NCBI GenBank assembly: GCA_035275005.1
Contig: DATENQ010000564.1
Span: 1-61,524, forward strand
Source: Pyrinomonadaceae bacterium
GTDB taxonomy: Bacteria; Acidobacteriota; Blastocatellia; Pyrinomonadales; Pyrinomonadaceae
DNA length: 61,524 nt
Reading direction: 5' to 3'
Under the pieces are notes generated by a model. The model ran no database searches. It had not been told where the DNA came from and saw only the letters and a list, made by a program, of their open reading frames with translations. Positions 1 to 61,524 of the stretch are shown here, piece after piece. Both the position numbers and the translations under genes were made by a program. Positions within the stretch are counted from its first letter, which is position 1; each line of letters begins with the position of its first letter.

Positions 1-351
1 AAACACAAACATCTCGAGCAGCGCAAACTTCGTAAACGAGAAATCGTCGCCCATGAAGATTATCGCCCAGGGCAACAGAAAAATCGTTTCCACGTCAAAT
101 ATCAGAAACAACATCGCGACAATGTAATAACGCACGGTAAATCGCTCGTGCGCTTCAGTCGTCGGATCGATGCCGCACTCGTACGGGCGCATCTTGCTCT
201 TCTCATATTTGATAGGACGCAGGAATCGGCCGAGAACAATCGGCAGCACGGGAAAGATCACCGCCACAGCAAAAAAGATCATTACCGGCCAGTAGGCTGT
301 GATAGGACTGCCAACGCTTTGAGTTGTCGTGGTTGCTGCTTGGAGAAGCAT
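1..351 (-). CDS. nuoA: NADH-quinone oxidoreductase subunit A (3' end runs off the window)
   Basis: Not in the ORF track because it has no stop in the window. Manual translation from ATG at 351-349: MLLQAATTTTQSVGSPITAYWPVMIFFAVAVIFPVLPIVLGRFLRPIKYEKSKMRPYECGIDP..RFTVRYYIVAMLFLIFDVETIFLLPWAIIF. PYECG and FDVE..PWA are NuoA/ND3 hallmarks. Confidence 0.75.
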   Translation of the reverse strand, partial: MLLQAATTTTQSVGSPITAYWPVMIFFAVAVIFPVLPIVLGRFLRPIKYEKSKMRPYECGIDPTTEAHERFTVRYYIVAMLFLIFDVETIFLLPWAIIFMGDDFSFTKFALLEMFVF

Positions 352-591
352 CTGCAAAATAGTAAGCGTCCGCGAAGATCGTTGTCAACGACTCGATATG
401 AGCATGTTTCACGCAAAGGCGTAAAGACGGCAAAGCTTCGAACTTCTGGCGGCTTCCTTTGCCGTCTTTGCGCCTTTGCGTGAAACCCTCCTCTGTTCAT
501 ATTAATGTAACTTCAAAGCAAGCCGGATTTAAGACGACGGCCATATCCTGCAATGTCTCTTAAGCTCCATCCACAAAGAGGACCTAAATAG

Positions 592-2169
592 ATGACTATC
601 GCGCTACGCTTCGGCCTATGCCTGGCTTTTCTATCGTTCTGCTGGATTACAACCCGCGCCCAGGAGCTCGATAAATCTCCCGCCGCTGAAACGAACGTCG
701 CGGAACGCGTGCGCCTCCTCGAAAGCGAACTCGAGCGGCAAAACAGCAAACTGGATCAATTGCAAAAGACGCTACTGGAACAGCAACAAACGATTCAGGC
801 TCTTCTGGAGAAACTGTCCGGACAGCCGGTCGCCACAGCCGTGAGCGCCAAAGAAGCTGAAGCGCCAGTTGCCATCGTAGCCGAACCGCAGCAAACAACG
901 AGCGTCGAACAGCGCCTCACCAAAGTCGAAGGCGAGGCTCTAAAGATCGGTCCGGTTCGCGTGAGCGGCGACTTTCGTTTGCGCTTCGATGGGATCTTTC
1001 GCAGCGCTACCGAGCCACCGGATCCGCCCCTCGCTCACGTGCAAAACGCGAGAATGCGCTATCGTTTGCGTCTGAATTTCGATACCGACATCCATCCTAA
1101 CCTGAGCTTTCACGGCCAGCTCTCTACCGGAGCAATAAACAATCCGCTCACGTTCGATCAGGACTTTACTTCGATTACTGCCCGGCATCCGCTTTTCATC
1201 AGTGAAGCATGGATTGACTACAAACCAACAAAAGGGCTTCAACTTCAAGCCGGTCGGGTGCAGGAGATTTTTGCCGACAACTCGAGGTTTCTCTTTGACG
1301 ACGACATTCGATTCAACGGCTTCAACGAAAAATACGTGGCCCACTTCAAGCCTAACGGCGCTCGCCTCTCGAGTTTCGAACTGCGCGCGGGGCAGTACTT
1401 CTTTTCAAATCCTAACGTCGCTGTGATTACGCCCAACAGCCCGCTGGATCGTGCCGGCGATATCGTCGGAACAGCGGGCAGATCGGCTAACCTCTTCCAC
1501 CAGGGACTGCTGGCCAACCAGACGTTCAATGAACGATGGAATAGCCAGTTAGGCGCAGACATACAACTCTACCGCCATCCAAATCACATTCAGCTTGCCT
1601 CGACTACGGACGGGCTCGTCCTCCTGGTCCAACCCGGACTAGGCATCGCGCTTTCCGGGCCACTGCAGGGAACTGGTAACGCCACGACTACTCCGGGCGG
1701 AGCCATGTACACCGCTCCGGGTTTTCAGGTCGCACGAGTCACTTATCGCTTGAACTACGCAGGCTTCACGCGCAACGATCATGCTTACCCAATAACTTTC
1801 AATCTACAGTTCGCGCGCAACGTGGCGACGGGCTTGAATGAACGTGACGCAATGCTGGCGGCGATGCAGGTGGGACGGGTCACTAAACGCGGCGACATGT
1901 CGTTTCTCTATGTCTTCGCAATCAAAGGCGCGAACGCGATGATCTCGCAAGTGACTGACGACGATCTGGGTACTGGGTCTGGAGTAAATATCCGTACCAA
2001 TCATTTCCGTTTCGAGTATGGCATTGCTCGCAAGGTGACGTTTCAGAGTTTGTTCTTCATTCAGAATTCACTGCGACGCAGCGGGCAGTATCCAAACTTC
2101 TTCGTCCCCCTGGGCGACTTCGCGCCAACTACTTATCGCTTGCAGCAACAGCTGGTCTTTGCCTTTTAA
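592..2169 (+). CDS. outer-membrane porin-like beta-barrel with N-terminal coiled coil
   Basis: Signal peptide (LAFLSFCWITTRAQE), heptad-like coiled coil (ERVRLLESELERQNSKLDQLQKTLLEQQQTIQALLEKL), strand-rich body, and a C-terminus ..QQQLVFAF ending in Phe as in OM barrels. Confidence 0.55.
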   Translation: MTIALRFGLCLAFLSFCWITTRAQELDKSPAAETNVAERVRLLESELERQNSKLDQLQKTLLEQQQTIQALLEKLSGQPVATAVSAKEAEAPVAIVAEPQQTTSVEQRLTKVEGEALKIGPVRVSGDFRLRFDGIFRSATEPPDPPLAHVQNARMRYRLRLNFDTDIHPNLSFHGQLSTGAINNPLTFDQDFTSITARHPLFISEAWIDYKPTKGLQLQAGRVQEIFADNSRFLFDDDIRFNGFNEKYVAHFKPNGARLSSFELRAGQYFFSNPNVAVITPNSPLDRAGDIVGTAGRSANLFHQGLLANQTFNERWNSQLGADIQLYRHPNHIQLASTTDGLVLLVQPGLGIALSGPLQGTGNATTTPGGAMYTAPGFQVARVTYRLNYAGFTRNDHAYPITFNLQFARNVATGLNERDAMLAAMQVGRVTKRGDMSFLYVFAIKGANAMISQVTDDDLGTGSGVNIRTNHFRFEYGIARKVTFQSLFFIQNSLRRSGQYPNFFVPLGDFAPTTYRLQQQLVFAF

Positions 2170-2255
2170 GCCGCGTGCAAAACTGGCATAACTGTTGCCC
2201 AACGTATAATCCGTACGTTCAGGTCCATAAATCAAATGGAGTAGGAGTATTGATA

Positions 2256-2546
2256 GTGTATCGAAATCGCGTAGTACGAACGTTATTAGTTCTGTTGTTG
2301 ATGTTCTCTTTCGCATTGACGGTACCAGTTGCGAGTGGCCAACGTAGACGTCATCGAAACCCAGAAGCTGGAAAAAAGAAGGCGGCGAAGCGCATCGGCA
2401 TTGGCACAGCCGTCGGTGCGGGAGCGGGAGCGTTGATTGGCGGTAGGAAAGGCGCCCTCATCGGTGCGGGTGCGGGGGCAGGCGCGGGCACGGTCTATCA
2501 CTACCATAAGAAGCGGCAGTATCGACGCCGGCACCGGAGACCGTAG
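2256..2546 (+). CDS. small secreted glycine-zipper protein
   Basis: GTG at 2256 is preceded by GGAGTAGGAG. Signal-like LLVLLLMFSFALTVPVASG, then IGIGTAVGAGAGALIGGRKGALIGAGAGAGAG (GxxxG zipper) and a basic tail. The ORF-track start at 2175 is probably too far upstream. Confidence 0.5.
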   Translation: MYRNRVVRTLLVLLLMFSFALTVPVASGQRRRHRNPEAGKKKAAKRIGIGTAVGAGAGALIGGRKGALIGAGAGAGAGTVYHYHKKRQYRRRHRRP

Positions 2547-2559
2547 AGTCTTCGATTAC

Positions 2560-3129
2560 TCAATATTGGGCCACATTCATAGCGAGGTTAGAGAGTTTTA
2601 ACCTGGCCGCACTAATCGCTCGTCGCGCTTCGGGGATGCGCTCGTCGCGCACCAGGGGGGATCTGCAACCGTATTCGGATACAAATGTCTGTGGCAGCAC
2701 GGTGAAGCCGAGTTCTCTCGACAGAAATGAGTTGGCCGCTCTCTCAACATCAAACAACAACCAGGTGTAGTCAAATCGATCCGGAACAATCACACTCCGG
2801 TGCGCCTCAAGCATCAGGGTGAGTGGGATGTTCATTCCGCGGTAGGGCTTGAGCACCGCAAGGTGTGTAAAGCGCGCCGCGCGCGCTTGCGGATGGATTC
2901 GGAGACCCAGGCTATCGTGTAACTCATGCTGATCGCTCGTGTCCACGACACTCAAAGTGCCGACTGGTTTTCTGCTATGTTTCATGCGCGCGAGCCAGTG
3001 TGAAATACTGCCGGGCGCGTTGTCTTGAGGAAGCGTGATGCCCATTTCGCGTTCGAACACCTGTTTCCAGACTTCGAACATCGCGGCAACGTCTTCGCTA
3101 TTTGAAATTTTCTCAATAACGATATCCAT
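2560..3129 (-). CDS. GNAT-family acetyltransferase-like protein
   Basis: 189-aa ORF. HLAVLKPYRGMNIPLTLMLEA resembles GNAT motif A (V.P.yRG...). Terminates at a TGA. Confidence 0.4.
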   Translation of the reverse strand: MDIVIEKISNSEDVAAMFEVWKQVFEREMGITLPQDNAPGSISHWLARMKHSRKPVGTLSVVDTSDQHELHDSLGLRIHPQARAARFTHLAVLKPYRGMNIPLTLMLEAHRSVIVPDRFDYTWLLFDVERAANSFLSRELGFTVLPQTFVSEYGCRSPLVRDERIPEARRAISAARLKLSNLAMNVAQY

Positions 3130-3163
3130 AACAAACTCCTTCTGTTAACAAACGAGATCATGA

Positions 3164-4453
3164 CTAAACCTCAGGCGCGGTGATAGCGACCGCTGGTGCC
3201 GTTTGAAGCCGCTTATTTGCCCCTTGCGCAGGTCGCCTGTAAACAAATTCAAAGACTGGCGACGCCATCAAGGTCGTCACAATCGCCATCATCACCATGA
3301 TCGTGAAGAGTGTCGGCGTGATGACGCCGCGCTCGAGTCCGATGTTGAGAATGATGAGCTCCATCAAGCCCCGCGCATTCATCAACGTGCCGATGGCGAG
3401 CGCCTCACGATTGTCTTCGCCATTCAACCGTGCGGCGAGCCAGCAGGCTATACCTTTGCCGAAGCACGCTGCGAGCAGTATGAGTAACCCGACTGACCAA
3501 AGCATGATCGAGTCAATCAGTCCGAGCCTCGTGTTGAGCCCTGAGTAAACGAAGAAGAGCGGGAGCAGGAAATTTGTAGTAAGCGGTTCGACCCGGCGTT
3601 CTATTTCACGTGCGAACAGCCCGCGCGGCATGGCTGTACCAAGGATAAATCCACCGAAGACAGCATAGATGCCGATAGAGTCCGTGAGCCAGGCGCACAA
3701 CATTACCAGCATCAAAACAAAAGATAAAACTGCCGAACTCATCGTCCCCTCGCGCTCGACCTTGCGGCCGAGAAAATTGAGTAGTCGCCTGCCGATTGTC
3801 AGCACAATGACTGCGTAAATCACTCCACCGCCAATGGCTGCAAGCGCAATTAGAGGATTACTCTTAAAACTCGCCAGCACGATGGCAAGGAGGCACCAGG
3901 CAGCGGCGTCATCCATCGAGCCGGCAGCAAGCGCGAGTGTTCCGAGTGAAGTTCCAGTCAGTCCGCGCTCGTAAATGATGCGCGCCAACATTGGGAAGGC
4001 TGTGATCGACATTGCAGCGCCCATGAACAACATCGCCTCCCAACGGGCCACGTTCGGAGCGAAATACCGGCCGTCGGTAACAAGCGCTAACGCCAGCAGA
4101 CTTCCGAGCATGAAGGGCGTCACAATACCCGCGAGAGAGACCGAAGCAGCGCTACGCAACCGTTTGCGAATCAGATCAACCTGAAACTCGACGCCCACGA
4201 GAAACATGTAGAGCACCAGACCAATCTGGGCCACAGCGTACGTGATTGTGAGTGAAGCCTTTGGGAAGATGTGGGCCTGCGCGTCGGGAAATAGCAGACC
4301 GAACAGCGATGGACCCATCACAACTCCCGCAATCATCTCGCCAACTACTTGCGGCTGCCCAAACCTTCTGACGATGAGCCCAACAACCCGGCAGGTGGCC
4401 AGTATGAACGCCAACTGAAAGAAGAGGCGAATGGTGAGTTCAAAGTTTGACAT
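3164..4453 (-). CDS. cation:proton antiporter (CPA2, Na_H_exchanger family)
   Basis: MSNFELTIRLFFQLAFILATCRVVGLIVRRFGQPQVVGEMIAGVVMGPSLFG is a typical Kef/NapA-type N-terminus, followed by about 12 hydrophobic segments. AAGGAG lies 6 nt upstream of ATG at 4453. Confidence 0.8.
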   Translation of the reverse strand: MSNFELTIRLFFQLAFILATCRVVGLIVRRFGQPQVVGEMIAGVVMGPSLFGLLFPDAQAHIFPKASLTITYAVAQIGLVLYMFLVGVEFQVDLIRKRLRSAASVSLAGIVTPFMLGSLLALALVTDGRYFAPNVARWEAMLFMGAAMSITAFPMLARIIYERGLTGTSLGTLALAAGSMDDAAAWCLLAIVLASFKSNPLIALAAIGGGVIYAVIVLTIGRRLLNFLGRKVEREGTMSSAVLSFVLMLVMLCAWLTDSIGIYAVFGGFILGTAMPRGLFAREIERRVEPLTTNFLLPLFFVYSGLNTRLGLIDSIMLWSVGLLILLAACFGKGIACWLAARLNGEDNREALAIGTLMNARGLMELIILNIGLERGVITPTLFTIMVMMAIVTTLMASPVFEFVYRRPAQGANKRLQTAPAVAITAPEV

Positions 4454-4513
4454 GAAGTACTCCTTTGCCACTCGGCTGCGATCGTGGAAGCTGGCTATGA
4501 TGTTGTTCCCCGA

Positions 4514-6847
4514 CTAACGCGACTTGTCCTGACTGCTAAAGCAATCGCCCTCATCCAGCAGGTTCAGCTTCTTTAATTCAGCCCTATAAGTTTGTGTGCA
4601 ACCTGAGGCCGGCCAGTAAACTTCGACTTGCTCTACGCGCGTAGCGTCCATTAATCCAACATGGGCGAGGTATGGTGAGCTGCCGAACCCTGTACCCAAA
4701 TCTATCAGCGCATATCGGACGATCGTCTCTTGCTTATCATTTTTCGCGGTGACTTTGATTCTCGCACCGACGCCGTAATAGTTCGACTTTCTTCCGCGCA
4801 AACGAATCTTCAACCAGCTATTCCCCAGCCGGCTTTCATTAACGAAAAACTGGTTGGGCCATTTGTCGGCGGGCCACATGCCACCGAGACTCGAGTAGAT
4901 GTCTTCATCGCCATCGTTGTCGAAATCAGCGAAGACTATGCCGTGCCCCTTCTGAATCGTGCCGAAACCCTGGAGCATCGAGATGTTGTCCAACTTTTCA
5001 GCGCAACGTGTTGACTCGGTCTTACCGACGTACATCAGGTTCGGCAGAATGAACCAACTCTCAGGCGTGCCTTTGCCAAGGTAAAAGTCCAGACATCCAT
5101 CGTTGTTGATGTCTCCGAACGAGGAACCCATGGTGCTCATCGGCATATCGAAGAGGTCAGTGCGCTCCGTGAACTGTCCTTGTTCTGTCTGAATAAAGAT
5201 GCGGGTCTGACCGGAGCGGTATTCGTCGAGATGTTCGCCGAAGACCGCTTGCTCAACGCTCGTTTTGGCATCCGTGAAACCGGCCCAAAACAGGTCGAGC
5301 CTCCCGTCGTGATTGAAGTCGAGAAATGCCGCCACAAACCCACCCTCATCTCCGCGAATGAGATTGGTTGGCTCGAAGCTTTTGCCTCCGCTGTTCTTCA
5401 GCAACACACTGGTGTTTCTGAGTGGGCTGGAGAGGAAGAGATCTTGATAACCGTCGTTGTTGTAATCGCCGAAAGAGGCCCCGATGAAATAGTTGTCTTC
5501 CACTGTGGCGGTCAGGCCGTATTCTCGTGTTCGATCGACGAAGCGCCCGCCCTCGTTGATGAAGAGCGTCGAGTCCATGCGCGGCTTTGACATGAGGCCA
5601 CGGACGAGTGGCATCTTGAAGCCCCATTGCGCCAGGAAAAGATCGAGATCGCCGTCGTTGTCGACGTCGCTCCAGGCGGCAACCCACGTCGCTGCGATCT
5701 GGTCGTCAGGTTTCGCCGCGAGTAGTCCGGTCTCGGCCGTGACATCCTTGAATGTTCCGTCACCACGGTTGCGGTAGAGCGCGTAGTTGCCGAAAGGACG
5801 TCCGAAGAAAATGTCTACCCAGCCATCGTTATCGTAGTCGGCGGCAGTGATGATAAAAGGTTGTTTGATCCCGCCGAGACCGGCAGCTTCTGTTCGGTCA
5901 ATGAACTTCTGACCACGATCGTTCTTATAGAATTTGACGAGATCGAAGTTTCCGCCGGTCACGATATCTAGATAGCCATCGTGATCGAAATCTTCGACTG
6001 CGACCCCTTTCCCGGCATTGAAAGTGTCGACACCAAACTCATGGGCGCGCTCGGTAAAGGCAAGGTAGGCGTACTCCGCCTCCATCGCTCTCTTCCCCTC
6101 ACCGTAAAACGAATCAATGAATTTCGACTTGATGAGGTACTTCGGTGGGACTTCCTGAGGGAAGCCGCCTATGGTCATGTAGTTGAAATTCAGCAGCCAC
6201 TGGTAGAGGCGATTGTTTCCGTCGTACTTGTCGAGTAACTTCTCGAAAATTTTCGCGGCGGTGTGGGCACTTTCAGCGCGATCGTGAAACCGCACGAGCG
6301 GTATGGCGCACAGTTCTTGAAGATGATCGTCTTTGGCATCATGCGCGGCGTGATTGTCATTACCTGCAGACCTGAGCTGTGACAAGCAGTTGTCCGCCTC
6401 GCCATATCGCATGTAACTGATAGCCAACCAAAGCAACTTCGACTCCGACTCACCGTCTTTCTCGATGTCGCTTTCGATGAGTGAGATCGCCCTCGCAAAG
6501 TCGGCACGGTGATACGCCAATCGTCCGCGCTCGAATTGGTCCATCCTGCCTTCGTCGATATTATCGAAGCTGTAGAAGCCAGTGCTTTTGTCAATCTCGA
6601 GTAACTGCATGTACTCGAGCCAGTACCCGATCAAAAACCAGAGATTTCGGTTTTCTCCAACGGAGGCGTAGCGCATCTGGCGATAAACTCCGGTGGTGAA
6701 ACCTCTATAGCTGTAACGCACGTACACCGCACCAGATAGAAGCGCGAACAACAGTGCGAGCAGGATGTATCGAAGTTGCAGGCGACGTGCGACGCTTGCG
6801 CCGGCATTCCTCACAACCAGTGGAATGGCACGGCTGCTTGTGGACAT
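4514..6847 (-). CDS. CRTAC1-family protein (TM anchor, TPR-like region, FG-GAP/VCBS repeats, UnbV/ASPIC-like C-terminus)
   Basis: TM helix YILLALLFALLSGAVYV. Repeats DFDHDGYLDIV, DYDNDGWVDIFF, DVDNDGDLDLFL, DYNNDGYQDLFL, DFNHDGRLDLFW, DINNDGCLDFYL, DFDNDGDEDIY. C-terminal WLKIRLRGRKSNYYGVGARIKV..VEVYWPASG. RBS GAGGAG. Confidence 0.8.
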   Translation of the reverse strand: MSTSSRAIPLVVRNAGASVARRLQLRYILLALLFALLSGAVYVRYSYRGFTTGVYRQMRYASVGENRNLWFLIGYWLEYMQLLEIDKSTGFYSFDNIDEGRMDQFERGRLAYHRADFARAISLIESDIEKDGESESKLLWLAISYMRYGEADNCLSQLRSAGNDNHAAHDAKDDHLQELCAIPLVRFHDRAESAHTAAKIFEKLLDKYDGNNRLYQWLLNFNYMTIGGFPQEVPPKYLIKSKFIDSFYGEGKRAMEAEYAYLAFTERAHEFGVDTFNAGKGVAVEDFDHDGYLDIVTGGNFDLVKFYKNDRGQKFIDRTEAAGLGGIKQPFIITAADYDNDGWVDIFFGRPFGNYALYRNRGDGTFKDVTAETGLLAAKPDDQIAATWVAAWSDVDNDGDLDLFLAQWGFKMPLVRGLMSKPRMDSTLFINEGGRFVDRTREYGLTATVEDNYFIGASFGDYNNDGYQDLFLSSPLRNTSVLLKNSGGKSFEPTNLIRGDEGGFVAAFLDFNHDGRLDLFWAGFTDAKTSVEQAVFGEHLDEYRSGQTRIFIQTEQGQFTERTDLFDMPMSTMGSSFGDINNDGCLDFYLGKGTPESWFILPNLMYVGKTESTRCAEKLDNISMLQGFGTIQKGHGIVFADFDNDGDEDIYSSLGGMWPADKWPNQFFVNESRLGNSWLKIRLRGRKSNYYGVGARIKVTAKNDKQETIVRYALIDLGTGFGSSPYLAHVGLMDATRVEQVEVYWPASGCTQTYRAELKKLNLLDEGDCFSSQDKSR

Positions 6848-6862
6848 CGTGGCTCTCCTCTA

Positions 6863-8320
6863 CTAACTGGCCGCAGCGAAGGTGGCGTGAAAACCGAGGT
6901 AAATCGGAGTTTTAAGCCGAAGCCGTGCTAAAGGCCCGGCGCTTACATCCGAGGCGTCAAAAATTGCGAAAAAGCTTTCGACCCTGCGCGCGTCGAATAC
7001 CTGGCAGAGGATCGAACCGGCTCTTTCTTGACTGGGATCAGGAATAAAAACCGGTTCGCCGGCGAGGTAATGCCCGGGCGGCGCTTGATAGATATCGCTC
7101 GACGCGTGACCATTCCAGCTTGCATGGACCAGTTGGTCAAAAAATTTGCGGCCGAGTTGTCCGGTGCTGGAAATACCAAGCATCCAGAAGTCTTCATACG
7201 GACGAGCAGCCCGGCGCATGTCGATCGAGGGGAAGTCGGGAGCGAGCCGATAATCAAGCTCTCGCCTCTCGCGCAACTCGCCCGTCGTACAATCGAATAC
7301 GTAGCGCACAGGCTGACCTTCACACACGTCAGTGAACAGATCGGGTAACGTCTGATACTGATCGTAGATAGGCTGTTCGAGCTCCAGCACGTCTATGTTG
7401 AGTAGCTTGTTGGCTTCGAAGCAGTTTATGAAGTGAAGGCAATGCCTGGGGGCGATAGAAACAGACGCGATCGGCGTACCCATTTCGCGCGACACCACCA
7501 GAAGCCTGCTGCCCCGCTCCGGCTGCCACTCGAGAGAGTCCATCAACGTGCGGTCCTCCAGCACGAGCGAGCGCATGTTCAGTAAATAAGGACTGAGGTA
7601 AAAGATCGCGAAGCTTTGACTGAGACCGAAATCGTGCAACGTACACGGATAGTCGAGCCGCAAGCGCCGGCGATAGATGAGTTTTCCCTGCGCGCCGAAG
7701 CGATAGAAGTGTAACAGCGGGTCAGTGGCTGAAAAGGCGACGCCGAAATTGAACATCTCGCCAGTTTCGCGATCGAACTTCGGATGAGCACTGAATGGGC
7801 TAACGTCATTTAGCGCGCCGCTGAAATTGAATTCGCCACGCGTCTCGAGCGTCACTCGATCAAGCTCGTAAGGCAGGCCCTGTTCTCCGAATGCTAATAA
7901 CGAGTCGCGATAAGGATAGATGCTGACGTTAACCGGCGACTCGAGCATGATCTTTCGCTTCAACAGATCGCCGGCGAAGGCAGTCCCGAAAGTGCGAAAG
8001 AGTGGACGGCGGGCCTTCTGTTCCGCCGTGAATTTGCGGCTGTGCACAAAACGGTTGATAAAGCTCACGCGGTCTTCTTCGAACCGCAGGGCGCAAACCA
8101 TCCCGTCTCCATCAAGCCAGTGGCGGTACTGAAGACCCGACAGCTCAAACCGGGCTGGGCCATTTAAATAGTACGTGCCGCGGATGAACGTGGGGACATG
8201 GCCTTCAATCTGATCCACCGTATAAGAAAGTTCACGCGGTTCGAGCGAAAAAGCGTGCTCGATAAGAGGTGCGTAATCCGCTACTTCGTGGTCCAATACT
8301 GTCTGGTCCAATCTAATCAC
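6863..8320 (-). CDS. carotenoid oxygenase (RPE65/CCD/lignostilbene dioxygenase) family protein
   Basis: Family motifs HWLDGDGM, AHPKFD, LHDFGLS, HFINCFE, GFHATF. GTG at 8320 overlaps the upstream stop. TTG at 8311, with GGGAGG 8 nt upstream, is an alternative start. Confidence 0.8.
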   Translation of the reverse strand: MIRLDQTVLDHEVADYAPLIEHAFSLEPRELSYTVDQIEGHVPTFIRGTYYLNGPARFELSGLQYRHWLDGDGMVCALRFEEDRVSFINRFVHSRKFTAEQKARRPLFRTFGTAFAGDLLKRKIMLESPVNVSIYPYRDSLLAFGEQGLPYELDRVTLETRGEFNFSGALNDVSPFSAHPKFDRETGEMFNFGVAFSATDPLLHFYRFGAQGKLIYRRRLRLDYPCTLHDFGLSQSFAIFYLSPYLLNMRSLVLEDRTLMDSLEWQPERGSRLLVVSREMGTPIASVSIAPRHCLHFINCFEANKLLNIDVLELEQPIYDQYQTLPDLFTDVCEGQPVRYVFDCTTGELRERRELDYRLAPDFPSIDMRRAARPYEDFWMLGISSTGQLGRKFFDQLVHASWNGHASSDIYQAPPGHYLAGEPVFIPDPSQERAGSILCQVFDARRVESFFAIFDASDVSAGPLARLRLKTPIYLGFHATFAAAS

Positions 8321-10106
8321 CTCCCTGGCCTAAGACTGCGGCCACTTCTTCGCATGCAGGAACGAACAACGGAGTGCAAGGTGAAGTACGGAAACGATCC
8401 AGCACTGAAGGGTCGAAAGCCCAAACATATCGCTCCGTAGTTTCCGCGTGGACTGCATAACGCTCACACATCCGGCTCTCGTCAAAGTAGAAGTTGTCGA
8501 GATCGATACTCTCAACGAACGAACGGTTGGTGATTACCGAGGCGTCTCCAAGCACGACCGAATGGACATGAGCCACAATAAAGCGGGCCAGCTCCATCAA
8601 GTTTGCGAGTTGTTCGTCGAGTACTTCTCTCGCTTCCTCCACTGTCACACCGACGCGATAAAAAGTGCTCTCGGCAACACGCAAGGCACCGATGTCCATG
8701 AAATCGTTAAAGACGGGGCGCTGCGTTCGAGTGCAATGCTCTTTCTTCCAGTGATAGAAGCCGGTGATGAACTCCTGAAGGTTTCGATTGACCTGGCCCA
8801 GTCGTGAGAACCTGTTAACGAACAAAACAATGAAGCGGCGGTTCGTAAACAGGTCATTGATGAACGGGAAGACGTAGAACGAAAAATAAATTGTCAGCTC
8901 CCACGTGTACTTGAGCGTCATCGCCTCCTGATCGCCAAGCGCGTAGTAACTCACGGCAAAGCTCGGAACGTACGCTTCGTAAAATGATTTCATCAACTGT
9001 TCGTAGAACCGGCACTTTTCGGTGAGCTCGTTCGCATCGTCAGTCAAAATCGCGTCTACGATCAGTGTGTTATAAAGAGAGATCAGGTCGCCCCCGGGAC
9101 TGTAAAGAGGATCGGTGAAGCGGCCGGCCTCGCCCGCCATGGCCCAGCGCGCGGCGCTAATCGTCTGCGCGCAGTCGTGCGAATAATCTTTGAGGGCGCT
9201 GTGGCACAAGACCTTCCTGAAAGGCAGATCGCGCGCGAAGAGTGGAAACTCCGTGCAGACCCAATCGATCAGTTGTGGCAGCGAGGCGATCTGCTCACGG
9301 TCAATGAGCCGGTTGTCATAGACCAGGCCGAGCGACGTTTTGCCTTGCAACGGGATGACCCAGAACCAAAAACCCTCGCCGCAGAAGTGGTTTGTTGCTA
9401 ACCAGAACGGCAAGTGGCCGATAGCCGCGCGATCTTTCTTCAAGCGAATCTCTTTCGGAGACAGATCGGTAAGCTTGTCTAAGTTGACTAGTCCTTCGAC
9501 CCAGAAAAAGTGCGCGCCGTGGTGGATAGGGTTCTGTTTGGCGAGCCCGAGCTTGCGCGCGAGGAATTTTCCACGTCCGGATGTATCTACCACCCAATCG
9601 GCAGTCGCGCTAACTTGATGCTCTCCGACCCGATAACTCAGCGAGTGAGGACCATCGTTTGAGAGTGAAACACTCAGACCGTTTATTCCTGATTGGAAGG
9701 TAAAGCCGGGCTGTTCGAGATTGAGCCGCAGCAACTCCCCTTCGAGTTTGTTCCGATCGAGCTGGTACGTCGCGATATTTGAGAGGTTACGAATGTACGA
9801 TTGGCAATATTCCTCGAAGCGGCTGTTCTCCTTCCCTTCCGTTTTCCAGTAAAAGCGCAGGTTGTACTTCATGAAGTGCTCGCGCAGGAGGTGTTCTTCG
9901 AGATCCAGGACCTTCGAGAAGTAATAGGCGGAGAGCTGTACCGTTGCTTCGCCATACTTCTGCAGGACCATCGGAATTTGGGCACGCTTCTCGAGCAGCA
10001 GAATCGTCTTGTCGGAATTGAGGAGTAGCTGGCGAGCGAGCGAAAGGCCGGCAAGGCCTCCGCCGATTATCACTACGTCGTAACGCTGAGTGGTTTGCGT
10101 TTCCAT
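8313..10106 (-). CDS. flavin-dependent halogenase
   Basis: FAD fold YDVVIIGGGLAGLSLA, Lys-bearing KYGEAT, and GFWFWVIPL. The last is the WxWxIP signature that separates flavin-dependent halogenases from monooxygenases. Confidence 0.7.
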   Translation of the reverse strand: METQTTQRYDVVIIGGGLAGLSLARQLLLNSDKTILLLEKRAQIPMVLQKYGEATVQLSAYYFSKVLDLEEHLLREHFMKYNLRFYWKTEGKENSRFEEYCQSYIRNLSNIATYQLDRNKLEGELLRLNLEQPGFTFQSGINGLSVSLSNDGPHSLSYRVGEHQVSATADWVVDTSGRGKFLARKLGLAKQNPIHHGAHFFWVEGLVNLDKLTDLSPKEIRLKKDRAAIGHLPFWLATNHFCGEGFWFWVIPLQGKTSLGLVYDNRLIDREQIASLPQLIDWVCTEFPLFARDLPFRKVLCHSALKDYSHDCAQTISAARWAMAGEAGRFTDPLYSPGGDLISLYNTLIVDAILTDDANELTEKCRFYEQLMKSFYEAYVPSFAVSYYALGDQEAMTLKYTWELTIYFSFYVFPFINDLFTNRRFIVLFVNRFSRLGQVNRNLQEFITGFYHWKKEHCTRTQRPVFNDFMDIGALRVAESTFYRVGVTVEEAREVLDEQLANLMELARFIVAHVHSVVLGDASVITNRSFVESIDLDNFYFDESRMCERYAVHAETTERYVWAFDPSVLDRFRTSPCTPLFVPACEEVAAVLGQGGD

Positions 10107-10109
10107 TTT

Positions 10110-11324
10110 TCAGCCTCGGTAAGAAGCAGTGGGATTTGTTGGCACCACACAATGGCTGGCAATGCAATCGTGATTGACGGTATCGTCAAAACCACGCTGG
10201 ATGAGCGCAGCTATTCGGTCTCGATCGAAATTCAGTAGTCCCAGGGCGCCGAATCCCAGGTCGTCATGCGGGTGATAACGGTGAATCGTGAGCCTTTTGT
10301 AAGGAAGGCCGGCTCTATCTCTGTTCGCGATCCGCGACGCGACGCGGATGAAGGTGCGAAGCTCTCCTTTAGACTCGAAGTCGCCGGCGCGCTCAATCAG
10401 ATCGAGGCCTTCATTAATCCGCCTGGCATTATCTACGTCTTCGTTCACTTTCGTTGCCCACGTGATGATGAGAACGCGATCGAATACCTCGATGGTGCTC
10501 TGCAGGCGATGGAGTGGAATGTTCTGAACATCGGGATCCATGTAGATGACGTGAAGCTCGGTGGCGCCGGTGTCAATCGCGCAGTTGAGCGGCGTGTTCG
10601 TCAGCACTCCGCCGTCAACGTAAAGATCGCCTGCTATGTCGTGTGCCTGGAAGATTCCAGGAAGGGAGGCTGAAGCCTCGATGATGGCAAAGCCAAGATC
10701 GTCTGTCATGTCACTGTTTTCGAACGTTCTCACGATCCCTTTGGACCAGTTCGTCGTTACGATCCTCAGCTTCCGCTCTGAGCGGCGGACAGCATCCAGC
10801 GAGATGATGCGAGGTAACAACGTTTGAATCGGTTCCGAAGTGACGAAAGCGCCGACGTCTATGAATTGCACCGCACGGTTTTCAAAACTTCCCGAAGTGA
10901 TCAGAAAACGGAGTGCGTGCTGGTAGAAATCTTGTGTGAGGGAAACAAGATCGCGTGAGAATTCATTGACCGTGCGCAAAGGGTTATCCGTGAGGCAGCG
11001 TGCATCCAAAAATCTGAGGAGATCGCCGCGGTAACGAAAGACACCGTTTCCACACCTTTCAGGATTGGCGCTGATTCGGTTGATCCACACGTCTTCCAGT
11101 AAACGAATCAGCGTGCAAATATCCGTGTCGGGATTCGAAGCCAGAAACGCTACGTTGATAGCGCCCGCCGACGTTCCCGTCATGACGCCGGGATTCAAAA
11201 ACTGGTAACCAGTCGCGTGACATTCGCCGGTGAAGAGGGCTTTCATCACGCCAACTTCGTATGCCGCGTAAGCACCGCCGCCCGAGAGAATAACTGCCGC
11301 GTTTTGATCGATGGTTCTATTCAA
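10110..11324 (-). CDS. patatin-like phospholipase
   Basis: Oxyanion SGGGAYAAYEVG, nucleophile elbow GTSAG (GxSxG), catalytic Asp in VDGGV. TTG start overlaps the upstream TGA (TTGA). Confidence 0.85.
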   Translation of the reverse strand: MNRTIDQNAAVILSGGGAYAAYEVGVMKALFTGECHATGYQFLNPGVMTGTSAGAINVAFLASNPDTDICTLIRLLEDVWINRISANPERCGNGVFRYRGDLLRFLDARCLTDNPLRTVNEFSRDLVSLTQDFYQHALRFLITSGSFENRAVQFIDVGAFVTSEPIQTLLPRIISLDAVRRSERKLRIVTTNWSKGIVRTFENSDMTDDLGFAIIEASASLPGIFQAHDIAGDLYVDGGVLTNTPLNCAIDTGATELHVIYMDPDVQNIPLHRLQSTIEVFDRVLIITWATKVNEDVDNARRINEGLDLIERAGDFESKGELRTFIRVASRIANRDRAGLPYKRLTIHRYHPHDDLGFGALGLLNFDRDRIAALIQRGFDDTVNHDCIASHCVVPTNPTASYRG

Positions 11325-12601
11325 AAACTGGTTCCTTCTTTCACACCTTCAGGCACTTGCTCGCGGTCCAACCAACTCTGCACGTGTCTCCATGTCGCCA
11401 GCGTGCCTGAGATCATTTCGTAGTGCTCCATGAAGTGAGTCAAAAGCATTGGATCGCGCTCGAGAGTCTTTAGCGACGTACATAACTCGTCTTCCGCGAA
11501 GCTTCCGGTAGCAATGTTGACGGCCGCAATGTAGGCAGTCACCGGATCCAGATTTTGTAAGCGGGGTGAAAGACGTTCGAGCGTGTTGCGAACGGGGGTG
11601 AGAAAACGTGAGACAAGCCCCAGCGTCATCAGGTCAGCGAAGGCAAAACCTATGGAAACGGGGTTAATATCGAGATCCAGAACTCGCTGGGGACGATTCG
11701 ATACGAACACCATTCGCACATTTATTTTTCCGCAACGGTCCACTTCGAAATCAATGAGCTGGAAGCCCGCCTCGAAGTGACCTGGACCATAGGCAAAGAT
11801 TGTCGGGCCTGGAGCCGGCTTTAGCAGGGCATAACCAACGCCGTACCGGCCGAGGCAGTCAGGTGTTGGATCGTCGATGTTCGTGACGAAGTCGCTGCTG
11901 ATAACAATGTAAGTCTCCGCGCGAAGGGGAAAGTTCAGCGAGAGCAAATCGCCCGCGAAAGGAGTAAACGCGAGATTGAAGTTGAATATATCAACCTGCA
12001 GAACAATCCATTCGTAGATGTCGGCCAGCCGGCGAACGTCAGAGATGCGTGGTTGAAGATGAGCGGGAAACCTTCCTATAGCCCCCGATCCACGAAGCTT
12101 GTAGTAGAGCTGCGTGTAACCGAATCCTCCCTTTTCGTCAACCGGGTTGGGACAAAAGCTGAACGGCTGGAATACGCGACTGGCGTTTGCCTTGCGCAAT
12201 TGATCCTTTGGAACATACGCGGTGGGCTGGTGAAAAGAGCTAACGCGCATGAAGTAATGCAGAACGAATTCGCGAAGCTCGTCGCGCACTTTGACAGGAA
12301 GTGATTGCTTAGGCTGATCAAAGAGCATCTCCTGCACGAGGCCCATGACCGGCAGCGTGTTATTGCCTATTGGCGCGACGTCGAAGAATCCGGTTACACG
12401 GGCCGCACGGTTGAAGATACGTGCCAGTTCGAAGGGTTCGGCGTAGGAGTTAGTCGCTTCTTTCTGCTGCCACCAACGTTTCAGGTTAAGACCAGCAGCG
12501 AGCGCGCGTTCAGCGTCGTCGATGACGACACGATCAGCTTCGCTAAGCGTCTCCGCGCATTGACGGTAGACGGGATCGTTGATGGCCTCCCAGACTTCCA
12601 T
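11321..12601 (-). CDS. hypothetical protein (426 aa, no recognisable domain)
   Basis: Long uninterrupted ORF, tightly spaced with its neighbours (17 nt upstream gap, 4-nt overlap downstream). I recognise no family motif. Confidence 0.6.
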   Translation of the reverse strand: MEVWEAINDPVYRQCAETLSEADRVVIDDAERALAAGLNLKRWWQQKEATNSYAEPFELARIFNRAARVTGFFDVAPIGNNTLPVMGLVQEMLFDQPKQSLPVKVRDELREFVLHYFMRVSSFHQPTAYVPKDQLRKANASRVFQPFSFCPNPVDEKGGFGYTQLYYKLRGSGAIGRFPAHLQPRISDVRRLADIYEWIVLQVDIFNFNLAFTPFAGDLLSLNFPLRAETYIVISSDFVTNIDDPTPDCLGRYGVGYALLKPAPGPTIFAYGPGHFEAGFQLIDFEVDRCGKINVRMVFVSNRPQRVLDLDINPVSIGFAFADLMTLGLVSRFLTPVRNTLERLSPRLQNLDPVTAYIAAVNIATGSFAEDELCTSLKTLERDPMLLTHFMEHYEMISGTLATWRHVQSWLDREQVPEGVKEGTSF

Positions 12602-12618
12602 TGAAAACTATGCCTCAT

Positions 12619-13920
12619 TCACTCATGCCACTCCCTCTTCATCGCTTCGCGGAAGCGTCCCTGCGGATCGTAGAAGCGAAAGACGTAGAGGTTTGAGAGT
12701 GTGCGTGGGAAGACGCTGATGGCGGAGTTCATCGACATCATCCCATCTGCCTGATCGAAAAATCCTGTTCCACCCAGAATTGGTCCAAAACCGGCGAAGC
12801 GGAAGACGGGCATCGGTGCGCCCTGAAGCGGAGTACGCATTGCGCGACCTTCGACCATGTTGGTCAGGACAGTTCCCAGCGAGTTGCCTTTGCGGTCGTA
12901 AAAGGTGAATACGCCGTTCGTCGTCTGGATTGGAGAAACCGTTGTAGGGGCGAGAGGGTTGAAGTGCAGCGTCGCGCTGACATCACCGACAATTGGTCCT
13001 TCAACGGTGCGGCTGCGCGGCGCGCCTGAAGCAAGATCGAAGTCAATACGAACGAGCCGTAGCCGCTCATAGACTTGTGAGCCGAGTATTTGACCGCTCG
13101 GAGAGAGGTTGAGTTTGACTGGCTTTGAAGTATCCGTCTCTCCCATAAAAAACATGAACGTGGCGCTGGGATCCGGATCCGGTACGGGACGCAACGGCGC
13201 AGGCTCCGCTTCAGTCCGAAGTTTTTCTTGTGGGTCCATGACTCGGACCATCAGGTTCAGCCCCAGCTTCATCGGTGGTTGGATATAACCATTGATGACG
13301 AAGGCGCCGGTCATCCCTGCAAACTCGCCGAGTCCTTCCAGGATTTCGATCACCGCTCCGATTCGCAAACGACTCTGGCCATCCTCAGTGACGGGAAATG
13401 TTCGTCCGGTACCGAATGCGCGAAAGCCACTCCCACGAGCGTCTTTGAAGCTTAGTTGACCGTTGAGCATTGTGAAGCGCTGTGAGACGAAGGGATTGAG
13501 AATCGTCGTGGGTGGAAAGACATCCGGGGCGGCCTGGAAGTTCTCAGGGATTGGCGTCCAACGGATGTGCACGTTGGCAACAGGCTCGCCGACCTGATTG
13601 CTGGCCCGCAGTCCACAATGTTCGTCTTCAAGCACCTGGAAACGGTGAAGCTCCTCGTTAACGTTGACCGCTGTCAGTAGATATTGCGAGAGGACAGGAA
13701 TGCCGGGAATAAGAGGCACCGGCTGGTTCGGCATGTTCGGGTTATCGGAGTTGAAAATCGGGAAGTACGCAGCACTCTTCAACAGCCGCGTTACTTCTTC
13801 AACCTTGTACGTTTCCGGATTCACTCCGGGCGGGAATGTCGGTGGCAGCGGAAACGGTAATCCACCGGCTCCTGTATTCGGCGGTCCGGGCGGTTGTCCT
13901 TTATATATTCCGGCACTCAT
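12619..13920 (-). CDS. hypothetical protein with Pro-rich N-terminus and two AOC/dirigent-like barrel repeats
   Basis: Two similar halves each end in a barrel-type glycine motif, IEILEGLGEFAGMTGAFV and GPILGGTGFFDQADGMM. Compare ITGGAGIFEGAYG of allene oxide cyclase. Both halves end ..DP. Confidence 0.55.
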   Translation of the reverse strand: MSAGIYKGQPPGPPNTGAGGLPFPLPPTFPPGVNPETYKVEEVTRLLKSAAYFPIFNSDNPNMPNQPVPLIPGIPVLSQYLLTAVNVNEELHRFQVLEDEHCGLRASNQVGEPVANVHIRWTPIPENFQAAPDVFPPTTILNPFVSQRFTMLNGQLSFKDARGSGFRAFGTGRTFPVTEDGQSRLRIGAVIEILEGLGEFAGMTGAFVINGYIQPPMKLGLNLMVRVMDPQEKLRTEAEPAPLRPVPDPDPSATFMFFMGETDTSKPVKLNLSPSGQILGSQVYERLRLVRIDFDLASGAPRSRTVEGPIVGDVSATLHFNPLAPTTVSPIQTTNGVFTFYDRKGNSLGTVLTNMVEGRAMRTPLQGAPMPVFRFAGFGPILGGTGFFDQADGMMSMNSAISVFPRTLSNLYVFRFYDPQGRFREAMKREWHE

Positions 13921-13937
13921 GAAGAAACCTAAGCTGC

Positions 13938-14366
13938 TTATTTGTGCGGCTTATATGAAGCGTCGTCGGCGACTACAATCCCGACCGCTGCCGGCAAATC
14001 TGATCCGCTGGCATTGCGTCCACATACCCTCACCATGCCTTCACCCCGCTCCGAGGAGAGCAGCGCAAACAAAGCCTCACCTACGTATGGCTCATCCGCG
14101 GCAGGATCCCATTGCGTAAATACAGTTCCGACCAGGAAGGTGCCCGGGACGTTCGTAAACACAAAATCGCCACGCTGTCCGGCCATGAGAGTCTGGGTGA
14201 ACACACCCCAGATGAAAGATGTGTCCTTTACGGTGATGAAAAGATTTCCTTCCGGATCTTCCTCACCGCGCGCGTTGAATCTCCCCGTGACGATCTCGTC
14301 GGGCATTCGAACGTACTCGACTATTGTCGGCGGGTCGGCTTTGTAGCCAGTTTGAATATCCATCAC
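13938..14366 (-). CDS. hypothetical protein, member C of a local three-gene family
   Basis: RBS AAGGAG. Shares IVEYV.MPD, AGQRGD, FTQW and RVCGRN..SDLPAAVG motifs with the genes at 15499..15996 and 14430..15485. Confidence 0.6.
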   Translation of the reverse strand: MMDIQTGYKADPPTIVEYVRMPDEIVTGRFNARGEEDPEGNLFITVKDTSFIWGVFTQTLMAGQRGDFVFTNVPGTFLVGTVFTQWDPAADEPYVGEALFALLSSERGEGMVRVCGRNASGSDLPAAVGIVVADDASYKPHK

Positions 14367-14429
14367 TCAACTCCTTTTGTTAGCTCGCCCGAAAAGTCTT
14401 TCCTGTTTCGGGTCAGTACCCGATCCAGG

Positions 14430-15485
14430 TTACGGCTGAGCCGGCGGGATGCCTGAACGTTTCTTATCGCTCTCAGTTAGACGAACATCGTTCTGGAAGA
14501 TCATGTTCCAGTCTGGGCCAAGCATGATCATTCCCGCAGCAGCATGGCGCGGCGAGCTGCTTGAGTTTTGACCAATGACGCGAACAACATTGATGCCGCG
14601 TTGTAGCGAAACCAGCATCATTGGCGATTCGCCGATATAAGGAATATTTCCTCCGTTGCCGCCACCTTCTACTGCCTGTCGACGGCGTGAGACGATTTGG
14701 TCGCGCCGGACCCAGCGTCCGCCGGGCTCTTCCTCCTGAAATATTTCTGTGTGCTTGGTATCGCGGTCTTTGTAGGAGATGATGCGACGCTCTTTAACCT
14801 TGAAGACATTGCCCTCAGCGTCTGTCTTGCCGAAGCAATTGCGAGTCTCACCTAAAAGAGTCAACGTGCGCGTCGCAACGTCGTAGTCACCCTCGAAGAT
14901 ACTGAGATTCGACTGCGCGGATTTCACCCAGCAGGCGTGATAGCGACCCGTGTTGTGGTCGAACCCAAAGGTGCCGAACTGTTTGAAGTCCATGCCATGA
15001 AATTTCGCGGTGTAGTTGCTGGAAACCCACAGATCACCGGTGAAGCTGCGGAGCAGCAAGTTGATCTCAGTTCCCTCGATAGGTGTGGGATCCTTATCAG
15101 GTCCATTTTCGTAGACGCTAACTGAATTGATCCAATCGCCCTCTTCCCAGAGCAGCGGGCTGCTTCCCAAAGGATCTCCGAGCCGCTTACGGGTTATCGA
15201 GTGCGGGGAAAATGAACCTGCTCCCGGCATCCATTCGGTGAAGTTACCCGTTAGAGAATAGGAACCGAAGGTGTTGTTAAAGGTCATCGAACCCATCTGC
15301 CCCGGCTCCAGCTTGTTGCTAAAGTGGGCCCATATGTGCACGATTCCGGATCCCATTCCCAGGAAGACGCGTCCCCGGGGATCCTTTTCTCCTTCGTCGT
15401 TGTACCGACCAGGCGTGATCGTGTCGGGCAGCTTTACCTCTTCGACCAACATCGGCACTTCTGGTTTTTCTTTTTTGGGACTCAT
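14430..15485 (-). CDS. hypothetical protein, member B of the local family, carrying a ~190-aa inserted beta-rich segment
   Basis: GGAGG lies 5 nt upstream of ATG at 15485; the track start at 15557 would overlap the upstream gene. The N-part (LVEEVKLPD..PGQMGS..FTEW) and C-part (VVRVIGQN..AAAG) match the family. The middle segment (WINSVSVYENG..GRYHACWVKS..TLTLLGE..) looks like a DUF1579-type barrel (weak call). Confidence 0.55.
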   Translation of the reverse strand: MSPKKEKPEVPMLVEEVKLPDTITPGRYNDEGEKDPRGRVFLGMGSGIVHIWAHFSNKLEPGQMGSMTFNNTFGSYSLTGNFTEWMPGAGSFSPHSITRKRLGDPLGSSPLLWEEGDWINSVSVYENGPDKDPTPIEGTEINLLLRSFTGDLWVSSNYTAKFHGMDFKQFGTFGFDHNTGRYHACWVKSAQSNLSIFEGDYDVATRTLTLLGETRNCFGKTDAEGNVFKVKERRIISYKDRDTKHTEIFQEEEPGGRWVRRDQIVSRRRQAVEGGGNGGNIPYIGESPMMLVSLQRGINVVRVIGQNSSSSPRHAAAGMIMLGPDWNMIFQNDVRLTESDKKRSGIPPAQP

Positions 15486-15498
15486 AATGACCTCCGCT

Positions 15499-15996
15499 TT
15501 ATCTAATGTTTGCGTTCTGCGAGATGATGAAGCCTGCGGCTGCCGGGAGATCCTCACTGTGCAGGTTTTGGCCCACCACGCGAGCGATGTTTCTCCCGTT
15601 CATTGAGGCGATAAGAGTAAAGATAGCGTCGCTAACACGCGGATAACCTGTATTAAGATCCCACTCTGTAAAGAAGGATGTGATTGGTCCGGTACCCGGC
15701 ATGTTTCTAAAAATCATGTCGCCACGCTGGCCGGCGCGCAGTGGTTGGCTGAACACGGCCCAGACGAAGGTCACACCCGCAAACTCCACTATCACCCGCG
15801 TGTCACGTGGTGTTTCCTGTTTGAAATCTCCCAGCCACTTGCCGTACGCGTCGTAGTATCCCGGCTTGATGTAATCGATGGGATCTGTCTGACGTAAAAG
15901 ATCGCGCCAATATTGCGACGGCATTGGCGTCATATCGGGAAGAGTTACGTAATCGATAAGAACAGGATCGGCCAGGTTTCCCAGATCAGCTTGCAT
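15499..15996 (-). CDS. hypothetical protein, member A of the local three-gene family
   Basis: RBS GGAGG. Motifs LIDYVTLPD, AGQRGD, FTEW, ARVVGQN..EDLPAAAG. Confidence 0.6.
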   Translation of the reverse strand: MQADLGNLADPVLIDYVTLPDMTPMPSQYWRDLLRQTDPIDYIKPGYYDAYGKWLGDFKQETPRDTRVIVEFAGVTFVWAVFSQPLRAGQRGDMIFRNMPGTGPITSFFTEWDLNTGYPRVSDAIFTLIASMNGRNIARVVGQNLHSEDLPAAAGFIISQNANIR

Positions 15997-16067
15997 GTCA
16001 AACCTCCTTCAGGTTTCTTTCAAAACAGGTCTTGCTCAGAAACGGATATGTACATTCGAAAAACTCC

Positions 16068-19000
16068 TTACGAGAATGGACCAATGCATTCCACGTTTAG
16101 GAGGAATTGACGTTTGTGATCACGTACAAACCGCAATCCACGCTCGAGCGCATCAGGCAACTCTTTCGGATTCCTGACCGCTTCTCCGTCTCCTCCGAAT
16201 GCAGCTATCAGTCTTTCGTAAGCCGGCCAGGGTTTAACGGCGCCGGGCGGCGGCTGAAAGGCGAGCATGGGGAACGGTTCGCCGAACTTTGTATGACCCC
16301 CACTTTGTGCAGGGTGAATTAACTGCGTTTCGAGCGCGAGATAACCCCAGCCACCGTTGTTACAGACAATCCAAAGTACCGGCAGCTCATGCATCGCTGA
16401 AATCATGTGCGCCGCGCTTGGTCCACCGAAAACATACGTGCCTTCTCCTATTACTGAAATGACTGTCTTTTCCGGATCGCCGAGCTTTAGACCTAACGCA
16501 GCCCCAACCCCAAAACCGAGACCGCCGGCAGCAGAAAACCCGATGTAAGACCCGGGCTTTGTGAATTCCGTGAAGGGCAACTGCAGGTCATACTCCTGCG
16601 CCACGACTATTTCGTCGCGCTTCGCATCGTGGTGAATCAATTCCCGTAAACAGTAAGAAAGCCACTCAAGGGAGGTCTTTGGCTTGCCTCCCTCTCGCTT
16701 TGCGAATTCTCGGAGCTTTGTTTGCCGTTCCCGGTGTTGTTTCTTGAGACGCTCGAAACGCTGGGTAATAGCGTTATCACCCGCCGGCTTGAGCTTTCGC
16801 ACGGCAGCAGTGAGCTGTCGCACTGTCTCTTCGGAGTTTGCGGCGATCGCCTGACTTGCCGGGAAACCCCATACGGGATAACGGCTAAAGAGTGGATCGC
16901 TACCGATGTGGACCACCCACGCTTTGTCATTCGGACGAGGCCCCAGGCTCGGCACCCAGGGCATCGGGCAGTCAATAACGAGAATGACGTCAGCTTGTGT
17001 TAGCAGCCCTGGTGTTACAGGGTCCGGCGCGGTTGGGTTTGTTGGATCGTTATACTGGAACCCCTGATGCAGAGGATTCTCCGTAGGAAAGTTCATGAAC
17101 TCAGCAATCTGGAATTCAATGACCGGAATCGCCAATGCTTCAGCAAGCTGGACCAACTCGGGCACTGCTTCAGGACGACGGCCATAACTCCGAGTGATGA
17201 TGAGCGGATTGGATGATTCCGCGAGTCGCCTGGCGGTAATCTCGATTTGGCCCGGATCAGGATAGGCTACTGCTACAGGCGTTAGTTGTTCGGCCGCTTT
17301 GCTGAGCTCAAACTTGTCGTGATTTTCTGCAAGCAGCTCGCGAGGCAGTGTCAGGTAGACAGGACCACGTGGCTCAGTCATTGCGAGCGCAAAGGCTCGC
17401 CTCACGACAGTGTCGAGCTGGTCGAAGGAACGCAGTTCGTAATCCCACTTTACGAAGTTGCGCACCATCCCACCCTGATCAAAAGACTCCTGTCCCCAGT
17501 GAATTACCAGATCACGACTCGCGATGCTGCCAGTCTCCGTAATTGGAGGACGTCCCGATAACAAAACCAGCGGAACATTGGAACGCGAAGCGTTGATTAA
17601 ACCGCAGAGAGCGTTCGCGGTGCCGACAGTGCTGTGTACCAGCACGACAGGCGGATTGCCGGTTTGTAGGTAGTATGCATGCGCCATACTCATCGCACAC
17701 ATTTCGTGCGGCACGGCAATTGGCTGCGGAATGGGCCGCCCTTCTTCGCCTCCATTTTTATATTTTGCGAAGGCATCGATGAGCGATGGGACATCCGATC
17801 CAGGCGCTCCGAGCACATGCGTCACTCCCAGGTGGCCCAGGAGATGGAGAAACGCTTGAGCCGTATTCTCTATTTTTATAACCCCGGATTTCGGCTCTAC
17901 GGTCTTCTTGATCATGTCGGCTGCCTTTTCGGCAATCATGATCGTGGGCGCGTTTGTATTGCCTGAAGTGATGGTTGGCATGATCGACGCATCCACAACT
18001 CGCAGGTTCGCAATCCCGTGCACCCTCAGCTCCGGATCCACAACAGCTCCAGCTTTGGGATCTGTTCCCATCTTGCAGGTGCCTACCGGATGAAAGAGAC
18101 CGATTGCACTCGCTCTGATGTACATCTCAAGCTCGGCATCCGTCTGCATGCCTGGACCAGGAGCTGCTTCATCGCCGCGATACTCATCGAAAGCTGCCTG
18201 TTGACCAATCTCGCGGCCGAGTTTGAGTCCGGCGATCAGAGTTTTTATGTCGGCCTGTTCGGCGAAGTAGTTGGGACGGATGTCTGGTGCGGCAGAAGGA
18301 TCTTTTGAACTCAGGAAAATCTCACCGCGGCTAAGCGGTTTCACCAGTGTAGAGACGATCATGTAACCCAGTTCCGCCGGAAACGGAGGTTTTCCGAGTA
18401 CCCTGTGGGTGAAGTGAAATTGCAAGTCGGGCCACTGTGAGTCTTCGCGGGTATCAAGGAAGTATGCTGCTTCTACTCCTCCTGTCGCCGACTCCGGCGA
18501 TCTTGTCGGAGGCTTGTACATGTAGAGCACTGGGGCAATGGGGTGGTCCTGCAAGTTTTTCCCAACACCCGGAAGATCCTCGACGACCGTGATGCCCATC
18601 TTTGTCAGATGATCCTTTGGTCCAATACCGGAAAGCATCAGCAGCTTCGGCGAATTCACCGTGCCGCAACAGACGATAACTTCCCGGCGTGCGTTCACCT
18701 TTCGCTTGTCTCGAAGCTCGACTCCGATCGCGCGTTTCTGATCTAAAAGGATTTTGTCTGTCTCTGCGTTAGTCAGGATCGTGATGCGCTTTTTAACCTC
18801 GGGTGTGAGAAACGCCGTGGCAGCACTGGAACGTCTTCGAGCAGCATCGACATTCACCTGCAAGAGACTTGCACCGCCCGTTTGCTCTTCATCGTTAAAG
18901 TCGTCGATGTGGTCGATGCCAACCATTTGCGCGGCTTTCAGAAAAGCCCTGGTGGTTGGAGCCGGCGGATTGGGATCGCTGACAAAGAGTGGGCCATCTT

Positions 19001-19544
19001 TACCGTGGTACTTTTCACTGATTGACGGACGTAAGTTGCGCTCCGACTTTTTGAAATAAGGCAGGATGTCGTCGAAGCCCCAGCCCGTGTTCCCCTGGGA
19101 TGCCCAGTCGTTGTAATCACGATAATTGCCGCGGATGTAGATAAGAGCATTGATCGCGCTACTTCCGCCCAGGACTTTTCCTCTGGGCCAGGGAACGAAC
19201 TGCTTATCCGGATCGGGACCAGGCGGTCGAATTGGTCCTGGGGTGAGTCCCGGGACATTCTTGACCGGAACCTTGTATGCCCAATCAACAGGCGTACCCT
19301 GAAGATCTTCGAAGGCGACGGGTTTATGTATACGCGGATCCGTATCGGCGCCGCCCGCCTCGATGAGTAAGACCTCGACGTCCGGATCCTCGCTCAACCG
19401 ATTCGCCAGAACACACCCGGCCGATCCGGCACCAACGATGATGTAATCATAACTGTCTGCGAGCACAGCCGGCTTATCAGGGACGGGAGTAGGTACAACT
19501 CTCCCTCCACGCCGTCTATCTCGGCGCGATCCTCTTATTTTCAT
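16068..19544 (-). CDS. fusion protein: GMC oxidoreductase (N) + thiamine-diphosphate-dependent enzyme (C)
   Basis: N-half: YDYIIVGAGSAGCVLANRL, GGSSAINALIYIRG, HPVGTCKMG, NTNAPTIMIAEKAADMI. C-half: TPP_enzyme_N-like LGVTHVLGAPGSDVPSLIDAF and a ThDP motif IGEGTYVF..VLWIVCNNGGWG. Single 1158-aa ORF with RBS GGAGGG. Confidence 0.75.
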   Translation of the reverse strand: MKIRGSRRDRRRGGRVVPTPVPDKPAVLADSYDYIIVGAGSAGCVLANRLSEDPDVEVLLIEAGGADTDPRIHKPVAFEDLQGTPVDWAYKVPVKNVPGLTPGPIRPPGPDPDKQFVPWPRGKVLGGSSAINALIYIRGNYRDYNDWASQGNTGWGFDDILPYFKKSERNLRPSISEKYHGKDGPLFVSDPNPPAPTTRAFLKAAQMVGIDHIDDFNDEEQTGGASLLQVNVDAARRRSSAATAFLTPEVKKRITILTNAETDKILLDQKRAIGVELRDKRKVNARREVIVCCGTVNSPKLLMLSGIGPKDHLTKMGITVVEDLPGVGKNLQDHPIAPVLYMYKPPTRSPESATGGVEAAYFLDTREDSQWPDLQFHFTHRVLGKPPFPAELGYMIVSTLVKPLSRGEIFLSSKDPSAAPDIRPNYFAEQADIKTLIAGLKLGREIGQQAAFDEYRGDEAAPGPGMQTDAELEMYIRASAIGLFHPVGTCKMGTDPKAGAVVDPELRVHGIANLRVVDASIMPTITSGNTNAPTIMIAEKAADMIKKTVEPKSGVIKIENTAQAFLHLLGHLGVTHVLGAPGSDVPSLIDAFAKYKNGGEEGRPIPQPIAVPHEMCAMSMAHAYYLQTGNPPVVLVHSTVGTANALCGLINASRSNVPLVLLSGRPPITETGSIASRDLVIHWGQESFDQGGMVRNFVKWDYELRSFDQLDTVVRRAFALAMTEPRGPVYLTLPRELLAENHDKFELSKAAEQLTPVAVAYPDPGQIEITARRLAESSNPLIITRSYGRRPEAVPELVQLAEALAIPVIEFQIAEFMNFPTENPLHQGFQYNDPTNPTAPDPVTPGLLTQADVILVIDCPMPWVPSLGPRPNDKAWVVHIGSDPLFSRYPVWGFPASQAIAANSEETVRQLTAAVRKLKPAGDNAITQRFERLKKQHRERQTKLREFAKREGGKPKTSLEWLSYCLRELIHHDAKRDEIVVAQEYDLQLPFTEFTKPGSYIGFSAAGGLGFGVGAALGLKLGDPEKTVISVIGEGTYVFGGPSAAHMISAMHELPVLWIVCNNGGWGYLALETQLIHPAQSGGHTKFGEPFPMLAFQPPPGAVKPWPAYERLIAAFGGDGEAVRNPKELPDALERGLRFVRDHKRQFLLNVECIGPFS

Positions 19545-19558
19545 ACACCCTCCAAACG

Positions 19559-20161
19559 TTACGATGGGGGTCTATCAGCAGGGTCGCGAATGACCCTGAA
19601 AGTATCGACCGTTGTTGCGGTGAAGCGAACGTCCTGTGGACCAAAGAGGTCCACACCTCTTTCAATATGAGTCGAGCCCAACGAAGTTTTCAGACCTTGC
19701 GCGCGGGCATAACGTCCGACGCCATTGGTAATGATCTGGCCGCACGTGACCATAAAAAGAAACGACCCATCGTTCAGCGGCATAAGATGGCTTAGCGCTG
19801 GTCCAACCGCGGTTATCGAGCTGCCATCGCCAAAGACCCAAATACCCTTCGTCTGGGCCACCGGCGCAAGATGCGGCACTGGACCATGCGGCTCGTTCAT
19901 CGGCCCGGCTGGATTGGGCGGACGTTGCAGCAGCTCACGCGGATCGCTGAACTGCGCTTCCCAAACACCTTCGTGATATCCGTCCGGCGTACCGTCCATT
20001 TTGAATTGTTCCATCGAGAGCGTGATGTACTTCTTGTCCGGACTGAATCGTCCATGCCCTCTCGTGTAACAGATAATGACTTCTTCCTCGGGTGTGCTCT
20101 GCGCGCCACTCAGGGTTGGATCAAAATAGGAGGCGATATCTTCAATTGAGTAGATGTTCAT
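19559..20161 (-). CDS. AOC/dirigent-like beta-barrel protein (stand-alone paralog of the middle domain of the next gene)
   Basis: Long collinear similarity to residues ~130-290 of the 20164 gene (YTRGHGRFSPDKKYI../DGYHEGVWEAQF/GPMNEP.GPVPH/DGSFLF). QIITNGVGRYARAQG resembles the AOC motif ITGGAGIFEGAYG. Confidence 0.6.
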   Translation of the reverse strand: MNIYSIEDIASYFDPTLSGAQSTPEEEVIICYTRGHGRFSPDKKYITLSMEQFKMDGTPDGYHEGVWEAQFSDPRELLQRPPNPAGPMNEPHGPVPHLAPVAQTKGIWVFGDGSSITAVGPALSHLMPLNDGSFLFMVTCGQIITNGVGRYARAQGLKTSLGSTHIERGVDLFGPQDVRFTATTVDTFRVIRDPADRPPS

Positions 20162-20163
20162 CG

Positions 20164-22020
20164 TTACTCAGTTACTCCTCTCCCCGATTTGATTTCCGCG
20201 AGCCATGCAGCGATCTCTCTCCCGACTCCGTCGGGGTTGTCTTCCTGGTGAAAATGAATTCCCGGACCGATGTTTACAGTTTTCAGGTTGGTTAGGTTGT
20301 CGCGGCACCACGCGACATCGGCGGCAGTAGTTATAGCGCCGGGATCGGCATAAATCAGAAGTTTAGGAATGCTCGATCGCTTCAGCTTTTCGCAGTAGTT
20401 CGAGACGAGACTCGTGATCGCTCCGGGCACACCGGCGACAGGTAGTTCATTGATAAATGCCATGATGGGGAGACGGTCGCGCTGCGTCCGGAAAGGTTCT
20501 CGATAATAATTCATCTCCGTTTCGCTGAGTTTGCGCATGACGCTTCCCGGAAGCACTTGCTCGATCATGACGTTGTTCTCAATGATCAGCTCACGCCCTT
20601 TTTTAGGATCTCGGAACGTCCGGAAGGTGTCGCGCAACGACGCTGGAAAATCCTCCCATGACATGTATGGCTTCACGAGAGCTTCCATGAAGACAATTCC
20701 CTTCACTTTTTCGTGATTGCGCATTGCGTAGTGAAATCCGAGCGCAGTGCCCCAATCGTGAAGTACGAGTGTGATCTTGCGGAGTCCGAGTTTCTTAATG
20801 AATTCTTCGAGATAATCAAACTGATCAAAGAATGAGTAATCAATTTCCGGCTTGCCTGATCGGCCCATCCCAATCAGGTCCGGTGCTATGCATCGTCCTG
20901 AAGAAGTTAAATGAGGAATGACATTGCGCCAGAGGTACGACCATGCTGGATTACCGTGCAGGAAAAGGATCGGATCACCCTGGCCTTCGTCGATGTAGTG
21001 CATTTTCGATCCGCGCACGTTGGCATAGTGGGCTTCGAATGGATAATCAGCGGACGGCGCGGGTGTGCTTCCGGAATATGAATCAGGCGCTCGAGTGGTA
21101 GTTGGAGGACGCGTGCCGGACGAGGCTGTGTCGGGCGACGCATAGTATCTGCCCGGAACAATCCGAAACGTGTCCATGGTAGAGGCAGTGAAGGAAACAT
21201 CATCAGCGCCAAAGAGGTTAACGCCGGCCGGTACATGCGTCGAACCTAACGATTGGACCAGGCCATAGGCACCGGAGAAGCGTCCGGTTCCACCCGTGAT
21301 GATCTGCGCCGTGCTGACGAGAAAAAGAAACGATCCGTCGCGCAGGGGTATCAGGTGACTGGCGGCGGGTCCCGCAACGATGACCGAACTGTTGTCGCCG
21401 AAGACCCAATGCGCCTTGGTCTGGGCCATCACGGGAGCGTGTGGCACCGGCCCGCGTGGCTCGTTCATTGGTCCCTGCGGCGGCGCCGGACGGGCGAGCA
21501 ACTCTTCAGGCCTGGTAAATTGTGCTTCCCATACGCCTTCGTGATAACCATCCTCTCGTCCGTCAAGCGTGTATAACTTCATGCGCAAAGCGATGAATTT
21601 TTTATCCTGACTGAACTTCCCACTTCCCCTCGTATAGCGCGCGAGCACCACTTCCCGAGACGGATCAGCCTTGTAACCAGTGACGAGTCCGGCGGGTGGC
21701 TGGTAGGACGGAGGCGGTTGGTACGACGGCGGCGCCGGAGCTGTGGGCGTTGCCGGAGAACGCGTCGACGTTCCCGTCGAAAAATTTCCAAGTAGTGCAT
21801 CCACGAGCTGCGCTTGAATCGCGTCGCCTGAGCGAAACGTCGCTCCCATCAATGATCCGAATTGAGTCGCAGCAGCTTCGGTAACCGCGTTTAGACTTTC
21901 GGTTGTCTGGCCCAGCGAACGGTTTGGATCACCCAGGTTGAGCAAATTCATAAACTGCTGAAACCCGAACAACGGCATCGCCCACGAAAAGCGAATCATA
22001 GCTTTGCTTAAGTCACGCAT
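20164..22020 (-). CDS. three-domain protein: amphipathic N-module, AOC-like barrel, haloalkane dehalogenase (HLD-II) domain
   Basis: GGGAG lies 7 nt upstream of ATG at 22020. The C-domain carries LFLHGNPAWSYLWRNV, LVLHDWGTALG, FMEALVKP and GIHFHQEDNPDGVGREIAAWL. These supply all five DhaA/LinB-type residues: Asn, Asp-Trp, Glu and His. Linkers are Pro-rich (PPSYQPPPSYQPP). Confidence 0.8.
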   Translation of the reverse strand: MRDLSKAMIRFSWAMPLFGFQQFMNLLNLGDPNRSLGQTTESLNAVTEAAATQFGSLMGATFRSGDAIQAQLVDALLGNFSTGTSTRSPATPTAPAPPSYQPPPSYQPPAGLVTGYKADPSREVVLARYTRGSGKFSQDKKFIALRMKLYTLDGREDGYHEGVWEAQFTRPEELLARPAPPQGPMNEPRGPVPHAPVMAQTKAHWVFGDNSSVIVAGPAASHLIPLRDGSFLFLVSTAQIITGGTGRFSGAYGLVQSLGSTHVPAGVNLFGADDVSFTASTMDTFRIVPGRYYASPDTASSGTRPPTTTRAPDSYSGSTPAPSADYPFEAHYANVRGSKMHYIDEGQGDPILFLHGNPAWSYLWRNVIPHLTSSGRCIAPDLIGMGRSGKPEIDYSFFDQFDYLEEFIKKLGLRKITLVLHDWGTALGFHYAMRNHEKVKGIVFMEALVKPYMSWEDFPASLRDTFRTFRDPKKGRELIIENNVMIEQVLPGSVMRKLSETEMNYYREPFRTQRDRLPIMAFINELPVAGVPGAITSLVSNYCEKLKRSSIPKLLIYADPGAITTAADVAWCRDNLTNLKTVNIGPGIHFHQEDNPDGVGREIAAWLAEIKSGRGVTE

Positions 22021-22159
22021 TTTCAAACTCCCTTCAAAACGCAGGGGTATCTCGGTACGGACAACCGGCTTTGCGCCCAGTCATCATTGAAAGACTACAG
22101 AGGCCACGGGATCGATCGCGCGAGCCACGCTTTGCGATCGACTAGTTCACTTTGCCTGC

Positions 22160-22939
22160 TTACGGAACCTGGCGAACTGTAAGAGTTCCTCGCAGCGTTT
22201 TGTTGATATCCTTCAGGCGATCACTTTCATCCTTCTCATCCTTCGGACGCCTGCCAATGAGCCGCACGTCAACTCTGACGTGTTCATCAACATCGTCTTG
22301 CGGCAATCCCCGGTAATATTCTCCGTTTTCGTCGTCGTCACCATTTTCGTTTACTCGCAGGTGCGGCGGAGGATAGTTGTTGTCCAACCATTTCGGCGGA
22401 CGCTCATAAGGACGGCCCTTTCTGGCTGCCTCGCGGACGCCATCAAGAAATTTGCTGATCCTTGCACCTTTATAGTCACCTAGCGTAGTGCTGTAGCCGA
22501 TGACCTCTCGATCGTCGTCAAGGGCGACCGCCAGGTCTGCCTTCGTGAACCAGATGTCATACTCCAGCAGCTTGAGATCGTCTCCTCGAAGGTCTATGTC
22601 TTCCATCTCGCTTTGCTCCTTTTGTTGTTGATCTTTCAATTCGACACTCGTCGTCAAAGTGTCGTGCTTCCGTGTTTCGTATAAGTCACCCGGTGGTGTC
22701 ACGCGATTCAAGTTCTGACCAGGACGCTGAATCATTCCCCCAACGGTCGTGTCGATCACCTCGTCAGTGCTCCTCTGAATCCCTCTCATCGACGTGGTGA
22801 AGACTTCGATCGTGGATACGAAAATCGTCAACGGAAACCGGAGCATCTCGGCGAGCAGCCACATGAGACTGCCGATGCCGGTTCCTGCGCCCGCTCTCTG
22901 CTGACCCATCTCTCCATACTGACGGTCCTCTTGATTCAT
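22160..22939 (-). CDS. hypothetical acidic protein with hydrophobic/amphipathic N-terminus
   Basis: 259-aa ORF. N-terminal GSLMWLLAEMLRFPLTIFVSTIEVF, then a highly charged D/E/K/R-rich body. No family recognised. Confidence 0.5.
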   Translation of the reverse strand: MNQEDRQYGEMGQQRAGAGTGIGSLMWLLAEMLRFPLTIFVSTIEVFTTSMRGIQRSTDEVIDTTVGGMIQRPGQNLNRVTPPGDLYETRKHDTLTTSVELKDQQQKEQSEMEDIDLRGDDLKLLEYDIWFTKADLAVALDDDREVIGYSTTLGDYKGARISKFLDGVREAARKGRPYERPPKWLDNNYPPPHLRVNENGDDDENGEYYRGLPQDDVDEHVRVDVRLIGRRPKDEKDESDRLKDINKTLRGTLTVRQVP

Positions 22940-22970
22940 CTCTTACATCAGACTCGACCCGAGCGTTTCT

Positions 22971-24617
22971 TCAGCTCCGATTTGCAATTCGCAACAACAT
23001 CACCGCCCACAACAAAAACACCAATGCCTTAAGACTCTGACTCCACGCGTCAGCCAAATAATGCTTAACGTACGGCGCCAACAGGATCATGATTGCGGTG
23101 GCAAACAACAGCGCCATGATGGCCGGGGGAGTTTTCTTTTGTACTCGCTGCGCAGGCTGCGCCACACTCAACCTCAGGCGCGCGTTGCCTTCCGCCAATA
23201 ACGTCAACGTCTGATCGAGCTTCTGAGGAAAGTCGATCATCATCCCGAAGTATTTATCCATCTGCTCGCCAAACTCTTTAATGGTTAACTTCTCTCGAAA
23301 CTTCTCCATCCCGGCCAGGACTCGCACGTCCTGCAAAGCGTCCTTGAGAGCATCTCGTGTTGGAGCAAGCCGCTGCGTAATACTCGAAATGATGAAGAGA
23401 CCACGATAAAAGGACGACAGGTGCGGCCGAGGCCAGTAGTTGGCTTTGCCGGCGTATCTCCAATGGAGAAAAAGATGTTCCGCCAGATTGATGTTCTCAA
23501 GATCGTGGTTCAATTCGTTGTCGCGGAAAGGCACGATCTGTCTGAACGCCTGCCGCAACGCATTCTCGCTGCCGGATCGCTTATCGCTCTCCAATTCTCT
23601 GAGTAGACACGAACAGGCGAGATCGGGATCCTCGTTCACGACAGCGACGAGGTAGTCCCAGAGATTCGCCTTCGCCTCCGCTGTCAGGTCAGCAAAACAT
23701 CCATCGACGAAGGCAATCTGATTATTGGGAAGAACTGTTACATTTGCGGGGAATGGTTCTGCCGGGAAAATATTTCCCAGCAGTGCCTGTTTAAGCCAGG
23801 CTACACATAGGCGGCGAGCAACAGTGTAACGCTCCTCCTCTTCAATCTCCGTTTCGCAGCCGTTCGCATCCGGAATAGACTTCAGCAATGCGTCAATACT
23901 GTCTCCCGGCAGGTCTTCGATAGTGAGCACTTTGGATGTGCTCGATTGCGGATGCACCAACGGAGCTCTAAGAATTCCAAAAGCATCCGCGTCTTGCGCA
24001 ATCATCGCCAATGAAACGGCTTGAAGTGAGAGATCGATGCGGTGCCGCAAGCTTAGACGAAAGGCGTCAATCGCACTTTCGATCTGAGAAGCGGTCAGGT
24101 TCGTACCGTCGAGTGGGCCCTTGAGGAGATGCAGCAGCTCGACGTCGTAATAAAGCGATTCTTCGACTTCAGGATGAAGAATCTTGACGACGACTGCCTG
24201 TCCGTCGTGTAACGAGGCGTGATGTTGTTGATGAAACAGACCGGACGCAAACGGCCGTTCTTCGAACTCAAGATAGACGTCCTCCAGTGATAATCCGAGC
24301 TCCTGGTTAACCAGTCTTCGAATCGCCGCCGGCGAAGATTCTTCGCCGCCGTCGGGCAATGATGCGAGTTCCAGGCAGTCATTGGCCTCGAGCAGGTCAA
24401 CGCGTGTTGACAGGTAGAGACCAAAGGCACAGAAGACTGGCCCAAGTTCTTCCAGAGCGGCTCTCAGTCTTCCGATATGATTACCTTCGAAACTAACGGA
24501 CGGAGTTGTTAACCCGAGAGGACGTCGCCGCAGCCACATTGCCAGGCACTGTTCAACCTCCTGCCGCCGTTGCTTCAGGCTGGTCGTTGGAGCGCTCTGG
24601 TGGACGGACGTTATCAC
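22971..24617 (-). CDS. ABC1/UbiB-family protein, apparently catalytically degenerate
   Basis: Retains LGPVFCAFGLYLSTRVDLL and VVVKILHPEV. It has IFPAEPFPANV and FVDGCFA where the family has HADxHPxN and DFG. GTG start overlaps the upstream TAG by 1 nt. Confidence 0.6.
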   Translation of the reverse strand: MITSVHQSAPTTSLKQRRQEVEQCLAMWLRRRPLGLTTPSVSFEGNHIGRLRAALEELGPVFCAFGLYLSTRVDLLEANDCLELASLPDGGEESSPAAIRRLVNQELGLSLEDVYLEFEERPFASGLFHQQHHASLHDGQAVVVKILHPEVEESLYYDVELLHLLKGPLDGTNLTASQIESAIDAFRLSLRHRIDLSLQAVSLAMIAQDADAFGILRAPLVHPQSSTSKVLTIEDLPGDSIDALLKSIPDANGCETEIEEEERYTVARRLCVAWLKQALLGNIFPAEPFPANVTVLPNNQIAFVDGCFADLTAEAKANLWDYLVAVVNEDPDLACSCLLRELESDKRSGSENALRQAFRQIVPFRDNELNHDLENINLAEHLFLHWRYAGKANYWPRPHLSSFYRGLFIISSITQRLAPTRDALKDALQDVRVLAGMEKFREKLTIKEFGEQMDKYFGMMIDFPQKLDQTLTLLAEGNARLRLSVAQPAQRVQKKTPPAIMALLFATAIMILLAPYVKHYLADAWSQSLKALVFLLWAVMLLRIANRS

Positions 24618-25153
24618 TATTGTGCCTTTTTCAATTCTGAGAGTTGAGTTCCCCGTTCGATCTGTTTCAGATCATTCTCGAGCGCGTCCCTGGTCGTGGG
24701 GCCACGATAAATCTTGACGATGCGTTGTGACTGATCGAGCACCAGCGTGTAGGGAATGCCAAGCCCATTGAAACGTTGAAAAAGTTCCTCGTCGCCGAGC
24801 AAGACCGTGTAGTTGATTTGATGTTGTGCAACGAACGGCTCGACGGTTTGACGTCCTTCCTGGTCCAAAGCGATGCCGATCACTTTGACTTTGGAAGTTG
24901 CGGCAAGCTCCTTGAGCTCCGGTATTTCGGACATACAAGGTTGGCACCACGTAGCCCAGAAGTTCAGCACAACAACATTGCCTTTGAGGGTCTCGCCCTT
25001 CACCGTCGTCCCGTCCAACGATGTAAGCGCAAAGTCCGGGACGTTGCTGCCTACGACTACATTTTCCGGATGCGCATCCCCGCCGCTGCTACAGGCAACC
25101 GCAGTCAGAAGAGCGATAGAACAGAGAAGAATATTTAGTTTAGACAGTTTCAT
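24617..25153 (-). CDS. TlpA/ResA-like thiol-disulfide oxidoreductase lipoprotein
   Basis: Lipobox LLTAVAC, thioredoxin motif FWATWCQPC, RBS GGGAG. Confidence 0.85.
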   Translation of the reverse strand: MKLSKLNILLCSIALLTAVACSSGGDAHPENVVVGSNVPDFALTSLDGTTVKGETLKGNVVVLNFWATWCQPCMSEIPELKELAATSKVKVIGIALDQEGRQTVEPFVAQHQINYTVLLGDEELFQRFNGLGIPYTLVLDQSQRIVKIYRGPTTRDALENDLKQIERGTQLSELKKAQ

Positions 25154-25198
25154 ACTCCCTACTTCCTCGTAGTCTAAAAAACAGTCTCGATCATTGCT

Positions 25199-25687
25199 TC
25201 ATCGCTGGTCCGGCGGTCTCACCGGTCCCCAACCTGTTTCAGTTGATGAACAACTGCCGCAACCGGCTCCCGGGATCGCGCCACCCATTGCTTGACCGAC
25301 GATGCCCGCAGTTTGTCCCAGTGCCCCAAGGGTCTGCGATACGAAGTCGACGGCCTGCCCGCCAACGTTAGAAACCCCACCTGGTCCCGACATGTTCCTG
25401 GCGCTTGATCGACCATCACCACACGAAGACCCGTTCAGCAATCCAAGCGTAAAGACACGGAACATCAGATCCACGGTTCCCCTTTGCAGGTTATCGCCAA
25501 CTCTGAAACTGCTTTGTGCGATGCTTCCCATCTGTTCTGCCGTCGCTTTGGTGACGCTATTGAATGAGCTTGCCGCCTGGCCTGTCTGTAACCATCCCTG
25601 TGGCGTCAGAAATTTAGCCATTTCCTGAAGGCCGAATAGTGACGATGACCATGCATAACTGATTACCGATTTAGTGAATTCACGCAT
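25199..25687 (-). CDS. hypothetical protein sharing the amphipathic N-module of the 20164 gene
   Basis: RBS GAGGAAGG. MREFTKSVISYAWSSSLFGLQEMAKFL..SFNSVTKATAEQMGSIAQSSFRVGDNLQ aligns with MRDLSKAMIRFSWAMPLFGFQQFMNLL..SLNAVTEAAATQFGSLMGATFRSGDAIQ. Gly/Cys-rich tail. Confidence 0.55.
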   Translation of the reverse strand: MREFTKSVISYAWSSSLFGLQEMAKFLTPQGWLQTGQAASSFNSVTKATAEQMGSIAQSSFRVGDNLQRGTVDLMFRVFTLGLLNGSSCGDGRSSARNMSGPGGVSNVGGQAVDFVSQTLGALGQTAGIVGQAMGGAIPGAGCGSCSSTETGWGPVRPPDQR

Positions 25688-25720
25688 GACTAACCTTCCT
25701 CTTAACTGTCGTTAACAACC

Positions 25721-27421
25721 TCAATCCGTGTTATGTAGACTGCCGGAAGCGACTTTCACCTTCCGCGATCCAACGAATTGACTCGCGAGCATCGCGGCAA
25801 CAATCGCAATCAGAATGAACTCCGGTGTAAACCAACCAGTGTTGGATTTTGCTGTGTCAGATCCGACCGTGAGTAGTGTTAGCCCAACCAGGAGCAGCGA
25901 TGCGATTCGAAGCGGAAGCTCACGGTGCTTGTCTTCACCTGTCACACTCGGAATGTCGGTGTAGGCCTTCATCTGGCCGGAGGCTAAATTGCTGAGAGCT
26001 TGCCATGCTCTAAGCGCGCCGTCCGTCATGAGACTACTACCCGAGCTGGCCCATGCAGCCATCGTGCTGTAGCTGAACACTGCACTCCGCGCATGCCACT
26101 TCAGATGGCGCTGGCAGATCAACTCGAGGTGCCGGCCGAGATCGAAATCCGGCGCAACGCGAGTGATTAATCCGTCAATAGCGATGGCTGAGCGGATGTA
26201 CTTGACTACGTCCCGTTCCGGATAGATGCCGGTCTCTCGAGAGAGCATGAGCATGTCAAGCATCACGAGCGTCGCGTTTTTCTTCAGCCGCCGTGAATTC
26301 CCGACAGTCTCGTACCACTGTTTATTCAATTGCCTCATTCCGTGGCGGAACCCCTCGACATCCGACTTTTCGTTAACCGTTGAAATCTTAAAAAAGGCAG
26401 CGCACATTGCTTCCAGATCGCCGCGTCCGAGCGCCATCGTCAGTGAGACGATGTTCTGTCGCGAGTAACGACTCAGCATTCCAGTAATGCCAAAATCCAC
26501 ATACCCGACAACACTGTCCGGCAGAATCATCAGGTTGGCTGGATGTAAATCGGCGTGAAACATGCCGAACCGGTATGCATCGCTGAGGAAATTCTCCAGA
26601 ATGTTGTAAACGAATTGATCCGGGTTGAATCCCTTAGCCTCTAACCTCTTGATAGTGAACTCGTCGCCTGTCTTTATCGCCCGAAGGTAGTCAAGCAAGT
26701 TCAAGCCGTCGATAAATTCGACTACCAATGTGCGGCGCGAAACGTAGTCAGCGAAAACTTTGGGAACACATTCGTGCGGATTTCCCCGCGCGATACGACG
26801 CTGTTGCTCCATGTAACGAGCCTCGCGCCGGTAGTCGAGTTCCTCACTGGTCCAGGTGACAAACTCGCTCGTTGGTTCGATCAACCAATAGAACATTTTT
26901 AAATGCAGGCGCCGGATGAGACGAATGAACGAATTCATCAAACGAATGTCGCCGTTGAAGTCTGTATCGACGTTGGGACGTTGAACTTTTACCGCCACCT
27001 TTTGACCGTGAAGTCGTGCAATGTGCACCTGACCAATGGAAGCGGTGGCGATAGGTTCGATCTCAATGTGATCAAAAATCTCGTGTGGTGATTTTCCAAA
27101 CTCTGTTACAAATGTCCGCTCGACATGAGCGAACGGAAAAGGTGCAACGCGGTCCAGGAGGTTGAAGAGAGCATTGCAGTATTCGACCGGAAGAATGTCT
27201 GGTTGAAGCGCCAGCATCTGGCCAAACTTAATGAATGTGCCGCCCATGTCTTCGACCATTGCGCGCAGACGCTCCGGTCCGGAAAGCTTAGTCACCGCTA
27301 AATGAGGCTCGAGTTTGGGCCAGCGATTGACGGCGAGCGTTAGCGCGTACGCCAGCACATGTCTGACGATCACTTTTACAAGATGCGCTAGTCGCCGAAT
27401 ACTGGAACCGAAGAACATCAA
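25721..27421 (-). CDS. ABC1/UbiB-family atypical kinase with C-terminal TM segments
   Basis: MGGTFIKFGQMLALQPDILP, ASIGQVHIARLHGQKVAVKVQRP, FHADLHPANLMI, VDFGITG. Start overlaps the upstream stop. Confidence 0.85.
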   Translation of the reverse strand: MMFFGSSIRRLAHLVKVIVRHVLAYALTLAVNRWPKLEPHLAVTKLSGPERLRAMVEDMGGTFIKFGQMLALQPDILPVEYCNALFNLLDRVAPFPFAHVERTFVTEFGKSPHEIFDHIEIEPIATASIGQVHIARLHGQKVAVKVQRPNVDTDFNGDIRLMNSFIRLIRRLHLKMFYWLIEPTSEFVTWTSEELDYRREARYMEQQRRIARGNPHECVPKVFADYVSRRTLVVEFIDGLNLLDYLRAIKTGDEFTIKRLEAKGFNPDQFVYNILENFLSDAYRFGMFHADLHPANLMILPDSVVGYVDFGITGMLSRYSRQNIVSLTMALGRGDLEAMCAAFFKISTVNEKSDVEGFRHGMRQLNKQWYETVGNSRRLKKNATLVMLDMLMLSRETGIYPERDVVKYIRSAIAIDGLITRVAPDFDLGRHLELICQRHLKWHARSAVFSYSTMAAWASSGSSLMTDGALRAWQALSNLASGQMKAYTDIPSVTGEDKHRELPLRIASLLLVGLTLLTVGSDTAKSNTGWFTPEFILIAIVAAMLASQFVGSRKVKVASGSLHNTD

Positions 27422-29043
27422 CTCGCCTCCTGCTCAAACACCGACCCGAAGAAAATCGACTTGCGCCGGCTGAGGATGCTTTCAATAGCTTCCTCCATCC
27501 TGCTTCTCACCTCTACGCTGATAGCGCGCACAGTTGCCGGATCAGCAGCCGCTTCGGGTGGGTACACATCTTTGATTTCGATCGGTGAGAGAAATTGCGT
27601 GTGCCACTTTGACGGCAGCGGCAGTGGTGACAGTGTCAACGGCAGACACGGCCACTCAGTCCGGCGCTTCCACCACTCCCACTCAAACTTTTTCACAATC
27701 GGAAGAATCTCGGCGCTTCCAATGGTGACGAAGGGAACGATGGGCGCCTGATGACGAAGTGCCATCTTCACGAAGTCGTTGCGCCCAAACTTTTGCAGGC
27801 GATACGCATCGCGGTAGAGTGAGAACGCACCTTTGATACCTTCGGGGAAGACACCTAACAACTCACCGCGATTGAGCATTCGATCGGCGTTGTCCTGACA
27901 AGCGATGACGCCACCCAGCTTAGTCAGGAAGTTAAAGCAGAACGGCATCTTTACAAGCCCCGGGGCCATCAGGAAGCGCGGGCAGCGACCGATGAGTCTA
28001 AATAGCTGTTGTATGAGCATGATGCCGTCCCATGGCATGAAGCCGCGATGCATCCCTACCAACACGGCAGGACCTTCGCGCGGGATCTGCTCAAGCCCCT
28101 TGAGCTCAATTCGCCAGTAGTAATGTTCAAGGAACTTGAAAACAGTTCGGCCCAGGGCTGAGACGTAGCGCGTATCCATTCCGAAATCGTCGAACTGCGT
28201 TTCAACATCCACCGGCAGATGATTTTTTGTGGCGACGCTAAATTCAGCCAACGCTGCCGCGCTCGAATGAGTTGGCTCGAATCCAAGTTGGTGTTTAATC
28301 TTTTCGTCCGAGACGCTCCACGAGTAGCGGATGTAATCGAGTTGTTCAACCGGATGGGCCAGCCGAAGAGGATTCATTACCGCGCGAGCCGGCCGCTGCA
28401 GAATGCGCGGCACGGGGAGACGTTTTACATGAGCGAGGCGTAAGGCTTTGCGCAGTGGTATCACGCTACGAGGGGCAACGTTAAAGACCCCCTCAGATCT
28501 TCGCTCAATGGCGCACTTCACCGCGTCTGCAAGATCGCCCGGACTGAGTAGTTGCAGCGAGGGTTCATGGCCTGGAAGCGTGATGGCTAAGCGACCTCGG
28601 AATAGGCGCGTGAAATAGTCTTCACTGCCATGCGCAAGCACCGCCGCGGGACGAAGGATCGCGAGAGCAACACCCTTACTCAATTGTTTCTCGGCAAGCT
28701 GCTCGAGCCTGGTCCATGCGCGGGCAATCCTGAACCTGTCTTCTTTCAACAGCGCACGCGTTTCGCGAATAAGACCAGGATTTTGCGGCGTGGCACCGTA
28801 AATTGCAGCGCTGGATATCAAAACGAATTGTTTGATGCCGGCGCACGCGCACTGCCGGAAGATTGCTTTTGCGTCTGCAAGATCAGGGACGTCTTCTCGG
28901 CGGGACAAGGGCGGTGAATAAACAACACAATCAACTGGTTCCCCATCGAACGATCGCAATTCGACAACATGGTTTTCACGCAAGCGCTCAACCAGCAACC
29001 TTGCTACTTCTGCTCGATGCTCGATAACAACGACTTTGCTCAT
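27418..29043 (-). CDS. fusion: epimerase/dehydratase-like (extended-SDR-like) N-domain + PlsC-type acyltransferase C-domain
   Basis: N-domain: FVLISSAAIYGATPQNPG. No obvious GxxGxxG. C-domain: VGMHRGFMPWDG (H..D block), FPEGIKGAF (FPEG block), APIVPFVTIGSAE. ATGA overlap with the upstream paralog. Confidence 0.65.
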   Translation of the reverse strand: MSKVVVIEHRAEVARLLVERLRENHVVELRSFDGEPVDCVVYSPPLSRREDVPDLADAKAIFRQCACAGIKQFVLISSAAIYGATPQNPGLIRETRALLKEDRFRIARAWTRLEQLAEKQLSKGVALAILRPAAVLAHGSEDYFTRLFRGRLAITLPGHEPSLQLLSPGDLADAVKCAIERRSEGVFNVAPRSVIPLRKALRLAHVKRLPVPRILQRPARAVMNPLRLAHPVEQLDYIRYSWSVSDEKIKHQLGFEPTHSSAAALAEFSVATKNHLPVDVETQFDDFGMDTRYVSALGRTVFKFLEHYYWRIELKGLEQIPREGPAVLVGMHRGFMPWDGIMLIQQLFRLIGRCPRFLMAPGLVKMPFCFNFLTKLGGVIACQDNADRMLNRGELLGVFPEGIKGAFSLYRDAYRLQKFGRNDFVKMALRHQAPIVPFVTIGSAEILPIVKKFEWEWWKRRTEWPCLPLTLSPLPLPSKWHTQFLSPIEIKDVYPPEAAADPATVRAISVEVRSRMEEAIESILSRRKSIFFGSVFEQEAS

Positions 29044-30815
29044 CTGTTACCAACTCTCACTCGGGAAGGTAGTTGTCTTCCATAACCCATATCCTGATGG
29101 CTCCGTTCGTCGTCGAAAATAGATCCGAAAAAGATCGACTTACGCCGGCGCAGCATCTCCGCAATCGCTTGTTCCATCCGGCTCCTGACTTCCTGGCTGA
29201 TTGCGCTCACCACTTGCGCGTCGTCCGCGGCTTCGGGCGGGAAACGGTCTTCGATGTGCAACGGCTCCAGGAATTGCGTGTGCCATTTCGAAGGCAGCGG
29301 AATCGCCCCCAGGAAGGGCCAGGTCGGCGTGATCGGAAACGTGGGCCACTCGGTGTTGCGCTTCCACCAGGCCCAGTTGACTTTTTTGAGTATCGGAAAA
29401 ATCTCCGCACTGCCGACTGTCACAAAAGGAACTATCGGCGCGCGATGGCGCAGCGCGATCTTGACGAATTCGTCACGACCAAACTTCGTCAGCTTGTAAG
29501 CATCACGATAAGGCAGGAACGCGCCTTTGATGCCTTCCGGAAAGATCCCAACGATCTCGTCGCGCTTGAGCACAAAGTCCGCATTCTCCTGACAGGCGAT
29601 GACGCCGCCGAGCTTCGTATGAAAGTTGAAGAGAAATGGAAACTTGATCAGTCCGGGATGAATTAGAAACCTGACATAGCGGCCAACATTTCGAACAATG
29701 AGATGAAGCGCCATGACCGCATCCCACGGCATGAAACCCCGATGCACGCCAACCAGGACCGCGCGTCCCTCACGCGGCAGGTAATGAAGATCTTTGACCT
29801 CGACACGCCAGTAATAGTCGTGCAGAAACTTAAACATCCGTCGGCCATAGAGCTCGATATACCGCTGGTCCATTCCGTAATCATCGAATTCCAGCGACGG
29901 CAATCGATGTGACTTGAGATGACCGGCTTCCGCGATGCGAAAGTCTCGCAATGCTTCAACACTGGAGCGACATGGCGCCCACTTCAGCTCACGTTTAATC
30001 TTCCGATTGGAGATGGTCCAGGAATAACGTATGTAGTCCAACTGTTCGATCGGATGCGCTAAACCCAAATGAGTCAGCGAACGGCGCGCGATTCGCTGGA
30101 CCGTGCGCGATACCGGCAACCGTTTTGCTTCGCTGAGTCGCAGGGCGGCACGCAGAGTAATCACTCCATCGGGCGCTACGTTGAAAACTCCGCCGGCCCG
30201 GTTCGCGACCACGGTACATATCGCGCCGGCGAGATCGATCGGGCTGAGCAATTGAATGGTCGGATCGTGGCCCGGCAACGCGAAAACAAATCTTTGTCTG
30301 TAGAGATCACTGAAATAGTCATCGCCTCCGACTACCAGTACAGCGGCAGCGCGCAGGATATTCAGCTCGATGTTCATGCCGGAGAGTTCGCCCAAATAGG
30401 CGGCTGCGAGCGCTTCGAGATCGAGCCAGTCTCTGGTTATTCGTTTCTTGTCGCTGCGCGGGATAACGTGTGCTTCAGAAATGAAACCGGGATTGTGAGG
30501 GCTGGCTCCATAGATCATCGCGCTCGACAAAAGAACAAACTTCCTGATGCCCGCGCGAGCGCATTGCTGAAAAACCGACTCCGCGTCTTCCAGATCGAGA
30601 CGGCGGCGATTGCGGCCCGGCGGTGGAGCGTAGACGACAGTATCGATTTCATGTTCCTGTAGCATCGTCGACAGACCACCGCTCAAGTGACCACCGAAGC
30701 CGTCTTCTTTCTGCGGTGCACGCACGCAAAACTCGACCAATTTACGGTGGCGAAGATTGCTCACGATCAATTCCGCCACAGTTTCTCGATCTTCGATCAC
30801 GATGACTCTTGCCAT
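29040..30815 (-). CDS. fusion: epimerase/dehydratase-like N-domain + PlsC-type acyltransferase C-domain (paralog)
   Basis: Collinear with the 27418 gene: FVLLSSAMIYGASPHNPG, VGVHRGFMPWDA, FPEGIKGAF, APIVPFVTVGSAE. Confidence 0.65.
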   Translation of the reverse strand: MARVIVIEDRETVAELIVSNLRHRKLVEFCVRAPQKEDGFGGHLSGGLSTMLQEHEIDTVVYAPPPGRNRRRLDLEDAESVFQQCARAGIRKFVLLSSAMIYGASPHNPGFISEAHVIPRSDKKRITRDWLDLEALAAAYLGELSGMNIELNILRAAAVLVVGGDDYFSDLYRQRFVFALPGHDPTIQLLSPIDLAGAICTVVANRAGGVFNVAPDGVITLRAALRLSEAKRLPVSRTVQRIARRSLTHLGLAHPIEQLDYIRYSWTISNRKIKRELKWAPCRSSVEALRDFRIAEAGHLKSHRLPSLEFDDYGMDQRYIELYGRRMFKFLHDYYWRVEVKDLHYLPREGRAVLVGVHRGFMPWDAVMALHLIVRNVGRYVRFLIHPGLIKFPFLFNFHTKLGGVIACQENADFVLKRDEIVGIFPEGIKGAFLPYRDAYKLTKFGRDEFVKIALRHRAPIVPFVTVGSAEIFPILKKVNWAWWKRNTEWPTFPITPTWPFLGAIPLPSKWHTQFLEPLHIEDRFPPEAADDAQVVSAISQEVRSRMEQAIAEMLRRRKSIFFGSIFDDERSHQDMGYGRQLPSRVRVGNR

Positions 30816-30851
30816 TTGACTGTTTGCCTCAAATGCGACGTAAACCCGACA

Positions 30852-31529
30852 CTACCGCGTTGCGGTACTGACCCGATCCCCTGTCGACAACTGCTTGGCG
30901 GGGCGCGGAAGATCTAAAACTTGAAACTCTTTCCCTTCCGTAATGCGAATCAGGTGACGAGCTCCGATAGCCTGGTCCCCATCCTTTGTGAACTTTTCGA
31001 TCCTGCCTTTGGGCCAATGCACTGTCACAACATCAACCTGCGTCTTATCGCCGAGACCAAAATAAAGACGCGCACTCTGTTGCGACGCGAACCCCGAGCC
31101 CGCAGAAACGAGTCGTGTGAATTTTTGCCCGCCCGCTTCGACCGTTACCGACGCTCCGACCGCGTCACGATTGCTTTCGGTCCCGCGTAACTCGATGGCG
31201 AGCCAGTTGCGACGTTCACCTACGTTGTTGCGAAGCAACGTCGCTCGCGAGAGTTCGGCGCGGCCGGAGTCGCCGGGATTGTTGTTGATGACGACGTCCA
31301 GGTCGCCATCGTTGTCGAAATCGGCAGTTGCCGTCCCGCGCGCATCGCGTATGTCGTCTGCGCCTGTGGCCATCGCCACGTCCGTGAATTGCAGCTTGCC
31401 ATCCGGTGCTGGTCCTTCGTTACGCAGCAGCACGTTGTGCTCATAACCGTTCCAGGAAATGTCGCCGCGAAATTCGTCCCGATAAAACTTGCCCGTCTTG
31501 TAATCGTTAATGTGCGCGACCGCGCTCAA
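30852..31529 (-). CDS. CRTAC1-family protein 2, segment downstream of the in-frame TGA (last FG-GAP repeat + UnbV/ASPIC domain)
   Basis: Same frame as 31542..33389; the open frame actually runs from 31541. DFDNDGDLDVVINN, WLAIELRGTESNRDAVGASVTVEAGG, SGFASQQSARLYFGLG. The TTG at 31529 is only the track's first start-like codon. Confidence 0.7.
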   Translation of the reverse strand: MSAVAHINDYKTGKFYRDEFRGDISWNGYEHNVLLRNEGPAPDGKLQFTDVAMATGADDIRDARGTATADFDNDGDLDVVINNNPGDSGRAELSRATLLRNNVGERRNWLAIELRGTESNRDAVGASVTVEAGGQKFTRLVSAGSGFASQQSARLYFGLGDKTQVDVVTVHWPKGRIEKFTKDGDQAIGARHLIRITEGKEFQVLDLPRPAKQLSTGDRVSTATR

Positions 31530-31544
31530 GATGTAGGGCAGTCA
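31511..31544 (-). other. in-frame UGA (31544-31542) plus downstream hairpin GCGC-GGUC-GCGC: candidate SECIS/recoding signal
   Basis: Minus strand reads GAT CTT TGA CTG CCC TAC ATC TTG AGC GCG GTC GCG CAC ATT. The core stem GCGC/GCGC with a GGUC loop lies at +20..+31 and can be extended by G18-C33 and U17-A34. Confidence 0.45.
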
Positions 31545-33389
31545 AAGATCCTGTGTGCTCTTGGAAGTGATCCAGCCGTTAGAGGCGTAGATATCCTGAT
31601 AACCATCGTTGTCGTAATCAAACATCGTCGAGCCCCAGTACCAGCCAAACGGATTGGTGCTCGTCGCCTCCGAGACGTCTGTGAACCTTCCCTTCCCGTC
31701 ATTCAGATAAAGCGCGTTGCCTTTTACTGTTCTATCTCCATAGGTGCTCCAGTCAGTGCCAACATGGTTGTAGATCTCCTTGTAGACAGGAAAGTCTTCG
31801 AGGATCGTTCTCTGGCGTACACTCGTCACGAGATACTTGTGAAGCGTCGCCGCCTGGCCATACCAACGCTGGCCCGAATGAACGTCGGAGACGTACATGT
31901 CCAGATCGCCGTCGTTGTCGATGTCGCCCCAGGTCGCGCTCATGCCATAGCCCGGATCGAAAGCGTTCGCTTCTTTGGACACGTCGGTGAAAGTGCCGTT
32001 GCCGTTATTTCGCAAGAGTGCGTCGCGCCCGAAGTCGTTGGCGACATACATGTCGAGATCCCCGTCGTTGTCGTAGTCACCCCACGCGACACCGAGCGTG
32101 AGACCGGTTTCGTTAATTCCCGCTTCCTTCGTGACGTCCGTGAAATGAAAGTTTCCGTCGTTGCGAAACAGACGGTTGCCTTCGCCGTTGCGCGTGTAGA
32201 AGAGCGTCGTGGGAAGATGCTTGCGCGGATCCAGGTAACGCCCGGTGTAGAGATCGAGATCGCCGTCGTTGTCGTAATCGGCCGCGGCGGCGACAACAAC
32301 GAAATCACCGTCACCGTGTTTGACGATTCCCGAGGAGTCAGTAACTTCGACGAACTTGCGGCGGGATGGCTGCTGAGGATCGGCAGGCACGTTCTTGAAG
32401 ACGCGGCTTCTATCAGTGAAGCAGCCGAAGTAGGCGTCTTTGTACCCGTCGTTGTCGAAGTCTGCAAAGATGCCGACATTGACGCCCGCCATTTTTTCCG
32501 GCAGACCCGCTTCGACGGTTGCATCCACGAAAGAGCCGTCACCACGGTTGCGATAGAGACGCGGTTGCGCGCCATCCGCGAAGAAGATGTCGTACCAGCC
32601 ATCGTTATCGTAATCGACCGCCGAGACTCCCGCCGGGCCATACTTGATGATCTCGAATGTCTTTGGCTTCCATGCAGGCGTGAAGAAATTCGGATTGAAG
32701 CGTGAGGCGAAATCGATACCGGCGCTCGAGTTGGCGCCGTCCGGTTCCGTCGCGTAGAAACTCGATCGTCCCCAGAGATCCGTGAACCCGCGGCGATCGC
32801 CTGTAACAGTTGTTCCGCGAATCAACTCCTGCCGGTGAATCTTCCAACTATTGCCATAGGCGCGCAGCCACATGCGGAAGAGCACCTGTGTTTCAAATGC
32901 TTCTTTGCTCTTGCCGTCGCTCGTGGTACGTGTGCCACGCAACCAAAGAAACGAGCGAATGATCGCGTCTCGATCGCTGTCAATTTGTTCGACTGAGTCG
33001 AGTTTGAGTTTTGCCTCGTCGACTGTGCTTATTGTCTTGAAGTAGCGATCAACCTCGTCCGCCATCTCGCGCTTGTTGGTAGTTCTCTCGACCGCTGGTT
33101 TCCACTTGTAAACGCGCACACCGTCGCGCTCAGACTGAAGCTGCTCTTCAGAAAATCCCTCATGGACTCCCGAGTAGTTGTCGTCATAACAGGAGAGGAC
33201 TTGTGCAACGTCAAATTTCTCTACGCCGGTGCGATACTCACTCAGAACCTTCTGCGCCGCCTGACCCAGTTGAGCGAGCTGCTGCGCATTCGCCTCAATC
33301 TGGTCGAGCTTCAGCTTGGCCATCAGGATAAGTATTAACAGCACAATCAGCGGTGAGCTGTAGAACACTCGTTTTTGTCTCTTCGACAT
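31542..33389 (-). CDS. CRTAC1-family protein 2, segment upstream of the in-frame TGA (TM anchor, NTF2-like domain, FG-GAP/VCBS repeats)
   Basis: RBS AGGAGAG. TM helix LIVLLILILMA. Repeats DYDNDGWYDIFF, DFDNDGYKDAYF, DYDNDGDLDLYT, DYDNDGDLDMYVAN, DIDNDGDLDMYVS, DYDNDGYQDIYAS. Ends ..GWITSKSTQDL-TGA. Confidence 0.8.
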   Translation of the reverse strand: MSKRQKRVFYSSPLIVLLILILMAKLKLDQIEANAQQLAQLGQAAQKVLSEYRTGVEKFDVAQVLSCYDDNYSGVHEGFSEEQLQSERDGVRVYKWKPAVERTTNKREMADEVDRYFKTISTVDEAKLKLDSVEQIDSDRDAIIRSFLWLRGTRTTSDGKSKEAFETQVLFRMWLRAYGNSWKIHRQELIRGTTVTGDRRGFTDLWGRSSFYATEPDGANSSAGIDFASRFNPNFFTPAWKPKTFEIIKYGPAGVSAVDYDNDGWYDIFFADGAQPRLYRNRGDGSFVDATVEAGLPEKMAGVNVGIFADFDNDGYKDAYFGCFTDRSRVFKNVPADPQQPSRRKFVEVTDSSGIVKHGDGDFVVVAAAADYDNDGDLDLYTGRYLDPRKHLPTTLFYTRNGEGNRLFRNDGNFHFTDVTKEAGINETGLTLGVAWGDYDNDGDLDMYVANDFGRDALLRNNGNGTFTDVSKEANAFDPGYGMSATWGDIDNDGDLDMYVSDVHSGQRWYGQAATLHKYLVTSVRQRTILEDFPVYKEIYNHVGTDWSTYGDRTVKGNALYLNDGKGRFTDVSEATSTNPFGWYWGSTMFDYDNDGYQDIYASNGWITSKSTQDL

Positions 33390-33402
33390 AAAACTCTCCT
33401 AT

Positions 33403-33444
33403 CCGCAGATCATCTCTGTGTAATCTGTGTAATCTGTGGATCAC
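33403..33444. repeat. REP-like imperfect palindrome of the gtaatc(t/c)g(t/c)gg family
   Basis: ccgcagatcatctctgtgtaatctgtgtaatctgtggatcac. Arms are ccgcagat / atctgtgg, with tandem ctgtgtaat units. It encodes the last residues (..PQITQITQR) and the stop of the CRTAC1-3 gene. Confidence 0.6.
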
Positions 33445-34015
33445 CTTCCTCGATGCGCACCTGCCGGCTGCCTTTCATCACGTTTGTAAGCTCCTGCCCT
33501 TCGAGGTGCTGCACGCGTCCACTCGGCCAGCGGATCTCAATCGCGTCGACGTGGTCCGCTTTCCCGAGGCCAAAGTGAAGCGGCAACATCATCTCTGACG
33601 CATAACCTGAGCCTGCTTCGACTTGCCGCATCATCTTTTTCCCTCCAGCCGTGAGCCATACGCAGGCGCCGATCGCATCGCGATTGCTTTCGGTCCCAAC
33701 CAATTTCAACTCAACCGAACTGCCTACTTTCTTCAGATTGTTCATATAAAGCACCGGCGTTTCGTTGTTGGCATTCATGACCAGGTCCAACCGCCCGTCG
33801 TTGTTGAAGTCGGCCACTGCAACACCACGGCCGTCCTTCACACTGTCAGAACCCGTTGGCCGCGCAATATCGATGAACTGCCCATCCCCGACATTCGCAA
33901 AGAGACACTTGTGCTCGTAACCGTTCCAGGAGTTCTCACCAACAAACTCGTGACTGAAGAAGAACCCCTGCTTGTACTTGTCAATGTGCGCGACCGCGCC
34001 CGATGTAAACGGGAG
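33410..34015 (-). CDS. CRTAC1-family protein 3, segment downstream of the in-frame TGA (last FG-GAP repeat + UnbV/ASPIC domain)
   Basis: The frame is open and continuous from 34015. The track ORF 33410..33841 is only its part after the first GTG. LPFTSGAVAHIDKYKQGFFFSHEFVGENSWNGYEH.., DFNNDGRLDLVMNAN, VELKLVGTESNRDAIGACVWLTAGG, SGYASEMMLPLHFGLG. Confidence 0.7.
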   Translation of the reverse strand, partial: LPFTSGAVAHIDKYKQGFFFSHEFVGENSWNGYEHKCLFANVGDGQFIDIARPTGSDSVKDGRGVAVADFNNDGRLDLVMNANNETPVLYMNNLKKVGSSVELKLVGTESNRDAIGACVWLTAGGKKMMRQVEAGSGYASEMMLPLHFGLGKADHVDAIEIRWPSGRVQHLEGQELTNVMKGSRQVRIEEGDPQITQITQR

Positions 34016-34018
34016 TCA
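33985..34018 (-). other. in-frame UGA (34018-34016) plus downstream hairpin GCGC-GGUC-GCGC: candidate SECIS/recoding signal
   Basis: Minus strand reads GAA GAT CTT TGA CTC CCG TTT ACA TCG GGC GCG GTC GCG CAC ATT. The 17 nt GCGCGGTCGCGCACATT sit at the same offset as in the paralog. Confidence 0.45.
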
Positions 34019-35848
34019 AAGATCTTCCTTGTTCTTGTTTGTGATCCACCCATTCGCGGCATAGATGTCGAGATCCGTGTCGTTGTCGGCATCGAAGAAA
34101 GCGACACTCCAGCCCCAGCCCGCGCGGGCTGTGTGGCTGTCTTTCAACTCGCGAAACGTGCCGTCGCCGTTGTTCTTGAAGAGTGAGTTTCCTTCGCCGA
34201 TGGTGGTGCCGATCGACATCCACTCAGAGCCCACCAGGTTATAGAATTTTCTGTATTCGAACATATCGAGAACTATCCAGCGCGTGCGTGCAACGTTGCG
34301 CATGTATTGGCTGACGGTCATGTCTTCGCCAAACCAGCGCTGGTTTGAGTTGATGTTCGAGGTGTAGAGATCGATCAGTCCGTCGTCGTCGAAATCGCCG
34401 AAGGTCAGGCCCATGCCGCCGCTGAAGTCGAGCACGCCTGCTTGCTTCGCTACATCAGTGAACGTTCCGTCACCGTTGTTGCGAAAGAGACACTTGCGTC
34501 CGAAGTCGTTTGCGACAGCAATATCCGGATAGCCGTCGCCGTCGTAATCGGCGGAAGCAACCGCGAGGGCCCAACCTGTGTCTCCTATGCCGCTGGACGC
34601 AGTTACATCGCGGAAGCCTTGTCCATGCTCGTTGTGATAGAGGCGATTGGGCTGCGCGTTTTGCGCGAAGAAAGGAAGGCGCGGAACCTCCGCGAAAGCA
34701 TTGCCGTAAAGACCGATGTAAAGATCGACGTAGCCGTCGCGATCGTAATCAAGAAAACAGGCGGTGACGCTGGTCGAGTTGAAATCAAGCCCCATCTCCT
34801 TTGATTGATCGACGAACTTACCGCCGTCGTTTCGGTAGAACTTGTTTGGCGCGAGGTAGCGAGCGACGAAGAGGTCGTCGTCGCCGTCGTTGTCTATATC
34901 GGCAAAGATGCCGGCGTTGGCTTGGTCGATCCCTTCAAGACCGGCTTCAGCCGTGACATCAATAAATTTGACTTCGCCGGAACCATCGCTCACGTTCCGG
35001 TAAAGACGCGAACGTACGCCGTCTGGGAAGAAGATGTCCTGACGACCATCGTTGTTGTAATCGACCGCGCTTGCTCCGCCAGAGCCGTGTTCGATGATGT
35101 CAAACTTCATCTTCGCTGAATATTTTTCAGCGTCGAGTTTTGGATCGCGTGAGTGTTTGAAGTCGATCCCTGCGGCTGCGAGATTCACTTCTTTGAAGCT
35201 GCCGCCGTCACCAGCGACGCGCAGGCCCTCGAGGGCGCCGTTGGTTTGGACTAGCTCGTCTTTAACGATCTTCCAATCAAAGGCCGGGGGCTTCGCCTCG
35301 TTAACTAGTTGCCAGCGATAGAAGTAGCGGTCCTGAAAAACTGCTCCGTGCGGATCTTTGCCGTCGAGTATGAACTTGACGCGCAGCACCACACTCTTTT
35401 CAAGATCGACACTCTCGATCATGTCGATCTTCGTCCAGATGTTATCGATCGATGCGATGCTGGCCAGGTAGTTGACAACTTCGCCGCGCACAGCTTGTTT
35501 GTCCATGTCCTGCTTGCCGTTGATTACGACTCTGGAAACCGAGACATCGCTCTCATCCTTCGCCGATCCCAACTCCCAACGCCCGCGGCCGGGTGACCAG
35601 AAGCGATCTGAATACAGACTCATCACCGCCGCCGGATCCTTTTTCTCGAAGCTCTCCCGGATCGCGCGCGTGTAATTTCCGAGAAACACATTGACTGCTT
35701 TTCCCGTGTTGAAGAACCTCGCATGCTCTTTGTCGCGGCGGCCCATGAGATAGAGCGTTGCCGCAATCACGGATACGGCGATAACGAGCAGAACGATGGT
35801 TAGCTTCGCCAGCGTTTTGAGGAGTCGTTTTTTATTCGTGCCGTTCAT
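34016..35848 (-). CDS. CRTAC1-family protein 3, segment upstream of the in-frame TGA (TM anchor, NTF2-like domain, FG-GAP/VCBS repeats)
   Basis: ATG at 35848 overlaps the desaturase TAA (TAATG). TM helix LTIVLLVIAVSVIAATLYL. Repeats DYNNDGRQDIFF, DIDNDGDDDLFV, DYDRDGYVDLYI, DYDGDGYPDIAVAN, DFDDDGLIDLYTS, DADNDTDLDIYAAN. Ends ..GWITNKNKEDL-TGA. Confidence 0.8.
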   Translation of the reverse strand: MNGTNKKRLLKTLAKLTIVLLVIAVSVIAATLYLMGRRDKEHARFFNTGKAVNVFLGNYTRAIRESFEKKDPAAVMSLYSDRFWSPGRGRWELGSAKDESDVSVSRVVINGKQDMDKQAVRGEVVNYLASIASIDNIWTKIDMIESVDLEKSVVLRVKFILDGKDPHGAVFQDRYFYRWQLVNEAKPPAFDWKIVKDELVQTNGALEGLRVAGDGGSFKEVNLAAAGIDFKHSRDPKLDAEKYSAKMKFDIIEHGSGGASAVDYNNDGRQDIFFPDGVRSRLYRNVSDGSGEVKFIDVTAEAGLEGIDQANAGIFADIDNDGDDDLFVARYLAPNKFYRNDGGKFVDQSKEMGLDFNSTSVTACFLDYDRDGYVDLYIGLYGNAFAEVPRLPFFAQNAQPNRLYHNEHGQGFRDVTASSGIGDTGWALAVASADYDGDGYPDIAVANDFGRKCLFRNNGDGTFTDVAKQAGVLDFSGGMGLTFGDFDDDGLIDLYTSNINSNQRWFGEDMTVSQYMRNVARTRWIVLDMFEYRKFYNLVGSEWMSIGTTIGEGNSLFKNNGDGTFRELKDSHTARAGWGWSVAFFDADNDTDLDIYAANGWITNKNKEDL

Positions 35849-37389
35849 TACAATTCCAAAAACACGCCGCGGATATTCGCGGACTTCAGCCACGGATTAA
35901 CACTGATACTGTTGCTGAACTCTGACCGCCGGCCGGTTATCTTCCCAGCCACCCGCATCGCAGAAACAATGACCGGCGTGATGCCGCCGCCGGGTTGTGT
36001 CCAATGGCCCACGAAATACAAATTCTTCAACATCCCATTCAGCGCCGGACGGTTGGCGCCAAGTTGATCGGGCGACATCTCCCAGCCAAGCATCGCGCCC
36101 CTGTGGTTCAACGTGAACCGGTGCGACGTCAACGCTGAAGCACTCAGCTTGACGACCACTTTCTCCGTGAAGCCCGGCATCACACGCTCGAGGTTTTTCA
36201 TGATGTAGGCTTCGACTTTCGCTTTGTGCGCGGCCCAGTCGTCGATCGATTCGTAATCAATGTCGGTCAGCTTCTGCACGATAACGATGTGTCCACCCGC
36301 CGGAGCCATCGCCGGTTCGTACAACGTCGGCACAAAGATCTTGAACGAGTTAGTCGCGACTCGATCTGAATCCCATGAATCCCAGTGATAACCATGCGCG
36401 GCGCGCAACACTTCAGTCTCAATTCCCTTCAGACCGACATGGACCAGAAAACACGGATGCGTTGGACGTAACCCACGAATGGAGGCAACTCGATCGCGAT
36501 CGATGTGGTCTCGCTCGATTAACCGGTCGAGTGTCAACAGTAAATCGGCATTCGAAATGACCACGCCGGCACTGACGTGATGCCTCTGCTGAGTGCTTAT
36601 CTCTACGCCACACGCGCTCTTGTTTCTGACGACGATGCGATTGACTTTCGCGCTCGTCAGGATGTGGCCGCCAAGTTCTTCGAAGCGAAGTGCCAGCTCG
36701 TCGGCAAAAGCCTGTGATCCACCACGCGGGTAGTAATTGCCCAGGAAGTAGGAGAGCCTGAGCATGGAATCGAAGACGAATGAAGTGCGGGACGGCGGAG
36801 ATCCCCAGTGGCCGCAATCGGCGGCGAGCAGGAGCTTAAGTTTCGGATCGCGGAAGTGCTGGTCCAGTGCCTCACGCACCGTTGTCTGTGAGTACTGATC
36901 GAGCCGATCTGTTTCGCGCCAGCGGAAGTAGGTGAGCAACCCTGATAAATAGACTTCGCGCACCAGCATGAAAAACTGATCCAGGCTTTCGGCTTCCTGT
37001 GGAAATTCCTGCTTCAGTTTGCTGAGATAAGTATCGAAGTCGGCAGGCACTGCGAACGTGGAACCATCGGGGAAATGAAAATGATCGACCGGATCCATCT
37101 TCACCCACCCGTTAGTTACACCGAGCTCGCGCAACAACTTTCCGGTAATCGTCGCCGGATTCCCAAGCAAGGGGTAAAAGTGCGTTGCAGCGTCGAACGT
37201 AAAGCCTTTGCGCCGGAACGTGCTGCAATAACCACCGACCATGTAGTGCTGTTCGACCAGCAACACCCGCAGTTGTTCACGCGCCAACAGGTTTGCGCAG
37301 ATCAGCCCACCGATGCCGGCGCCGATAATCACGGCATCGTAAGACGCCTCGGGCGAATGGCCGCGCAATCCTTTGAAAAGCCTCTTCAT
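35848..37389 (-). CDS. phytoene-desaturase-family (CrtI/CrtD-like) FAD-dependent oxidoreductase
   Basis: YDAVIIGAGIGGLICANLLAREQLRVLLVEQHYMVGGYCSTF dinucleotide fold. C-terminal LYFVGHWTQPGGGI. ATGA overlap with the upstream gene. Confidence 0.75.
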   Translation of the reverse strand: MKRLFKGLRGHSPEASYDAVIIGAGIGGLICANLLAREQLRVLLVEQHYMVGGYCSTFRRKGFTFDAATHFYPLLGNPATITGKLLRELGVTNGWVKMDPVDHFHFPDGSTFAVPADFDTYLSKLKQEFPQEAESLDQFFMLVREVYLSGLLTYFRWRETDRLDQYSQTTVREALDQHFRDPKLKLLLAADCGHWGSPPSRTSFVFDSMLRLSYFLGNYYPRGGSQAFADELALRFEELGGHILTSAKVNRIVVRNKSACGVEISTQQRHHVSAGVVISNADLLLTLDRLIERDHIDRDRVASIRGLRPTHPCFLVHVGLKGIETEVLRAAHGYHWDSWDSDRVATNSFKIFVPTLYEPAMAPAGGHIVIVQKLTDIDYESIDDWAAHKAKVEAYIMKNLERVMPGFTEKVVVKLSASALTSHRFTLNHRGAMLGWEMSPDQLGANRPALNGMLKNLYFVGHWTQPGGGITPVIVSAMRVAGKITGRRSEFSNSISVNPWLKSANIRGVFLEL

Positions 37390-38597
37390 AACGCGCTCAA
37401 CCCTGGTCTATTCCGGCCATACGTTTCATGTGCAGCCACAAACTCCCCGCTCGCGATCGCCGCACCCATGGAAAGCTCACCCGCGAGCAGTGTGGCGCAA
37501 ATGATTTCGGCGAATTTGCCTGCCTTGCCTTTACCTGCACACCCCAGAATCTCGAGACATTCGCGGCTGGTCCCCAAAGCAGTACCGCCACCCACAGTCG
37601 CGACTGTCAGCGATGGCAGCGTCACACTCGCGTAAAGATCTCCGTTCTGGTCCAACTCGAAATTCGTAACGCCCACTGAAGAATTCACGATATTGGCAAC
37701 GTCCTGGCCGCAGGCAATAAAGATTGCCGCCAGCCCGTTGGCGAATTGGCCGTTGTATCCGATAGCGTTGGCCTGCAAGTGGCCCAGCATCGTGTGTTGT
37801 CGCATCTGCAACAGGTCCTCAGGCGTGACGTGTAGGTACGACTTGACGATGTGTCGCGGCAGCAGCGCGCCTGCTGTCACTTTCTTGCCTTTGCCGCCGG
37901 CGAGCAGCGATCCACTCGCTCGTTTTTCCGAGCTGAAGCCGCTGAAGACGTAGAAGTGAAGAGCGCCGGAATGATCCATGATCCATTTGCACGCCTGCTC
38001 AGTGGCCTTAACGATCATGTTCATCCCCTGCGCATCGCCGGTGAAGTAACAGAAGTTAACGATCACTTCTCTTCCGATCGGGTGACACTCGATCCGCTGT
38101 AGCTTGCCGTGATGCGTGGTGGATTCAGCCTCGGCGCGAATCGAATCGAAACTGTCTGCAAGAGTGATAGCAAACTCATGCGCCCGAGCGACGTTTTCGA
38201 AGAGAAACACTGGGGAGACGCGATTCTCGTCTACGTGAACGCGAGTTGTGACACCGCCTGCGCGCGTCAGTGCGACCATGCCACGCTCATACGAGCGGAC
38301 CAGCGCGCCTTCAGTCGTTGCCAGAGGAACATAAAAAAAGCCCCGCGCATCCGAACCGTTGATCAGCAATGGGCCCGCGACGCCGAGCGGCATTTGGGCT
38401 GTACCAACAGGGTTTTCAATATTGCCGCGCATCTCATCGCCCGGTATCGAATGTGCGCCAACATGGACCAACCGGCAGCCGGTTTTCTGTTCCAGCCATT
38501 GACGCCGCCGTTGGACGTAAGGCTGCGCGTAGCCCTGTTGCTTCATCCGGGGCACCAGGGACAACGCAACCTCACTTATGTTTTGTTCAGTTCTCAT
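37386..38597 (-). CDS. HMG-CoA reductase-family protein
   Basis: ENPVGTAQMPLGVAGPLLING, VPLATTEGALVRSYERG, GDAQGMNM, ATVGGGT, AAHETYGRNR. ATG at 38597 overlaps the upstream TAA (TAATG). No other mevalonate-pathway gene is in the window. Confidence 0.75.
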   Translation of the reverse strand: MRTEQNISEVALSLVPRMKQQGYAQPYVQRRRQWLEQKTGCRLVHVGAHSIPGDEMRGNIENPVGTAQMPLGVAGPLLINGSDARGFFYVPLATTEGALVRSYERGMVALTRAGGVTTRVHVDENRVSPVFLFENVARAHEFAITLADSFDSIRAEAESTTHHGKLQRIECHPIGREVIVNFCYFTGDAQGMNMIVKATEQACKWIMDHSGALHFYVFSGFSSEKRASGSLLAGGKGKKVTAGALLPRHIVKSYLHVTPEDLLQMRQHTMLGHLQANAIGYNGQFANGLAAIFIACGQDVANIVNSSVGVTNFELDQNGDLYASVTLPSLTVATVGGGTALGTSRECLEILGCAGKGKAGKFAEIICATLLAGELSMGAAIASGEFVAAHETYGRNRPGLSAL

Positions 38598-39844
38598 TAC
38601 ACTCTTGCCAGCACGAGCGAACAGCAATGACCGTCAAAACCGACTGAATTAATCAGCGCGGTTTCCAGATCGATTTTCGTGTTGTCAGGACTAATCACGT
38701 CGAATGCGAGGTCGTCATCAACTTGCTCGAGACCGTTGATGCCTGGCAGTACTCCGTCGCGCATCGTTTCCAGCAATGCAATGGCCTGCATTGGACCAGA
38801 AGCACCGAGTGTTTCCCCAAGCATTGACTTGATGGCTGTTACTGGAAGTTTGCGAGTCTGCCCGTTCAGGCCGGCGAAGACACCCTTCGCTTCATGCCGG
38901 TCGCCGGCCTGACTGCCGCTGGCAGACGCACTGATACAGTCGATCTCGTGAGGACCAGTGAAGGCATCGTTGATCGCATGTCGAACCGAAAGGGCGATTG
39001 AATTTATCGCCGACTTCTCGTCCTCGCCCTGCGACCAGTCATAACCGCAGCCGTGACCAGTAATCTCCGCGAGCGGGTGCGCGCCTCTTTCTCGTGCGAA
39101 GTGAGCGTCTTCAAGCATTAACAGAGCGGCGCCTTCACCAAGCGCGAACCCGTTGCGTCTCTTGTCAAATGGAATCGGAAAATCTCCGGCGCTGTGCTCC
39201 GATCGGCACAACAGTCCCGCACGGTCGAAGCCGTAGAACGACTCGAAACACATTTCATCAGCACCGCCGGCGAGGATGGCGCGAGCGCGACCGCTGCGAA
39301 TCACTTCAGTCGCATAAGCAATCGCTTGCAGTCCCGAGGTTATGCCCGTTGAAATGGTCGAATTGATGCCGCGCAGGTTGTGGATGATGGCGGTTTGACC
39401 GGCAGCGGCGTTGATCACCGTGTTGGAAAAGTCCATAGGGCTCGCATAGGCTGGTCCAAATTCAAGCGCGCGGCGGTCAAATTCCGAGATGGTATGCACA
39501 CTACAGAACATCGTCCCGAGCACTAACCCGACTTCTTCCTGATTCAGGATCGAGCCGGACCAGCCGCTATCGTTCAGCGCCAGTTGCGCCGCGGAAGCAA
39601 CGAGTCGTGAGGTGCGGTCCAGCGGGCGCAGGTTTCTCCGGCCGAGATATGTCTTCGCGTCGAAGGAAGAGATCTCTCCGCCCAGCGGACAGCCAAGACC
39701 CGCCGTGCTGAAGAGCTCGACGGGTTTGACTGCACGGCGTCCGGAACAGAGGGAGAGCTGTAAGCTGCTGGAAGAATCGCCCAGCGAAGAGACAACACCC
39801 GCGCCAGTAATGACAACTCTGTTTCTCATCAGTTTAGAGTTCAT
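38597..39844 (-). CDS. beta-ketoacyl synthase-like protein lacking the Cys-His-His triad (chain-length-factor / KS-beta type)
   Basis: Thiolase/KS fold (RVVITGAGVVSSLG, AILAGGADE, GFDGHCCSLVL). The active-site positions read STGITSG (Cys->Ile), SASASGSQAGD (His->Ser) and KSMLGETLGASG (His->Glu). ATG at 39829 is an alternative start. Confidence 0.7.
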   Translation of the reverse strand: MNSKLMRNRVVITGAGVVSSLGDSSSSLQLSLCSGRRAVKPVELFSTAGLGCPLGGEISSFDAKTYLGRRNLRPLDRTSRLVASAAQLALNDSGWSGSILNQEEVGLVLGTMFCSVHTISEFDRRALEFGPAYASPMDFSNTVINAAAGQTAIIHNLRGINSTISTGITSGLQAIAYATEVIRSGRARAILAGGADEMCFESFYGFDRAGLLCRSEHSAGDFPIPFDKRRNGFALGEGAALLMLEDAHFARERGAHPLAEITGHGCGYDWSQGEDEKSAINSIALSVRHAINDAFTGPHEIDCISASASGSQAGDRHEAKGVFAGLNGQTRKLPVTAIKSMLGETLGASGPMQAIALLETMRDGVLPGINGLEQVDDDLAFDVISPDNTKIDLETALINSVGFDGHCCSLVLARV

Positions 39845-41060
39845 ACTTTCTGAGAATCAGCGAAGCGTTGTTGCCGCCAAACGCGTAAGCATTGTTCATG
39901 GCAACGCGTACCGTGTGCTCGCGCGCGTGGTTGGCAACGTAGTCCAGATCACACTCAGGATCCGGCTCTTTCAAATTTATTGTCGGGGGAATGCGATCGT
40001 GATAAATCGCAAGTGCGCAAGCGGCAGCTTCGATTGCCGACGCCGCACCCATCGTGTGACCGAGCATGGATTTGATCGAACTGATGGGTACGCGGTAAGC
40101 CACATCGCCAAACAGTTGTTTGACGGCTAACGTTTCCAGGCGATCGTTTGTCGGCGTTCCGGTGCCGTGCGCACTGATGTAACCGACCTCTTCCCGATCG
40201 GTTCCACTCTGTTCGAGGGCCTGCTTCATGGCGCGCATGGCCCCTTCGCCGTTTGGGTGTGCGGCTGTCATGTGATGTGCATCGCACGACAAGCCATAAC
40301 CGGCAATCTCCGCGTAAATTCGCGCGCCACGTCGCGTCGCGGAAGACAGCGGCTCGAGCACAAGCACGCCTGCGCCTTCGCCCGGAATCATTCCCTTCCG
40401 GTATCGATCGAATGGCTGGCAGACTTCGGGCGCGATCGCTCCCAGTTGAGCGAACCCCGTGTAGGTGATACGAGAAAAAGAATCCGAGCCACCCGCCAGC
40501 ATTAGACTGGCACGACCGGCTCGCAACACGTCGAATGCGTGGGCGATTGCGTAATTTCCTGCGGCACAAGCTGTCGGGATCATGATGTTTATGCCGCCGA
40601 ACTGCAGTTCACGCGCGATGTGCGCGGCGATGACGTGGCTCGGATAGAGCGCCAGAAACTCCGGCCCAACGCGCTCCAGATTCTTGCTGACAAACAAGTC
40701 GTCAAAACGTTCTACCTCGCGTGGCTCACCTGAGGTCGTTCCCATTGAAACTCCAGCCCGCTCGAGATCAAGGGAAGCAATTTCCACGTTCGCGTCCGCC
40801 AGCGCTAAACGGGCGGCGGCGATTGCAAATTGCGATGCACGTCCCAGGTGAGCCGCGTCGAGATTCGAAAGGTAATTCTCTGCTTCAAAGTCATGCACTT
40901 CAGCGCCGCGATGAACGCTGTAAGCACTGGTGTCGAAAGACCTGACCGGACCAATTCCGGAGCGACCTTCGAGCAGATTGGTCCAGAAGCGCTCGCGACC
41001 GGTACCGATCGGAGTGACGACACCGATACCTGTAACAACCACGCGAGAGTGTTTCATCAC
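39834..41060 (-). CDS. beta-ketoacyl-ACP synthase II-like (active KS)
   Basis: RVVVTGIGVVTPIG, active-site PTACAAGNYAI, SAHGTGTPTNDRLE, KSMLGHTMGAASA, AFGGNNASLIL. ATGA overlap with the ACP gene. Confidence 0.85.
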   Translation of the reverse strand: MMKHSRVVVTGIGVVTPIGTGRERFWTNLLEGRSGIGPVRSFDTSAYSVHRGAEVHDFEAENYLSNLDAAHLGRASQFAIAAARLALADANVEIASLDLERAGVSMGTTSGEPREVERFDDLFVSKNLERVGPEFLALYPSHVIAAHIARELQFGGINIMIPTACAAGNYAIAHAFDVLRAGRASLMLAGGSDSFSRITYTGFAQLGAIAPEVCQPFDRYRKGMIPGEGAGVLVLEPLSSATRRGARIYAEIAGYGLSCDAHHMTAAHPNGEGAMRAMKQALEQSGTDREEVGYISAHGTGTPTNDRLETLAVKQLFGDVAYRVPISSIKSMLGHTMGAASAIEAAACALAIYHDRIPPTINLKEPDPECDLDYVANHAREHTVRVAMNNAYAFGGNNASLILRKYEL

Positions 41061-41311
41061 GCCACCGCCAACTCGAGGTGTTGCTGGACGACTCTCACCG
41101 TATCGTTCACGGTGCGAATCTCCGACAGAACTTCGTCGGGAATCTTGACTTGAAACTGGTACTCGGCATCCACGGCTATTTCCAAAATGGTGAGCGAGTC
41201 GAGTTGCAGGTCGTCCTTGTACGACGCTGTGTCGGTGATTTCTTCGGGACTCAAGCTGGTGATCGTGGCGATCGACTTTTTGATCCTCGCCCTGATCTCT
41301 TCCGTGCTCAT
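41057..41311 (-). CDS. acyl carrier protein
   Basis: AGGAG lies 7 nt upstream of ATG at 41311. Phosphopantetheine site DLQLDSLTILEI. 84 aa. Confidence 0.85.
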   Translation of the reverse strand: MSTEEIRARIKKSIATITSLSPEEITDTASYKDDLQLDSLTILEIAVDAEYQFQVKIPDEVLSEIRTVNDTVRVVQQHLELAVA

Positions 41312-41433
41312 CGTTTTATCTCCTGTCGCGAGATGGTATGTATTTCGCACTTGAGTGGGACGCCCGTCTATCGGGACGATGGGAAAGGATTCTCAAGGAA
41401 CTCCATGAGTGGTAGGGGAATTCCCTGATTAGC

Positions 41434-41498
41434 GCAAAAAGGCACAAAAGGCACAAGAATATTTATTTATCCGTTATGTGCCTTTTGTGCCTTTTTGC
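41434..41498. repeat. perfect 22-bp inverted repeat (GGCAC-type palindrome), possible terminator/insulator between the regulator pair and the ACP operon
   Basis: gcaaaaaggcacaaaaggcaca, then a 21-nt AT-rich loop, then tgtgccttttgtgcctttttgc. It starts 8 nt after the response-regulator stop. A degenerate copy lies at 60319..60368. Confidence 0.7.
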
Positions 41499-41505
41499 GG
41501 CTAAT

Positions 41506-42159
41506 TTATGTGGCGCGGAGCCAGCCCTGGCGGAGTGCGTAGCGGACCATTTCGACGCGGCTCTTGAGGTCGAGCTTCTGCATTATGTTTGCTTTGTGAG
41601 TTTCGACTGTCTTAACGCTGATTCGAAGATAAGCGGCCACCTCTTTGTTGGTGTATCCCCAGGCGACAAGTCGCAATACTTCTACCTCGCGCTCGCTTAA
41701 GTCGTTGCCCTGCGGCCTGCCTCCGAGCCGGCGATTATTCAGGTATCCACCGACAACCTTGCCCGCCAGCGATGGATCGAGGTAAACACCGCCGGCAGCC
41801 ACTACCCTAATCGCGTTGATCAACTCTTCAGCCGCGGCTTTTTTGAGCACATAACCGGAGGCGCCTACTTCGAGCAACTGTCGTAGATAGCCGTTATCGT
41901 CGTGAGCAGTCAGAACAAGCACCGTAGCCTTCTGGCCCATTCGCTTAAGGCGCTCCGTTACCTGAATGCCATTCAGGTCAGGCATTGAGATATCGAGGAT
42001 GATCACGTCCGGCTGCAGGTCCCTGACTTTTTGCAGGGTCAGCCGCCCGTTGTCAGCCTCGCCAATAACGTCCATGTCTGCCTGCGCGTTGACCAGCGAC
42101 TTCAATCCTTCGCGCATGACAGTATGGTCATCGGCTAAGAAAATGCGGAGCGAGTTCAT
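41506..42159 (-). CDS. NarL/LuxR-family response regulator
   Basis: REC domain (IFLADDHTVMREGL..DVIILDISMPDLNG..LTAHDD) plus LuxR HTH (LSEREVEVLRLVAWGYTNKEVAAYLRISVKTVETHKANIMQKL). Start taken at MNSLRIF (42159). The track start at 42258 adds a non-REC extension. Confidence 0.85.
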   Translation of the reverse strand: MNSLRIFLADDHTVMREGLKSLVNAQADMDVIGEADNGRLTLQKVRDLQPDVIILDISMPDLNGIQVTERLKRMGQKATVLVLTAHDDNGYLRQLLEVGASGYVLKKAAAEELINAIRVVAAGGVYLDPSLAGKVVGGYLNNRRLGGRPQGNDLSEREVEVLRLVAWGYTNKEVAAYLRISVKTVETHKANIMQKLDLKSRVEMVRYALRQGWLRAT

Positions 42160-43909
42160 AGGCAAAGGCTTTCTGTGGCACGGATGCGGAAGCTGGAATA
42201 CGAATGGCCAGCGTCGTGCCGCAATCAGGTTCGGATTCGATATTGAACTTGCCGCCAACCAGAGCGACGCGTTCGTTTATGCCGACAAGCCCCAGTCCAC
42301 CGTTAACCTTCAGGGGAACTTCAGGCTGGAACCCACGACCATTGTCTTCCACAATCACCAGCAGCTCGTCATACCGGTACTCCAGCATCACACTGACACG
42401 CGTCGCCTGTGCATGCTTTAAAACGTTCGTAAGCGCTTCCTGCACGATTCGGAAAACAGCCGTCTCAACGGGCGGCGGAAGTCGAAGCTTATTCAAGCCG
42501 CTGTGAAAATCGAGTGTGATTGAGTTTCGCTCTGACCACTTTTCCACGTAGTTCGAGATCGCAGTCTCCAGTCCCAGATCATCGAGCGCTGCCGGGCGCA
42601 GTTCCCAGGCGAGATGATGAGCTTCTTCTACCAGCCGCTCCGTCAACTTTTGCAACTGCAGCAGACTCTTGTGCAGCGAGGTTGATCCATTGCCTGTCGA
42701 ATTGTTCAGCGTCTTGAGGCCGAGGAGCAGCGCCGTAAGTTGCTGGCCCGTTTGATCGTGTAGCTCACGAGAGATACGACGCCGCTCCTCTTCCTGTGCC
42801 GTAACAAGACGCCGGAGTAGCTCCAGGCGTGCTGCTTCGGATTCCTTATGCTTGCTGATTTCGGTCTGTAAGTTTTCATTCACTCTCGATAGCTCGCTGG
42901 TTCGTTCTTCAACTCGTTGCTCGAGATCGTTATAGGCATCGCGTAGTGCTTCCTCCGCTTGTCTTCGTTTCCAGTCCGAACGGTGAAGGGCAATAGAGTT
43001 GCGCCAGATTAACCCCGTGAGCACGAGAATGCTGGCCACTACACACAGTGGAACCGCGAAAGCCATGTCGTACAAACCTGCACGCGCGCCAAAGATGATC
43101 AAGCCGCCGGCCACGATCGGGATCGCGATGCTTGCCGGTAAAAGACGCCGCACCATCATCCCGCCAGCCGTGTCACTTAAGACAAACGACATTAACTGCT
43201 GTTCCGGATGAATGAAGAGTATTCCGAGACTGAGAGCGATGAAGATCAGCGCCGTGTGCAAAGCCATTCCGGTGTGCACACTGATGCTGTAAAGAAAAGC
43301 AACGTCATAGATATAGCCGACCAAAGCCAACGAGGCGATCAGTGCGGCCGCAAGCGCCAGTCGCTGGGCCAGGTGATAAGCACCGCCGGTTCTTCTGGAT
43401 AACAGCAAAGCGCTACCTATTAGCACAAGATCTATTGCTGTATGAGGAGAAGGACGCCCGGGAAAGAATTGATCACTGCTTGCCAGTTGATGCCTGAAGA
43501 TAAACTTATCGAGGCCAAGGTCGAACCTGCCGATATATTCGCTGATTATTAGCAGTGCGATCAGAATGACGGCGAGCGCACAAAGACCTGACACAACAGC
43601 CCTGCTCTTCAACATCCCGAGAGACATGCTGGCAAGTATAAAAGTGACGGCGGTCAGCGGAACCATCTGTGGTTGCCCGGGAAGGATGCTTTGAAGAATC
43701 GGAACATCAAAGGTCCAACCCAGCAACACCAGGCTCGAAATAACAACCCCTAAGCCGCTCACCGCCTTCGGAACGAATGCGAATGAGGCGAGGAAGTGAA
43801 TCTGTGGTTCGGGGAGACTTTGTCGCATCTCAGATAAGGAATTTGGTTCAGCATTAGGCGGCTTGAAGTCAGAACGTTTATATCCCTTTTTCTTTAAGAT
43901 ACTTTTCAA
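42128..43909 (-). CDS. membrane sensor histidine kinase (HisKA_3/NarX type)
   Basis: Multi-TM N-half, coiled coil, H-box RRISRELHDQTGQQLTAL, HATPase VEDNGRGF..GGLGLVGINERVALVGG..GTTLAIRIP. M28 (43828) is an alternative start. Confidence 0.85.
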   Translation of the reverse strand: MKSILKKKGYKRSDFKPPNAEPNSLSEMRQSLPEPQIHFLASFAFVPKAVSGLGVVISSLVLLGWTFDVPILQSILPGQPQMVPLTAVTFILASMSLGMLKSRAVVSGLCALAVILIALLIISEYIGRFDLGLDKFIFRHQLASSDQFFPGRPSPHTAIDLVLIGSALLLSRRTGGAYHLAQRLALAAALIASLALVGYIYDVAFLYSISVHTGMALHTALIFIALSLGILFIHPEQQLMSFVLSDTAGGMMVRRLLPASIAIPIVAGGLIIFGARAGLYDMAFAVPLCVVASILVLTGLIWRNSIALHRSDWKRRQAEEALRDAYNDLEQRVEERTSELSRVNENLQTEISKHKESEAARLELLRRLVTAQEEERRRISRELHDQTGQQLTALLLGLKTLNNSTGNGSTSLHKSLLQLQKLTERLVEEAHHLAWELRPAALDDLGLETAISNYVEKWSERNSITLDFHSGLNKLRLPPPVETAVFRIVQEALTNVLKHAQATRVSVMLEYRYDELLVIVEDNGRGFQPEVPLKVNGGLGLVGINERVALVGGKFNIESEPDCGTTLAIRIPASASVPQKAFAYELAPHFLSR

Positions 43910-44426
43910 TTACGGTTGACAAATCTTTCTGATCCTCTCCCTCATGACAGTAAATGATCTCGCCATCCAGTCCGACGATATAAACCACGGGCAAGGTTGT
44001 CACTTTGTATGCTTGTGTTATCTGTTCTCCGTTGAGAAGCAACTCATAGCTATAGCCCTTCTGCTTCATCAGCGCGACTGCGTCGCCATTTTCCCAGGAA
44101 TTGACGCCAAAGACGACAACTCCTTTATCGGCAAATTTTTGATGTAGTTTCTGCATGCGCGGCATCACTGCCGCGCATGGGATGCACCAGGTCGCCCAGA
44201 AATCCATAACCACAATCTTGCCGCGATATGACGAAAGAGAGTGCGTCTTACCTTCTGCGCCGGGCAACCGCCAGTCGGGAGCTGTCTGGCCGACTGGCAG
44301 TAGGTTCATAACCTGCTTCTGCCGAGGCTTCGGTGATGGGCCAATGATAATCGGGCCTTGGGCCAACACCTTTTCAGAGCTACACAAAACCAGAAGCAGA
44401 ATCAAAGTCCAGATGAATCGCCCCAT
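43878..44426 (-). CDS. TlpA-like thioredoxin-fold redoxin (secreted)
   Basis: Signal peptide ILLLVLCSSEKVLAQG; FWATWCIPC. Confidence 0.85.
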   Translation of the reverse strand: MGRFIWTLILLLVLCSSEKVLAQGPIIIGPSPKPRQKQVMNLLPVGQTAPDWRLPGAEGKTHSLSSYRGKIVVMDFWATWCIPCAAVMPRMQKLHQKFADKGVVVFGVNSWENGDAVALMKQKGYSYELLLNGEQITQAYKVTTLPVVYIVGLDGEIIYCHEGEDQKDLSTVIEKYLKEKGI

Positions 44427-44448
44427 TTTGTTGACCTTTCACTCAAAA

Positions 44449-45444
44449 CTAGAAACGGCGCGTGTAGCCGAACAGAATCATGTAATCAGCAAAAGCCGCG
44501 TCGCCTCCAGGACTGCCGACCAGGATGTCTGAAACACTTCGCTTGCGATTACGCCCAGCCGCTATGGGCACTGTTACCGACCACGTATCTTTGTATCTGA
44601 AATACTGCACGCCGGGCTCGATCGCCATGCCGTAGCCAGGTCGCCGGAAACCATTGCTCTTGCCGATTAAATCCCGTACCGGCACGCCCTCGATGCGCCA
44701 ACCGATGGTGTAAGCCCATTGCCGCGTTTTGGGTACCGGACGCGCGATGCCAACGCGAGCCAGATACTGATCGGCAATCGACATGATCGCCTCGGAAGGA
44801 CGGTTGCGCCCGGTCGGCACTCCATTAGTATCTTGTGGATTAATCAGGTAGGCTGCTGAACCATACACAGTCGTTTTGCCAAACCTCTTATATCCCTGGA
44901 TGTCCAACGGAATGCCCCAACCGCCATCTCCTAATTGAATCGATTGGTCCACTACCTGTGTAACTGTCCGTCCGGTCAGGCTTGGCCCTGGCACGGTATC
45001 AGTAACATCGGGTTTTCCCGTAGGGAATTTGATACCGATTCCAAAGGATATATTGCGCGGTGACTCGCTCGGCCCCTTGAACAACCACGTTCGGCCCACT
45101 ACTACGAGGTCGCCAAATCCGAAGCTATGGAAGATCTGCGGAGACGTGCCACGCCTTCGCGTCGCTATCAGAACAGGCACTGCTGCTGTGAGATTGAAGC
45201 GGCGATTGAAGTTGTAAGTGAGCGCCACATCATGGAGGTAGATGTTATTGACTACCTCGGTTCCCTGTTCCTCACGTTGGGTTTGCTCTTCAGTGCCTAC
45301 AAAGTGGCGATGGGAGCGTTGTTTGCGGAGGCCAATAGAGAGCTGCCATCGCTCTTTGCCGAAAAGGCCTCCATCCTTTGAATGGGCATCATCGCTGCCG
45401 GCGCATCGCACGCCAATCACGGGCGCGCTTTGTCGTGCGGCCAC
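44449..45444 (-). CDS. outer-membrane beta-barrel protein, body downstream of an in-frame TGA
   Basis: Strand-rich with alternating hydrophobicity and a C-terminus ..ILFGYTRRF ending in Phe. The ORF itself has no signal peptide; one is encoded in frame just upstream of the TGA at 45445-45447. Confidence 0.6.
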   Translation of the reverse strand: MAARQSAPVIGVRCAGSDDAHSKDGGLFGKERWQLSIGLRKQRSHRHFVGTEEQTQREEQGTEVVNNIYLHDVALTYNFNRRFNLTAAVPVLIATRRRGTSPQIFHSFGFGDLVVVGRTWLFKGPSESPRNISFGIGIKFPTGKPDVTDTVPGPSLTGRTVTQVVDQSIQLGDGGWGIPLDIQGYKRFGKTTVYGSAAYLINPQDTNGVPTGRNRPSEAIMSIADQYLARVGIARPVPKTRQWAYTIGWRIEGVPVRDLIGKSNGFRRPGYGMAIEPGVQYFRYKDTWSVTVPIAAGRNRKRSVSDILVGSPGGDAAFADYMILFGYTRRF

Positions 45445-45447
45445 TCA
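45408..45447 (-). other. in-frame UGA (45447-45445) plus 7-bp hairpin at +20..+40
   Basis: Minus strand reads TGA GTG GCC GCA CGA CAA AGC GCG CCC GTG ATT GGC GTG C. GCGCGCC pairs with GGCGUGC (one G-U pair), loop CGUGAUU. Confidence 0.3.
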
Positions 45448-45546
45448 ACCCTGGGCCCAGGCGTGATGGTTGGGTAAGAGTCCGCCGAAAAATGTTAGCG
45501 TGCCAAGCAGTATCAATCGATTGAAAGAGTGTTTGAACTTCTTCAT
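45445..45546 (-). CDS. signal-peptide-encoding leader of the OM barrel gene, ending at the in-frame TGA
   Basis: GGGAG RBS lies 6 nt upstream of ATG at 45546. MKKFKHSFNRLILLGTLTFFGGLLPNHHAWAQG, then TGA, then directly the 44449..45444 frame. Confidence 0.55.
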   Translation of the reverse strand: MKKFKHSFNRLILLGTLTFFGGLLPNHHAWAQG

Positions 45547-45561
45547 TTTTGTCTCCCTTCT

Positions 45562-48500
45562 CTAGAACGACAGTCTCACTCCCAGCTGGATCTCACGGCC
45601 GGGTGTAGCAGCTTCCGTGATCGTTCCAAACTGTGGTGTGTTGACAAAGCGATTAGGCGTGCCAAGGTTCGAGTGATTCAGCGCGTTGAAAGCCTCTGCC
45701 CGCAGCTGGAACTTGACCTGCTCAGTGATAGAAAACTCCCGTTGCAATGCGAGATCGAGAGTTTGCCTGCCTGGTCCATACACTGTGTTTCGTCCCACAT
45801 TGCCGAAAGTGAAAGCCGCGGGTGTCGTAAATGCCGCCGGATTGAACCACTGATCCGCTGTTTTTGTGCCTGGACCAAAAACCGGCGCGCCCGTGTAGTT
45901 GGCGCGGATTGGATTCTCCCCGAGCAGTGTTCCCGCATTTGCAGTGTCGCCGAATACTGAAATCGTAAACGGGAATCCGCTTTGCAACTGGTAGATGGCA
46001 GCGAGGCTCCAGTCCTTCGTGAGTTTGTTTACGAAACCACTGCGACGCAATGACGGCAAACCATAAACCATACTCAGCGCGAAGCGATGACGAATGTCAC
46101 ACGCAGGTCCCTTTTCCCTGGACAGATTTGAATTATCCTGCGGAGCTGCCGACTCAAACATCGGCGAGCGAAAGTCAGGAGCGTCACTGAGATTCTTCGC
46201 GTATGTATAGTTCGCAAGGAATGTCCAATTGTGAGCAAAACGGCGCCGCACGTTGACGTAACCGGCCTGATACCAACTCTGCGCGGAGTTCTCCAGCAGG
46301 TTGATGCCGCTCACGGGGAACGTCGTGTTAACAACTGCTGTGTCCGGTGGCAGAACCATCCCCGGCAGGAAACTCAAAGTCCTGAACGGCCGGCGTGGAC
46401 CAATGGCACCGGGTCCTGGCGGTGCATTGTTAATGAGATGAGAACGTTGCAGGTGTACTCCATGAGAACCGAGATACCCTAATTCCAGCGTAGTCTCCGC
46501 GCCCAAACTCTTCTCGACCGAGCCGCTCCACTGTTGAATGTACTGCGGCTGTGGGTTGAGCTCGAAGGCTGCAAAACTAACAGTCGTGGCGCCCAGCACT
46601 GCCGGCGCGAAATTGAAATGACTTGCAAGAATGCCCGCGGCTGGAATGAAGTTGTCGCTCTGCTGTGTTTCGGGAAATACATACGGAACGTTGTGACGCT
46701 GGTTACACCACGTGTTCATATCAACTGGTGTAAAGAAAATCCCAAACGCTGCGTGCAGAACGAGGCCGTGCTTGTGCAAGTTGTGTGAGATTCCCACGCG
46801 AGGAGCAAAATTGGTTTTATTCGAGTTGCTCAAGCCTTCGGGGAATCCCTGCTGCCCACCAATAAACACCGAAGGAACACCGTTGTTGAAGACAAGATTC
46901 GTGTTCGTGTAACGAATGTCGACCAATGGACTCATGTACTCGTAACGCAATCCGATTTGAATCGTCGTATTACGAGTAATCTGGAAGCTGTCCTGAATAA
47001 ACGCGTCGGCATACCACTGCCGCAGTTGCATCTGCGGAATTCCAGCCTGGCGTTGTTTAACTGCCGGAAGCCCCAACAGGAAACTCGCCAGCGCGGAGCC
47101 AGTGCCGTCGTTCGTTGCTGTTTCAGTGGTGAACCCACTTGTGAACTGGTAATAACCACGGTTTTGAAAGAACCCCCACATGGGCCAAATGAAGTAGCGA
47201 TAGCTGCCGCCTAATTTCAAACTATGACGGCCGAGCTGCCAGCTCATCGAATCTCGCGCTTCCAGAATGGTGTTCCACATGTGCGTGGGCGTAGCGATAT
47301 AGCTGTCGCCCATTCCCGAGTAGCCCTGGACGTTGAACCATGGCGCGCCCCACGCACCCTCACCGCCGAAACCGACACCCGTTATTCCCAGCTCGGAAAC
47401 GATGTCGTTCGTGAAGCTGTTTTCAGATGTGCGATGCATCGCCAATCGCGAGAATGTAATGCTCGCAATGTTTACCATCGTGGGACTGATGAGCCTGGTC
47501 CAACTGACGGTGCCGTTCTGAGACAGGTTGTCGTGCAGCGCGCCAAAACCGCGCAGGTTTTGCGGCATGAAACCTTTTTCACTGCTGAATGAGTAGCGTG
47601 CGAGGAAATGGTCGCCCCTTTCAAAAGTTTGATCGACGCGGATTGTGGCCTGATCGGTTTGATGATGCGCGTTACCAACGTCGAGAAAGTTGTTGCAGTC
47701 CATGCCGGCGCCGGTGACCGTGGGTATCCCCATCATTGTCATACCGCAGCCCATCATTCCCATCTCCATGTTGGGCCGCGGAATGTATTTGGATAAGAAC
47801 AACTTTGCCTTGGGATCGATCATTTGCTGCGGGATAACGTTCCCCGGAAATGGATCGCGGATAATCTGCGGATTGATCGGGCTGATAGGTTTTGTCGGGT
47901 CGAAGTTTGGATTAGGTCGTGAGCTGAAAGGGTTAAAGATCGTGGCGCCACTCATGCTGAAGTCGCCGTTGAGCTCATCCTCGGTGGGCACCGTTTCAAT
48001 CATCGTGTCTGACTTCGTATGCCGCAATCCTTCGTAGTTAAAGAAAAAGAAAAGTTTGTTGCGAATGATTGGTCCACCCAGTGAGCCGCCGAAATTATTT
48101 CGCACGAGATGATTCCCTGTATCCATTTCGGTGAACGTGCGCGCGTCGAATACGTCGTTGCGCAAAAACTCATAGCCCGTGCCGTGAAAGTCGTTCGAAC
48201 CGGTTCGAGTAACGATATTGATTTGACCACCGCCTGCTCCGCCCATTTCGGCGTTGTAACTTCCAGTCTGAACTTTGAATTCCTGCACGGTGTCGGGAGA
48301 GGGACTGAGATTGAGCGTATTGAACGTTGGGTCGGTGTTGGTGGCGCCGTCCAACAGGAAGTAATTCGCGTTTGGCCTGTTGCCACCAATGCTGACTGCT
48401 GATCGCTGCCCTGGCCGCCAGTACAACGGACTCATATCACCAGTCTGTGCTCCGTGACTTTCGTGCGATCCGGGCGTGGTGAGTACCAGGTCAATTAGCA

Positions 48501-48957
48501 TGCGCCCGTTGAGAGGAAGATTGCGAATCGCGGTTGGCTCCACTACCTCTCCGACGCTGGCGTCGCTGGTCCGCAGCACCGCGGCCTGGTTTTCAACCTG
48601 GACCACGCCACTCACAGAAGAAACGTTGAGCGTTACGTCGCACTTCATCTGTTGTCCGACTTCCAGGCTTAACGTCTGGGCCCACATTGCAAAACCGGTG
48701 GCTTCAGCCGTCAGCTTGTACTCACCCGGCAGCAGACCCGTAATTTGATACATGCCGTGCTCGTTGCTAACTACCTGCCGCGTCGCCTCTGTGCTCACTG
48801 AAATCAAACGCAACGAGGCACCTGGAACCACCTGTTGTTGCGGATCGAAAACGGTGCCGTTCAGGCCCGCATAGTTACTCTGGCCCAGGCAAACGAGCGG
48901 GGCGAGAAGGGAAAGCGTTGCGAAGCACAGAATCCTGGTGATGAGTAGTTGCTTCAT
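45562..48957 (-). CDS. TonB-dependent receptor with N-terminal carboxypeptidase-regulatory-like domain
   Basis: GGAG RBS upstream of ATG at 48957. Signal peptide ..LLAPLVCLGQ. CarboxypepD_reg-like GTVFDPQQQVVPGASLRL..GMYQITGLLPGEYKL. Very long beta-rich body ending ..QLGVRLSF. Confidence 0.85.
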   Translation of the reverse strand: MKQLLITRILCFATLSLLAPLVCLGQSNYAGLNGTVFDPQQQVVPGASLRLISVSTEATRQVVSNEHGMYQITGLLPGEYKLTAEATGFAMWAQTLSLEVGQQMKCDVTLNVSSVSGVVQVENQAAVLRTSDASVGEVVEPTAIRNLPLNGRMLIDLVLTTPGSHESHGAQTGDMSPLYWRPGQRSAVSIGGNRPNANYFLLDGATNTDPTFNTLNLSPSPDTVQEFKVQTGSYNAEMGGAGGGQINIVTRTGSNDFHGTGYEFLRNDVFDARTFTEMDTGNHLVRNNFGGSLGGPIIRNKLFFFFNYEGLRHTKSDTMIETVPTEDELNGDFSMSGATIFNPFSSRPNPNFDPTKPISPINPQIIRDPFPGNVIPQQMIDPKAKLFLSKYIPRPNMEMGMMGCGMTMMGIPTVTGAGMDCNNFLDVGNAHHQTDQATIRVDQTFERGDHFLARYSFSSEKGFMPQNLRGFGALHDNLSQNGTVSWTRLISPTMVNIASITFSRLAMHRTSENSFTNDIVSELGITGVGFGGEGAWGAPWFNVQGYSGMGDSYIATPTHMWNTILEARDSMSWQLGRHSLKLGGSYRYFIWPMWGFFQNRGYYQFTSGFTTETATNDGTGSALASFLLGLPAVKQRQAGIPQMQLRQWYADAFIQDSFQITRNTTIQIGLRYEYMSPLVDIRYTNTNLVFNNGVPSVFIGGQQGFPEGLSNSNKTNFAPRVGISHNLHKHGLVLHAAFGIFFTPVDMNTWCNQRHNVPYVFPETQQSDNFIPAAGILASHFNFAPAVLGATTVSFAAFELNPQPQYIQQWSGSVEKSLGAETTLELGYLGSHGVHLQRSHLINNAPPGPGAIGPRRPFRTLSFLPGMVLPPDTAVVNTTFPVSGINLLENSAQSWYQAGYVNVRRRFAHNWTFLANYTYAKNLSDAPDFRSPMFESAAPQDNSNLSREKGPACDIRHRFALSMVYGLPSLRRSGFVNKLTKDWSLAAIYQLQSGFPFTISVFGDTANAGTLLGENPIRANYTGAPVFGPGTKTADQWFNPAAFTTPAAFTFGNVGRNTVYGPGRQTLDLALQREFSITEQVKFQLRAEAFNALNHSNLGTPNRFVNTPQFGTITEAATPGREIQLGVRLSF

Positions 48958-49010
48958 AATTGATCTCCGACGATCTTTAATTCCGGACGCTTTGCGAAAA
49001 GTCATTTATG

Positions 49011-49235
49011 GCGTGTATCGTTCCGGCTCCGCCGCCGGATGTGAGATACCGTCTTAAAAATCAAGACCCGATTCTGAAACTTGACTCCATCTACCTCGGC
49101 TTTGCCGCCTGATGTGAGGCGAGGCTCTGCCTCGCCGTCGATTTTGAAAATTTCAGCTTCGGGCTGCCCAAACGCATTTAGGAATACTGGACGGCGAGGC
49201 ATAGGCTCGCCTCACATCAGGCGGCGAAGCCGCAA
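49011..49235. repeat. cluster of three copies of a ~35-nt element (two in one orientation, one inverted) forming nested palindromes
   Basis: Core cctcacatc(a/c)ggcggc(g/a)a(a/g)gcc lies at about 49020-49045 (rev), 49097-49125 (rev) and 49205-49235 (fwd). Internal hairpin ggcgaggc-tct-gcctcgcc at 49116-49136. Confidence 0.6.
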
Positions 49236-49255
49236 CGATACGCGCGTTAAATCCT

Positions 49256-49275
49256 TTACGCCTGCTTCGCAGGCT
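49256..49275 (-). terminator. short hairpin element ttacGCCTGCttcGCAGGCt just downstream of the peroxidase gene
   Basis: 6-bp GC stem. A near-identical copy sits at 52137..52156, also directly after a stop codon. No clear U-tract, so terminator function is uncertain. Confidence 0.3.
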
Positions 49276-49280
49276 GAGAG

Positions 49281-50888
49281 TTACAAAACGCGCATGAAGG
49301 CGACGAGGTCTTTCTTCTCGTCCTGCGCCAGTTTTAATTGAAAGACCAGATTGAAGAACTCGACGGTGTCCTCCAGGGTCGGCAAACGGCCGTCGTGGAA
49401 GTACGGTGGAGAATCTTTGATACCGCGCAGCGAGAAAGTTTTTACCCACCCTTCAGCACGCCCATGATAGAAGTCCTCGAGCCGTAGATCGTGCATTTGG
49501 TTGTCGGTGTAATAAGGAGCCGCGTGGCAAGCGCTGCAATTTGCCTTGCCGAAGAAGAGTTTCTCGCCTCTTATTTCGGACTCCGTTGCTTTAGCAGGAA
49601 TCAAACGGCCGTATCGATCGAGCTTGGGCGCCGGCGGGAAGCCGATGATGGCATTGAAGTCACCCATCACGTTAGTGGTGCCTTTGTTGAATTCGCGTCC
49701 ACCAATCTGTTGGGCCAGACCAATGTCTCCATCAAAGTATTCTTCGACTTCAGCAAAGTGATCGACAGAACGAATCGAACGGCGCAGGCTATACATCAGG
49801 AAAGTGTTATTTCCTCGCAGTGTGGGCGTATCAAGTCGGACCCGCGCCAGTGTCGGACGCGTTCCGGGATCCATTTCAATAGCTGCGTTAGTATGTCCGT
49901 TGACGTGACAATCGAAACAGGCAATGCCTTGCGACGGAAGCTTCGTGAGCCGGTGCTTGGTCTGATTAAACCAACTGGTGTTTGATTTGATAACGAGCTT
50001 TTCAAGACCCTTCAATTGTTCCGGCGTGATAATACCATTGAACAACCGGTAGAAATTTGCCTCCGTGATCTCCTCACCGCGTGACACGTCGCCCAGGTCG
50101 GGTCGCGTAGTGAGAAAAAGCGGCGGAGGAAATTCCGGCAGATAGGCTGTCGGAATATCAAAGTCGACGTCGAAACGAGTGTTTTCAGGATGTGACGCTA
50201 ACCACGTCTGCGAAAACAGCATGTGACCAGTCGACTGGAGCGGGTGCGACAAAGGACGAAAGCCTTCGGGGAAGAGATCCCGCTTGAAGATTTCTTCCGG
50301 AGTCAGATTCGCCAGTTCTTCCCAACTCGTTATCTTTTCAGGCAACTTTGCAACTGGACCAACGGGGAGCGGCTTTCCTCTCGTCATGGTGACTGTCGCG
50401 TCAGTCTTGCCGGTGAACACGTAACGAGTATCCAGGTACGCTTTCCAACGAGCCATCACTGCCGGCTTTTGCTCGCTCAGTCTCAGGTAAAACTCATTGA
50501 AATTTCCTACATCGTCGATCGATGCAAACGACGATTTCGCAGGACCACCACCATACAGGTACAACTTAACAGGTGGGATGTCTCCTGGCCGGAGATCCGG
50601 AAACGGCAGCAGCTTCTTACGTTGATCCTGGGGATACTCTCGATCCCAATCCTCGTCGTAAGCAGCAGGGCTTTTCACCGTCAGCTCCAACTCTTCCGGT
50701 AGCGGTGCTGAAGACTTTTTCGGAGCAGGAGCGGTAGCACCCTTTTTCGCGTGATCATCCTGCTTTGTTTGCTGCGCTGAGCTACTGACGAGCCACGATC
50801 CGGGTCCAAAGGAAGATCCGACTAAAAGGGCGGCAAGAAAAAACAAGAAGACGCTAAAGCTGAACAGGCAACGTAATCGTTTGTCCAT
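49281..50888 (-). CDS. di-haem cytochrome c peroxidase-like protein
   Basis: Signal peptide/TM (FSVFLFFLAALLVGSSFG) and two CxxCH motifs (CFDCH, CSACH) spaced as in the CCP/MauG family. Confidence 0.7.
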   Translation of the reverse strand: MDKRLRCLFSFSVFLFFLAALLVGSSFGPGSWLVSSSAQQTKQDDHAKKGATAPAPKKSSAPLPEELELTVKSPAAYDEDWDREYPQDQRKKLLPFPDLRPGDIPPVKLYLYGGGPAKSSFASIDDVGNFNEFYLRLSEQKPAVMARWKAYLDTRYVFTGKTDATVTMTRGKPLPVGPVAKLPEKITSWEELANLTPEEIFKRDLFPEGFRPLSHPLQSTGHMLFSQTWLASHPENTRFDVDFDIPTAYLPEFPPPLFLTTRPDLGDVSRGEEITEANFYRLFNGIITPEQLKGLEKLVIKSNTSWFNQTKHRLTKLPSQGIACFDCHVNGHTNAAIEMDPGTRPTLARVRLDTPTLRGNNTFLMYSLRRSIRSVDHFAEVEEYFDGDIGLAQQIGGREFNKGTTNVMGDFNAIIGFPPAPKLDRYGRLIPAKATESEIRGEKLFFGKANCSACHAAPYYTDNQMHDLRLEDFYHGRAEGWVKTFSLRGIKDSPPYFHDGRLPTLEDTVEFFNLVFQLKLAQDEKKDLVAFMRVL

Positions 50889-51143
50889 TGTTCCTCCTGA
50901 TGGGAAGGGGCAGATTCCCGCGGACGATTGTCGATTCGGGTGAGAGAGTCTTTCTACAACCGCTATGCCAAATGAAACTTCCGATTTCTTAACGCAAGCT
51001 GGTCAGCAGCGTCGTGCAGGTAGGCTTATGTTGTCCTACATGATCATCAGGAAAGGACGAATTAGCGGAGATGAAAGTGGATGAAAGACGTTAGAAGCTA
51101 GAGAAAACAGGGTGGACAACTTTGTCCATGGTCATTGATATAA

Positions 51144-51228
51144 CTGTAGGGGCGGCACTCTGTGGCCGCCCGTCGATGGAATACACATGATTCCTGAGAC
51201 GGGCGGCCGCGGAGTGCCGCCCCTACAG
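51144..51228. repeat. 31-bp near-perfect inverted repeat (REP-like), 23-nt loop
   Basis: ctgtaggggcggcactctgtggccgcccgtc ... gacgggcggccgcggagtgccgcccctacag. The two mismatches are T vs C, i.e. G-U compatible. It lies 15 nt downstream of the DoxX-like gene stop. Confidence 0.7.
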
Positions 51229-51242
51229 TTGATAACGATGGC

Positions 51243-51767
51243 TCACATTCTTCGTAGCGGCTTTACTTCGTAACCTGCAATCACCAACGCCGCTGCTATG
51301 AGTACCAGGTTTTTCATTACAAACTCGCCATCAACAGTCAGGCAGAACGGGACCCCTTGAACAAAGAAGATACTCGGCTTGAACCAGATTGCTGTAAAGG
51401 TCCCAATAAGATGGACGGCCGATAGAATCAACACACACCGAAGTGCGCGCTTTGAGACGATGCCGATGCCGATCACCATCTCCCACACTCCCAGGACCAA
51501 CATAAATGCATTGATTGGCACGAACGAATAGGTTTCCTGAATCAATGCGGCTACCGGACTACTCCCAAAAATCTTGAGAGCGCCAAACCAAAGGAAGACG
51601 GAGCCGAGGGCCAGCCTTAAAGCAGTGATGCTCCAGCGCCGCACGATGGTAAGTAGTAACTCGTCAAGGCGAACAACAAATGAAGAGTTGTTTATGCTCG
51701 AATCGAGCGGTTGCCGGATTGGTATGACTGTCGAATTAGCTGAGGTGGTTCTGATGAGAGGTTTCAT
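51243..51767 (-). CDS. DoxX/DUF417-like integral membrane protein
   Basis: Four hydrophobic helices; LRLALGSVFLWFGALKIFG is typical of DoxX/YkgB-type proteins. Confidence 0.55.
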   Translation of the reverse strand: MKPLIRTTSANSTVIPIRQPLDSSINNSSFVVRLDELLLTIVRRWSITALRLALGSVFLWFGALKIFGSSPVAALIQETYSFVPINAFMLVLGVWEMVIGIGIVSKRALRCVLILSAVHLIGTFTAIWFKPSIFFVQGVPFCLTVDGEFVMKNLVLIAAALVIAGYEVKPLRRM

Positions 51768-51775
51768 GAGCAGTG

Positions 51776-52063
51776 CTATTTTCGATGCTGAAGTAACGAG
51801 ATAATCTTCCTGCGTCGACGACGATTCAATTTGTAGAGAGTCTGCGAATCACTTCCCTGCTGTGCAATAACCAGACCATCAGCAGCCAACTTATCCAGCA
51901 CTTCTTTCACTAACGCGGTTTGATGTTTTATCGACGGCTCCAAAAGCCACCAGGTGACTACGCCCTTGATGGTGTCCTGGGCATTGGGGTGTTCAATCAA
52001 ATATTGCAGTATCTCCTCAGTGAGTTCCTTCTTCGTTTCATCAATTTGATCCGGGGGATTCAT
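51776..52063 (-). CDS. hypothetical small protein
   Basis: Start taken at MNPPDQIDETKK (ATG 52063). The track start at 52102 falls inside the candidate sigma-54 promoter. Basic C-terminus RRRRRK. Confidence 0.4.
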   Translation of the reverse strand: MNPPDQIDETKKELTEEILQYLIEHPNAQDTIKGVVTWWLLEPSIKHQTALVKEVLDKLAADGLVIAQQGSDSQTLYKLNRRRRRKIISLLQHRK

Positions 52064-52090
52064 GCAAGCACAGTTGATCGATAGCCCTCT

Positions 52091-52106
52091 AGCAAACGCC
52101 ACACCA
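52091..52106 (-). promoter_or_regulatory. candidate sigma-54 (-24/-12) promoter
   Basis: Minus strand reads TGGTGTGGCGTTTGCT against consensus TGGCACG-N4-TTGCW. GG and GC have the correct spacing. It sits 28 nt upstream of ATG 52063 and just downstream of the sigma-54 activator gene and two hairpins. Confidence 0.4.
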
Positions 52107-52108
52107 AT

Positions 52109-52156
52109 CCTGGGGCTTGCGCCCCAGGCTTTATGCTTACGCCTGCTCCGCAGGCT
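52109..52156 (-). terminator. two consecutive hairpins after the sigma-54 activator gene
   Basis: AGCCTGC-GGA-GCAGGC at 52141-52156 is a copy of the 49256 element. CCTGGGGC-GCAA-GCCCCAGG at 52109-52128 has an 8-bp stem and a GNRA-like loop. Confidence 0.4.
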
Positions 52157-52177
52157 AGGACCATATTGTCCTACCCG

Positions 52178-53581
52178 TTACGAAGCGCGAGACTTCAGAG
52201 TCTGAACCGAAATGTGATGCTTGCGAATCAACTCCCAGAAAGCGCGGCGATTCTTTTGCGCTGCTTTAGCTGATCTGCTGATGTTGCAGTGATTTGAAAG
52301 TAGAAGCCCTTTGATGTAAGTCTTCTCAAATTGGTCCACCATTCTATTCTTCGCTTCCTGAAAAGATTCCGGTAACGGCAAATTCTCCGAATCGGAAATC
52401 GCGATTCCAGCTGCGCAAATAATCGGCTTGGTCGAAAGAACGATGGCCCGCATGATGACATGCTCCAATTCCCTAACGTTCCCGGGCCAATCGTAAAGAA
52501 TGAGTTTTCTAATCGCGTCAGGAGAAAAGCCTGTGACTTGTTTGTTGAATTCGAGCGCATACTTATTAAGGAAGTGGTGCGCCAGTAATGGGATATCTTC
52601 CCGGCGTTCTCGCAGTGACGGCAGTTTCAGTTGAATCACATTCAACCGGTAATACAGATCCTGCCGGAGTCTTCCTTCTCGAATGGCGTCCTCACAATTG
52701 ACGTTGGTCGCCGCAATCACTCGCACGTCCGCTTTAAGAGTCTTAGTGGCGCCTAAAGGTCGATATTCTTTTTCCTGTAGAAAGCGCAAAAACTTCACCT
52801 GGGCCATGAGCGGAAGACAATCTGCTTCGTCAAGGAACAGTGTTCCACCGTTAGCCTCATCAATCAGGCCGCGCCGGTTTGTCTTGGCTCCGGTAAAGGC
52901 TCCCGCGACATGGCCGAACAACTCGTTTTCGATCAACTCCGCGGGGATTGCACCGCAGTTGACAGGAAGAAACGATTGGCTGGCACGCGGGCTAAGGTAA
53001 TGAATGGCCCGCGCACATAGCTCCTTGCCCGTGCCCGTATCACCGGTGATCAGGACACTGGCATCACACTTTGCCAGCAGCGGAAGCTTCTCGATTTCCG
53101 AGAGAAACGCTTCGCTCTCGCCTACTAATTGCCTCATCCCCAACTCTTCCTTAATCTGCATTAACTCGGTTTCAGACTCGGAAGGTTGGTCCAACAGTCG
53201 CCAGACACGAGGCAGAACATCGATCTTCTTTAAAGGCTTCGTAATAAAATCCGCCGCGAGTTGCCTGATCCACTCGATCATCTCGTCGGGTTCGGCTTCA
53301 TCGACGACAACCAGCAGAGGTGTTGTGGGAATTTGGATTCCCGGAGAAAGAAATAATTGCCTTGTATGTTTCAGTCTATCCGCGGATTGAACAACGAAAA
53401 CGACTGAAAAGTCAGAACGAGAAACGGCTTGCGCCAGTTTCTTTCTGCATTCCGTCGCCGCGAGTTCCTCCTCGACCTTGACTTCCTCAACCTCAAACTG
53501 CGATTGAACAATGGAATGTAGATCGTTAGCGAGACAATCTGAGGGATTGAAGTTGAGGATCAGGATCTTGGCCGGTTTCAT
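52178..53581 (-). CDS. sigma-54-dependent transcriptional activator (NtrC family) with atypical receiver-like N-domain
   Basis: AAA+ domain: ITGDTGTGKE, GAFTGA, LFLDE, RVIAATN, RLRQDLYYRL. C-terminal Fis-type HTH. The N-domain has DFITKPL but no obvious phospho-acceptor Asp (VVFVVQSAD). Confidence 0.85.
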   Translation of the reverse strand: MKPAKILILNFNPSDCLANDLHSIVQSQFEVEEVKVEEELAATECRKKLAQAVSRSDFSVVFVVQSADRLKHTRQLFLSPGIQIPTTPLLVVVDEAEPDEMIEWIRQLAADFITKPLKKIDVLPRVWRLLDQPSESETELMQIKEELGMRQLVGESEAFLSEIEKLPLLAKCDASVLITGDTGTGKELCARAIHYLSPRASQSFLPVNCGAIPAELIENELFGHVAGAFTGAKTNRRGLIDEANGGTLFLDEADCLPLMAQVKFLRFLQEKEYRPLGATKTLKADVRVIAATNVNCEDAIREGRLRQDLYYRLNVIQLKLPSLRERREDIPLLAHHFLNKYALEFNKQVTGFSPDAIRKLILYDWPGNVRELEHVIMRAIVLSTKPIICAAGIAISDSENLPLPESFQEAKNRMVDQFEKTYIKGLLLSNHCNISRSAKAAQKNRRAFWELIRKHHISVQTLKSRAS

Positions 53582-54006
53582 AACAGTTCTCCTTTATGAC
53601 CAACCACGCTGTCACTCAGGAAACCTGGCCTATAGAGGTCTGGGCCCCAGGCTCTTGTGCGTTGCGCAAAATCGACAATGCTTCGGAAACGCGTCGTAAG
53701 TACGACGCATCTCTTTAAACTATTCGAGTGCGAACGATGGCAAAGAGACCAGGGAAGGCAGGTAAATATCGCGATCCCGAGACTAGTCCACCTACATCGT
53801 CGAGTAGGTACGCCGCACCCGCAAGACTGTCACGAGTCTGATTAAATCTGCCGTTGGCATGTTCGACTGGTCAACGAACATGAAGAGAAGTCTGTGCACG
53901 GGCGGGCAGGCCAGCGTGAGAAGACTTTTGGCAGAGGCGAAGGATTATAGTCGCGTAAAGTGCAATGTCAACGCCTATTTTCGGTAGATCTGATTGGGTT
54001 GGACGA

Positions 54007-54714
54007 TTAGTCCAATGCGCGGCCGACGCTCCTGGCGAGGGATTTGATCTTTGATTCTTTGGGTGGGGGAGCGTGGTTGAGGTTGCAGTAGCCAGAAGGT
54101 TCACTGCCGGTGGGGTAGGTCATGCGGCTACGCACAGGACAATCCGGTTTCGCCAAAAGGCCGCTCTCCGGATCGATGGTGACCGTTACGGTCGCGAGTG
54201 CGGGCGCCGGTGCTGAAGTAACGACTTCTGCGGTTTCCGGCGCTTCGGCTTGTGCGTTTGGTTTAGAGATGGATCTGGTGCGTGAGTCTGGCGGATCTGA
54301 TTGGGGCGCAGACTCTTGAGGCAGCGTTGCTGTCTGTCTCTCTTCAACCGGCAACACCACCGGCTGACGACGTTTGAGCAAGAAGGTTATCGTGATCGCA
54401 AAGACAGCGACGAAGATCAGTAACGGAATCGCAGTCCACTGCGAACCGCCAGCGCGACGCCGCGTCACCGGATAATGAGTCTCAGCAGAGCTCGAAGGCG
54501 CGGCTTTCGGAACCTTGCCGGAGATCAAGAGCTCGTAAGCTTCGTTGATCTCTTTCAGCTTCTCCTGCGCCTTTTCCTGAAGACGCGGATCGTGCAGAAA
54601 CCTGTCCGGGTGCCAAACCTTCGCAAGGTCTCGATGCGCTGCTTTCAGTTCTCTGTTTGAAACGCCGGGCTTCACTCCCAGCAGGACATAGGCCTTACTC
54701 AAGTCTGGGTGCAA
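54007..54714 (-). CDS. J-domain (DnaJ-like) membrane protein
   Basis: YVLLGVKPGVSNRELKAAHRDLAKVWHPDRF (HPD motif), one TM helix (IPLLIFVAVFAITITFLL), Pro/Ala-rich spacer, Cys-containing C-domain. TTG start. Confidence 0.7.
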   Translation of the reverse strand: MHPDLSKAYVLLGVKPGVSNRELKAAHRDLAKVWHPDRFLHDPRLQEKAQEKLKEINEAYELLISGKVPKAAPSSSAETHYPVTRRRAGGSQWTAIPLLIFVAVFAITITFLLKRRQPVVLPVEERQTATLPQESAPQSDPPDSRTRSISKPNAQAEAPETAEVVTSAPAPALATVTVTIDPESGLLAKPDCPVRSRMTYPTGSEPSGYCNLNHAPPPKESKIKSLARSVGRALD

Positions 54715-54727
54715 TTCTTAAGACCCT

Positions 54728-54919
54728 CTATGATAAGACGTCAGCCAGTCTCGAGACTCCTCTCAACAACTCGTGAACGTTGGGCACTGGAACTCCCATG
54801 GAGTGCATGATCGTGATCAATACAAGACCAAGTACCGCGCACATGACTACAGCTTTCACGAGGGCGACACACAACTGTGTCACAAAGGACGAAACGGCTC
54901 GAACAACTCGTCGCATTCG
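54728..54919 (-). CDS. hypothetical small membrane protein
   Basis: MRMRRVVRAVSSFVTQLCVALVKAVVMCAVLGLVLITIMH has a single hydrophobic span. Weak support only. Confidence 0.3.
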   Translation of the reverse strand, partial: RMRRVVRAVSSFVTQLCVALVKAVVMCAVLGLVLITIMHSMGVPVPNVHELLRGVSRLADVLS

Positions 54920-55042
54920 CATAGTTAATCCCCCATTTCTAGTGAGTAATCGGGGCATTTGCGGGGCTGTCGGGACGAGCAAGGCGTAAGCCTCGATGAA
55001 GCATTATGGCAACTCCGCCAAAGAGTTGCAACAATGTTTTTC

Positions 55043-55100
55043 AGCCGCTGATTTACGCTGATAAAACGCAGATTTGCGTTTATTTGCGTAATCTGCGGCT
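55043..55100. repeat. REP-like nested palindrome of the gtaatc(t/c)g(t/c)gg family
   Basis: Outer arms agccgctgatttacgc ... gcgtaatctgcggct. Inner perfect hairpin aaacgca-gatt-tgcgttt. The element abuts and overlaps the phoR stop codon. Confidence 0.6.
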
Positions 55101-56229
55101 AAACTTTCTTCGGTAAATGGATTGTGAAAGTCGTGCCTTTACCCAATTCGGACGTGACGGTGACCTCGCCGCCGTGCAGCAGCGCCAGATGCTTTACGAT
55201 CGCCAGCCCCAGGCCGGTGCCGCCCATGTCTCGCGAGCGTGCACGGTCTGCCCGGTAAAAGCGTTCGAACAACCGCTCGAGATGCTGCGCGGGAATTCCG
55301 TCGCCATTGTCCTGCACCAGAATCATGTCACGCGTCCCTGATTCGTAACTGATCGCTACCGTACCATCTTCGCGACTGAACTTGATTCCGTTGTCGATGA
55401 GGTTAGAAAGCATTTGCTCGAGCCGGCGCTCGTCCGCATATACCATGACTTCAGGCGGAACGTTGTTTTTGAGCGTGACCTTTTGCGCGGCGGCTTTCGC
55501 CGCGAAAGACGCACAGACTTCCTCGACCAACGGATATAACTCAACCGGTGCTGCTCTGAGCCGCACGTTGCCACCTTCGATCGCGGTGAGTTCGAGGATG
55601 TCGTCGATGAGACTGTGCATACGCGAAGCGTTCTTGCGAATGATTGCGAGGAAGCGCTGCGCGCTCTCCGGATCCTCCATCGCGCCGGTTTCGAGAGTTT
55701 CTACAAACGCGATGATCGAGGTGAGCGGCGTCCGTAGTTCGTGCGAGACATTCGAGAGGAATTCCTGTCTTACGTTTTCCAAACGTTCGGTTCGAGTGAT
55801 GTCGAAGAAGACGCCGAGCGCGCCCTCCGCGCCGTGACCGTTCGTGTTTCCAATCGGAACCACGCGCAGATCGAATACCTGTCGCTCTGGTCCATGAGTC
55901 TCAACCTTCACACCACTGCGTTCGATACCTTTCAGCCCATCCAAAAACGCGCTGTAGATCGCGGGATTACGCGTCAGCTCGGTCAAACGCTGCGACCTCA
56001 GCGTAGCGACTGAAGGATTGAACAGTTTGTGAGCAGCAGGATTCGATGCCACTACGCGCATGTCTTTGTCCACCACCAGCAGACCTTCGCGCATGCCTGC
56101 GAGCGTCGCTTCCAGCAACGAACTGACGGCGAGATTTTCCGTGTTAGTCTGATCGAGTTGGACTTCAGATGAACCGCTGGAAGACTTGCGCTTCAGAAAT
56201 GAAGCTATGACGGTGATTAACTTAGCCAC
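55099..56229 (-). CDS. phoR: phosphate-regulon sensor histidine kinase
   Basis: PAS-like region, HisKA FLSNVSHELRTPLTSI, HATPase DNGDGIP..GGTGLGLAIVKHLALLHGG. Lies immediately downstream of phoB, phoU and pstSCAB. Confidence 0.8.
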   Translation of the reverse strand: MAKLITVIASFLKRKSSSGSSEVQLDQTNTENLAVSSLLEATLAGMREGLLVVDKDMRVVASNPAAHKLFNPSVATLRSQRLTELTRNPAIYSAFLDGLKGIERSGVKVETHGPERQVFDLRVVPIGNTNGHGAEGALGVFFDITRTERLENVRQEFLSNVSHELRTPLTSIIAFVETLETGAMEDPESAQRFLAIIRKNASRMHSLIDDILELTAIEGGNVRLRAAPVELYPLVEEVCASFAAKAAAQKVTLKNNVPPEVMVYADERRLEQMLSNLIDNGIKFSREDGTVAISYESGTRDMILVQDNGDGIPAQHLERLFERFYRADRARSRDMGGTGLGLAIVKHLALLHGGEVTVTSELGKGTTFTIHLPKKV

Positions 56230-56241
56230 GGAGATAAATCC

Positions 56242-56282
56242 ATCCGCGGATTACACAGATTTAATCTGCGCAATCTGTGGAT
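56242..56282. repeat. REP-like palindrome of the gtaatc(t/c)g(t/c)gg family overlapping the phoB 3' end
   Basis: atccgcggattacacagat-ttaa-tctgcgcaatctgtggat. The arm differences are purine transitions. It encodes the last 10 codons (DPQIAQIKSV) and the stop of phoB. Confidence 0.6.
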
Positions 56283-56973
56283 CGCTTTTGTTGCAACCAA
56301 CAAACCGGTAACCGACACCGACGACCGTCTCGATACAATCGCCGCACTTGTCGAGCTTCTGCCGCAGTCGACGAATGTGCACATCAAGCGTGCGCGCGTC
56401 GCCATAGTAACTGTATCCCCAAACACTATCCAACAACTGCTGCCGCGTGACCACTCGATCCGCGCTTCTGGCGAGCACTGAGAGGAGGGTGAATTCCTTG
56501 TTCGTGAGTTTTACTTTTACGCCGTCGCAAGCCACGCGAATGTCATCGAAGTCGATCTGCAGATGATCGTCCTCGTAGGTCTTGCCCATCGTTTCATCTG
56601 CACGGCGCATCACGGCACGCACGCGCGCCAGCAGCTCGCGCACTGAAAAAGGCTTCGTGATGTAGTCGTCGGCGCCGAGGTCGAGACCAGTGACGCGATC
56701 CGATTCAGAAGCTTTCGCGGTGAGCATGATGATCGGAGTGCGCCTGGTGGCCGGCTCGCGGCGCAGGCGACGGCACAACTCGATACCGCTCATTCCCGGC
56801 AACATGAGGTCGAGGATTATGAGACGCGGCGGCTCGCGTTCGTTCAACGCGGCGGTAAGTCCGGCTTCGCCAGTCGGTGCCGTGATCGCCGCCAATCCTT
56901 CCCGTTCGAAGTTGTACTTCAAACTCTCAGAGATGTCGGCGTCATCCTCGATGATCAGGATTGGGCGAGTCAT
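56251..56973 (-). CDS. phoB: phosphate-regulon response regulator (OmpR/PhoB family)
   Basis: REC domain (ILIIEDDADI..IILDLMLPGMSG..LTAKASE) plus winged helix (LTNKEFTLLSVLA..RTLDVHIRRLRQKL..VGVGYRF). Sits between phoU and phoR. Confidence 0.85.
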   Translation of the reverse strand: MTRPILIIEDDADISESLKYNFEREGLAAITAPTGEAGLTAALNEREPPRLIILDLMLPGMSGIELCRRLRREPATRRTPIIMLTAKASESDRVTGLDLGADDYITKPFSVRELLARVRAVMRRADETMGKTYEDDHLQIDFDDIRVACDGVKVKLTNKEFTLLSVLARSADRVVTRQQLLDSVWGYSYYGDARTLDVHIRRLRQKLDKCGDCIETVVGVGYRFVGCNKSDPQIAQIKSV

Positions 56974-56975
56974 AA

Positions 56976-57635
56976 CTAGTTAGTATGTTTGATGAACGCG
57001 GCCTCAGCCATGTAAACGGTCAATTCGCAAATGTCAGTCACGTAATCGCCAATGCGTTCGAGATGTTTGGCAACAAACAAGAGTCGCGCGTCTCGAGTCG
57101 CGGTGGCAGGTTCGGTCACCATCAGTTCAATCAGACGATGAAAAGTGTGGTTATAAAGATCGTTGATTTCGCTATCACTCTTGATGACTTCACGCGCGGC
57201 GATCGCGTCGTTGCCGGTAAAAGCGTCGAGCGACTCGCGCAACATCTTCAACGCATGCTCGGCCATGCGATTCAGGTCAAGCAATGACTTGAGCTCCGGC
57301 TCGTTGTTGAGATCGATGGCGGCGCGCGCGATGTTGCAGGCGTGGTCGGCGATGCGTTCCAACACCGGCGCCATTTTCGCTACGGAGATGACGAAACGCA
57401 GGTCGCGCGCGGCCGGTTGGCGCAACGCGATGATGTCGATGCACTGTCGATCGATCTCGACCTCGAGGTGATCGATCTGATCGTCGTGCTCGAGCACTTG
57501 CCGCGCGACGTCGCTGTCGCGCTCAGTGAGCGCGTACATTGCACGTTCGAGCGCTTGTTCCGCTTCGCCCCCCAGCAAGAGAACACGGTCGCGCAATGAG
57601 CTCAGTTCGTCGTCAAGGTGACGGTGAATATCCAT
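56976..57635 (-). CDS. phoU: phosphate signalling complex protein PhoU
   Basis: Two PhoU repeats (DDQIDHLEVEI.., ERIADHACNIA / ERIGDYVTDICE). Directly follows pstB. Confidence 0.9.
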   Translation of the reverse strand: MDIHRHLDDELSSLRDRVLLLGGEAEQALERAMYALTERDSDVARQVLEHDDQIDHLEVEIDRQCIDIIALRQPAARDLRFVISVAKMAPVLERIADHACNIARAAIDLNNEPELKSLLDLNRMAEHALKMLRESLDAFTGNDAIAAREVIKSDSEINDLYNHTFHRLIELMVTEPATATRDARLLFVAKHLERIGDYVTDICELTVYMAEAAFIKHTN

Positions 57636-57643
57636 AAAAATTG

Positions 57644-58465
57644 CTATCCGAATCGGCCCGTTATGTAGTCTTCCGTCAGTTTTTCGTTGGGGGCGGTGAA
57701 CATCTTCTCAGTCGCGTTTACTTCGATCAACTTGCCGAGCAGGAAGAATGCGGTCGTATCGGAAACGCGCGCCGCCTGCTGCATGTTGTGCGTCACGATC
57801 ACGATCGTGTACTGCTCTTTTAAATCGAAGATCAACTCTTCAATCTTCGAGGTTGCGATTGGATCGAGCGCCGAAGCAGGCTCGTCCATCAATAGTACCT
57901 CAGGACGGATCGCGAGTGCCCGCGCAATGCACAGACGTTGCTGCTGTCCGCCGGAAAGACTCAGCGCGGAAGTCTTCAAGCGATCTTTAACTTCAGTCCA
58001 CAACGCCGCGTCCTTCAACGCTTGTTCGACACGATCCGCCAATTCGGAGCTGCTGCTTGTGATCTTATTGATTCTTAAACCGTACGCGACGTTGTCAAAG
58101 ATCGACTTCGGAAATGGGTTTGATTTTTGAAAGACCATACCGACTCGGCGTCGCAGCTCGACCACGTCTGTTCCGGGGGCGTAAATGTCGTGACCGTCAA
58201 TTGACACCTGACCGGCGACACGAGTGCCGGGAATGACGTCGTTCATCCGGTTCAGCGTGCGCAGGAAAGTTGACTTACCACAGCCTGAGGGACCGATAAA
58301 CGCCATCACGATGCGTTCGGGGATCTCGAGGGAGATGTCGTGAAGTGCCTGCGTGCGGCCGTAGAAGAAGTTCAGATCGCGCACCGCCACCTTGGCCTTG
58401 CCGGGCATGCGCGGTGGCGCCGCGGGTCGCACTTCAATTTTTGGAGCCGCAATTTCTACAGGCAT
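57644..58465 (-). CDS. pstB: phosphate ABC transporter ATP-binding protein
   Basis: Walker [10 protein letters not shown], signature [14 protein letters not shown], Walker [13 protein letters not shown], PstB-type C-terminus ..EDYITGRFG. Confidence 0.95.
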
Positions 58466-58493
58466 GATCTGTGAATATCCGTGTAATCCGTGG
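58466..58493. repeat. short copy of the gtaatc(t/c)g(t/c)gg element in the pstA-pstB spacer
   Basis: gatctgtgaatatccgtgtaatccgtgg fills the 28-nt gap between the pstA stop and the pstB start. Confidence 0.45.
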
Positions 58494-59339
58494 CTAAAAT
58501 CTCTTCCTGGTCAGGAACCGGACGATGATGTTGATGCCGAGCACGAGTGTCATCAGAACCAGCGTCGCTGCCCATGCTTGTGCATGCCATTCGTCGTAAG
58601 GCGAGATGGCGTAGTTATAAATCTGCACTGTTAACGACGCGATCGGTTCATTCAACGACGTCGGGAAAAATCGACTGCCAAAAGCAGTGAACAACAACGG
58701 CGCTGTCTCTCCCGAGACGCGTGCAATCGCCAGCATCGCGCCCGTCGCTATTCCCGGTGCCGCCGCGGGGATAACCACGCCCAACGTCACGCGCCACTGC
58801 GGAGCGCCCAGCGCCAACGCTCCTTCGCGCAAACTGTGCGGCACAAGCTTCAACATCTCTTCGGTCGTGCGCGCGACGATCGGGATCATGATCAGCGCCA
58901 GCGCAACGCCACCAGCGAGGGCCGAGAAGTGCTTCATCGGCAAAACCAGGATCGCGTAAACAAACACGCCGGTAACAATCGATGGAATTCCGGTAAGAGT
59001 GTCGACGATGAAACGAACCGCTCCACCTAACCGTCCCCGGCCAATCTCCGACAAGTAAACTCCGACACAGATCCCGAGCGGCAGTCCGAAGGCAGACGAA
59101 ATCAAAAGCAGCACGAGCGAGCCGACAATTGCATTTCCGATCCCACCGCCTTCACCAACGGGACGAGGACTGTCGATCAGAAAGTGAAAGTTGAGCGAGC
59201 CGATTCCCTGCCACGCGATATAAAAAAGAATGACTGCCAGGGCGCCGACTGCGAGCAACGTGCACAATCCGGTCAGCGTCGTCATCAACGCGCTGGTCGC
59301 GCGACGCGTTCGATCGGCATTTATGTAACCTGCCATCAT
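58494..59339 (-). CDS. pstA: phosphate ABC transporter permease PstA
   Basis: Six TM segments. EAA-type loop [25 protein letters not shown] at 59339 gives an ATGA overlap with pstC; the track start at 59381 would overlap by 46 nt. Confidence 0.9.
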
Positions 59340-60307
59340 GCCGCCCTGCCAACTCCGCCTGTTCGTCGCGTTACGTTCCAAACCAGAAGTCGAGCGATAC
59401 CGTTCACGATGAACGTTACGAGAAACAGAATGAGTCCGAGCTCGACCAGCGAGCTGAGATAAAGATCGCCGGTCGCCTCAGTGAACTCATTCGCAATCGC
59501 CGATGCGATCGTGTATGACGGCTCGAAAAGTGACAGGCTAATCTGCGGTCGATTGCCGATTACCATCGTGACTGCCATCGTCTCACCGAGCGCGCGGCCC
59601 AACCCCAGGATCACTGCGCCGGCGATTCCAGGCGCGCCATTTACAAGCACGACACGGATCATTTCCCACTTCGTCGCGCCGAGCGCTAATGCTGCTTCGC
59701 GTTGCGAGCCCGGCACAGCAGCCAGCACGTCACGTACAACCGCGGAAATGATCGGCGTCACCATAATCGCGAGAATGATCCCGCCCGTCAGTAATCCGAT
59801 ACCGGTGATCGATCCGCGAAAGAACGGCAGCCAACCAAACGAGGTTGCTAAAGCCGGCTCGACATAATTGCGTAGAAAAGGCGCCAGCACGAAGATGCCC
59901 CACAAGCCGTAAACGACTGAGGGAATGGCGGCCAGTAGCTCGACTAAAAAACCCACCGGTCGCGCGATGTAACTCGGCGCCTGCTCAACCAGAAAGATCG
60001 CGATACCTAAAGAAAACGGCACGCTGATCAGCAGGGCGATAAACGACGAAGCCACTGTTCCATAAACAAATGGCAGCGCCCCAAACTCGCCCTTGATCGG
60101 ATCCCATCGCTGGCTTGTCAAAAAACCGAAACCAAAATGCTTGATCGAGAGCATTGAATCGGCAGCCAGCGCAATCACCATGGCCACGACGATGCCAACC
60201 ATCAACAACGCCACGAGCAACATCAAAACGCGAAACACCGCATCGCCCGTGTTTCCGGTTGGCGAAAGCACTCGCCGCCAGCTCGTTTGATATGTGACCG
60301 CGCTCAT
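59336..60307 (-). CDS. pstC: phosphate ABC transporter permease PstC
   Basis: Six TM segments. QREAALALGATKWEMIRVVL. Positioned between pstS and pstA. Confidence 0.9.
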   Translation of the reverse strand: MSAVTYQTSWRRVLSPTGNTGDAVFRVLMLLVALLMVGIVVAMVIALAADSMLSIKHFGFGFLTSQRWDPIKGEFGALPFVYGTVASSFIALLISVPFSLGIAIFLVEQAPSYIARPVGFLVELLAAIPSVVYGLWGIFVLAPFLRNYVEPALATSFGWLPFFRGSITGIGLLTGGIILAIMVTPIISAVVRDVLAAVPGSQREAALALGATKWEMIRVVLVNGAPGIAGAVILGLGRALGETMAVTMVIGNRPQISLSLFEPSYTIASAIANEFTEATGDLYLSSLVELGLILFLVTFIVNGIARLLVWNVTRRTGGVGRAA

Positions 60308-60318
60308 CTTTTAATCGG

Positions 60319-60368
60319 CCGCAAAAAGGCACGAAAGGCACATAAAGTCTTTGGTGCTTTTCGTGGCG
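60319..60368. repeat. degenerate GGCAC-type palindrome in the pstS-pstC spacer
   Basis: ccgcaaaaaggcacgaaaggcacataaagtctttggtgcttttcgtggcg. The left arm is nearly identical to the 41434 element and the right arm is imperfect. Confidence 0.55.
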
Positions 60369-61436
60369 TTATCTAAGTGCGGCTCCTCCTGCGGTGATCG
60401 AACTAATCTTTCCTTCAGCGCGTTTCACGATGTCGTCCGGCAGTGGCGCGTACTGCAACTCTTTCGCGTAATTTTCGCCGTCGTGAATTCCCCACCAGAG
60501 AAAGTCGACGAGCGCCTTTCCTTTCGCCGCGTCTTTCTGCTGCTTGTAAACAAGGATGTAGGTGTAGCTGGAGATCGGGTAAGTCTCTGGTCCTGGAGCA
60601 TTCGTGATGGACACGCGCAAGTCTTCCGGTGTGTTTGCTATTGACGCTGAAGCTGCAGCAGTAACGGCATCTATCGAAGGCTCAACAAAGTTTCCACTTG
60701 CGTTCTTGATTTGGGCCACCGGAAGCTTGTTCTGCACCGCATAAGCCAACTCGACATAGCCAATCGTGTTTGGCGTGTTCTTCACCTGCCCGGTCACACC
60801 TTCATTACCCTTTCCACCAATGCCGGTGGGCCAGCTTGGAGAAGTTCCGGAGCCGACTTTCTCTTTCCACTCCGCACTGACTTTCGAAAGGTAATCGGTG
60901 AAGACTGCCGACGTGCCACTACCGTCGGAACGATGGACCACCGTGATGTCGTTTGCGGGCAGCGTTACGCCGGGATTGTCAGCGACAATTTTTGGATCGT
61001 TCCACTTCTTGATCTTGCCGAGAAAGACGTCGGCAATAACTTCCGGAGAGAACCTTAGTGGCTGGCTGATGCCTTGAAGGTTATAAGTGATAACGACTGC
61101 GCCCAACACCGTGGGAATGTGCAGCACCTCACCCGGCGCCGACTTCAAATCGTCGTCTTTCATCGGCGCATCGGACGCACCGAAGTCAACTGTCTGTTCT
61201 TTGAGTTGCTTGATGCCGCCACCCGAACCGATTGACTGGTAGTCGATCCTGATGTTCGAGTGAAGTTTTCCGTATTCACTCAACCACTTTTGATAAAGAG
61301 GATTTGGGAAAGTGGCGCCGGCGCCCTGTAAACTCACCGTTCCAGACCCACCTCCATTACAGGCGAGCGAGACAAACGCGAATACGAGCACGATAGACCA
61401 GACTACAAACTGAACACTTCTCTTCGAGACAGACAT
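60369..61436 (-). CDS. pstS: phosphate ABC transporter substrate-binding lipoprotein
   Basis: Lipobox FVSLAC. LQGAGATFPNPLYQKW and SDGSGTS motifs typical of PstS. RBS GGAG. Confidence 0.9.
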   Translation of the reverse strand: MSVSKRSVQFVVWSIVLVFAFVSLACNGGGSGTVSLQGAGATFPNPLYQKWLSEYGKLHSNIRIDYQSIGSGGGIKQLKEQTVDFGASDAPMKDDDLKSAPGEVLHIPTVLGAVVITYNLQGISQPLRFSPEVIADVFLGKIKKWNDPKIVADNPGVTLPANDITVVHRSDGSGTSAVFTDYLSKVSAEWKEKVGSGTSPSWPTGIGGKGNEGVTGQVKNTPNTIGYVELAYAVQNKLPVAQIKNASGNFVEPSIDAVTAAASASIANTPEDLRVSITNAPGPETYPISSYTYILVYKQQKDAAKGKALVDFLWWGIHDGENYAKELQYAPLPDDIVKRAEGKISSITAGGAALR

Positions 61437-61497
61437 TTAGGATCTCCAATGCTGCGGGGACTGATTGTTCGTATCCAATCTAGGAGGCGGGTGTTAC

Positions 61498-61519
61498 ATC
61501 TAACTGAACTTCGCCTGAA
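61498..61519 (-). promoter_or_regulatory. possible Pho-box-like direct repeat upstream of pstS
   Basis: Minus strand reads TTCAGgcgaag TTCAGttagat. The two units have 11-bp periodicity, as in PhoB boxes, about 60-80 nt upstream of the pstS ATG. The sequence does not match the E. coli CTGTCAT consensus, and the window ends at 61524. Confidence 0.2.
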
Positions 61520-61524
61520 TTCTC

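What the first reader, a model, noticed from the sequence alone, without database searches (positions are those of the whole stretch)
4514..41311. A ~37-kb co-directional supercluster whose enzyme inventory resembles a lipid-body (plastoglobule-like) proteome: candidate undescribed specialised-lipid system
From the ACP gene (41311) down to the first CRTAC1 gene (4514), about 30 genes run in one direction. Most gaps are under 50 nt and many genes overlap. The largest gaps are 133 nt at 22027-22159, 71 nt at 15997-16067 and 63 nt at 14367-14429.

The content falls into three groups:
- Synthesis: ACP, KS/CLF, the HMGR-like reductase, the CrtI-like desaturase and two acyltransferase fusions.
- Tailoring or turnover: the halogenase, dehalogenase-fold domain, GMC-ThDP fusion, carotenoid-type dioxygenase and patatin lipase.
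- Putative binding, targeting or regulation: at least four AOC/dirigent-like barrels, the three-gene unknown family, the shared amphipathic module and the ABC1 kinase plus pseudokinase.

Plant plastoglobules are characterised by ABC1 kinases, lipocalin-fold fibrillins, CCD4, acyltransferase/esterase PES enzymes, flavin oxidoreductases and oxylipin enzymes. The parallel is suggestive. It does not prove that this cluster builds and services a neutral-lipid or polyene-lipid pool or particle.

A NarL-type two-component pair sits immediately upstream, separated from the cluster by a perfect 22-bp palindrome. Three membrane-anchored CRTAC1 beta-propellers, two of them with internal UGA, are embedded in the operon structure. 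That is unexpected for extracytoplasmic Ca-binding proteins.
Basis: inference. Interest (0 to 1): 0.75.

Follow-up and report, generated by a model that had tools for sequence, protein, structure and literature searches.

The report
Acidobacterial lipid-type gene cluster with selenoproteins
A 26-gene block in a soil acidobacterium is a real, conserved but uncharacterised pathway for a specialised lipid or polyketide, and two of its membrane-anchored propeller proteins appear to contain selenocysteine, which public annotation has missed.

Summary
Twenty-six co-directional genes (4514-41311, minus strand) have the stated gaps and domain content.

Synteny shows a modular system rather than a chance juxtaposition:
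- The core is ACP, KS, an inactive KS partner (CLF), an HMG-CoA-reductase-like enzyme, a CrtI-like flavoprotein and an acyltransferase. CRTAC1/UnbV propellers and often a halogenase-dioxygenase pair accompany it. The core recurs in about 80 species-level Acidobacteriota genomes.
- The middle block (ABC1 kinases to patatin) is colinear in five lineages. It is nested between the acyltransferases and the halogenase.

The KS and CLF are much closer to PDB 9s5h than to FabF. 9s5h is very probably the anammox "ladderane cluster" heterodimer. No radical-SAM or FabZ gene is present, so the product is not a ladderane.

The plastoglobule analogy is weak. ABC1 and a carotenoid-type dioxygenase are present, but no fibrillin was found and the "AOC barrels" were not verifiable.

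The strongest new result concerns the two internal UGAs. They sit at one conserved codon in every relative, followed by a co-varying GGUC-loop hairpin. The reading frame downstream is under purifying selection. This indicates selenocysteine. All 120 closest database entries are truncated there.

The parts
41057..41311 (-). Dedicated acyl carrier protein (84 aa). Its ATG at 41311 follows a GGAG ribosome-binding site.
   Evidence: Pfam PP-binding, E 4.7e-11. Sequence read. Adjacent to KS in 32 of 44 fully flanked related loci.
39834..41060 (-). Active ketosynthase (KS). The Cys (TACAAG motif) and both His residues are present.
   Evidence: Pfam ketoacyl-synt N and C domains. 55% identical without gaps over 403 aa to PDB 9s5h_B (512 bits); the next hits, ketosynthase 6kxd_A and FabF 1e5m_A, score about 357. 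Motifs read.
38597..39844 (-). Chain-length-factor-like KS partner. The catalytic Cys is replaced (STGITSG) and both His residues are lost.
   Evidence: Motifs read. Best PDB hit is 9s5h_C at 271 bits, against 192 bits for the best FabF.
37386..38627 (-). Class-I HMG-CoA-reductase-like thioester reductase.
   Evidence: Pfam HMG-CoA_red over its full length, E 7.7e-109. NCBIfam TIGR00533 scores 340 bits, below the cutoff of 442. Best PDB hit is 6hr7. Catalytic Glu, Lys, Asp and His align with human HMGR. Relatives occur in 80 loci, nearly all Acidobacteriota.
35848..37389 (-). CrtI / phytoene-desaturase-family FAD enzyme, below the family cutoffs.
   Evidence: Pfam Amino_oxidase. crtI_fam scores 168 bits against a cutoff of 238. 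Best PDB hit is CrtI 4dgk at 86 bits.
33410..35848 (-). CRTAC1/UnbV-like propeller A, read through the UGA. Architecture: TM anchor, NTF2-like domain, FG-GAP propeller, UnbV_ASPIC domain.
   Evidence: Model of the N-terminal 610 aa has pLDDT 76.6; best structural match is murine CRTAC1 9etn_A, E 2.8e-13. The N-domain matches an NTF2-type binder.
34016..34018 (-). In-frame UGA of propeller A, the candidate selenocysteine codon (..KEDL-U-LPFTSGAVAH..).
   Evidence: All 120 best database homologues end here.
33988..33999 (-). SECIS-like hairpin GCGC-GGUC-GCGC. Its loop lies 23 nt after the U of the UGA.
30852..33389 (-). CRTAC1/UnbV-like propeller B, read through the UGA. It is 38% identical to A.
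31542..31544 (-). In-frame UGA of propeller B (..TQDL-U-LPYILSAVAH..).
31514..31525 (-). SECIS-like hairpin of propeller B, with the same sequence and the same offset as in A.
29040..30815 (-). Acyltransferase fusion 1: an unassigned N-terminal domain plus a PlsC/DAGAT-type domain.
   Evidence: Pfam Acyltransferase and DAGAT. 55% identical to fusion 2.
27418..29043 (-). Acyltransferase fusion 2: a weak NAD-dependent epimerase-like N-domain plus an acyltransferase domain.
25721..27421 (-). ABC1/UbiB-family kinase with two C-terminal TM helices.
   Evidence: Pfam ABC1, E 3.8e-56. Motifs KFGQ, ASIGQVH, VKVQ, HADLHPAN and DFG are present. TM helices.
25199..25687 (-). Orphan protein u162. Its N-terminal 85 aa are shared with uABH.
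   Evidence: blastp E 5.5e-13. No Pfam hit.
24617..25153 (-). TlpA/AhpC-like thiol-disulfide oxidoreductase. Lipoprotein signal peptide and WCQPC motif.
   Evidence: It recurs in the cluster in L001, L017, L019, L023, L074, L087, L090 and L091.
22971..24617 (-). Degenerate ABC1 homologue (pseudokinase) with two C-terminal TM helices.
   Evidence: Pfam ABC1, E 5.8e-34. All catalytic motifs are absent.
22160..22939 (-). Orphan protein u259.
   Evidence: No family hit. Position conserved in L001, L004 and L087.
20164..22026 (-). Three-part fusion uABH: the shared N-terminal module, a u200-like domain, and a haloalkane dehalogenase (HLD-II) domain.
   Evidence: NF002938 scores 395 bits against a cutoff of 241. 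Motifs HGNP, HDWG, ME and HFHQEDNP are present. Paralogy.
19559..20161 (-). Orphan protein u200, 60% identical to the middle domain of uABH.
   Evidence: No Pfam or PDB hit.
16068..19544 (-). GMC oxidoreductase fused to a ThDP enzyme of the acetolactate-synthase type (1158 aa).
   Evidence: Only 5 of the 120 listed protein clusters share this architecture, in a database of 5.8 billion proteins.
15499..15996 (-). Orphan protein u165, a member of the u142/u165 family.
14430..15557 (-). u142-like protein with an inserted DUF1579 domain. The true start is probably near 15485.
   Evidence: Pfam DUF1579, E 4.6e-20. Split similarity to u142.
13938..14366 (-). Orphan protein u142.
12619..13920 (-). 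Orphan protein u433.
   Evidence: Conserved in five lineages. No Pfam or PDB hit.
11321..12601 (-). Orphan protein u426, with a weakly START-like (helix-grip) predicted fold.
   Evidence: 372 homologues were found; the 120 listed are unnamed or called hypothetical and none has a Pfam domain. Model pLDDT 77. Foldseek best hits are CERT START and PC-TP, probability 0.9-0.98 but TM 0.2-0.39. It sits next to HMGR in L026, L029, L038, L039, L044 and L050.
10110..11324 (-). Patatin-like lipase.
   Evidence: Pfam Patatin, E 8e-27.
8313..10106 (-). Flavin-dependent halogenase-like enzyme.
   Evidence: Pfam Trp_halogenase. CmlS-type hit. Motifs GGGLAG, K80 and WFWVIP are present.
6863..8320 (-). RPE65 / carotenoid-cleavage-family dioxygenase. 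It travels with the halogenase.
   Evidence: Pfam RPE65, E 1.2e-99. Best NCBIfam match is lignostilbene dioxygenase. The Hal-CCD pair recurs in L001, L016, L021, L025, L028, L055, L058, L072, L079, L087, L088, L091 and L092; in L005 and L006 the CCD begins at the locus end.
4514..6847 (-). Third CRTAC1-like propeller, without UGA. It is a lineage-specific end of the block.
   Evidence: Present at this position in L087, but not in L001 or L091.
41366..41428 (-). Conserved promoter-like region upstream of ACP: TCAGGGAATTCCC, then TTCCTTGAGAA, then CCCGATAGAC.
   Evidence: The first and third boxes (TCAGGGA-TTCCC, CC-GATAGAC) are invariant apart from one variable column each, and the middle box is conserved in part, in the window, L007, L008, L009 and L013.
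41433..41499 (.). 23-nt perfect inverted repeat with a 21-nt spacer, just after the response-regulator stop codon. A REP-like or terminator-like hairpin.
   Evidence: Not conserved in L007 or L009.
41506..43909 (-). NarL/LuxR-type response regulator plus a multi-TM HisKA_3 histidine kinase.
   Evidence: Adjacent to the cluster in 10 of 44 fully flanked loci and in L090.

Best explanation
The block is one conserved, modular pathway of Acidobacteriota (here a Pyrinomonadaceae-like soil bacterium). It builds and remodels a dedicated, probably unsaturated and transiently halogenated acyl or alkyl lipid (or lipid-like polyketide) at the cytoplasmic membrane.

**Proposed steps**
1. A private ACP and a KS/CLF heterodimer start and extend a chain. 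The homologous anammox enzyme has been shown to decarboxylate malonyl-ACP. Here this step is inferred.
2. A class-I HMGR-like enzyme with an intact catalytic tetrad reduces a thioester to an aldehyde or alcohol (inferred).
3. A CrtI-like flavoprotein adds or shifts double bonds (inferred).
4. PlsC/DAGAT-type acyltransferase fusions attach the product to a lipid carrier (inferred).
5. A flavin halogenase, a haloalkane-dehalogenase fusion and an RPE65-type dioxygenase tailor or cleave the unsaturated chain (inferred).
6. On the outer face of the membrane, two anchored CRTAC1/UnbV-type propellers act on the lipid. Each carries an NTF2-like ligand-binding domain and one selenocysteine. A TlpA-like lipoprotein reductant serves them. 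The selenocysteine recoding signals are shown; the chemistry is inferred.
7. A nested optional module handles, regulates or turns over the lipid. It holds the ABC1 kinase and pseudokinase, the START-like u426, patatin, the GMC-ThDP fusion and the orphan families.

The neighbouring NarL-type two-component pair probably controls the conserved promoter-like region upstream of ACP.
For: **Synteny**
- Of 44 HMGR loci with at least 8 kb on both sides, 36 keep KS and CLF, 38 CrtI, 35 an acyltransferase, 29 a CRTAC1 and 23 ABC1.
- The middle block is colinear at 91, 60, 51 and 48% identity of the GMC-ThDP marker. A fifth, more distant lineage keeps it with a different central enzyme.
- A compact 11-gene version exists: ACP-KS-CLF-HMGR-CrtI-CRTAC-CRTAC-AT-TlpA-Hal-CCD.

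**Enzymes**
- KS and CLF are closest to 9s5h_B and 9s5h_C. The biochemistry of the anammox heterodimer is in bioRxiv 10.64898/2026.05.19.726425.
- HMGR catalytic residues are conserved.
- Halogenase and HLD motifs are intact.

**Selenocysteine**
- The UGA sits at the same codon in all 23 homologues found in the fetched loci, as in the window's two genes.
- The hairpin is paired in 22 of 22 sequences. One pair switches C-G (15) to U-A (7) at synonymous third positions.
- Downstream of the UGA the frame stays open for 200-229 codons wherever the locus extends far enough, with dN/dS 0.08-0.29.
- TGA is an ordinary stop for 15 of 45 genes in the window.
- A 36%-identical paralogue in L022 keeps the UGA, followed by a different predicted stem-loop; a GGUC lies in this stretch, but in the fold printed it is within the stem rather than the apical loop.
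- All 120 best database homologues stop at the UGA.

**Topology and folds**: N-terminal TM anchors and a lipoprotein signal. Structural match to CRTAC1 and an NTF2-like N-domain.
Against: - No product is known, and every chemical step is inferred from family membership.
- No KR, DH or ER gene and no transporter lies inside the cluster. Chain length and degree of reduction are therefore open.
- The HMGR-like enzyme could be a true HMG-CoA reductase feeding an isoprenoid route.
- The middle block is missing from many core-containing loci, so it may serve a partly separate role.
- Operon structure is untested. The simple promoter and terminator scans were no better than shuffled sequence.
- No Cys-containing homologue of the selenocysteine site was found; relatives have Glu or Gly. 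That is unusual for selenoproteins.
- The selenocysteine machinery of the host genome could not be examined.
- The START-like assignment rests on low TM-scores.
Confidence: 0.55

Rival explanations
1. The cluster builds and services an intracellular neutral-lipid or polyene-lipid particle, analogous to plant plastoglobules. The ABC1 kinases act as regulators, barrel proteins act as fibrillin-like coat or binding proteins, and the amphipathic module targets proteins to the particle surface.
For: - An ABC1 kinase plus pseudokinase, an RPE65-type dioxygenase, DAGAT-like acyltransferases and a patatin lipase are present.
- u162 and uABH share an N-terminal module.
- u426 has a weak lipid-transfer-like fold.
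Against: - No fibrillin/PAP or lipocalin family was detected, even at E<=10.
- The barrel folds were not verifiable.
- Both ABC1 proteins carry two C-terminal TM helices, so they are membrane proteins, not particle proteins.
- Four cluster proteins are predicted to lie outside the cytoplasm.
- The widespread core lacks most of the "plastoglobule-like" genes.
Confidence: 0.1
2. The cluster is a secondary-metabolite gene cluster for a diffusible bioactive compound, not a membrane lipid. The compound would be halogenated and polyene- or enediyne-like. The UnbV-like propellers would process a reactive polyene, as proposed for E4 in enediyne cassettes.
For: - The KS/CLF/ACP set, a flavin halogenase, NTF2/SnoaL-like domains and UnbV-family proteins are typical of polyketide clusters.
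- E4 belongs to the conserved enediyne cassette that makes a heptaene (PMC4480864; that E4 is UnbV is recalled).
- An ABC transporter follows the compact cluster in L091.
Against: - No PKSE, E3, E5 or E10 equivalents were detected.
- Two PlsC-type acyltransferases, a patatin, ABC1 kinases and a START-like protein point to lipid handling.
- The core is vertically widespread across several classes of Acidobacteriota. That pattern suits a physiological lipid better than a strain-specific antibiotic.
Confidence: 0.2
3. The block is a juxtaposition of unrelated operons that happen to share a strand, and the internal UGAs mark decaying pseudogenes or assembly errors.
For: - Nearly the whole window is co-directional, so strand alone proves nothing.
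- The middle block is absent from many loci that carry the core.
Against: - Order is conserved at down to 48% protein identity in independent assemblies.
- The UGA is at the same codon in every homologue, with purifying selection downstream and a co-varying hairpin.
Confidence: 0.03

Closest known systems
Anammox "Cluster I" (KustE3603-3608): amxACP, amxFabZ, amxFabF2/amxFabFmut heterodimer, phytoene-dehydrogenase homologue, B12 radical-SAM enzyme. Also the "ladderane-type" clusters that antiSMASH reports in non-anammox phyla.
   Same: - A private ACP.
- An active KS paired with a triad-less partner.
- A phytoene-desaturase-family flavoprotein in the same cluster.
- The KS is 55% identical to PDB 9s5h_B. 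The CLF also hits its partner chain best.
- Such clusters are known outside anammox bacteria, with unknown function (PMC2649909; PMC9902471).
   Different: - No FabZ and no radical-SAM enzyme, so no route to cyclobutane rings.
- Gene order is KS then CLF; in anammox the inactive partner comes first.
- This cluster adds an HMGR-like reductase, acyltransferases, a halogenase-dioxygenase pair, propellers and the 15-gene middle block.
- The ACP is not especially close to the ACP of 9s5i.
- That 9s5h is the anammox heterodimer is my inference, from the chain composition and the preprint. It is not stated in the text I read.
Enediyne PKS cassette (E10/E/E5/E4/E3). E4 is UnbV, the founding member of Pfam family UnbV_ASPIC.
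   Same: An UnbV/ASPIC-family protein is conserved beside a synthase that makes an unsaturated chain. Its function is unknown in both systems (PMC4480864). Some database homologues of propeller A are even named "enediyne biosynthesis protein (E4)".
   Different: - No iterative type-I PKSE, E3, E5 or E10.
- The propellers here carry a TM anchor, an NTF2-like domain and a selenocysteine.
Bacterial SelB/SECIS-dependent selenoproteins (the E. coli fdhF paradigm)
   Same: An in-frame UGA is followed about 20 nt later by a short G+C-rich stem with a GGUC apical loop. The reading frame continues under selection.
   Different: - The protein family has not been reported as a selenoprotein in the papers I could search.
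- Non-Sec relatives have Glu or Gly, not Cys.
- The product is predicted to be extracytoplasmic.
Plant plastoglobule proteome
   Same: ABC1-family kinases, a carotenoid-cleavage-family dioxygenase, DAGAT-like acyltransferases and flavin oxidoreductases are present.
   Different: No fibrillin, tocopherol cyclase or NDC1-type enzyme. The ABC1 proteins are membrane-anchored. Parts of the system lie outside the cytoplasm. No evidence of a particle.
Aryl-polyene / xanthomonadin-type clusters
   Same: KS/CLF plus ACP, PlsC-type acyltransferases and, in some of those clusters, a halogenase. The products are membrane-bound polyene lipids. This comparison is from memory and was not tested.
   Different: No KR, DH, aromatic-starter enzymes, LolA-like carrier or MMPL exporter was detected in the cluster.

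Membership tests
Anammox Cluster-I-type (ladderane-like) FAS II system | An active KS (Cys-His-His) paired with an adjacent homologue that lacks the triad | tested here: met
   The KS has TACAAG, DAHH and SAHGTG. The partner has STGITSG and no His at either position.
Anammox Cluster-I-type (ladderane-like) FAS II system | KS and partner closer to amxFabF2/amxFabFmut than to housekeeping FabF | tested here: met
   512 bits against about 357 for the next hits (ketosynthase 6kxd_A, FabF 1e5m_A) for the KS, and 271 against 192 bits for the partner, versus 9s5h_B and 9s5h_C. The identity of 9s5h with the preprint's structure is inferred.
Anammox Cluster-I-type (ladderane-like) FAS II system | A phytoene-dehydrogenase-like flavoprotein in the cluster | tested here: met
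   Amino_oxidase / crtI_fam hits. Orthology to Kuste3607 was not tested.
Anammox Cluster-I-type (ladderane-like) FAS II system | A dedicated FabZ-type dehydratase and a B12 radical-SAM enzyme | tested here: not met
   No FabZ/hotdog or Radical_SAM hit in any of the 26 genes.
Plastoglobule-like proteome | ABC1-family kinases | tested here: met
   ABC1a has all motifs; ABC1b is degenerate.
Plastoglobule-like proteome | Fibrillin/PAP structural proteins | tested here: not met
   No such Pfam hit, even at E<=10 for the orphan proteins.
Plastoglobule-like proteome | PES-type hydrolase plus acyltransferase fusion | tested here: inconclusive
   The acyltransferase/DAGAT domain is present. The N-domain gives only a weak epimerase-like hit, not a hydrolase hit.
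Plastoglobule-like proteome | Association with a neutral-lipid particle | not testable with these tools
   Needs microscopy or fractionation.
Bacterial selenoprotein (SECIS-dependent) | An in-frame UGA conserved at one codon among homologues, in a genome that otherwise uses UGA as a stop | tested here: met
   All 23 homologous sites in the fetched loci, plus the window's own two. 120 of 120 database entries are truncated there. TGA ends 15 of 45 genes in the window.
Bacterial selenoprotein (SECIS-dependent) | The frame downstream of the UGA is translated (open and under purifying selection) | tested here: met
   200-229 open codons wherever the locus extends far enough, pN 0.18-0.32 against pS 0.54-0.78, dN/dS 0.08-0.29.
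Bacterial selenoprotein (SECIS-dependent) | A stem-loop shortly 3' of the UGA with a G/U-containing apical loop | tested here: met
   A GGUC loop at offset 23. The stem is 100% paired, with a compensatory C-G to U-A change. In L022 the UGA is followed by a different predicted stem-loop; a GGUC lies in that stretch, within the stem of the printed fold rather than its loop. No Rfam model matched.
Bacterial selenoprotein (SECIS-dependent) | Cysteine-containing homologues at the Sec position | tested here: not met
   The nearest non-Sec relatives have Glu or Gly. Only a small sample of full-length relatives was read.
Bacterial selenoprotein (SECIS-dependent) | selA, selB, selD and tRNA-Sec in the same genome; selenium in the protein | not testable with these tools
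   None lies in the window, and whole genomes could not be scanned. Some Acidobacteriota do have selenoproteins (PMC12013277).
CRTAC1 / ASPIC-UnbV family | FG-GAP/VCBS propeller plus a C-terminal UnbV_ASPIC domain, with a CRTAC1-like fold | tested here: met
   Pfam. Foldseek best hit is 9etn_A, E 2.8e-13. phmmer against 9etn gives 8e-20.
Enediyne warhead cassette | PKSE with E3, E5 and E10 next to E4 | tested here: not met
   No type-I PKS or thioesterase domains in the window.
Class-I HMG-CoA reductase | Full-length HMG-CoA_red domain with catalytic Glu, Lys, Asp and His | tested here: met
   Alignments to 6hr7 and 1dq8.
Class-I HMG-CoA reductase | Score above the NCBIfam equivalog cutoff | tested here: not met
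   339.9 bits against a cutoff of 441.8. I therefore call it HMGR-like.
Flavin-dependent halogenase | GxGxxG and WxWxIP motifs and the conserved Lys near residue 79 | tested here: met
   GGGLAG, WFWVIP at 247-252, and K80. Family scores are low.
Haloalkane dehalogenase (HLD-II) | Model score above cutoff, plus the catalytic Asp-His-Glu and the halide-binding Asn and Trp | tested here: met
   395 bits against a cutoff of 241. Motifs HGNP, HDWG, ME and HFHQEDNP. Residue roles are from family knowledge.
   No Pfam or PDB sequence hits. hhalign between the orphan families was not significant. Only u426 was modelled, and it looks START-like.

The most novel reading that the evidence does not exclude
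CRTAC1/UnbV-type beta-propellers would be redox enzymes, not inert calcium-binding proteins.

In Acidobacteriota a subfamily uses an extracytoplasmic selenocysteine, with no cysteine counterpart. A TlpA-like lipoprotein would keep it reduced. The enzyme would transform an unsaturated, transiently halogenated lipid made by a ladderane-cluster-like KS/CLF system.

If so, the cluster encodes a so far unknown class of acidobacterial membrane lipid. It would also give the first functional handle on three open problems: the role of UnbV/E4 proteins, the "ladderane-type" clusters of non-anammox bacteria, and a natural role for haloalkane dehalogenases.
Probability: 0.3. Interest if true: 0.85.

Novelty: new variant of a known kind. 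Interest (0 to 1): 0.7.

Why it matters
- Acidobacteriota are among the most abundant soil bacteria, and their lipids serve as environmental proxies. Even so, this widespread cluster has no described product.
- It links four enzyme groups whose natural roles are open questions: the KS/CLF pair of "ladderane-type" clusters outside anammox bacteria, UnbV/CRTAC1 propellers, haloalkane dehalogenases, and non-UbiB ABC1 kinases.
- All 120 best database homologues of propeller A, together about 350 member sequences, end at the UGA. The same holds for both propellers in the two relatives whose public gene calls were examined. These proteins are most likely selenoproteins.
- If so, this is a selenoprotein family that searches relying on cysteine homologues would miss. 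It would also extend selenium use to an extracytoplasmic, lipid-associated setting.

Tried and rejected
- **Exact-match lookup** of the window's GMC-ThDP protein found nothing on record.
- **RNA scans.** Rfam at gathering threshold and at E<=10 around the UGAs gave nothing relevant, and no tRNA was found.
- **Orphan proteins.** The eight orphan proteins or domains gave no Pfam hit at E<=10, and none of the seven scanned had an NCBIfam hit. Profile searches of u433, u426 and u200 against PDB sequences gave nothing. hhalign between the orphan families found nothing significant, so I could not confirm or reject the AOC/dirigent idea.
The stop codon blocked a direct translation. Only the 610 aa upstream of the UGA could be modelled, so the Sec environment is unknown.
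- **ORF picking** in high-GC related loci gave spurious antisense ORFs and was dropped.
- **Promoter and terminator scans** were not above shuffled controls.
- **The 23-nt inverted repeat** was rejected as a cluster-specific operator, because it is repeated elsewhere and not conserved in relatives.
- **Literature searches** for the gene combination, and for selenocysteine with VCBS, FG-GAP or UnbV, found no description.
- **Ladderane synthesis** was rejected because no radical-SAM or FabZ gene is present.
- **Genome-wide UGA reassignment** was rejected.

Full report
**1. Observation**

The minus strand between 4514 and 41311 carries 26 genes.

Pfam and NCBIfam confirm the inventory:
- ACP, KS and a KS-like partner.
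- A class-I HMG-CoA-reductase-like enzyme and a CrtI-family flavoprotein.
- Two CRTAC1-like propellers, each interrupted by one in-frame TGA.
- Two paralogous acyltransferase fusions.
- An ABC1 kinase and a degenerate ABC1 homologue, with a TlpA/AhpC-like lipoprotein between them.
- A fusion ending in a haloalkane dehalogenase domain that scores above its curated cutoff.
- A GMC-ThDP fusion, a DUF1579 protein, a patatin and a flavin halogenase.
- An RPE65-type dioxygenase and a third CRTAC1-like propeller.

Motif inspection supports several of these calls:
- The KS has its Cys-His-His triad and the partner lacks it.
- ABC1a has all UbiB-family motifs and ABC1b has none.
- The halogenase has the GxGxxG and WxWxIP motifs and Lys80.
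- The dehalogenase domain has the HLD-II signature residues.
- The HMGR-like enzyme keeps the catalytic Glu, Lys, Asp and His when aligned to solved HMGRs. It stays below the NCBIfam equivalog cutoff.

Two corrections apply. First, almost the whole window (45 genes, 2560-61436) lies on the same strand, so direction alone does not delimit a unit. Second, the "22-bp palindrome" is a 23-nt perfect inverted repeat with a 21-nt spacer.

**2. Is it one unit?**

The GMC-ThDP fusion is rare: only five of the 120 listed protein clusters in a database of 5.8 billion proteins share the full architecture. In contigs from all four of the clusters whose surroundings I looked up, the neighbours are colinear with the window. 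This holds at 91, 60, 51 and 48% identity.

A scan of species-representative genomes with the HMGR-like protein returned 80 loci. Almost all are Acidobacteriota MAGs: Pyrinomonadaceae at 81-89% identity, then Thermoanaerobaculia, Vicinamibacterales and Bryobacterales. A few are Zixibacteria and Latescibacterota.

Among the 44 loci with at least 8 kb on both sides, the counts were:

| Gene | Loci (of 44) |
|---|---|
| CrtI | 38 |
| KS and CLF | 36 |
| Acyltransferase | 35 |
| ACP | 32 |
| CRTAC1 | 29 |
| ABC1 | 23 |

CRTAC1 genes change position but stay attached. They sit between CrtI and the acyltransferase in Pyrinomonadaceae-like genomes, upstream of ACP in Bryobacterales, and next to patatin elsewhere.

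A compact version exists: DUF4440-ACP-KS-CLF-HMGR-CrtI-CRTAC-CRTAC-AT-TlpA-Hal-CCD (L091). A distant lineage keeps AT-ABC1-...-u426-patatin-CRTAC x3-SnoaL-Hal-CCD, with a different central enzyme (L092).

The picture is a widespread core plus an optional block of about 15 genes inserted between the acyltransferases and the halogenase. In no locus examined here was the middle block clearly separate from core genes. The 10-kb flank limit prevents a full test of that point.

**3. Closest known relative of the synthase**

The KS is 55% identical, without gaps over 403 residues, to PDB chain 9s5h_B (512 bits; the next hits, ketosynthase 6kxd_A and FabF 1e5m_A, score about 357). The partner hits 9s5h_C best (271 against 192 bits). 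The sister entry 9s5i also contains an ACP chain.

This composition fits the structures described in a 2026 preprint on the anammox amxFabF2/amxFabFmut heterodimer (bioRxiv 10.64898/2026.05.19.726425). That pair behaves as a KS/chain-length-factor complex that decarboxylates malonyl-ACP and prefers short chains. The equation of 9s5h with that work is my inference.

The anammox "Cluster I" also encodes a private ACP and a phytoene-dehydrogenase homologue. It further encodes a FabZ and a B12 radical-SAM enzyme, and both are missing here. The acidobacterial core is therefore a relative of the "ladderane-type" clusters. Those clusters are already known outside anammox bacteria, where their function is unknown (PMC2649909; PMC9902471). 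The core is not a ladderane pathway.

**4. The internal UGAs**

Both propellers have TGA at the same aligned codon..EDL-*-LPFTSGAVAH.. and ..QDL-*-LPYILSAVAH... The evidence that these are selenocysteine codons is as follows.

- **Conservation.** Every homologue of types A and B in the fetched loci (23 sites) has TGA there. The protein identities range from about 44 to 95%.
- **Hairpin.** Twenty-three nucleotides after the U lies a GGUC loop closed by a 4-bp G+C stem, which resembles the E. coli fdhF SECIS apex. The stem is paired in 22 of 22 sequences. One pair switches from C-G (15 sequences) to U-A (7) at two synonymous third positions.
- **Specificity.** A generic search looked for a TGA in an open frame followed by a GGU-loop hairpin, across the window and all loci. 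It found the 25 propeller sites and only five others.
- **Translation downstream.** The frame stays open for 200-229 codons wherever the locus extends far enough. Synonymous sites are saturated while pN is 0.18-0.32.
- **No code reassignment.** TGA terminates 15 of 45 genes in the window.
- **Deeper conservation.** A 36%-identical paralogue in L022 keeps a TGA at the homologous position. It is followed by a different predicted stem-loop. A GGUC lies in that stretch, but in the fold printed it sits in the stem rather than the apical loop.
- **Public annotation.** All 120 best database homologues of propeller A (62-100% identity) are 460-640 aa long and cover at most 75% of the query, consistent with ending at the UGA. 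They are named hypothetical, VCBS-repeat or "enediyne biosynthesis protein E4". Gene callers split each gene in two.

Together this is strong evidence for selenocysteine insertion.

Several points remain untested. The host's selenocysteine machinery could not be examined. The nearest non-Sec relatives carry Glu or Gly rather than Cys, so the chemistry of the site is unclear. I found no paper that links selenocysteine to this family.

**5. Topology and folds**

The three propellers have N-terminal TM anchors, and the TlpA-like protein has a lipoprotein signal peptide and a CxxC motif. This suggests an extracytoplasmic redox pair.

A model of the first 610 residues of propeller A (pLDDT 76.6) matches murine CRTAC1 best. 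It also shows an NTF2-like domain between the anchor and the propeller. Free-standing DUF4440 or SnoaL genes occupy cluster positions in relatives.

Eight proteins or domains have no Pfam match at all. u426 was the only one I could model with a deep alignment (pLDDT 77). It resembles START lipid-transfer domains with high Foldseek probability but low TM-score. The AOC/dirigent assignment of the other orphans remains untested.

**6. Regulation**

A NarL-type response regulator and a multi-TM histidine kinase sit upstream. They are linked to the cluster in Pyrinomonadaceae-like genomes.

The hairpin after the regulator gene is REP-like. One arm recurs in the pstS-pstC spacer, and the element is absent or different in close relatives.

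What is conserved is a promoter-like stretch upstream of ACP: TCAGGGAATTCCC, then TTCCTTGAGAA, then CCCGATAGAC, at 41366-41428. It is a better candidate for the regulator's target.

**7. Interpretation**

The best reading is a dedicated pathway for a specialised unsaturated lipid or lipid-like polyketide. The steps would be as follows.
- Chain building by the ACP and the KS/CLF pair.
- Thioester reduction by the HMGR-like enzyme.
- Desaturation by the CrtI-like flavoprotein.
- Acyl transfer by the two fusions.
- Halogenation and dehalogenation.
- Oxidative cleavage by the dioxygenase.
- Extracytoplasmic processing by the selenoprotein propellers.
- Lipid handling and regulation by the nested optional module.

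Only three things are shown here: the gene linkage, the integrity of catalytic motifs, and the recoding signals. All chemistry is inferred.

The plastoglobule analogy captures the lipid flavour but fails on its defining structural proteins and on topology. CRTAC1-type proteins inside a biosynthetic operon have a precedent in the enediyne cassette gene E4 (PMC4480864; that E4 is UnbV is recalled).

**8. Novelty and verdict**

The synthase core belongs to a known but uncharacterised kind, the ladderane-type FAS II clusters. The full gene set is a new variant of that kind. So is the combination of a halogenase with a dehalogenase fusion. The selenoprotein propellers appear to be undescribed.

Interest is fairly high but has limits. 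All carriers seen among the genome-scan hits are uncultured, and no product is known.

Noticed in passing
window 406-486, 41433-41499, 49097-49232, 51142-51230; arm copy at 60321-60342: Several long, near-perfect inverted repeats lie in intergenic spacers. Two of them have the same 21-nt spacer. The arm GCAAAAAGGCACAAAAGGCACA recurs between pstS and pstC. They look like a REP-like or terminator hairpin family. L008 has a related but different element at the equivalent place.
   Followed up: partly
window 55099-61436: A complete phosphate-regulon block (pstS, pstC, pstA, pstB, phoU, phoB-like regulator, phoR-like kinase) lies 14 kb upstream on the same strand. Any link between phosphate limitation and this lipid cluster is speculative.
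   Followed up: no
window 43878-45444: A second secreted AhpC/TlpA-like protein and an unknown 331-aa protein sit just upstream of the histidine kinase. Both recur next to the cluster in L008, and in inverted orientation in L080; the 331-aa protein alone recurs, inverted, in L027. They may therefore belong to the system.
   Followed up: partly
L022:14364-17687: A divergent CRTAC1-like paralogue, 36% identical over the site, also has an in-frame TGA at the homologous codon (16596). A strong hairpin of different sequence follows; a GGUC lies in it, within the stem of the predicted fold. The frame is open for 744 codons upstream and 363 downstream.
   Followed up: partly
window 14430-15557: The DUF1579 protein looks like a u142/u165-type domain split by insertion of the DUF1579 domain. 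Its residues 31-113 and 306-345 match u142 residues 9-90 and 93-132.
   Followed up: partly
window 16068-19544: The GMC oxidoreductase half is most similar to multi-domain GMC proteins of insects and other animals (35-41% identity), outside the few bacterial fusions. In the distant lineage L092 a PF04199 "cyclase" fusion lies between the ABC1 genes and u426, and no GMC-ThDP fusion was seen in the stretch examined.
   Followed up: no
L090 and L091 (gene calls): Public gene callers split each Sec-propeller into two ORFs: 617+215, 585+210, 604+157 and 603+212 aa. Protein databases therefore hold many artificial fragments of this family.
   Followed up: yes
window 45562-49005: A large CarboxypepD_reg plus OMP_b-brl_4 outer-membrane protein, typical of Acidobacteriota, lies upstream. 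A similar gene lies at the upstream end of L090, three genes before the DUF4440-ACP start of the cluster.
   Followed up: no

Follow-up and report, generated by a model that had tools for sequence, protein, structure and literature searches.

The DNA analysed here, called the window throughout, is a stretch of 61,524 nucleotides from a 79 kb metagenome contig. Its minus strand carries two tandem, paralogous genes for CRTAC1-like putative selenoproteins. Gene A (30852..33389, terminal stop included) gives 845 aa when read through, and gene B (33410..35848) gives 812 aa. Each contains a single in-frame TGA, at 31542..31544 in gene A and at 34016..34018 in gene B, both on the minus strand and both in a UGA-C context. 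We propose that these are selenocysteine (Sec) codons. That the two UGAs occupy the homologous codon had been claimed in a first-pass annotation made from sequence alone, and this held; so did its statement that the paralogues are strongly diverged (38% protein identity). Its start for gene B, a GTG at 35893, was corrected to the likelier ATG at 35848; this ATG and the TAA that ends the upstream gene overlap as TAATG.

A domain search found five to six FG-GAP_3 repeats in each read-through product (PF13517, 3.6e-47 and 7.9e-47), followed by a C-terminal UnbV_ASPIC domain (PF07593, 1.9e-17 and 7.9e-20). The layout of gene A is an N-terminal TM anchor, an NTF2-like domain, an FG-GAP propeller and the UnbV_ASPIC domain, the fold being inferred from a homologue model. 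Thus the normal CRTAC1 layout claimed earlier held for the repeats and UnbV, while the anchor and the NTF2-like domain are supported only through the model of a Cys-containing homologue. The window also has an uninterrupted third CRTAC1 paralogue (4514..6847), which diverges too far to inform the TGA column. Might the genetic code simply be reassigned? TGA is an ordinary terminator in the window, ending 14 of the 43 ORFs (TAA ends 17, TAG 12); the code is therefore standard, as had been maintained.

If the UGA does not end translation, how is this codon kept among relatives? We compared about 160 related loci from several phyla (134 with the conserved TGA), whose flanks total 1.3 Mb. The homologous codon was TGA at 206 sites; neither TAA, TAG nor TGG was present at any. 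The TGA was always in frame, with no variation in spacing over the 206 sites, and the next base was C at 203 of them. The carriers include Acidobacteriota (several classes), Planctomycetota, Verrucomicrobiota, Poribacteria and Latescibacterota, and a second assembly of the very same window gene also has the TGA. When gene A was the query, nearly all the best 120 matches (96% down to 57% identity) end at the same codon; with the C-terminal part as query, the best 120 are all separate fragments of about 190–260 aa. In every public annotation examined the gene is split into two ORFs.

The coding sequence 3′ of the UGA is in frame and has no further stops. Over 60 orthologues the median dN/dS is 0.06 upstream of the UGA and 0.13 downstream. 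We conclude that the downstream segment is translated and under purifying selection. No conserved start codon after the UGA was present among the orthologues, nor was any Shine-Dalgarno sequence conserved downstream of it. Gene B offers no possible start until 58 codons past the TGA, and the protein sequence of this stretch is nevertheless strongly conserved. The conserved protein sequence starts at the codon directly after the TGA; the annotated ‘downstream ORFs’ (30852..31529 and 33410..33841) are artefacts, produced by calling start codons mechanically.

What lies immediately beyond the UGA? Both genes share the 17-mer GCGCGGTCGCGCACATT at +20..+36, counting the U of UGA as +1, which makes up a SECIS-like element on the minus strand. 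In gene A the element (31509..31525) consists of a GCGC/GCGC stem with a GGUC loop at 31514–31525 (+20..+31), plus ACAUU; in gene B (33983..33999) the GCGC-GGUC-GCGC stem-loop is at 33988–33999. The loop starts at +24, a spacing of 20 nt between UGA and loop. The 12-mer core occurs in the window only in these two genes, against 0.03 occurrences expected by chance. Among 187 unique sites in the comparison set, the 12-mer is GCGCGGTCGCGC in 128 and GTGCGGTCGCAC in 36, with CCGC..GCGG (4), GGGC..GCCC (2) and ATGC..GCAT (1) as minor variants.

Stem pair 2 is formed by two synonymous third positions. It occurs in C-G, U-A and G-C states, with at least 12 changes on the tree, and is Watson-Crick in 186 of the 187 sites; the lone exception is a gene whose hairpin takes another register. 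The observed covariation score was not reached in any of 500 column shuffles. Inside the hairpin Ala is encoded by GCG in 98% of cases (38% in the background) and Val by GTC in 92% (41%). Codon choice is fixed inside the hairpin only, the next codon beyond it being free to vary. The loop is GGUC in 171 of the 187 sites, with G-U at loop positions 2–3 in 185. The hairpin is thus constrained at the RNA level and covaries.

The minimal conserved hairpin has an energy of −5.1 to −6.6 kcal/mol (−8.2 and −8.3 kcal/mol for the marine variants described below). Segments of 48 nt fold at −9.3 to −11.1 kcal/mol, into MFE structures that differ between sequences. Single-sequence folding was unremarkable (z-scores −1.4 to +0.4), the MFE structure sometimes being without the conserved hairpin. 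It fails to single the hairpin out; the case rests on the comparative evidence. Rfam gave no match at the site at gathering score, and no SECIS family even at E <= 10 (31400–34100). As many bacterial SECIS elements resemble neither one another nor those of E. coli (PMC13188914), this does not lower the mechanistic claim.

Which residues take the place of the UGA in other relatives? In a marine subclade, eight full-length protein clusters (P0390–P0397, 143 member sequences) have Cys at the exact UGA column. P0398–P0401 end exactly at that column and are 86–88% identical to the Cys form used as query; relatives as close as this have TGA and a hairpin. The hairpins of the Sec forms in this subclade are their own, UUGGGC-UGGAC-GCCCAA and GGAUGC-GGUC-GCAUCC. 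Two Cys-form genes were examined as DNA (L073 and L161); both are without a hairpin, and L073 has TGC at the column. Exchange of Sec and Cys among near relatives is thereby shown. Among the remaining non-Sec relatives the residue is Glu in 74 clusters and Gly in one protein, and Glu is invariant in the nearest non-Sec subfamily. No homologue has Trp. Homologues with Cys, Glu or Gly each form one chain without interruption. Cys forms are rare, at about one cluster per 25 TGA sites, and this pattern, with Glu or Gly instead of Cys in the other non-Sec relatives, is atypical for selenoproteins. The CRTAC1-like Sec proteins contain no conserved partner Cys and no UxxC/CxxU motif. A search of representative proteins with the C-terminal part returned mostly multi-repeat FG-GAP proteins and only two useful full-length relatives, both of the Glu type.

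The structure was modelled on the Cys-form homologue P0390, not on the window proteins (pLDDT 88, pTM 0.87). This model matches murine CRTAC1 (9etn_A) with an E-value of 6.7e-26 and a TM-score of 0.71 normalised to the target. It supports the TM anchor and the NTF2-like domain, and shows one continuous propeller whose blades are drawn from both sides of the Cys/Sec site. The Sec position is predicted, from this Cys form, to be the first residue of an α-helix in a subfamily-specific insert between propeller blades.

The surrounding genes are conserved as well. Upstream on the minus strand (35848..41350) are genes for an ACP (41057..41350), two ketoacyl synthases, an HMG-CoA-reductase-like enzyme and a CrtI/phytoene-desaturase-family FAD enzyme; these are found in 20–21 of 21 large related loci. 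Downstream on the same strand (24617..30815) are two PlsC/DAGAT-like acyltransferases, an ABC1 kinase, a 162-aa protein of unknown function and a secreted TlpA-like thiol:disulfide oxidoreductase (WCQPC; 24617..25153, minus strand). A TlpA-like gene lies within 10 kb in 20 of the 21 large loci. Neither tblastn with E. coli SelA, SelB and SelD, which gave no match to selA, selB or selD, nor ARAGORN, which gave no tRNA gene, found anything in the window or the 160 related loci (1.3 Mb). The missing sel genes show only a lack of linkage to this locus. A second recurrent in-frame TGA family, sought in the related loci as a marker of the Sec trait, was rejected; the candidates were only out-of-frame shadows of conserved genes.

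We consider it very probable that genes A and B encode full-length selenoproteins, with the reservation that the Sec machinery of the source genome has not been demonstrated and that there is no experimental evidence. SelB binding and selenium incorporation are inferred. The products would be membrane-anchored, probably extracytoplasmic proteins of the CRTAC1 type, with an NTF2-like domain, an FG-GAP β-propeller and UnbV/ASPIC. The usual bacterial pathway would read the in-frame UGA as selenocysteine. The coding-region hairpin 20 nt downstream, with its 4-bp G+C stem, GGUC loop and variable lower stem extension, would act as the SECIS and tether SelB-GTP-Sec-tRNA(Sec) to the ribosome, while the UGA-C context would weaken RF2. 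Because the Sec is placed first in the helix of the subfamily-specific insert, and because Glu is invariant in the nearest non-Sec subfamily, we read it as a putative functional residue, which may be a nucleophile, a redox centre or a ligand. The secreted TlpA-like reductase encoded nearby could plausibly serve as a redox partner, and the substrate, more speculatively, may be a lipid or polyketide-like compound made by the operon around these genes.

How did the other claims of the first-pass annotation fare? Selenocysteine recoding is supported, every one of its proposed checks that was run favouring Sec. The orthologue column gave TGA again at 206 of 206 Sec-type sites, Cys in a close subclade and Trp never; dN/dS computed by segment gave purifying selection downstream of the TGA, neutral evolution not being seen; and covariation of the hairpin was present, the element fitting the published bacterial SECIS model and E. 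coli fdhF. The identical 17-mer with its GCGC/GCGC stem and GGUC loop was confirmed together with its coordinates, and its statement that E. coli fdhF has a GGUC loop held on checking that gene. The argument that these are not decaying pseudogenes also stood, on about 160 loci and purifying selection. That no selenoprotein of this fold had been described agrees with a May 2026 catalogue of 119 prokaryotic selenoprotein families, which has no CRTAC1-family member, and with the NCBIfam selenoprotein models, none of which matches the family of genes A and B. In the literature searched we found no relevant published link of selenoproteins to FG-GAP, ASPIC, VCBS or CRTAC1.

Could the UGA be passed without selenium? 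Leaky read-through by a near-cognate tRNA (Trp), previously named as the main alternative, would place Trp or another standard residue at the site, with the hairpin merely stimulating read-through or pausing the ribosome. In its favour are the UGA-C context at 203 of 206 sites, the small and thermodynamically modest hairpin, and the undemonstrated Sec machinery. It is nevertheless disfavoured, to the point of being very improbable: no homologue has Trp, the only one-step standard-codon replacements being Cys (8 clusters) and Gly (one protein); the GGUC loop, with G-U in 185 of 187 sites at an fdhF-like distance, is specific to SelB-type SECIS elements; and the Cys forms, in the two genes examined, lose the hairpin. 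A related possibility is that the SECIS directs a residue other than Sec, for example Cys, brought by a SelB-like factor on a selC-like tRNA(Cys), or a residue carried by an unusual UCA-anticodon allo-tRNA. Such tRNAs have been reported in metagenomes. Sequence analysis cannot identify the amino acid delivered to a SECIS-programmed UGA, and Cys is functionally acceptable at this column. However, such systems are rare, the canonical Sec system is widespread, and selenoproteins are already known in Acidobacteria from the literature. Moreover a plain TGC or TGT would be a far cheaper way to obtain Cys, yet the TGA is kept about 25 to 1 across several phyla. We give this possibility very little credence.

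Real termination, followed by assembly of a propeller polypeptide and a UnbV/ASPIC polypeptide after translation, would leave the hairpin a role in mRNA stability or translational coupling. It can appeal to the two ORFs called in all public annotations. Against it stand the exclusive use of TGA, in frame and without spacing variation at 206 sites; the lack of a conserved start codon or Shine-Dalgarno sequence downstream, the first start in gene B coming 58 codons late; and the single chains of the Cys, Glu and Gly homologues, with a model propeller that spans the site. Termination is accordingly most unlikely. Nothing beyond the presence of the stop codon suggests pseudogenes or a sequencing or assembly artefact, and the recurrence of this TGA in about 140 loci that were assembled independently (206 sites, with the second assembly of the window gene among the loci), together with purifying selection on both sides of it, leaves that explanation almost no room.

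Taken as a whole, a bolder reading than selenoprotein status for genes A and B is also probable. It holds that they belong to a large unrecognised selenoprotein family, the first with a CRTAC1-type β-propeller fold and probably extracytoplasmic, in which Sec is nearly fixed where the sister subfamily has an invariant Glu. The genes would usually occur as two tandem paralogues, distributed widely over soil Acidobacteriota (Pyrinomonadaceae/Blastocatellia, Thermoanaerobaculia), Planctomycetota, Verrucomicrobiota and marine lineages, and set within a conserved ACP-KS-KS-HMGR-like-desaturase-acyltransferase operon. If this is true, selenium is a requirement of Pyrinomonadaceae and of other abundant Acidobacteriota in soil, where a conserved lipid/polyketide-type operon makes use of it. 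A membrane-lipid or polyketide pathway that has yet to be characterised would then be linked to selenium in bacteria that rank among the commonest in soil. What the CRTAC1/ASPIC/UnbV family does biochemically is unknown, also for the vertebrate protein and the enediyne ‘E4’ proteins; a Sec/Cys site with a Glu counterpart offers a concrete candidate for an active-site residue. Hundreds of public MAG records show a ‘VCBS repeat-containing protein’ beside a ‘CRTAC1 family protein’, and a Sec-aware family model would repair them. Most searches for selenoproteins need plentiful Cys homologues or thioredoxin-like motifs to work from; the present family offers neither and so falls in a blind spot.

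How does the family compare with known systems? Like the catalogued prokaryotic selenoproteins, it has one Sec per protein, a Sec/Cys homologue pair and a bSECIS directly after the UGA. It differs from them in that its fold is not thioredoxin-like, it lacks UxxC/CxxU, and its Sec forms heavily outnumber its Cys forms. Some selenoprotein pipelines require at least two Cys homologues that account for more than 50% of pairs; because Sec forms are so greatly in excess, pipelines that require Cys may have missed the CRTAC1-like family. With the CRTAC1/ASPIC/UnbV family (murine 9etn; the enediyne ‘E4’ UnbV proteins) it shares FG-GAP/VCBS repeats of the Ca-binding type and a C-terminal UnbV_ASPIC domain. 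To the murine CRTAC1 plan the Sec subfamily adds an N-terminal TM anchor, an NTF2-like domain and the Sec-bearing helical insert, which is unaligned to murine CRTAC1.

The bacterial SECIS model (Zhang and Gladyshev, via PMC13188914) specifies a loop of 3–9 nt, an upper stem of at least 4 bp and a spacing of 16–37 nt, with G at the first loop positions, then G or U, and an MFE <= −7.5 kcal/mol (PMC13188914). The CRTAC1-like hairpins agree with it in geometry, with a 4-nt loop of GG then U, a stem of at least 4 bp and a spacing of 20–22 nt; as to energy, the 48-nt segments satisfy the limit at −9.3 to −11.1 kcal/mol, while the conserved 4-bp hairpin alone (−5.1 to −6.6 kcal/mol) does not. The E. 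coli fdhF element belongs to an unrelated protein and its loop starts at +22, compared with +24 in genes A and B. No bulged U is evident in the CRTAC1-like genes, whose upper stem is 4 bp of pure G-C and whose lower stem differs by lineage. The minimal upper hairpin of fdhF, at −4.2 kcal/mol, is similar in stability to those of the CRTAC1-like genes (−5.1 to −6.6 kcal/mol) or less stable, and both systems have a UGA-C codon, a coding-region hairpin directly downstream of it, and a GGUC apical loop.

Genes A and B, the tandem CRTAC1-like paralogues, can each be read in a single frame on the minus strand with one interruption: gene A from 33389 to 30852, with a TGA at 31544–31542, and gene B from 35893 to 33410, with a TGA at 34018–34016. 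Each read-through product carries five to six FG-GAP_3 repeats and a C-terminal UnbV_ASPIC domain. The first-pass annotation, which proposed that both UGA codons specify selenocysteine (Sec), had described a shared flanking motif, NGWIT(S/N)K..(Q/E)DL-TGA-LP(Y/F)..(S/G)AVAHI..YK.G.F..EF.G..SWNGYEH, and had argued against a reassigned genetic code. Both claims held; TGA closes 14 of the 43 open reading frames of the window, TAA 17 and TAG 12. The start of gene B was corrected, probably to the ATG at 35848; it shares bases with the stop of the preceding CrtI-like gene, a TAA, in the sequence TAATG (35846..35850, minus strand). Protein identity between A and B is only 38%. Within the window there are exactly two copies of the 36-nt pattern running from the TGA to the end of the genes' shared 17-mer, and the 12-mer GCGCGGTCGCGC is confined to these two sites (chance expectation 0.03).

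How widely is the TGA conserved? When the read-through gene A protein was used as query, nearly all of the best 120 matches (96% down to 57% identity) spanned just its first 73%, and therefore end at the same codon. The mirror search with the post-TGA part gave 120 matches, all fragments of about 190–260 residues, named ‘CRTAC1 family protein’ or ‘enediyne biosynthesis protein E4’. NCBI and JGI annotation enter the two halves of the gene separately. We then compared DNA from 74 loci of species-representative genomes, 80 from metagenomes and a few found by exact look-up. By tblastn the homologous codon was TGA 206 times; TAA, TAG and TGG were not found there in any of these loci. The 202 conserved TGA junctions lie in 134 loci, most of which hold tandem paralogues with a TGA in each, and no second family with a recurrent in-frame TGA was found in the comparison loci. 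Carriers are labelled Pyrinomonadaceae, Blastocatellia, Thermoanaerobaculia, Bryobacterales, Planctomycetota (Singulisphaera, Pirellula), Verrucomicrobiales/Limisphaerales/Pedosphaera, Poribacteria and Latescibacterota. Both paralogues, together with the same hairpin, occur at 67–68% identity to the Pyrinomonadaceae genes in L022 (CAZPQE01, labelled ‘uncultured Clostridia bacterium’) and L023 (Poribacteria); the assignment to Clostridia appears to be a binning or taxonomic error.

What stands at this column when it is not TGA? An Arenicellales MAG (locus L073) has TGC, while its close relatives L070 and L075 have TGA. A search with the L073 product recovered eight full-length protein clusters, P0390–P0397 (143 member sequences, 60–98% identical; 807–832 residues save one partial of 670), all with Cys at the exact column (...HDL-C-LDFAR...). 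Four more clusters, P0398–P0401, 86–88% identical to the query, terminate at ...HDL. In the remoter full-length relatives (74 clusters, about 40% identity) Glu is invariant (TEI-E-L(D/E)F), and a single protein, P0099, has Gly. P0099 (JGI 3300047160, a 10-kb contig) is the sole full-length Gly relative, reading DDH-G-LPF; a GGA codon for this Gly would be one step from TGA. These patterns of Sec, Cys and Glu imply functional constraint at the column in every subfamily. The broad background of Cys homologues usual for selenoproteins is missing. Since classical searches set a minimum of two Cys homologues and want TGA/Cys pairs to exceed 50%, this scarcity may be why the family was overlooked.

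The UGA is followed by a hairpin in which, counting its U as 1, positions 20–23 pair with 28–31 around a loop at 24–27. At the 187 unique TGA sites with full context, the 12-mer is GCGCGGTCGCGC in 128, GTGCGGTCGCAC in 36, GCGCGGTAGCGC in five, GTGCGGTAGCAT and CCGCGGTCGCGG in four each, GGGCGGTCGCCC in two, and ATGCGGTCGCAT and GCGTAGTTACGC in one each. The second stem pair joins two synonymous third positions, those of a Ser/Gly codon and the second Ala codon. It is C-G at 141 sites, U-A at 41, G-C at four and mismatched at one, in a gene with a shifted hairpin; on a UPGMA tree built from the flanking protein sequence it changed at least 12 times, never leaving a mismatch. RNAalifold, given an 81-sequence alignment, returned exactly the 4-bp helix. 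The covariation score and double-change count, taken over this helix plus two additional outer pairs, were reached by none of 500 column shuffles, and sliding the 3' arm by 1–3 columns abolished the signal. Codon choice is similarly restricted: the Ala at codon +7 is GCG in 181/185 cases (38% of background Ala codons), the Val at +8 is GTC in 171/185 (background 41%), and the second Ala is GCG or GCA, with GCC nearly absent (background 41%). At codon +11, the first beyond the hairpin, ATT, ATC and ATA are all freely used. The codon after the UGA is Leu, always CTN and never TTR, so that UGA-C is found at 203 of 206 sites; C follows one of the 14 true terminal TGAs of the window. Folding of single sequences did not single out the hairpin (z-scores –1.4 to +0.4), and the case for it rests on comparative evidence. 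Sec forms of the Cys-containing subclade have another hairpin in the same place, UUGGGC-UGGAC-GCCCAA (loop +26..30) or GGAUGC-GGUC-GCAUCC, and the two Cys-form genes examined as DNA (L073 and L161) lack it. Presence in Sec forms and loss in these two genes is the behaviour expected of a SECIS element.

Could the TGA simply end a protein, or be an error or a sign of decay? The part 3' of the TGA follows immediately, in frame in every case and without further stops. Median dN/dS, measured for gene A against 60 orthologues, is 0.06 over the 600 nt that precede the TGA and 0.13 over the 600 nt that follow it. No conserved start codon was found 3' of the TGA among the sites compared; in gene B the earliest possible start lies 58 codons on, and the codons between rank with the most highly conserved ones. 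Some homologues run full length with a sense codon in place of the TGA, and the structure model of the Cys form P0390 is a single continuous propeller with repeats drawn from both sides. On these grounds we reject a genuine split gene as very improbable, and regard a pseudogene or an artefact as practically ruled out. The window DNA is part of a 79-kb ENA metagenome contig, and a second, independent assembly from another sample has the same gene, interrupted in the same way.

Two rivals accept translation through the UGA. Leaky read-through would have it decoded by a near-cognate tRNA (Trp); we hold this to be highly unlikely. Insertion of some other residue under SECIS direction we regard as equally unlikely. 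We conclude that genes A and B very probably recode UGA as Sec, although neither Sec machinery in the carrier genomes nor selenium in the protein has been demonstrated. The window and 1.3 Mb of DNA from related loci yielded no selA, selB or selD homologues and no tRNA genes. Acidobacteria are published to have selenoproteins; the literature searched held no report of any in Pyrinomonadaceae, and full-text searches no link of selenoproteins to FG-GAP, VCBS, ASPIC/UnbV or CRTAC1.

The AlphaFold model of P0390 (81-sequence alignment, pLDDT 88.3, pTM 0.87) predicts an N-terminal helix, an alpha+beta domain, a beta-propeller with two helical inserts and a C-terminal beta domain. Cys580 is predicted to open a helix (580–589) right behind a strand (574–578), with lower confidence nearby (pLDDT 64–74). 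The top Foldseek match in the PDB is murine CRTAC1 (9etn_A; E 6.7e-26, target-normalised TM 0.71), to which the Sec-bearing insert has no sequence alignment. The N-terminal domain resembles the NTF2-like enzymes Aln2, LinA and bile-acid 7-alpha-dehydratase. Positive charge at the N-terminus, ahead of the TM helix, and Ca-type DxDxDG repeats hint at an extracytoplasmic location, an inference only. Sec and Cys forms of the marine, Cys-containing subclade (contigs L158–L161) have an additional C-terminal TM helix.

Genes A and B sit in a one-directional cluster: ACP, two ketoacyl synthases, an HMG-CoA-reductase-like enzyme, a CrtI-family FAD enzyme, gene B, gene A, two acyltransferases, an ABC1 kinase, a 162-residue protein of unknown function, a secreted TlpA-like WCxPC redoxin and a second ABC1 kinase. 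Of the related loci, 21 reach 16 kb or more, and nearly all of these genes recur in 19–21 of them. Several other cluster genes overlap by a few bases, and such overlaps may point to a single translationally coupled operon. The class-I HMG-CoA-reductase-like gene (37386..38627, minus), which lies here and not in a mevalonate operon, scores 340 bits, below the equivalog cut-off of 442; its product might turn an acyl thioester into an alcohol, and the cluster could represent an undescribed lipid or polyketide pathway. The window has two secreted or lipoprotein TlpA/ResA-like thiol:disulfide oxidoreductases, at 24617..25153 (minus, WCQPC) and 43878..44426 (minus, WCIPC). In 20 of 21 large loci no more than 10 kb separates the former from the proposed selenoprotein genes, which makes it a possible redox partner. 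That it may reduce oxidised Sec, and that genes A and B may have a lipid or polyketide-related role, are reasonable guesses and no more. Marine Sec and Cys forms each adjoin a fatty-acid desaturase gene, and around the Sec form there are, in addition, genes for an MMPL transporter, a sulfotransferase, a GH3-type adenylating enzyme and a Rieske/PaO oxygenase; this neighbourhood differs from that of the window, yet is lipid-flavoured again.

Elsewhere in the window, a third CRTAC1-family gene (4514..6847, minus; 777 residues, FG-GAP_3 and UnbV_ASPIC) has no in-frame stop; its product is far more divergent and lacks the Sec-bearing insert. Its neighbours encode an RPE65-type carotenoid oxygenase (6863..8320), an FAD halogenase/GG-reductase-like protein (8313..10106) and a patatin (10110..11324). 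At 16068..19544 (minus) a GMC oxidoreductase (choline-dehydrogenase-like) is fused to a complete thiamine-diphosphate enzyme (NF006203, 553 bits) in one protein of 1158 residues, an unusual architecture absent from the related loci examined.

How does the element compare with known systems? Rfam gave no match at the UGA/hairpin site, no NCBIfam release 20 model matches the protein, and none of the 119 prokaryotic selenoprotein families and subfamilies catalogued in May 2026 corresponds to it. The proposed recoding mechanism is the known bacterial one; the family, the fold, the near-fixation of Sec and the genomic setting are new. The bacterial SECIS consensus, as set out in a 2026 prokaryotic selenoprotein review (PMC13188914), has an apical loop of 3–9 nt, an upper stem of 4–16 bp, G at loop position 1 or 2, usually followed by G or U, 16–37 nt from UGA to loop, and an MFE of –7.5 kcal/mol or lower. 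Here the loop is 4 nt, GGUC at 171/187 sites, with G-U at positions 2–3 in 185/187; the spacing is 20 nt, and the 4-bp stem is extended by a lineage-specific lower stem. Whole 48-nt segments satisfy the MFE criterion, with MFE structures that differ between sequences; the core hairpin alone does not satisfy it. In E. coli fdhF (K-12 record), Sec codon 140 is likewise UGA-C, with a GGUC loop from +22, and its 17-nt minimal element has a folding energy of –4.2 kcal/mol, compared with –5.1 to –6.6 in the CRTAC1-like genes.
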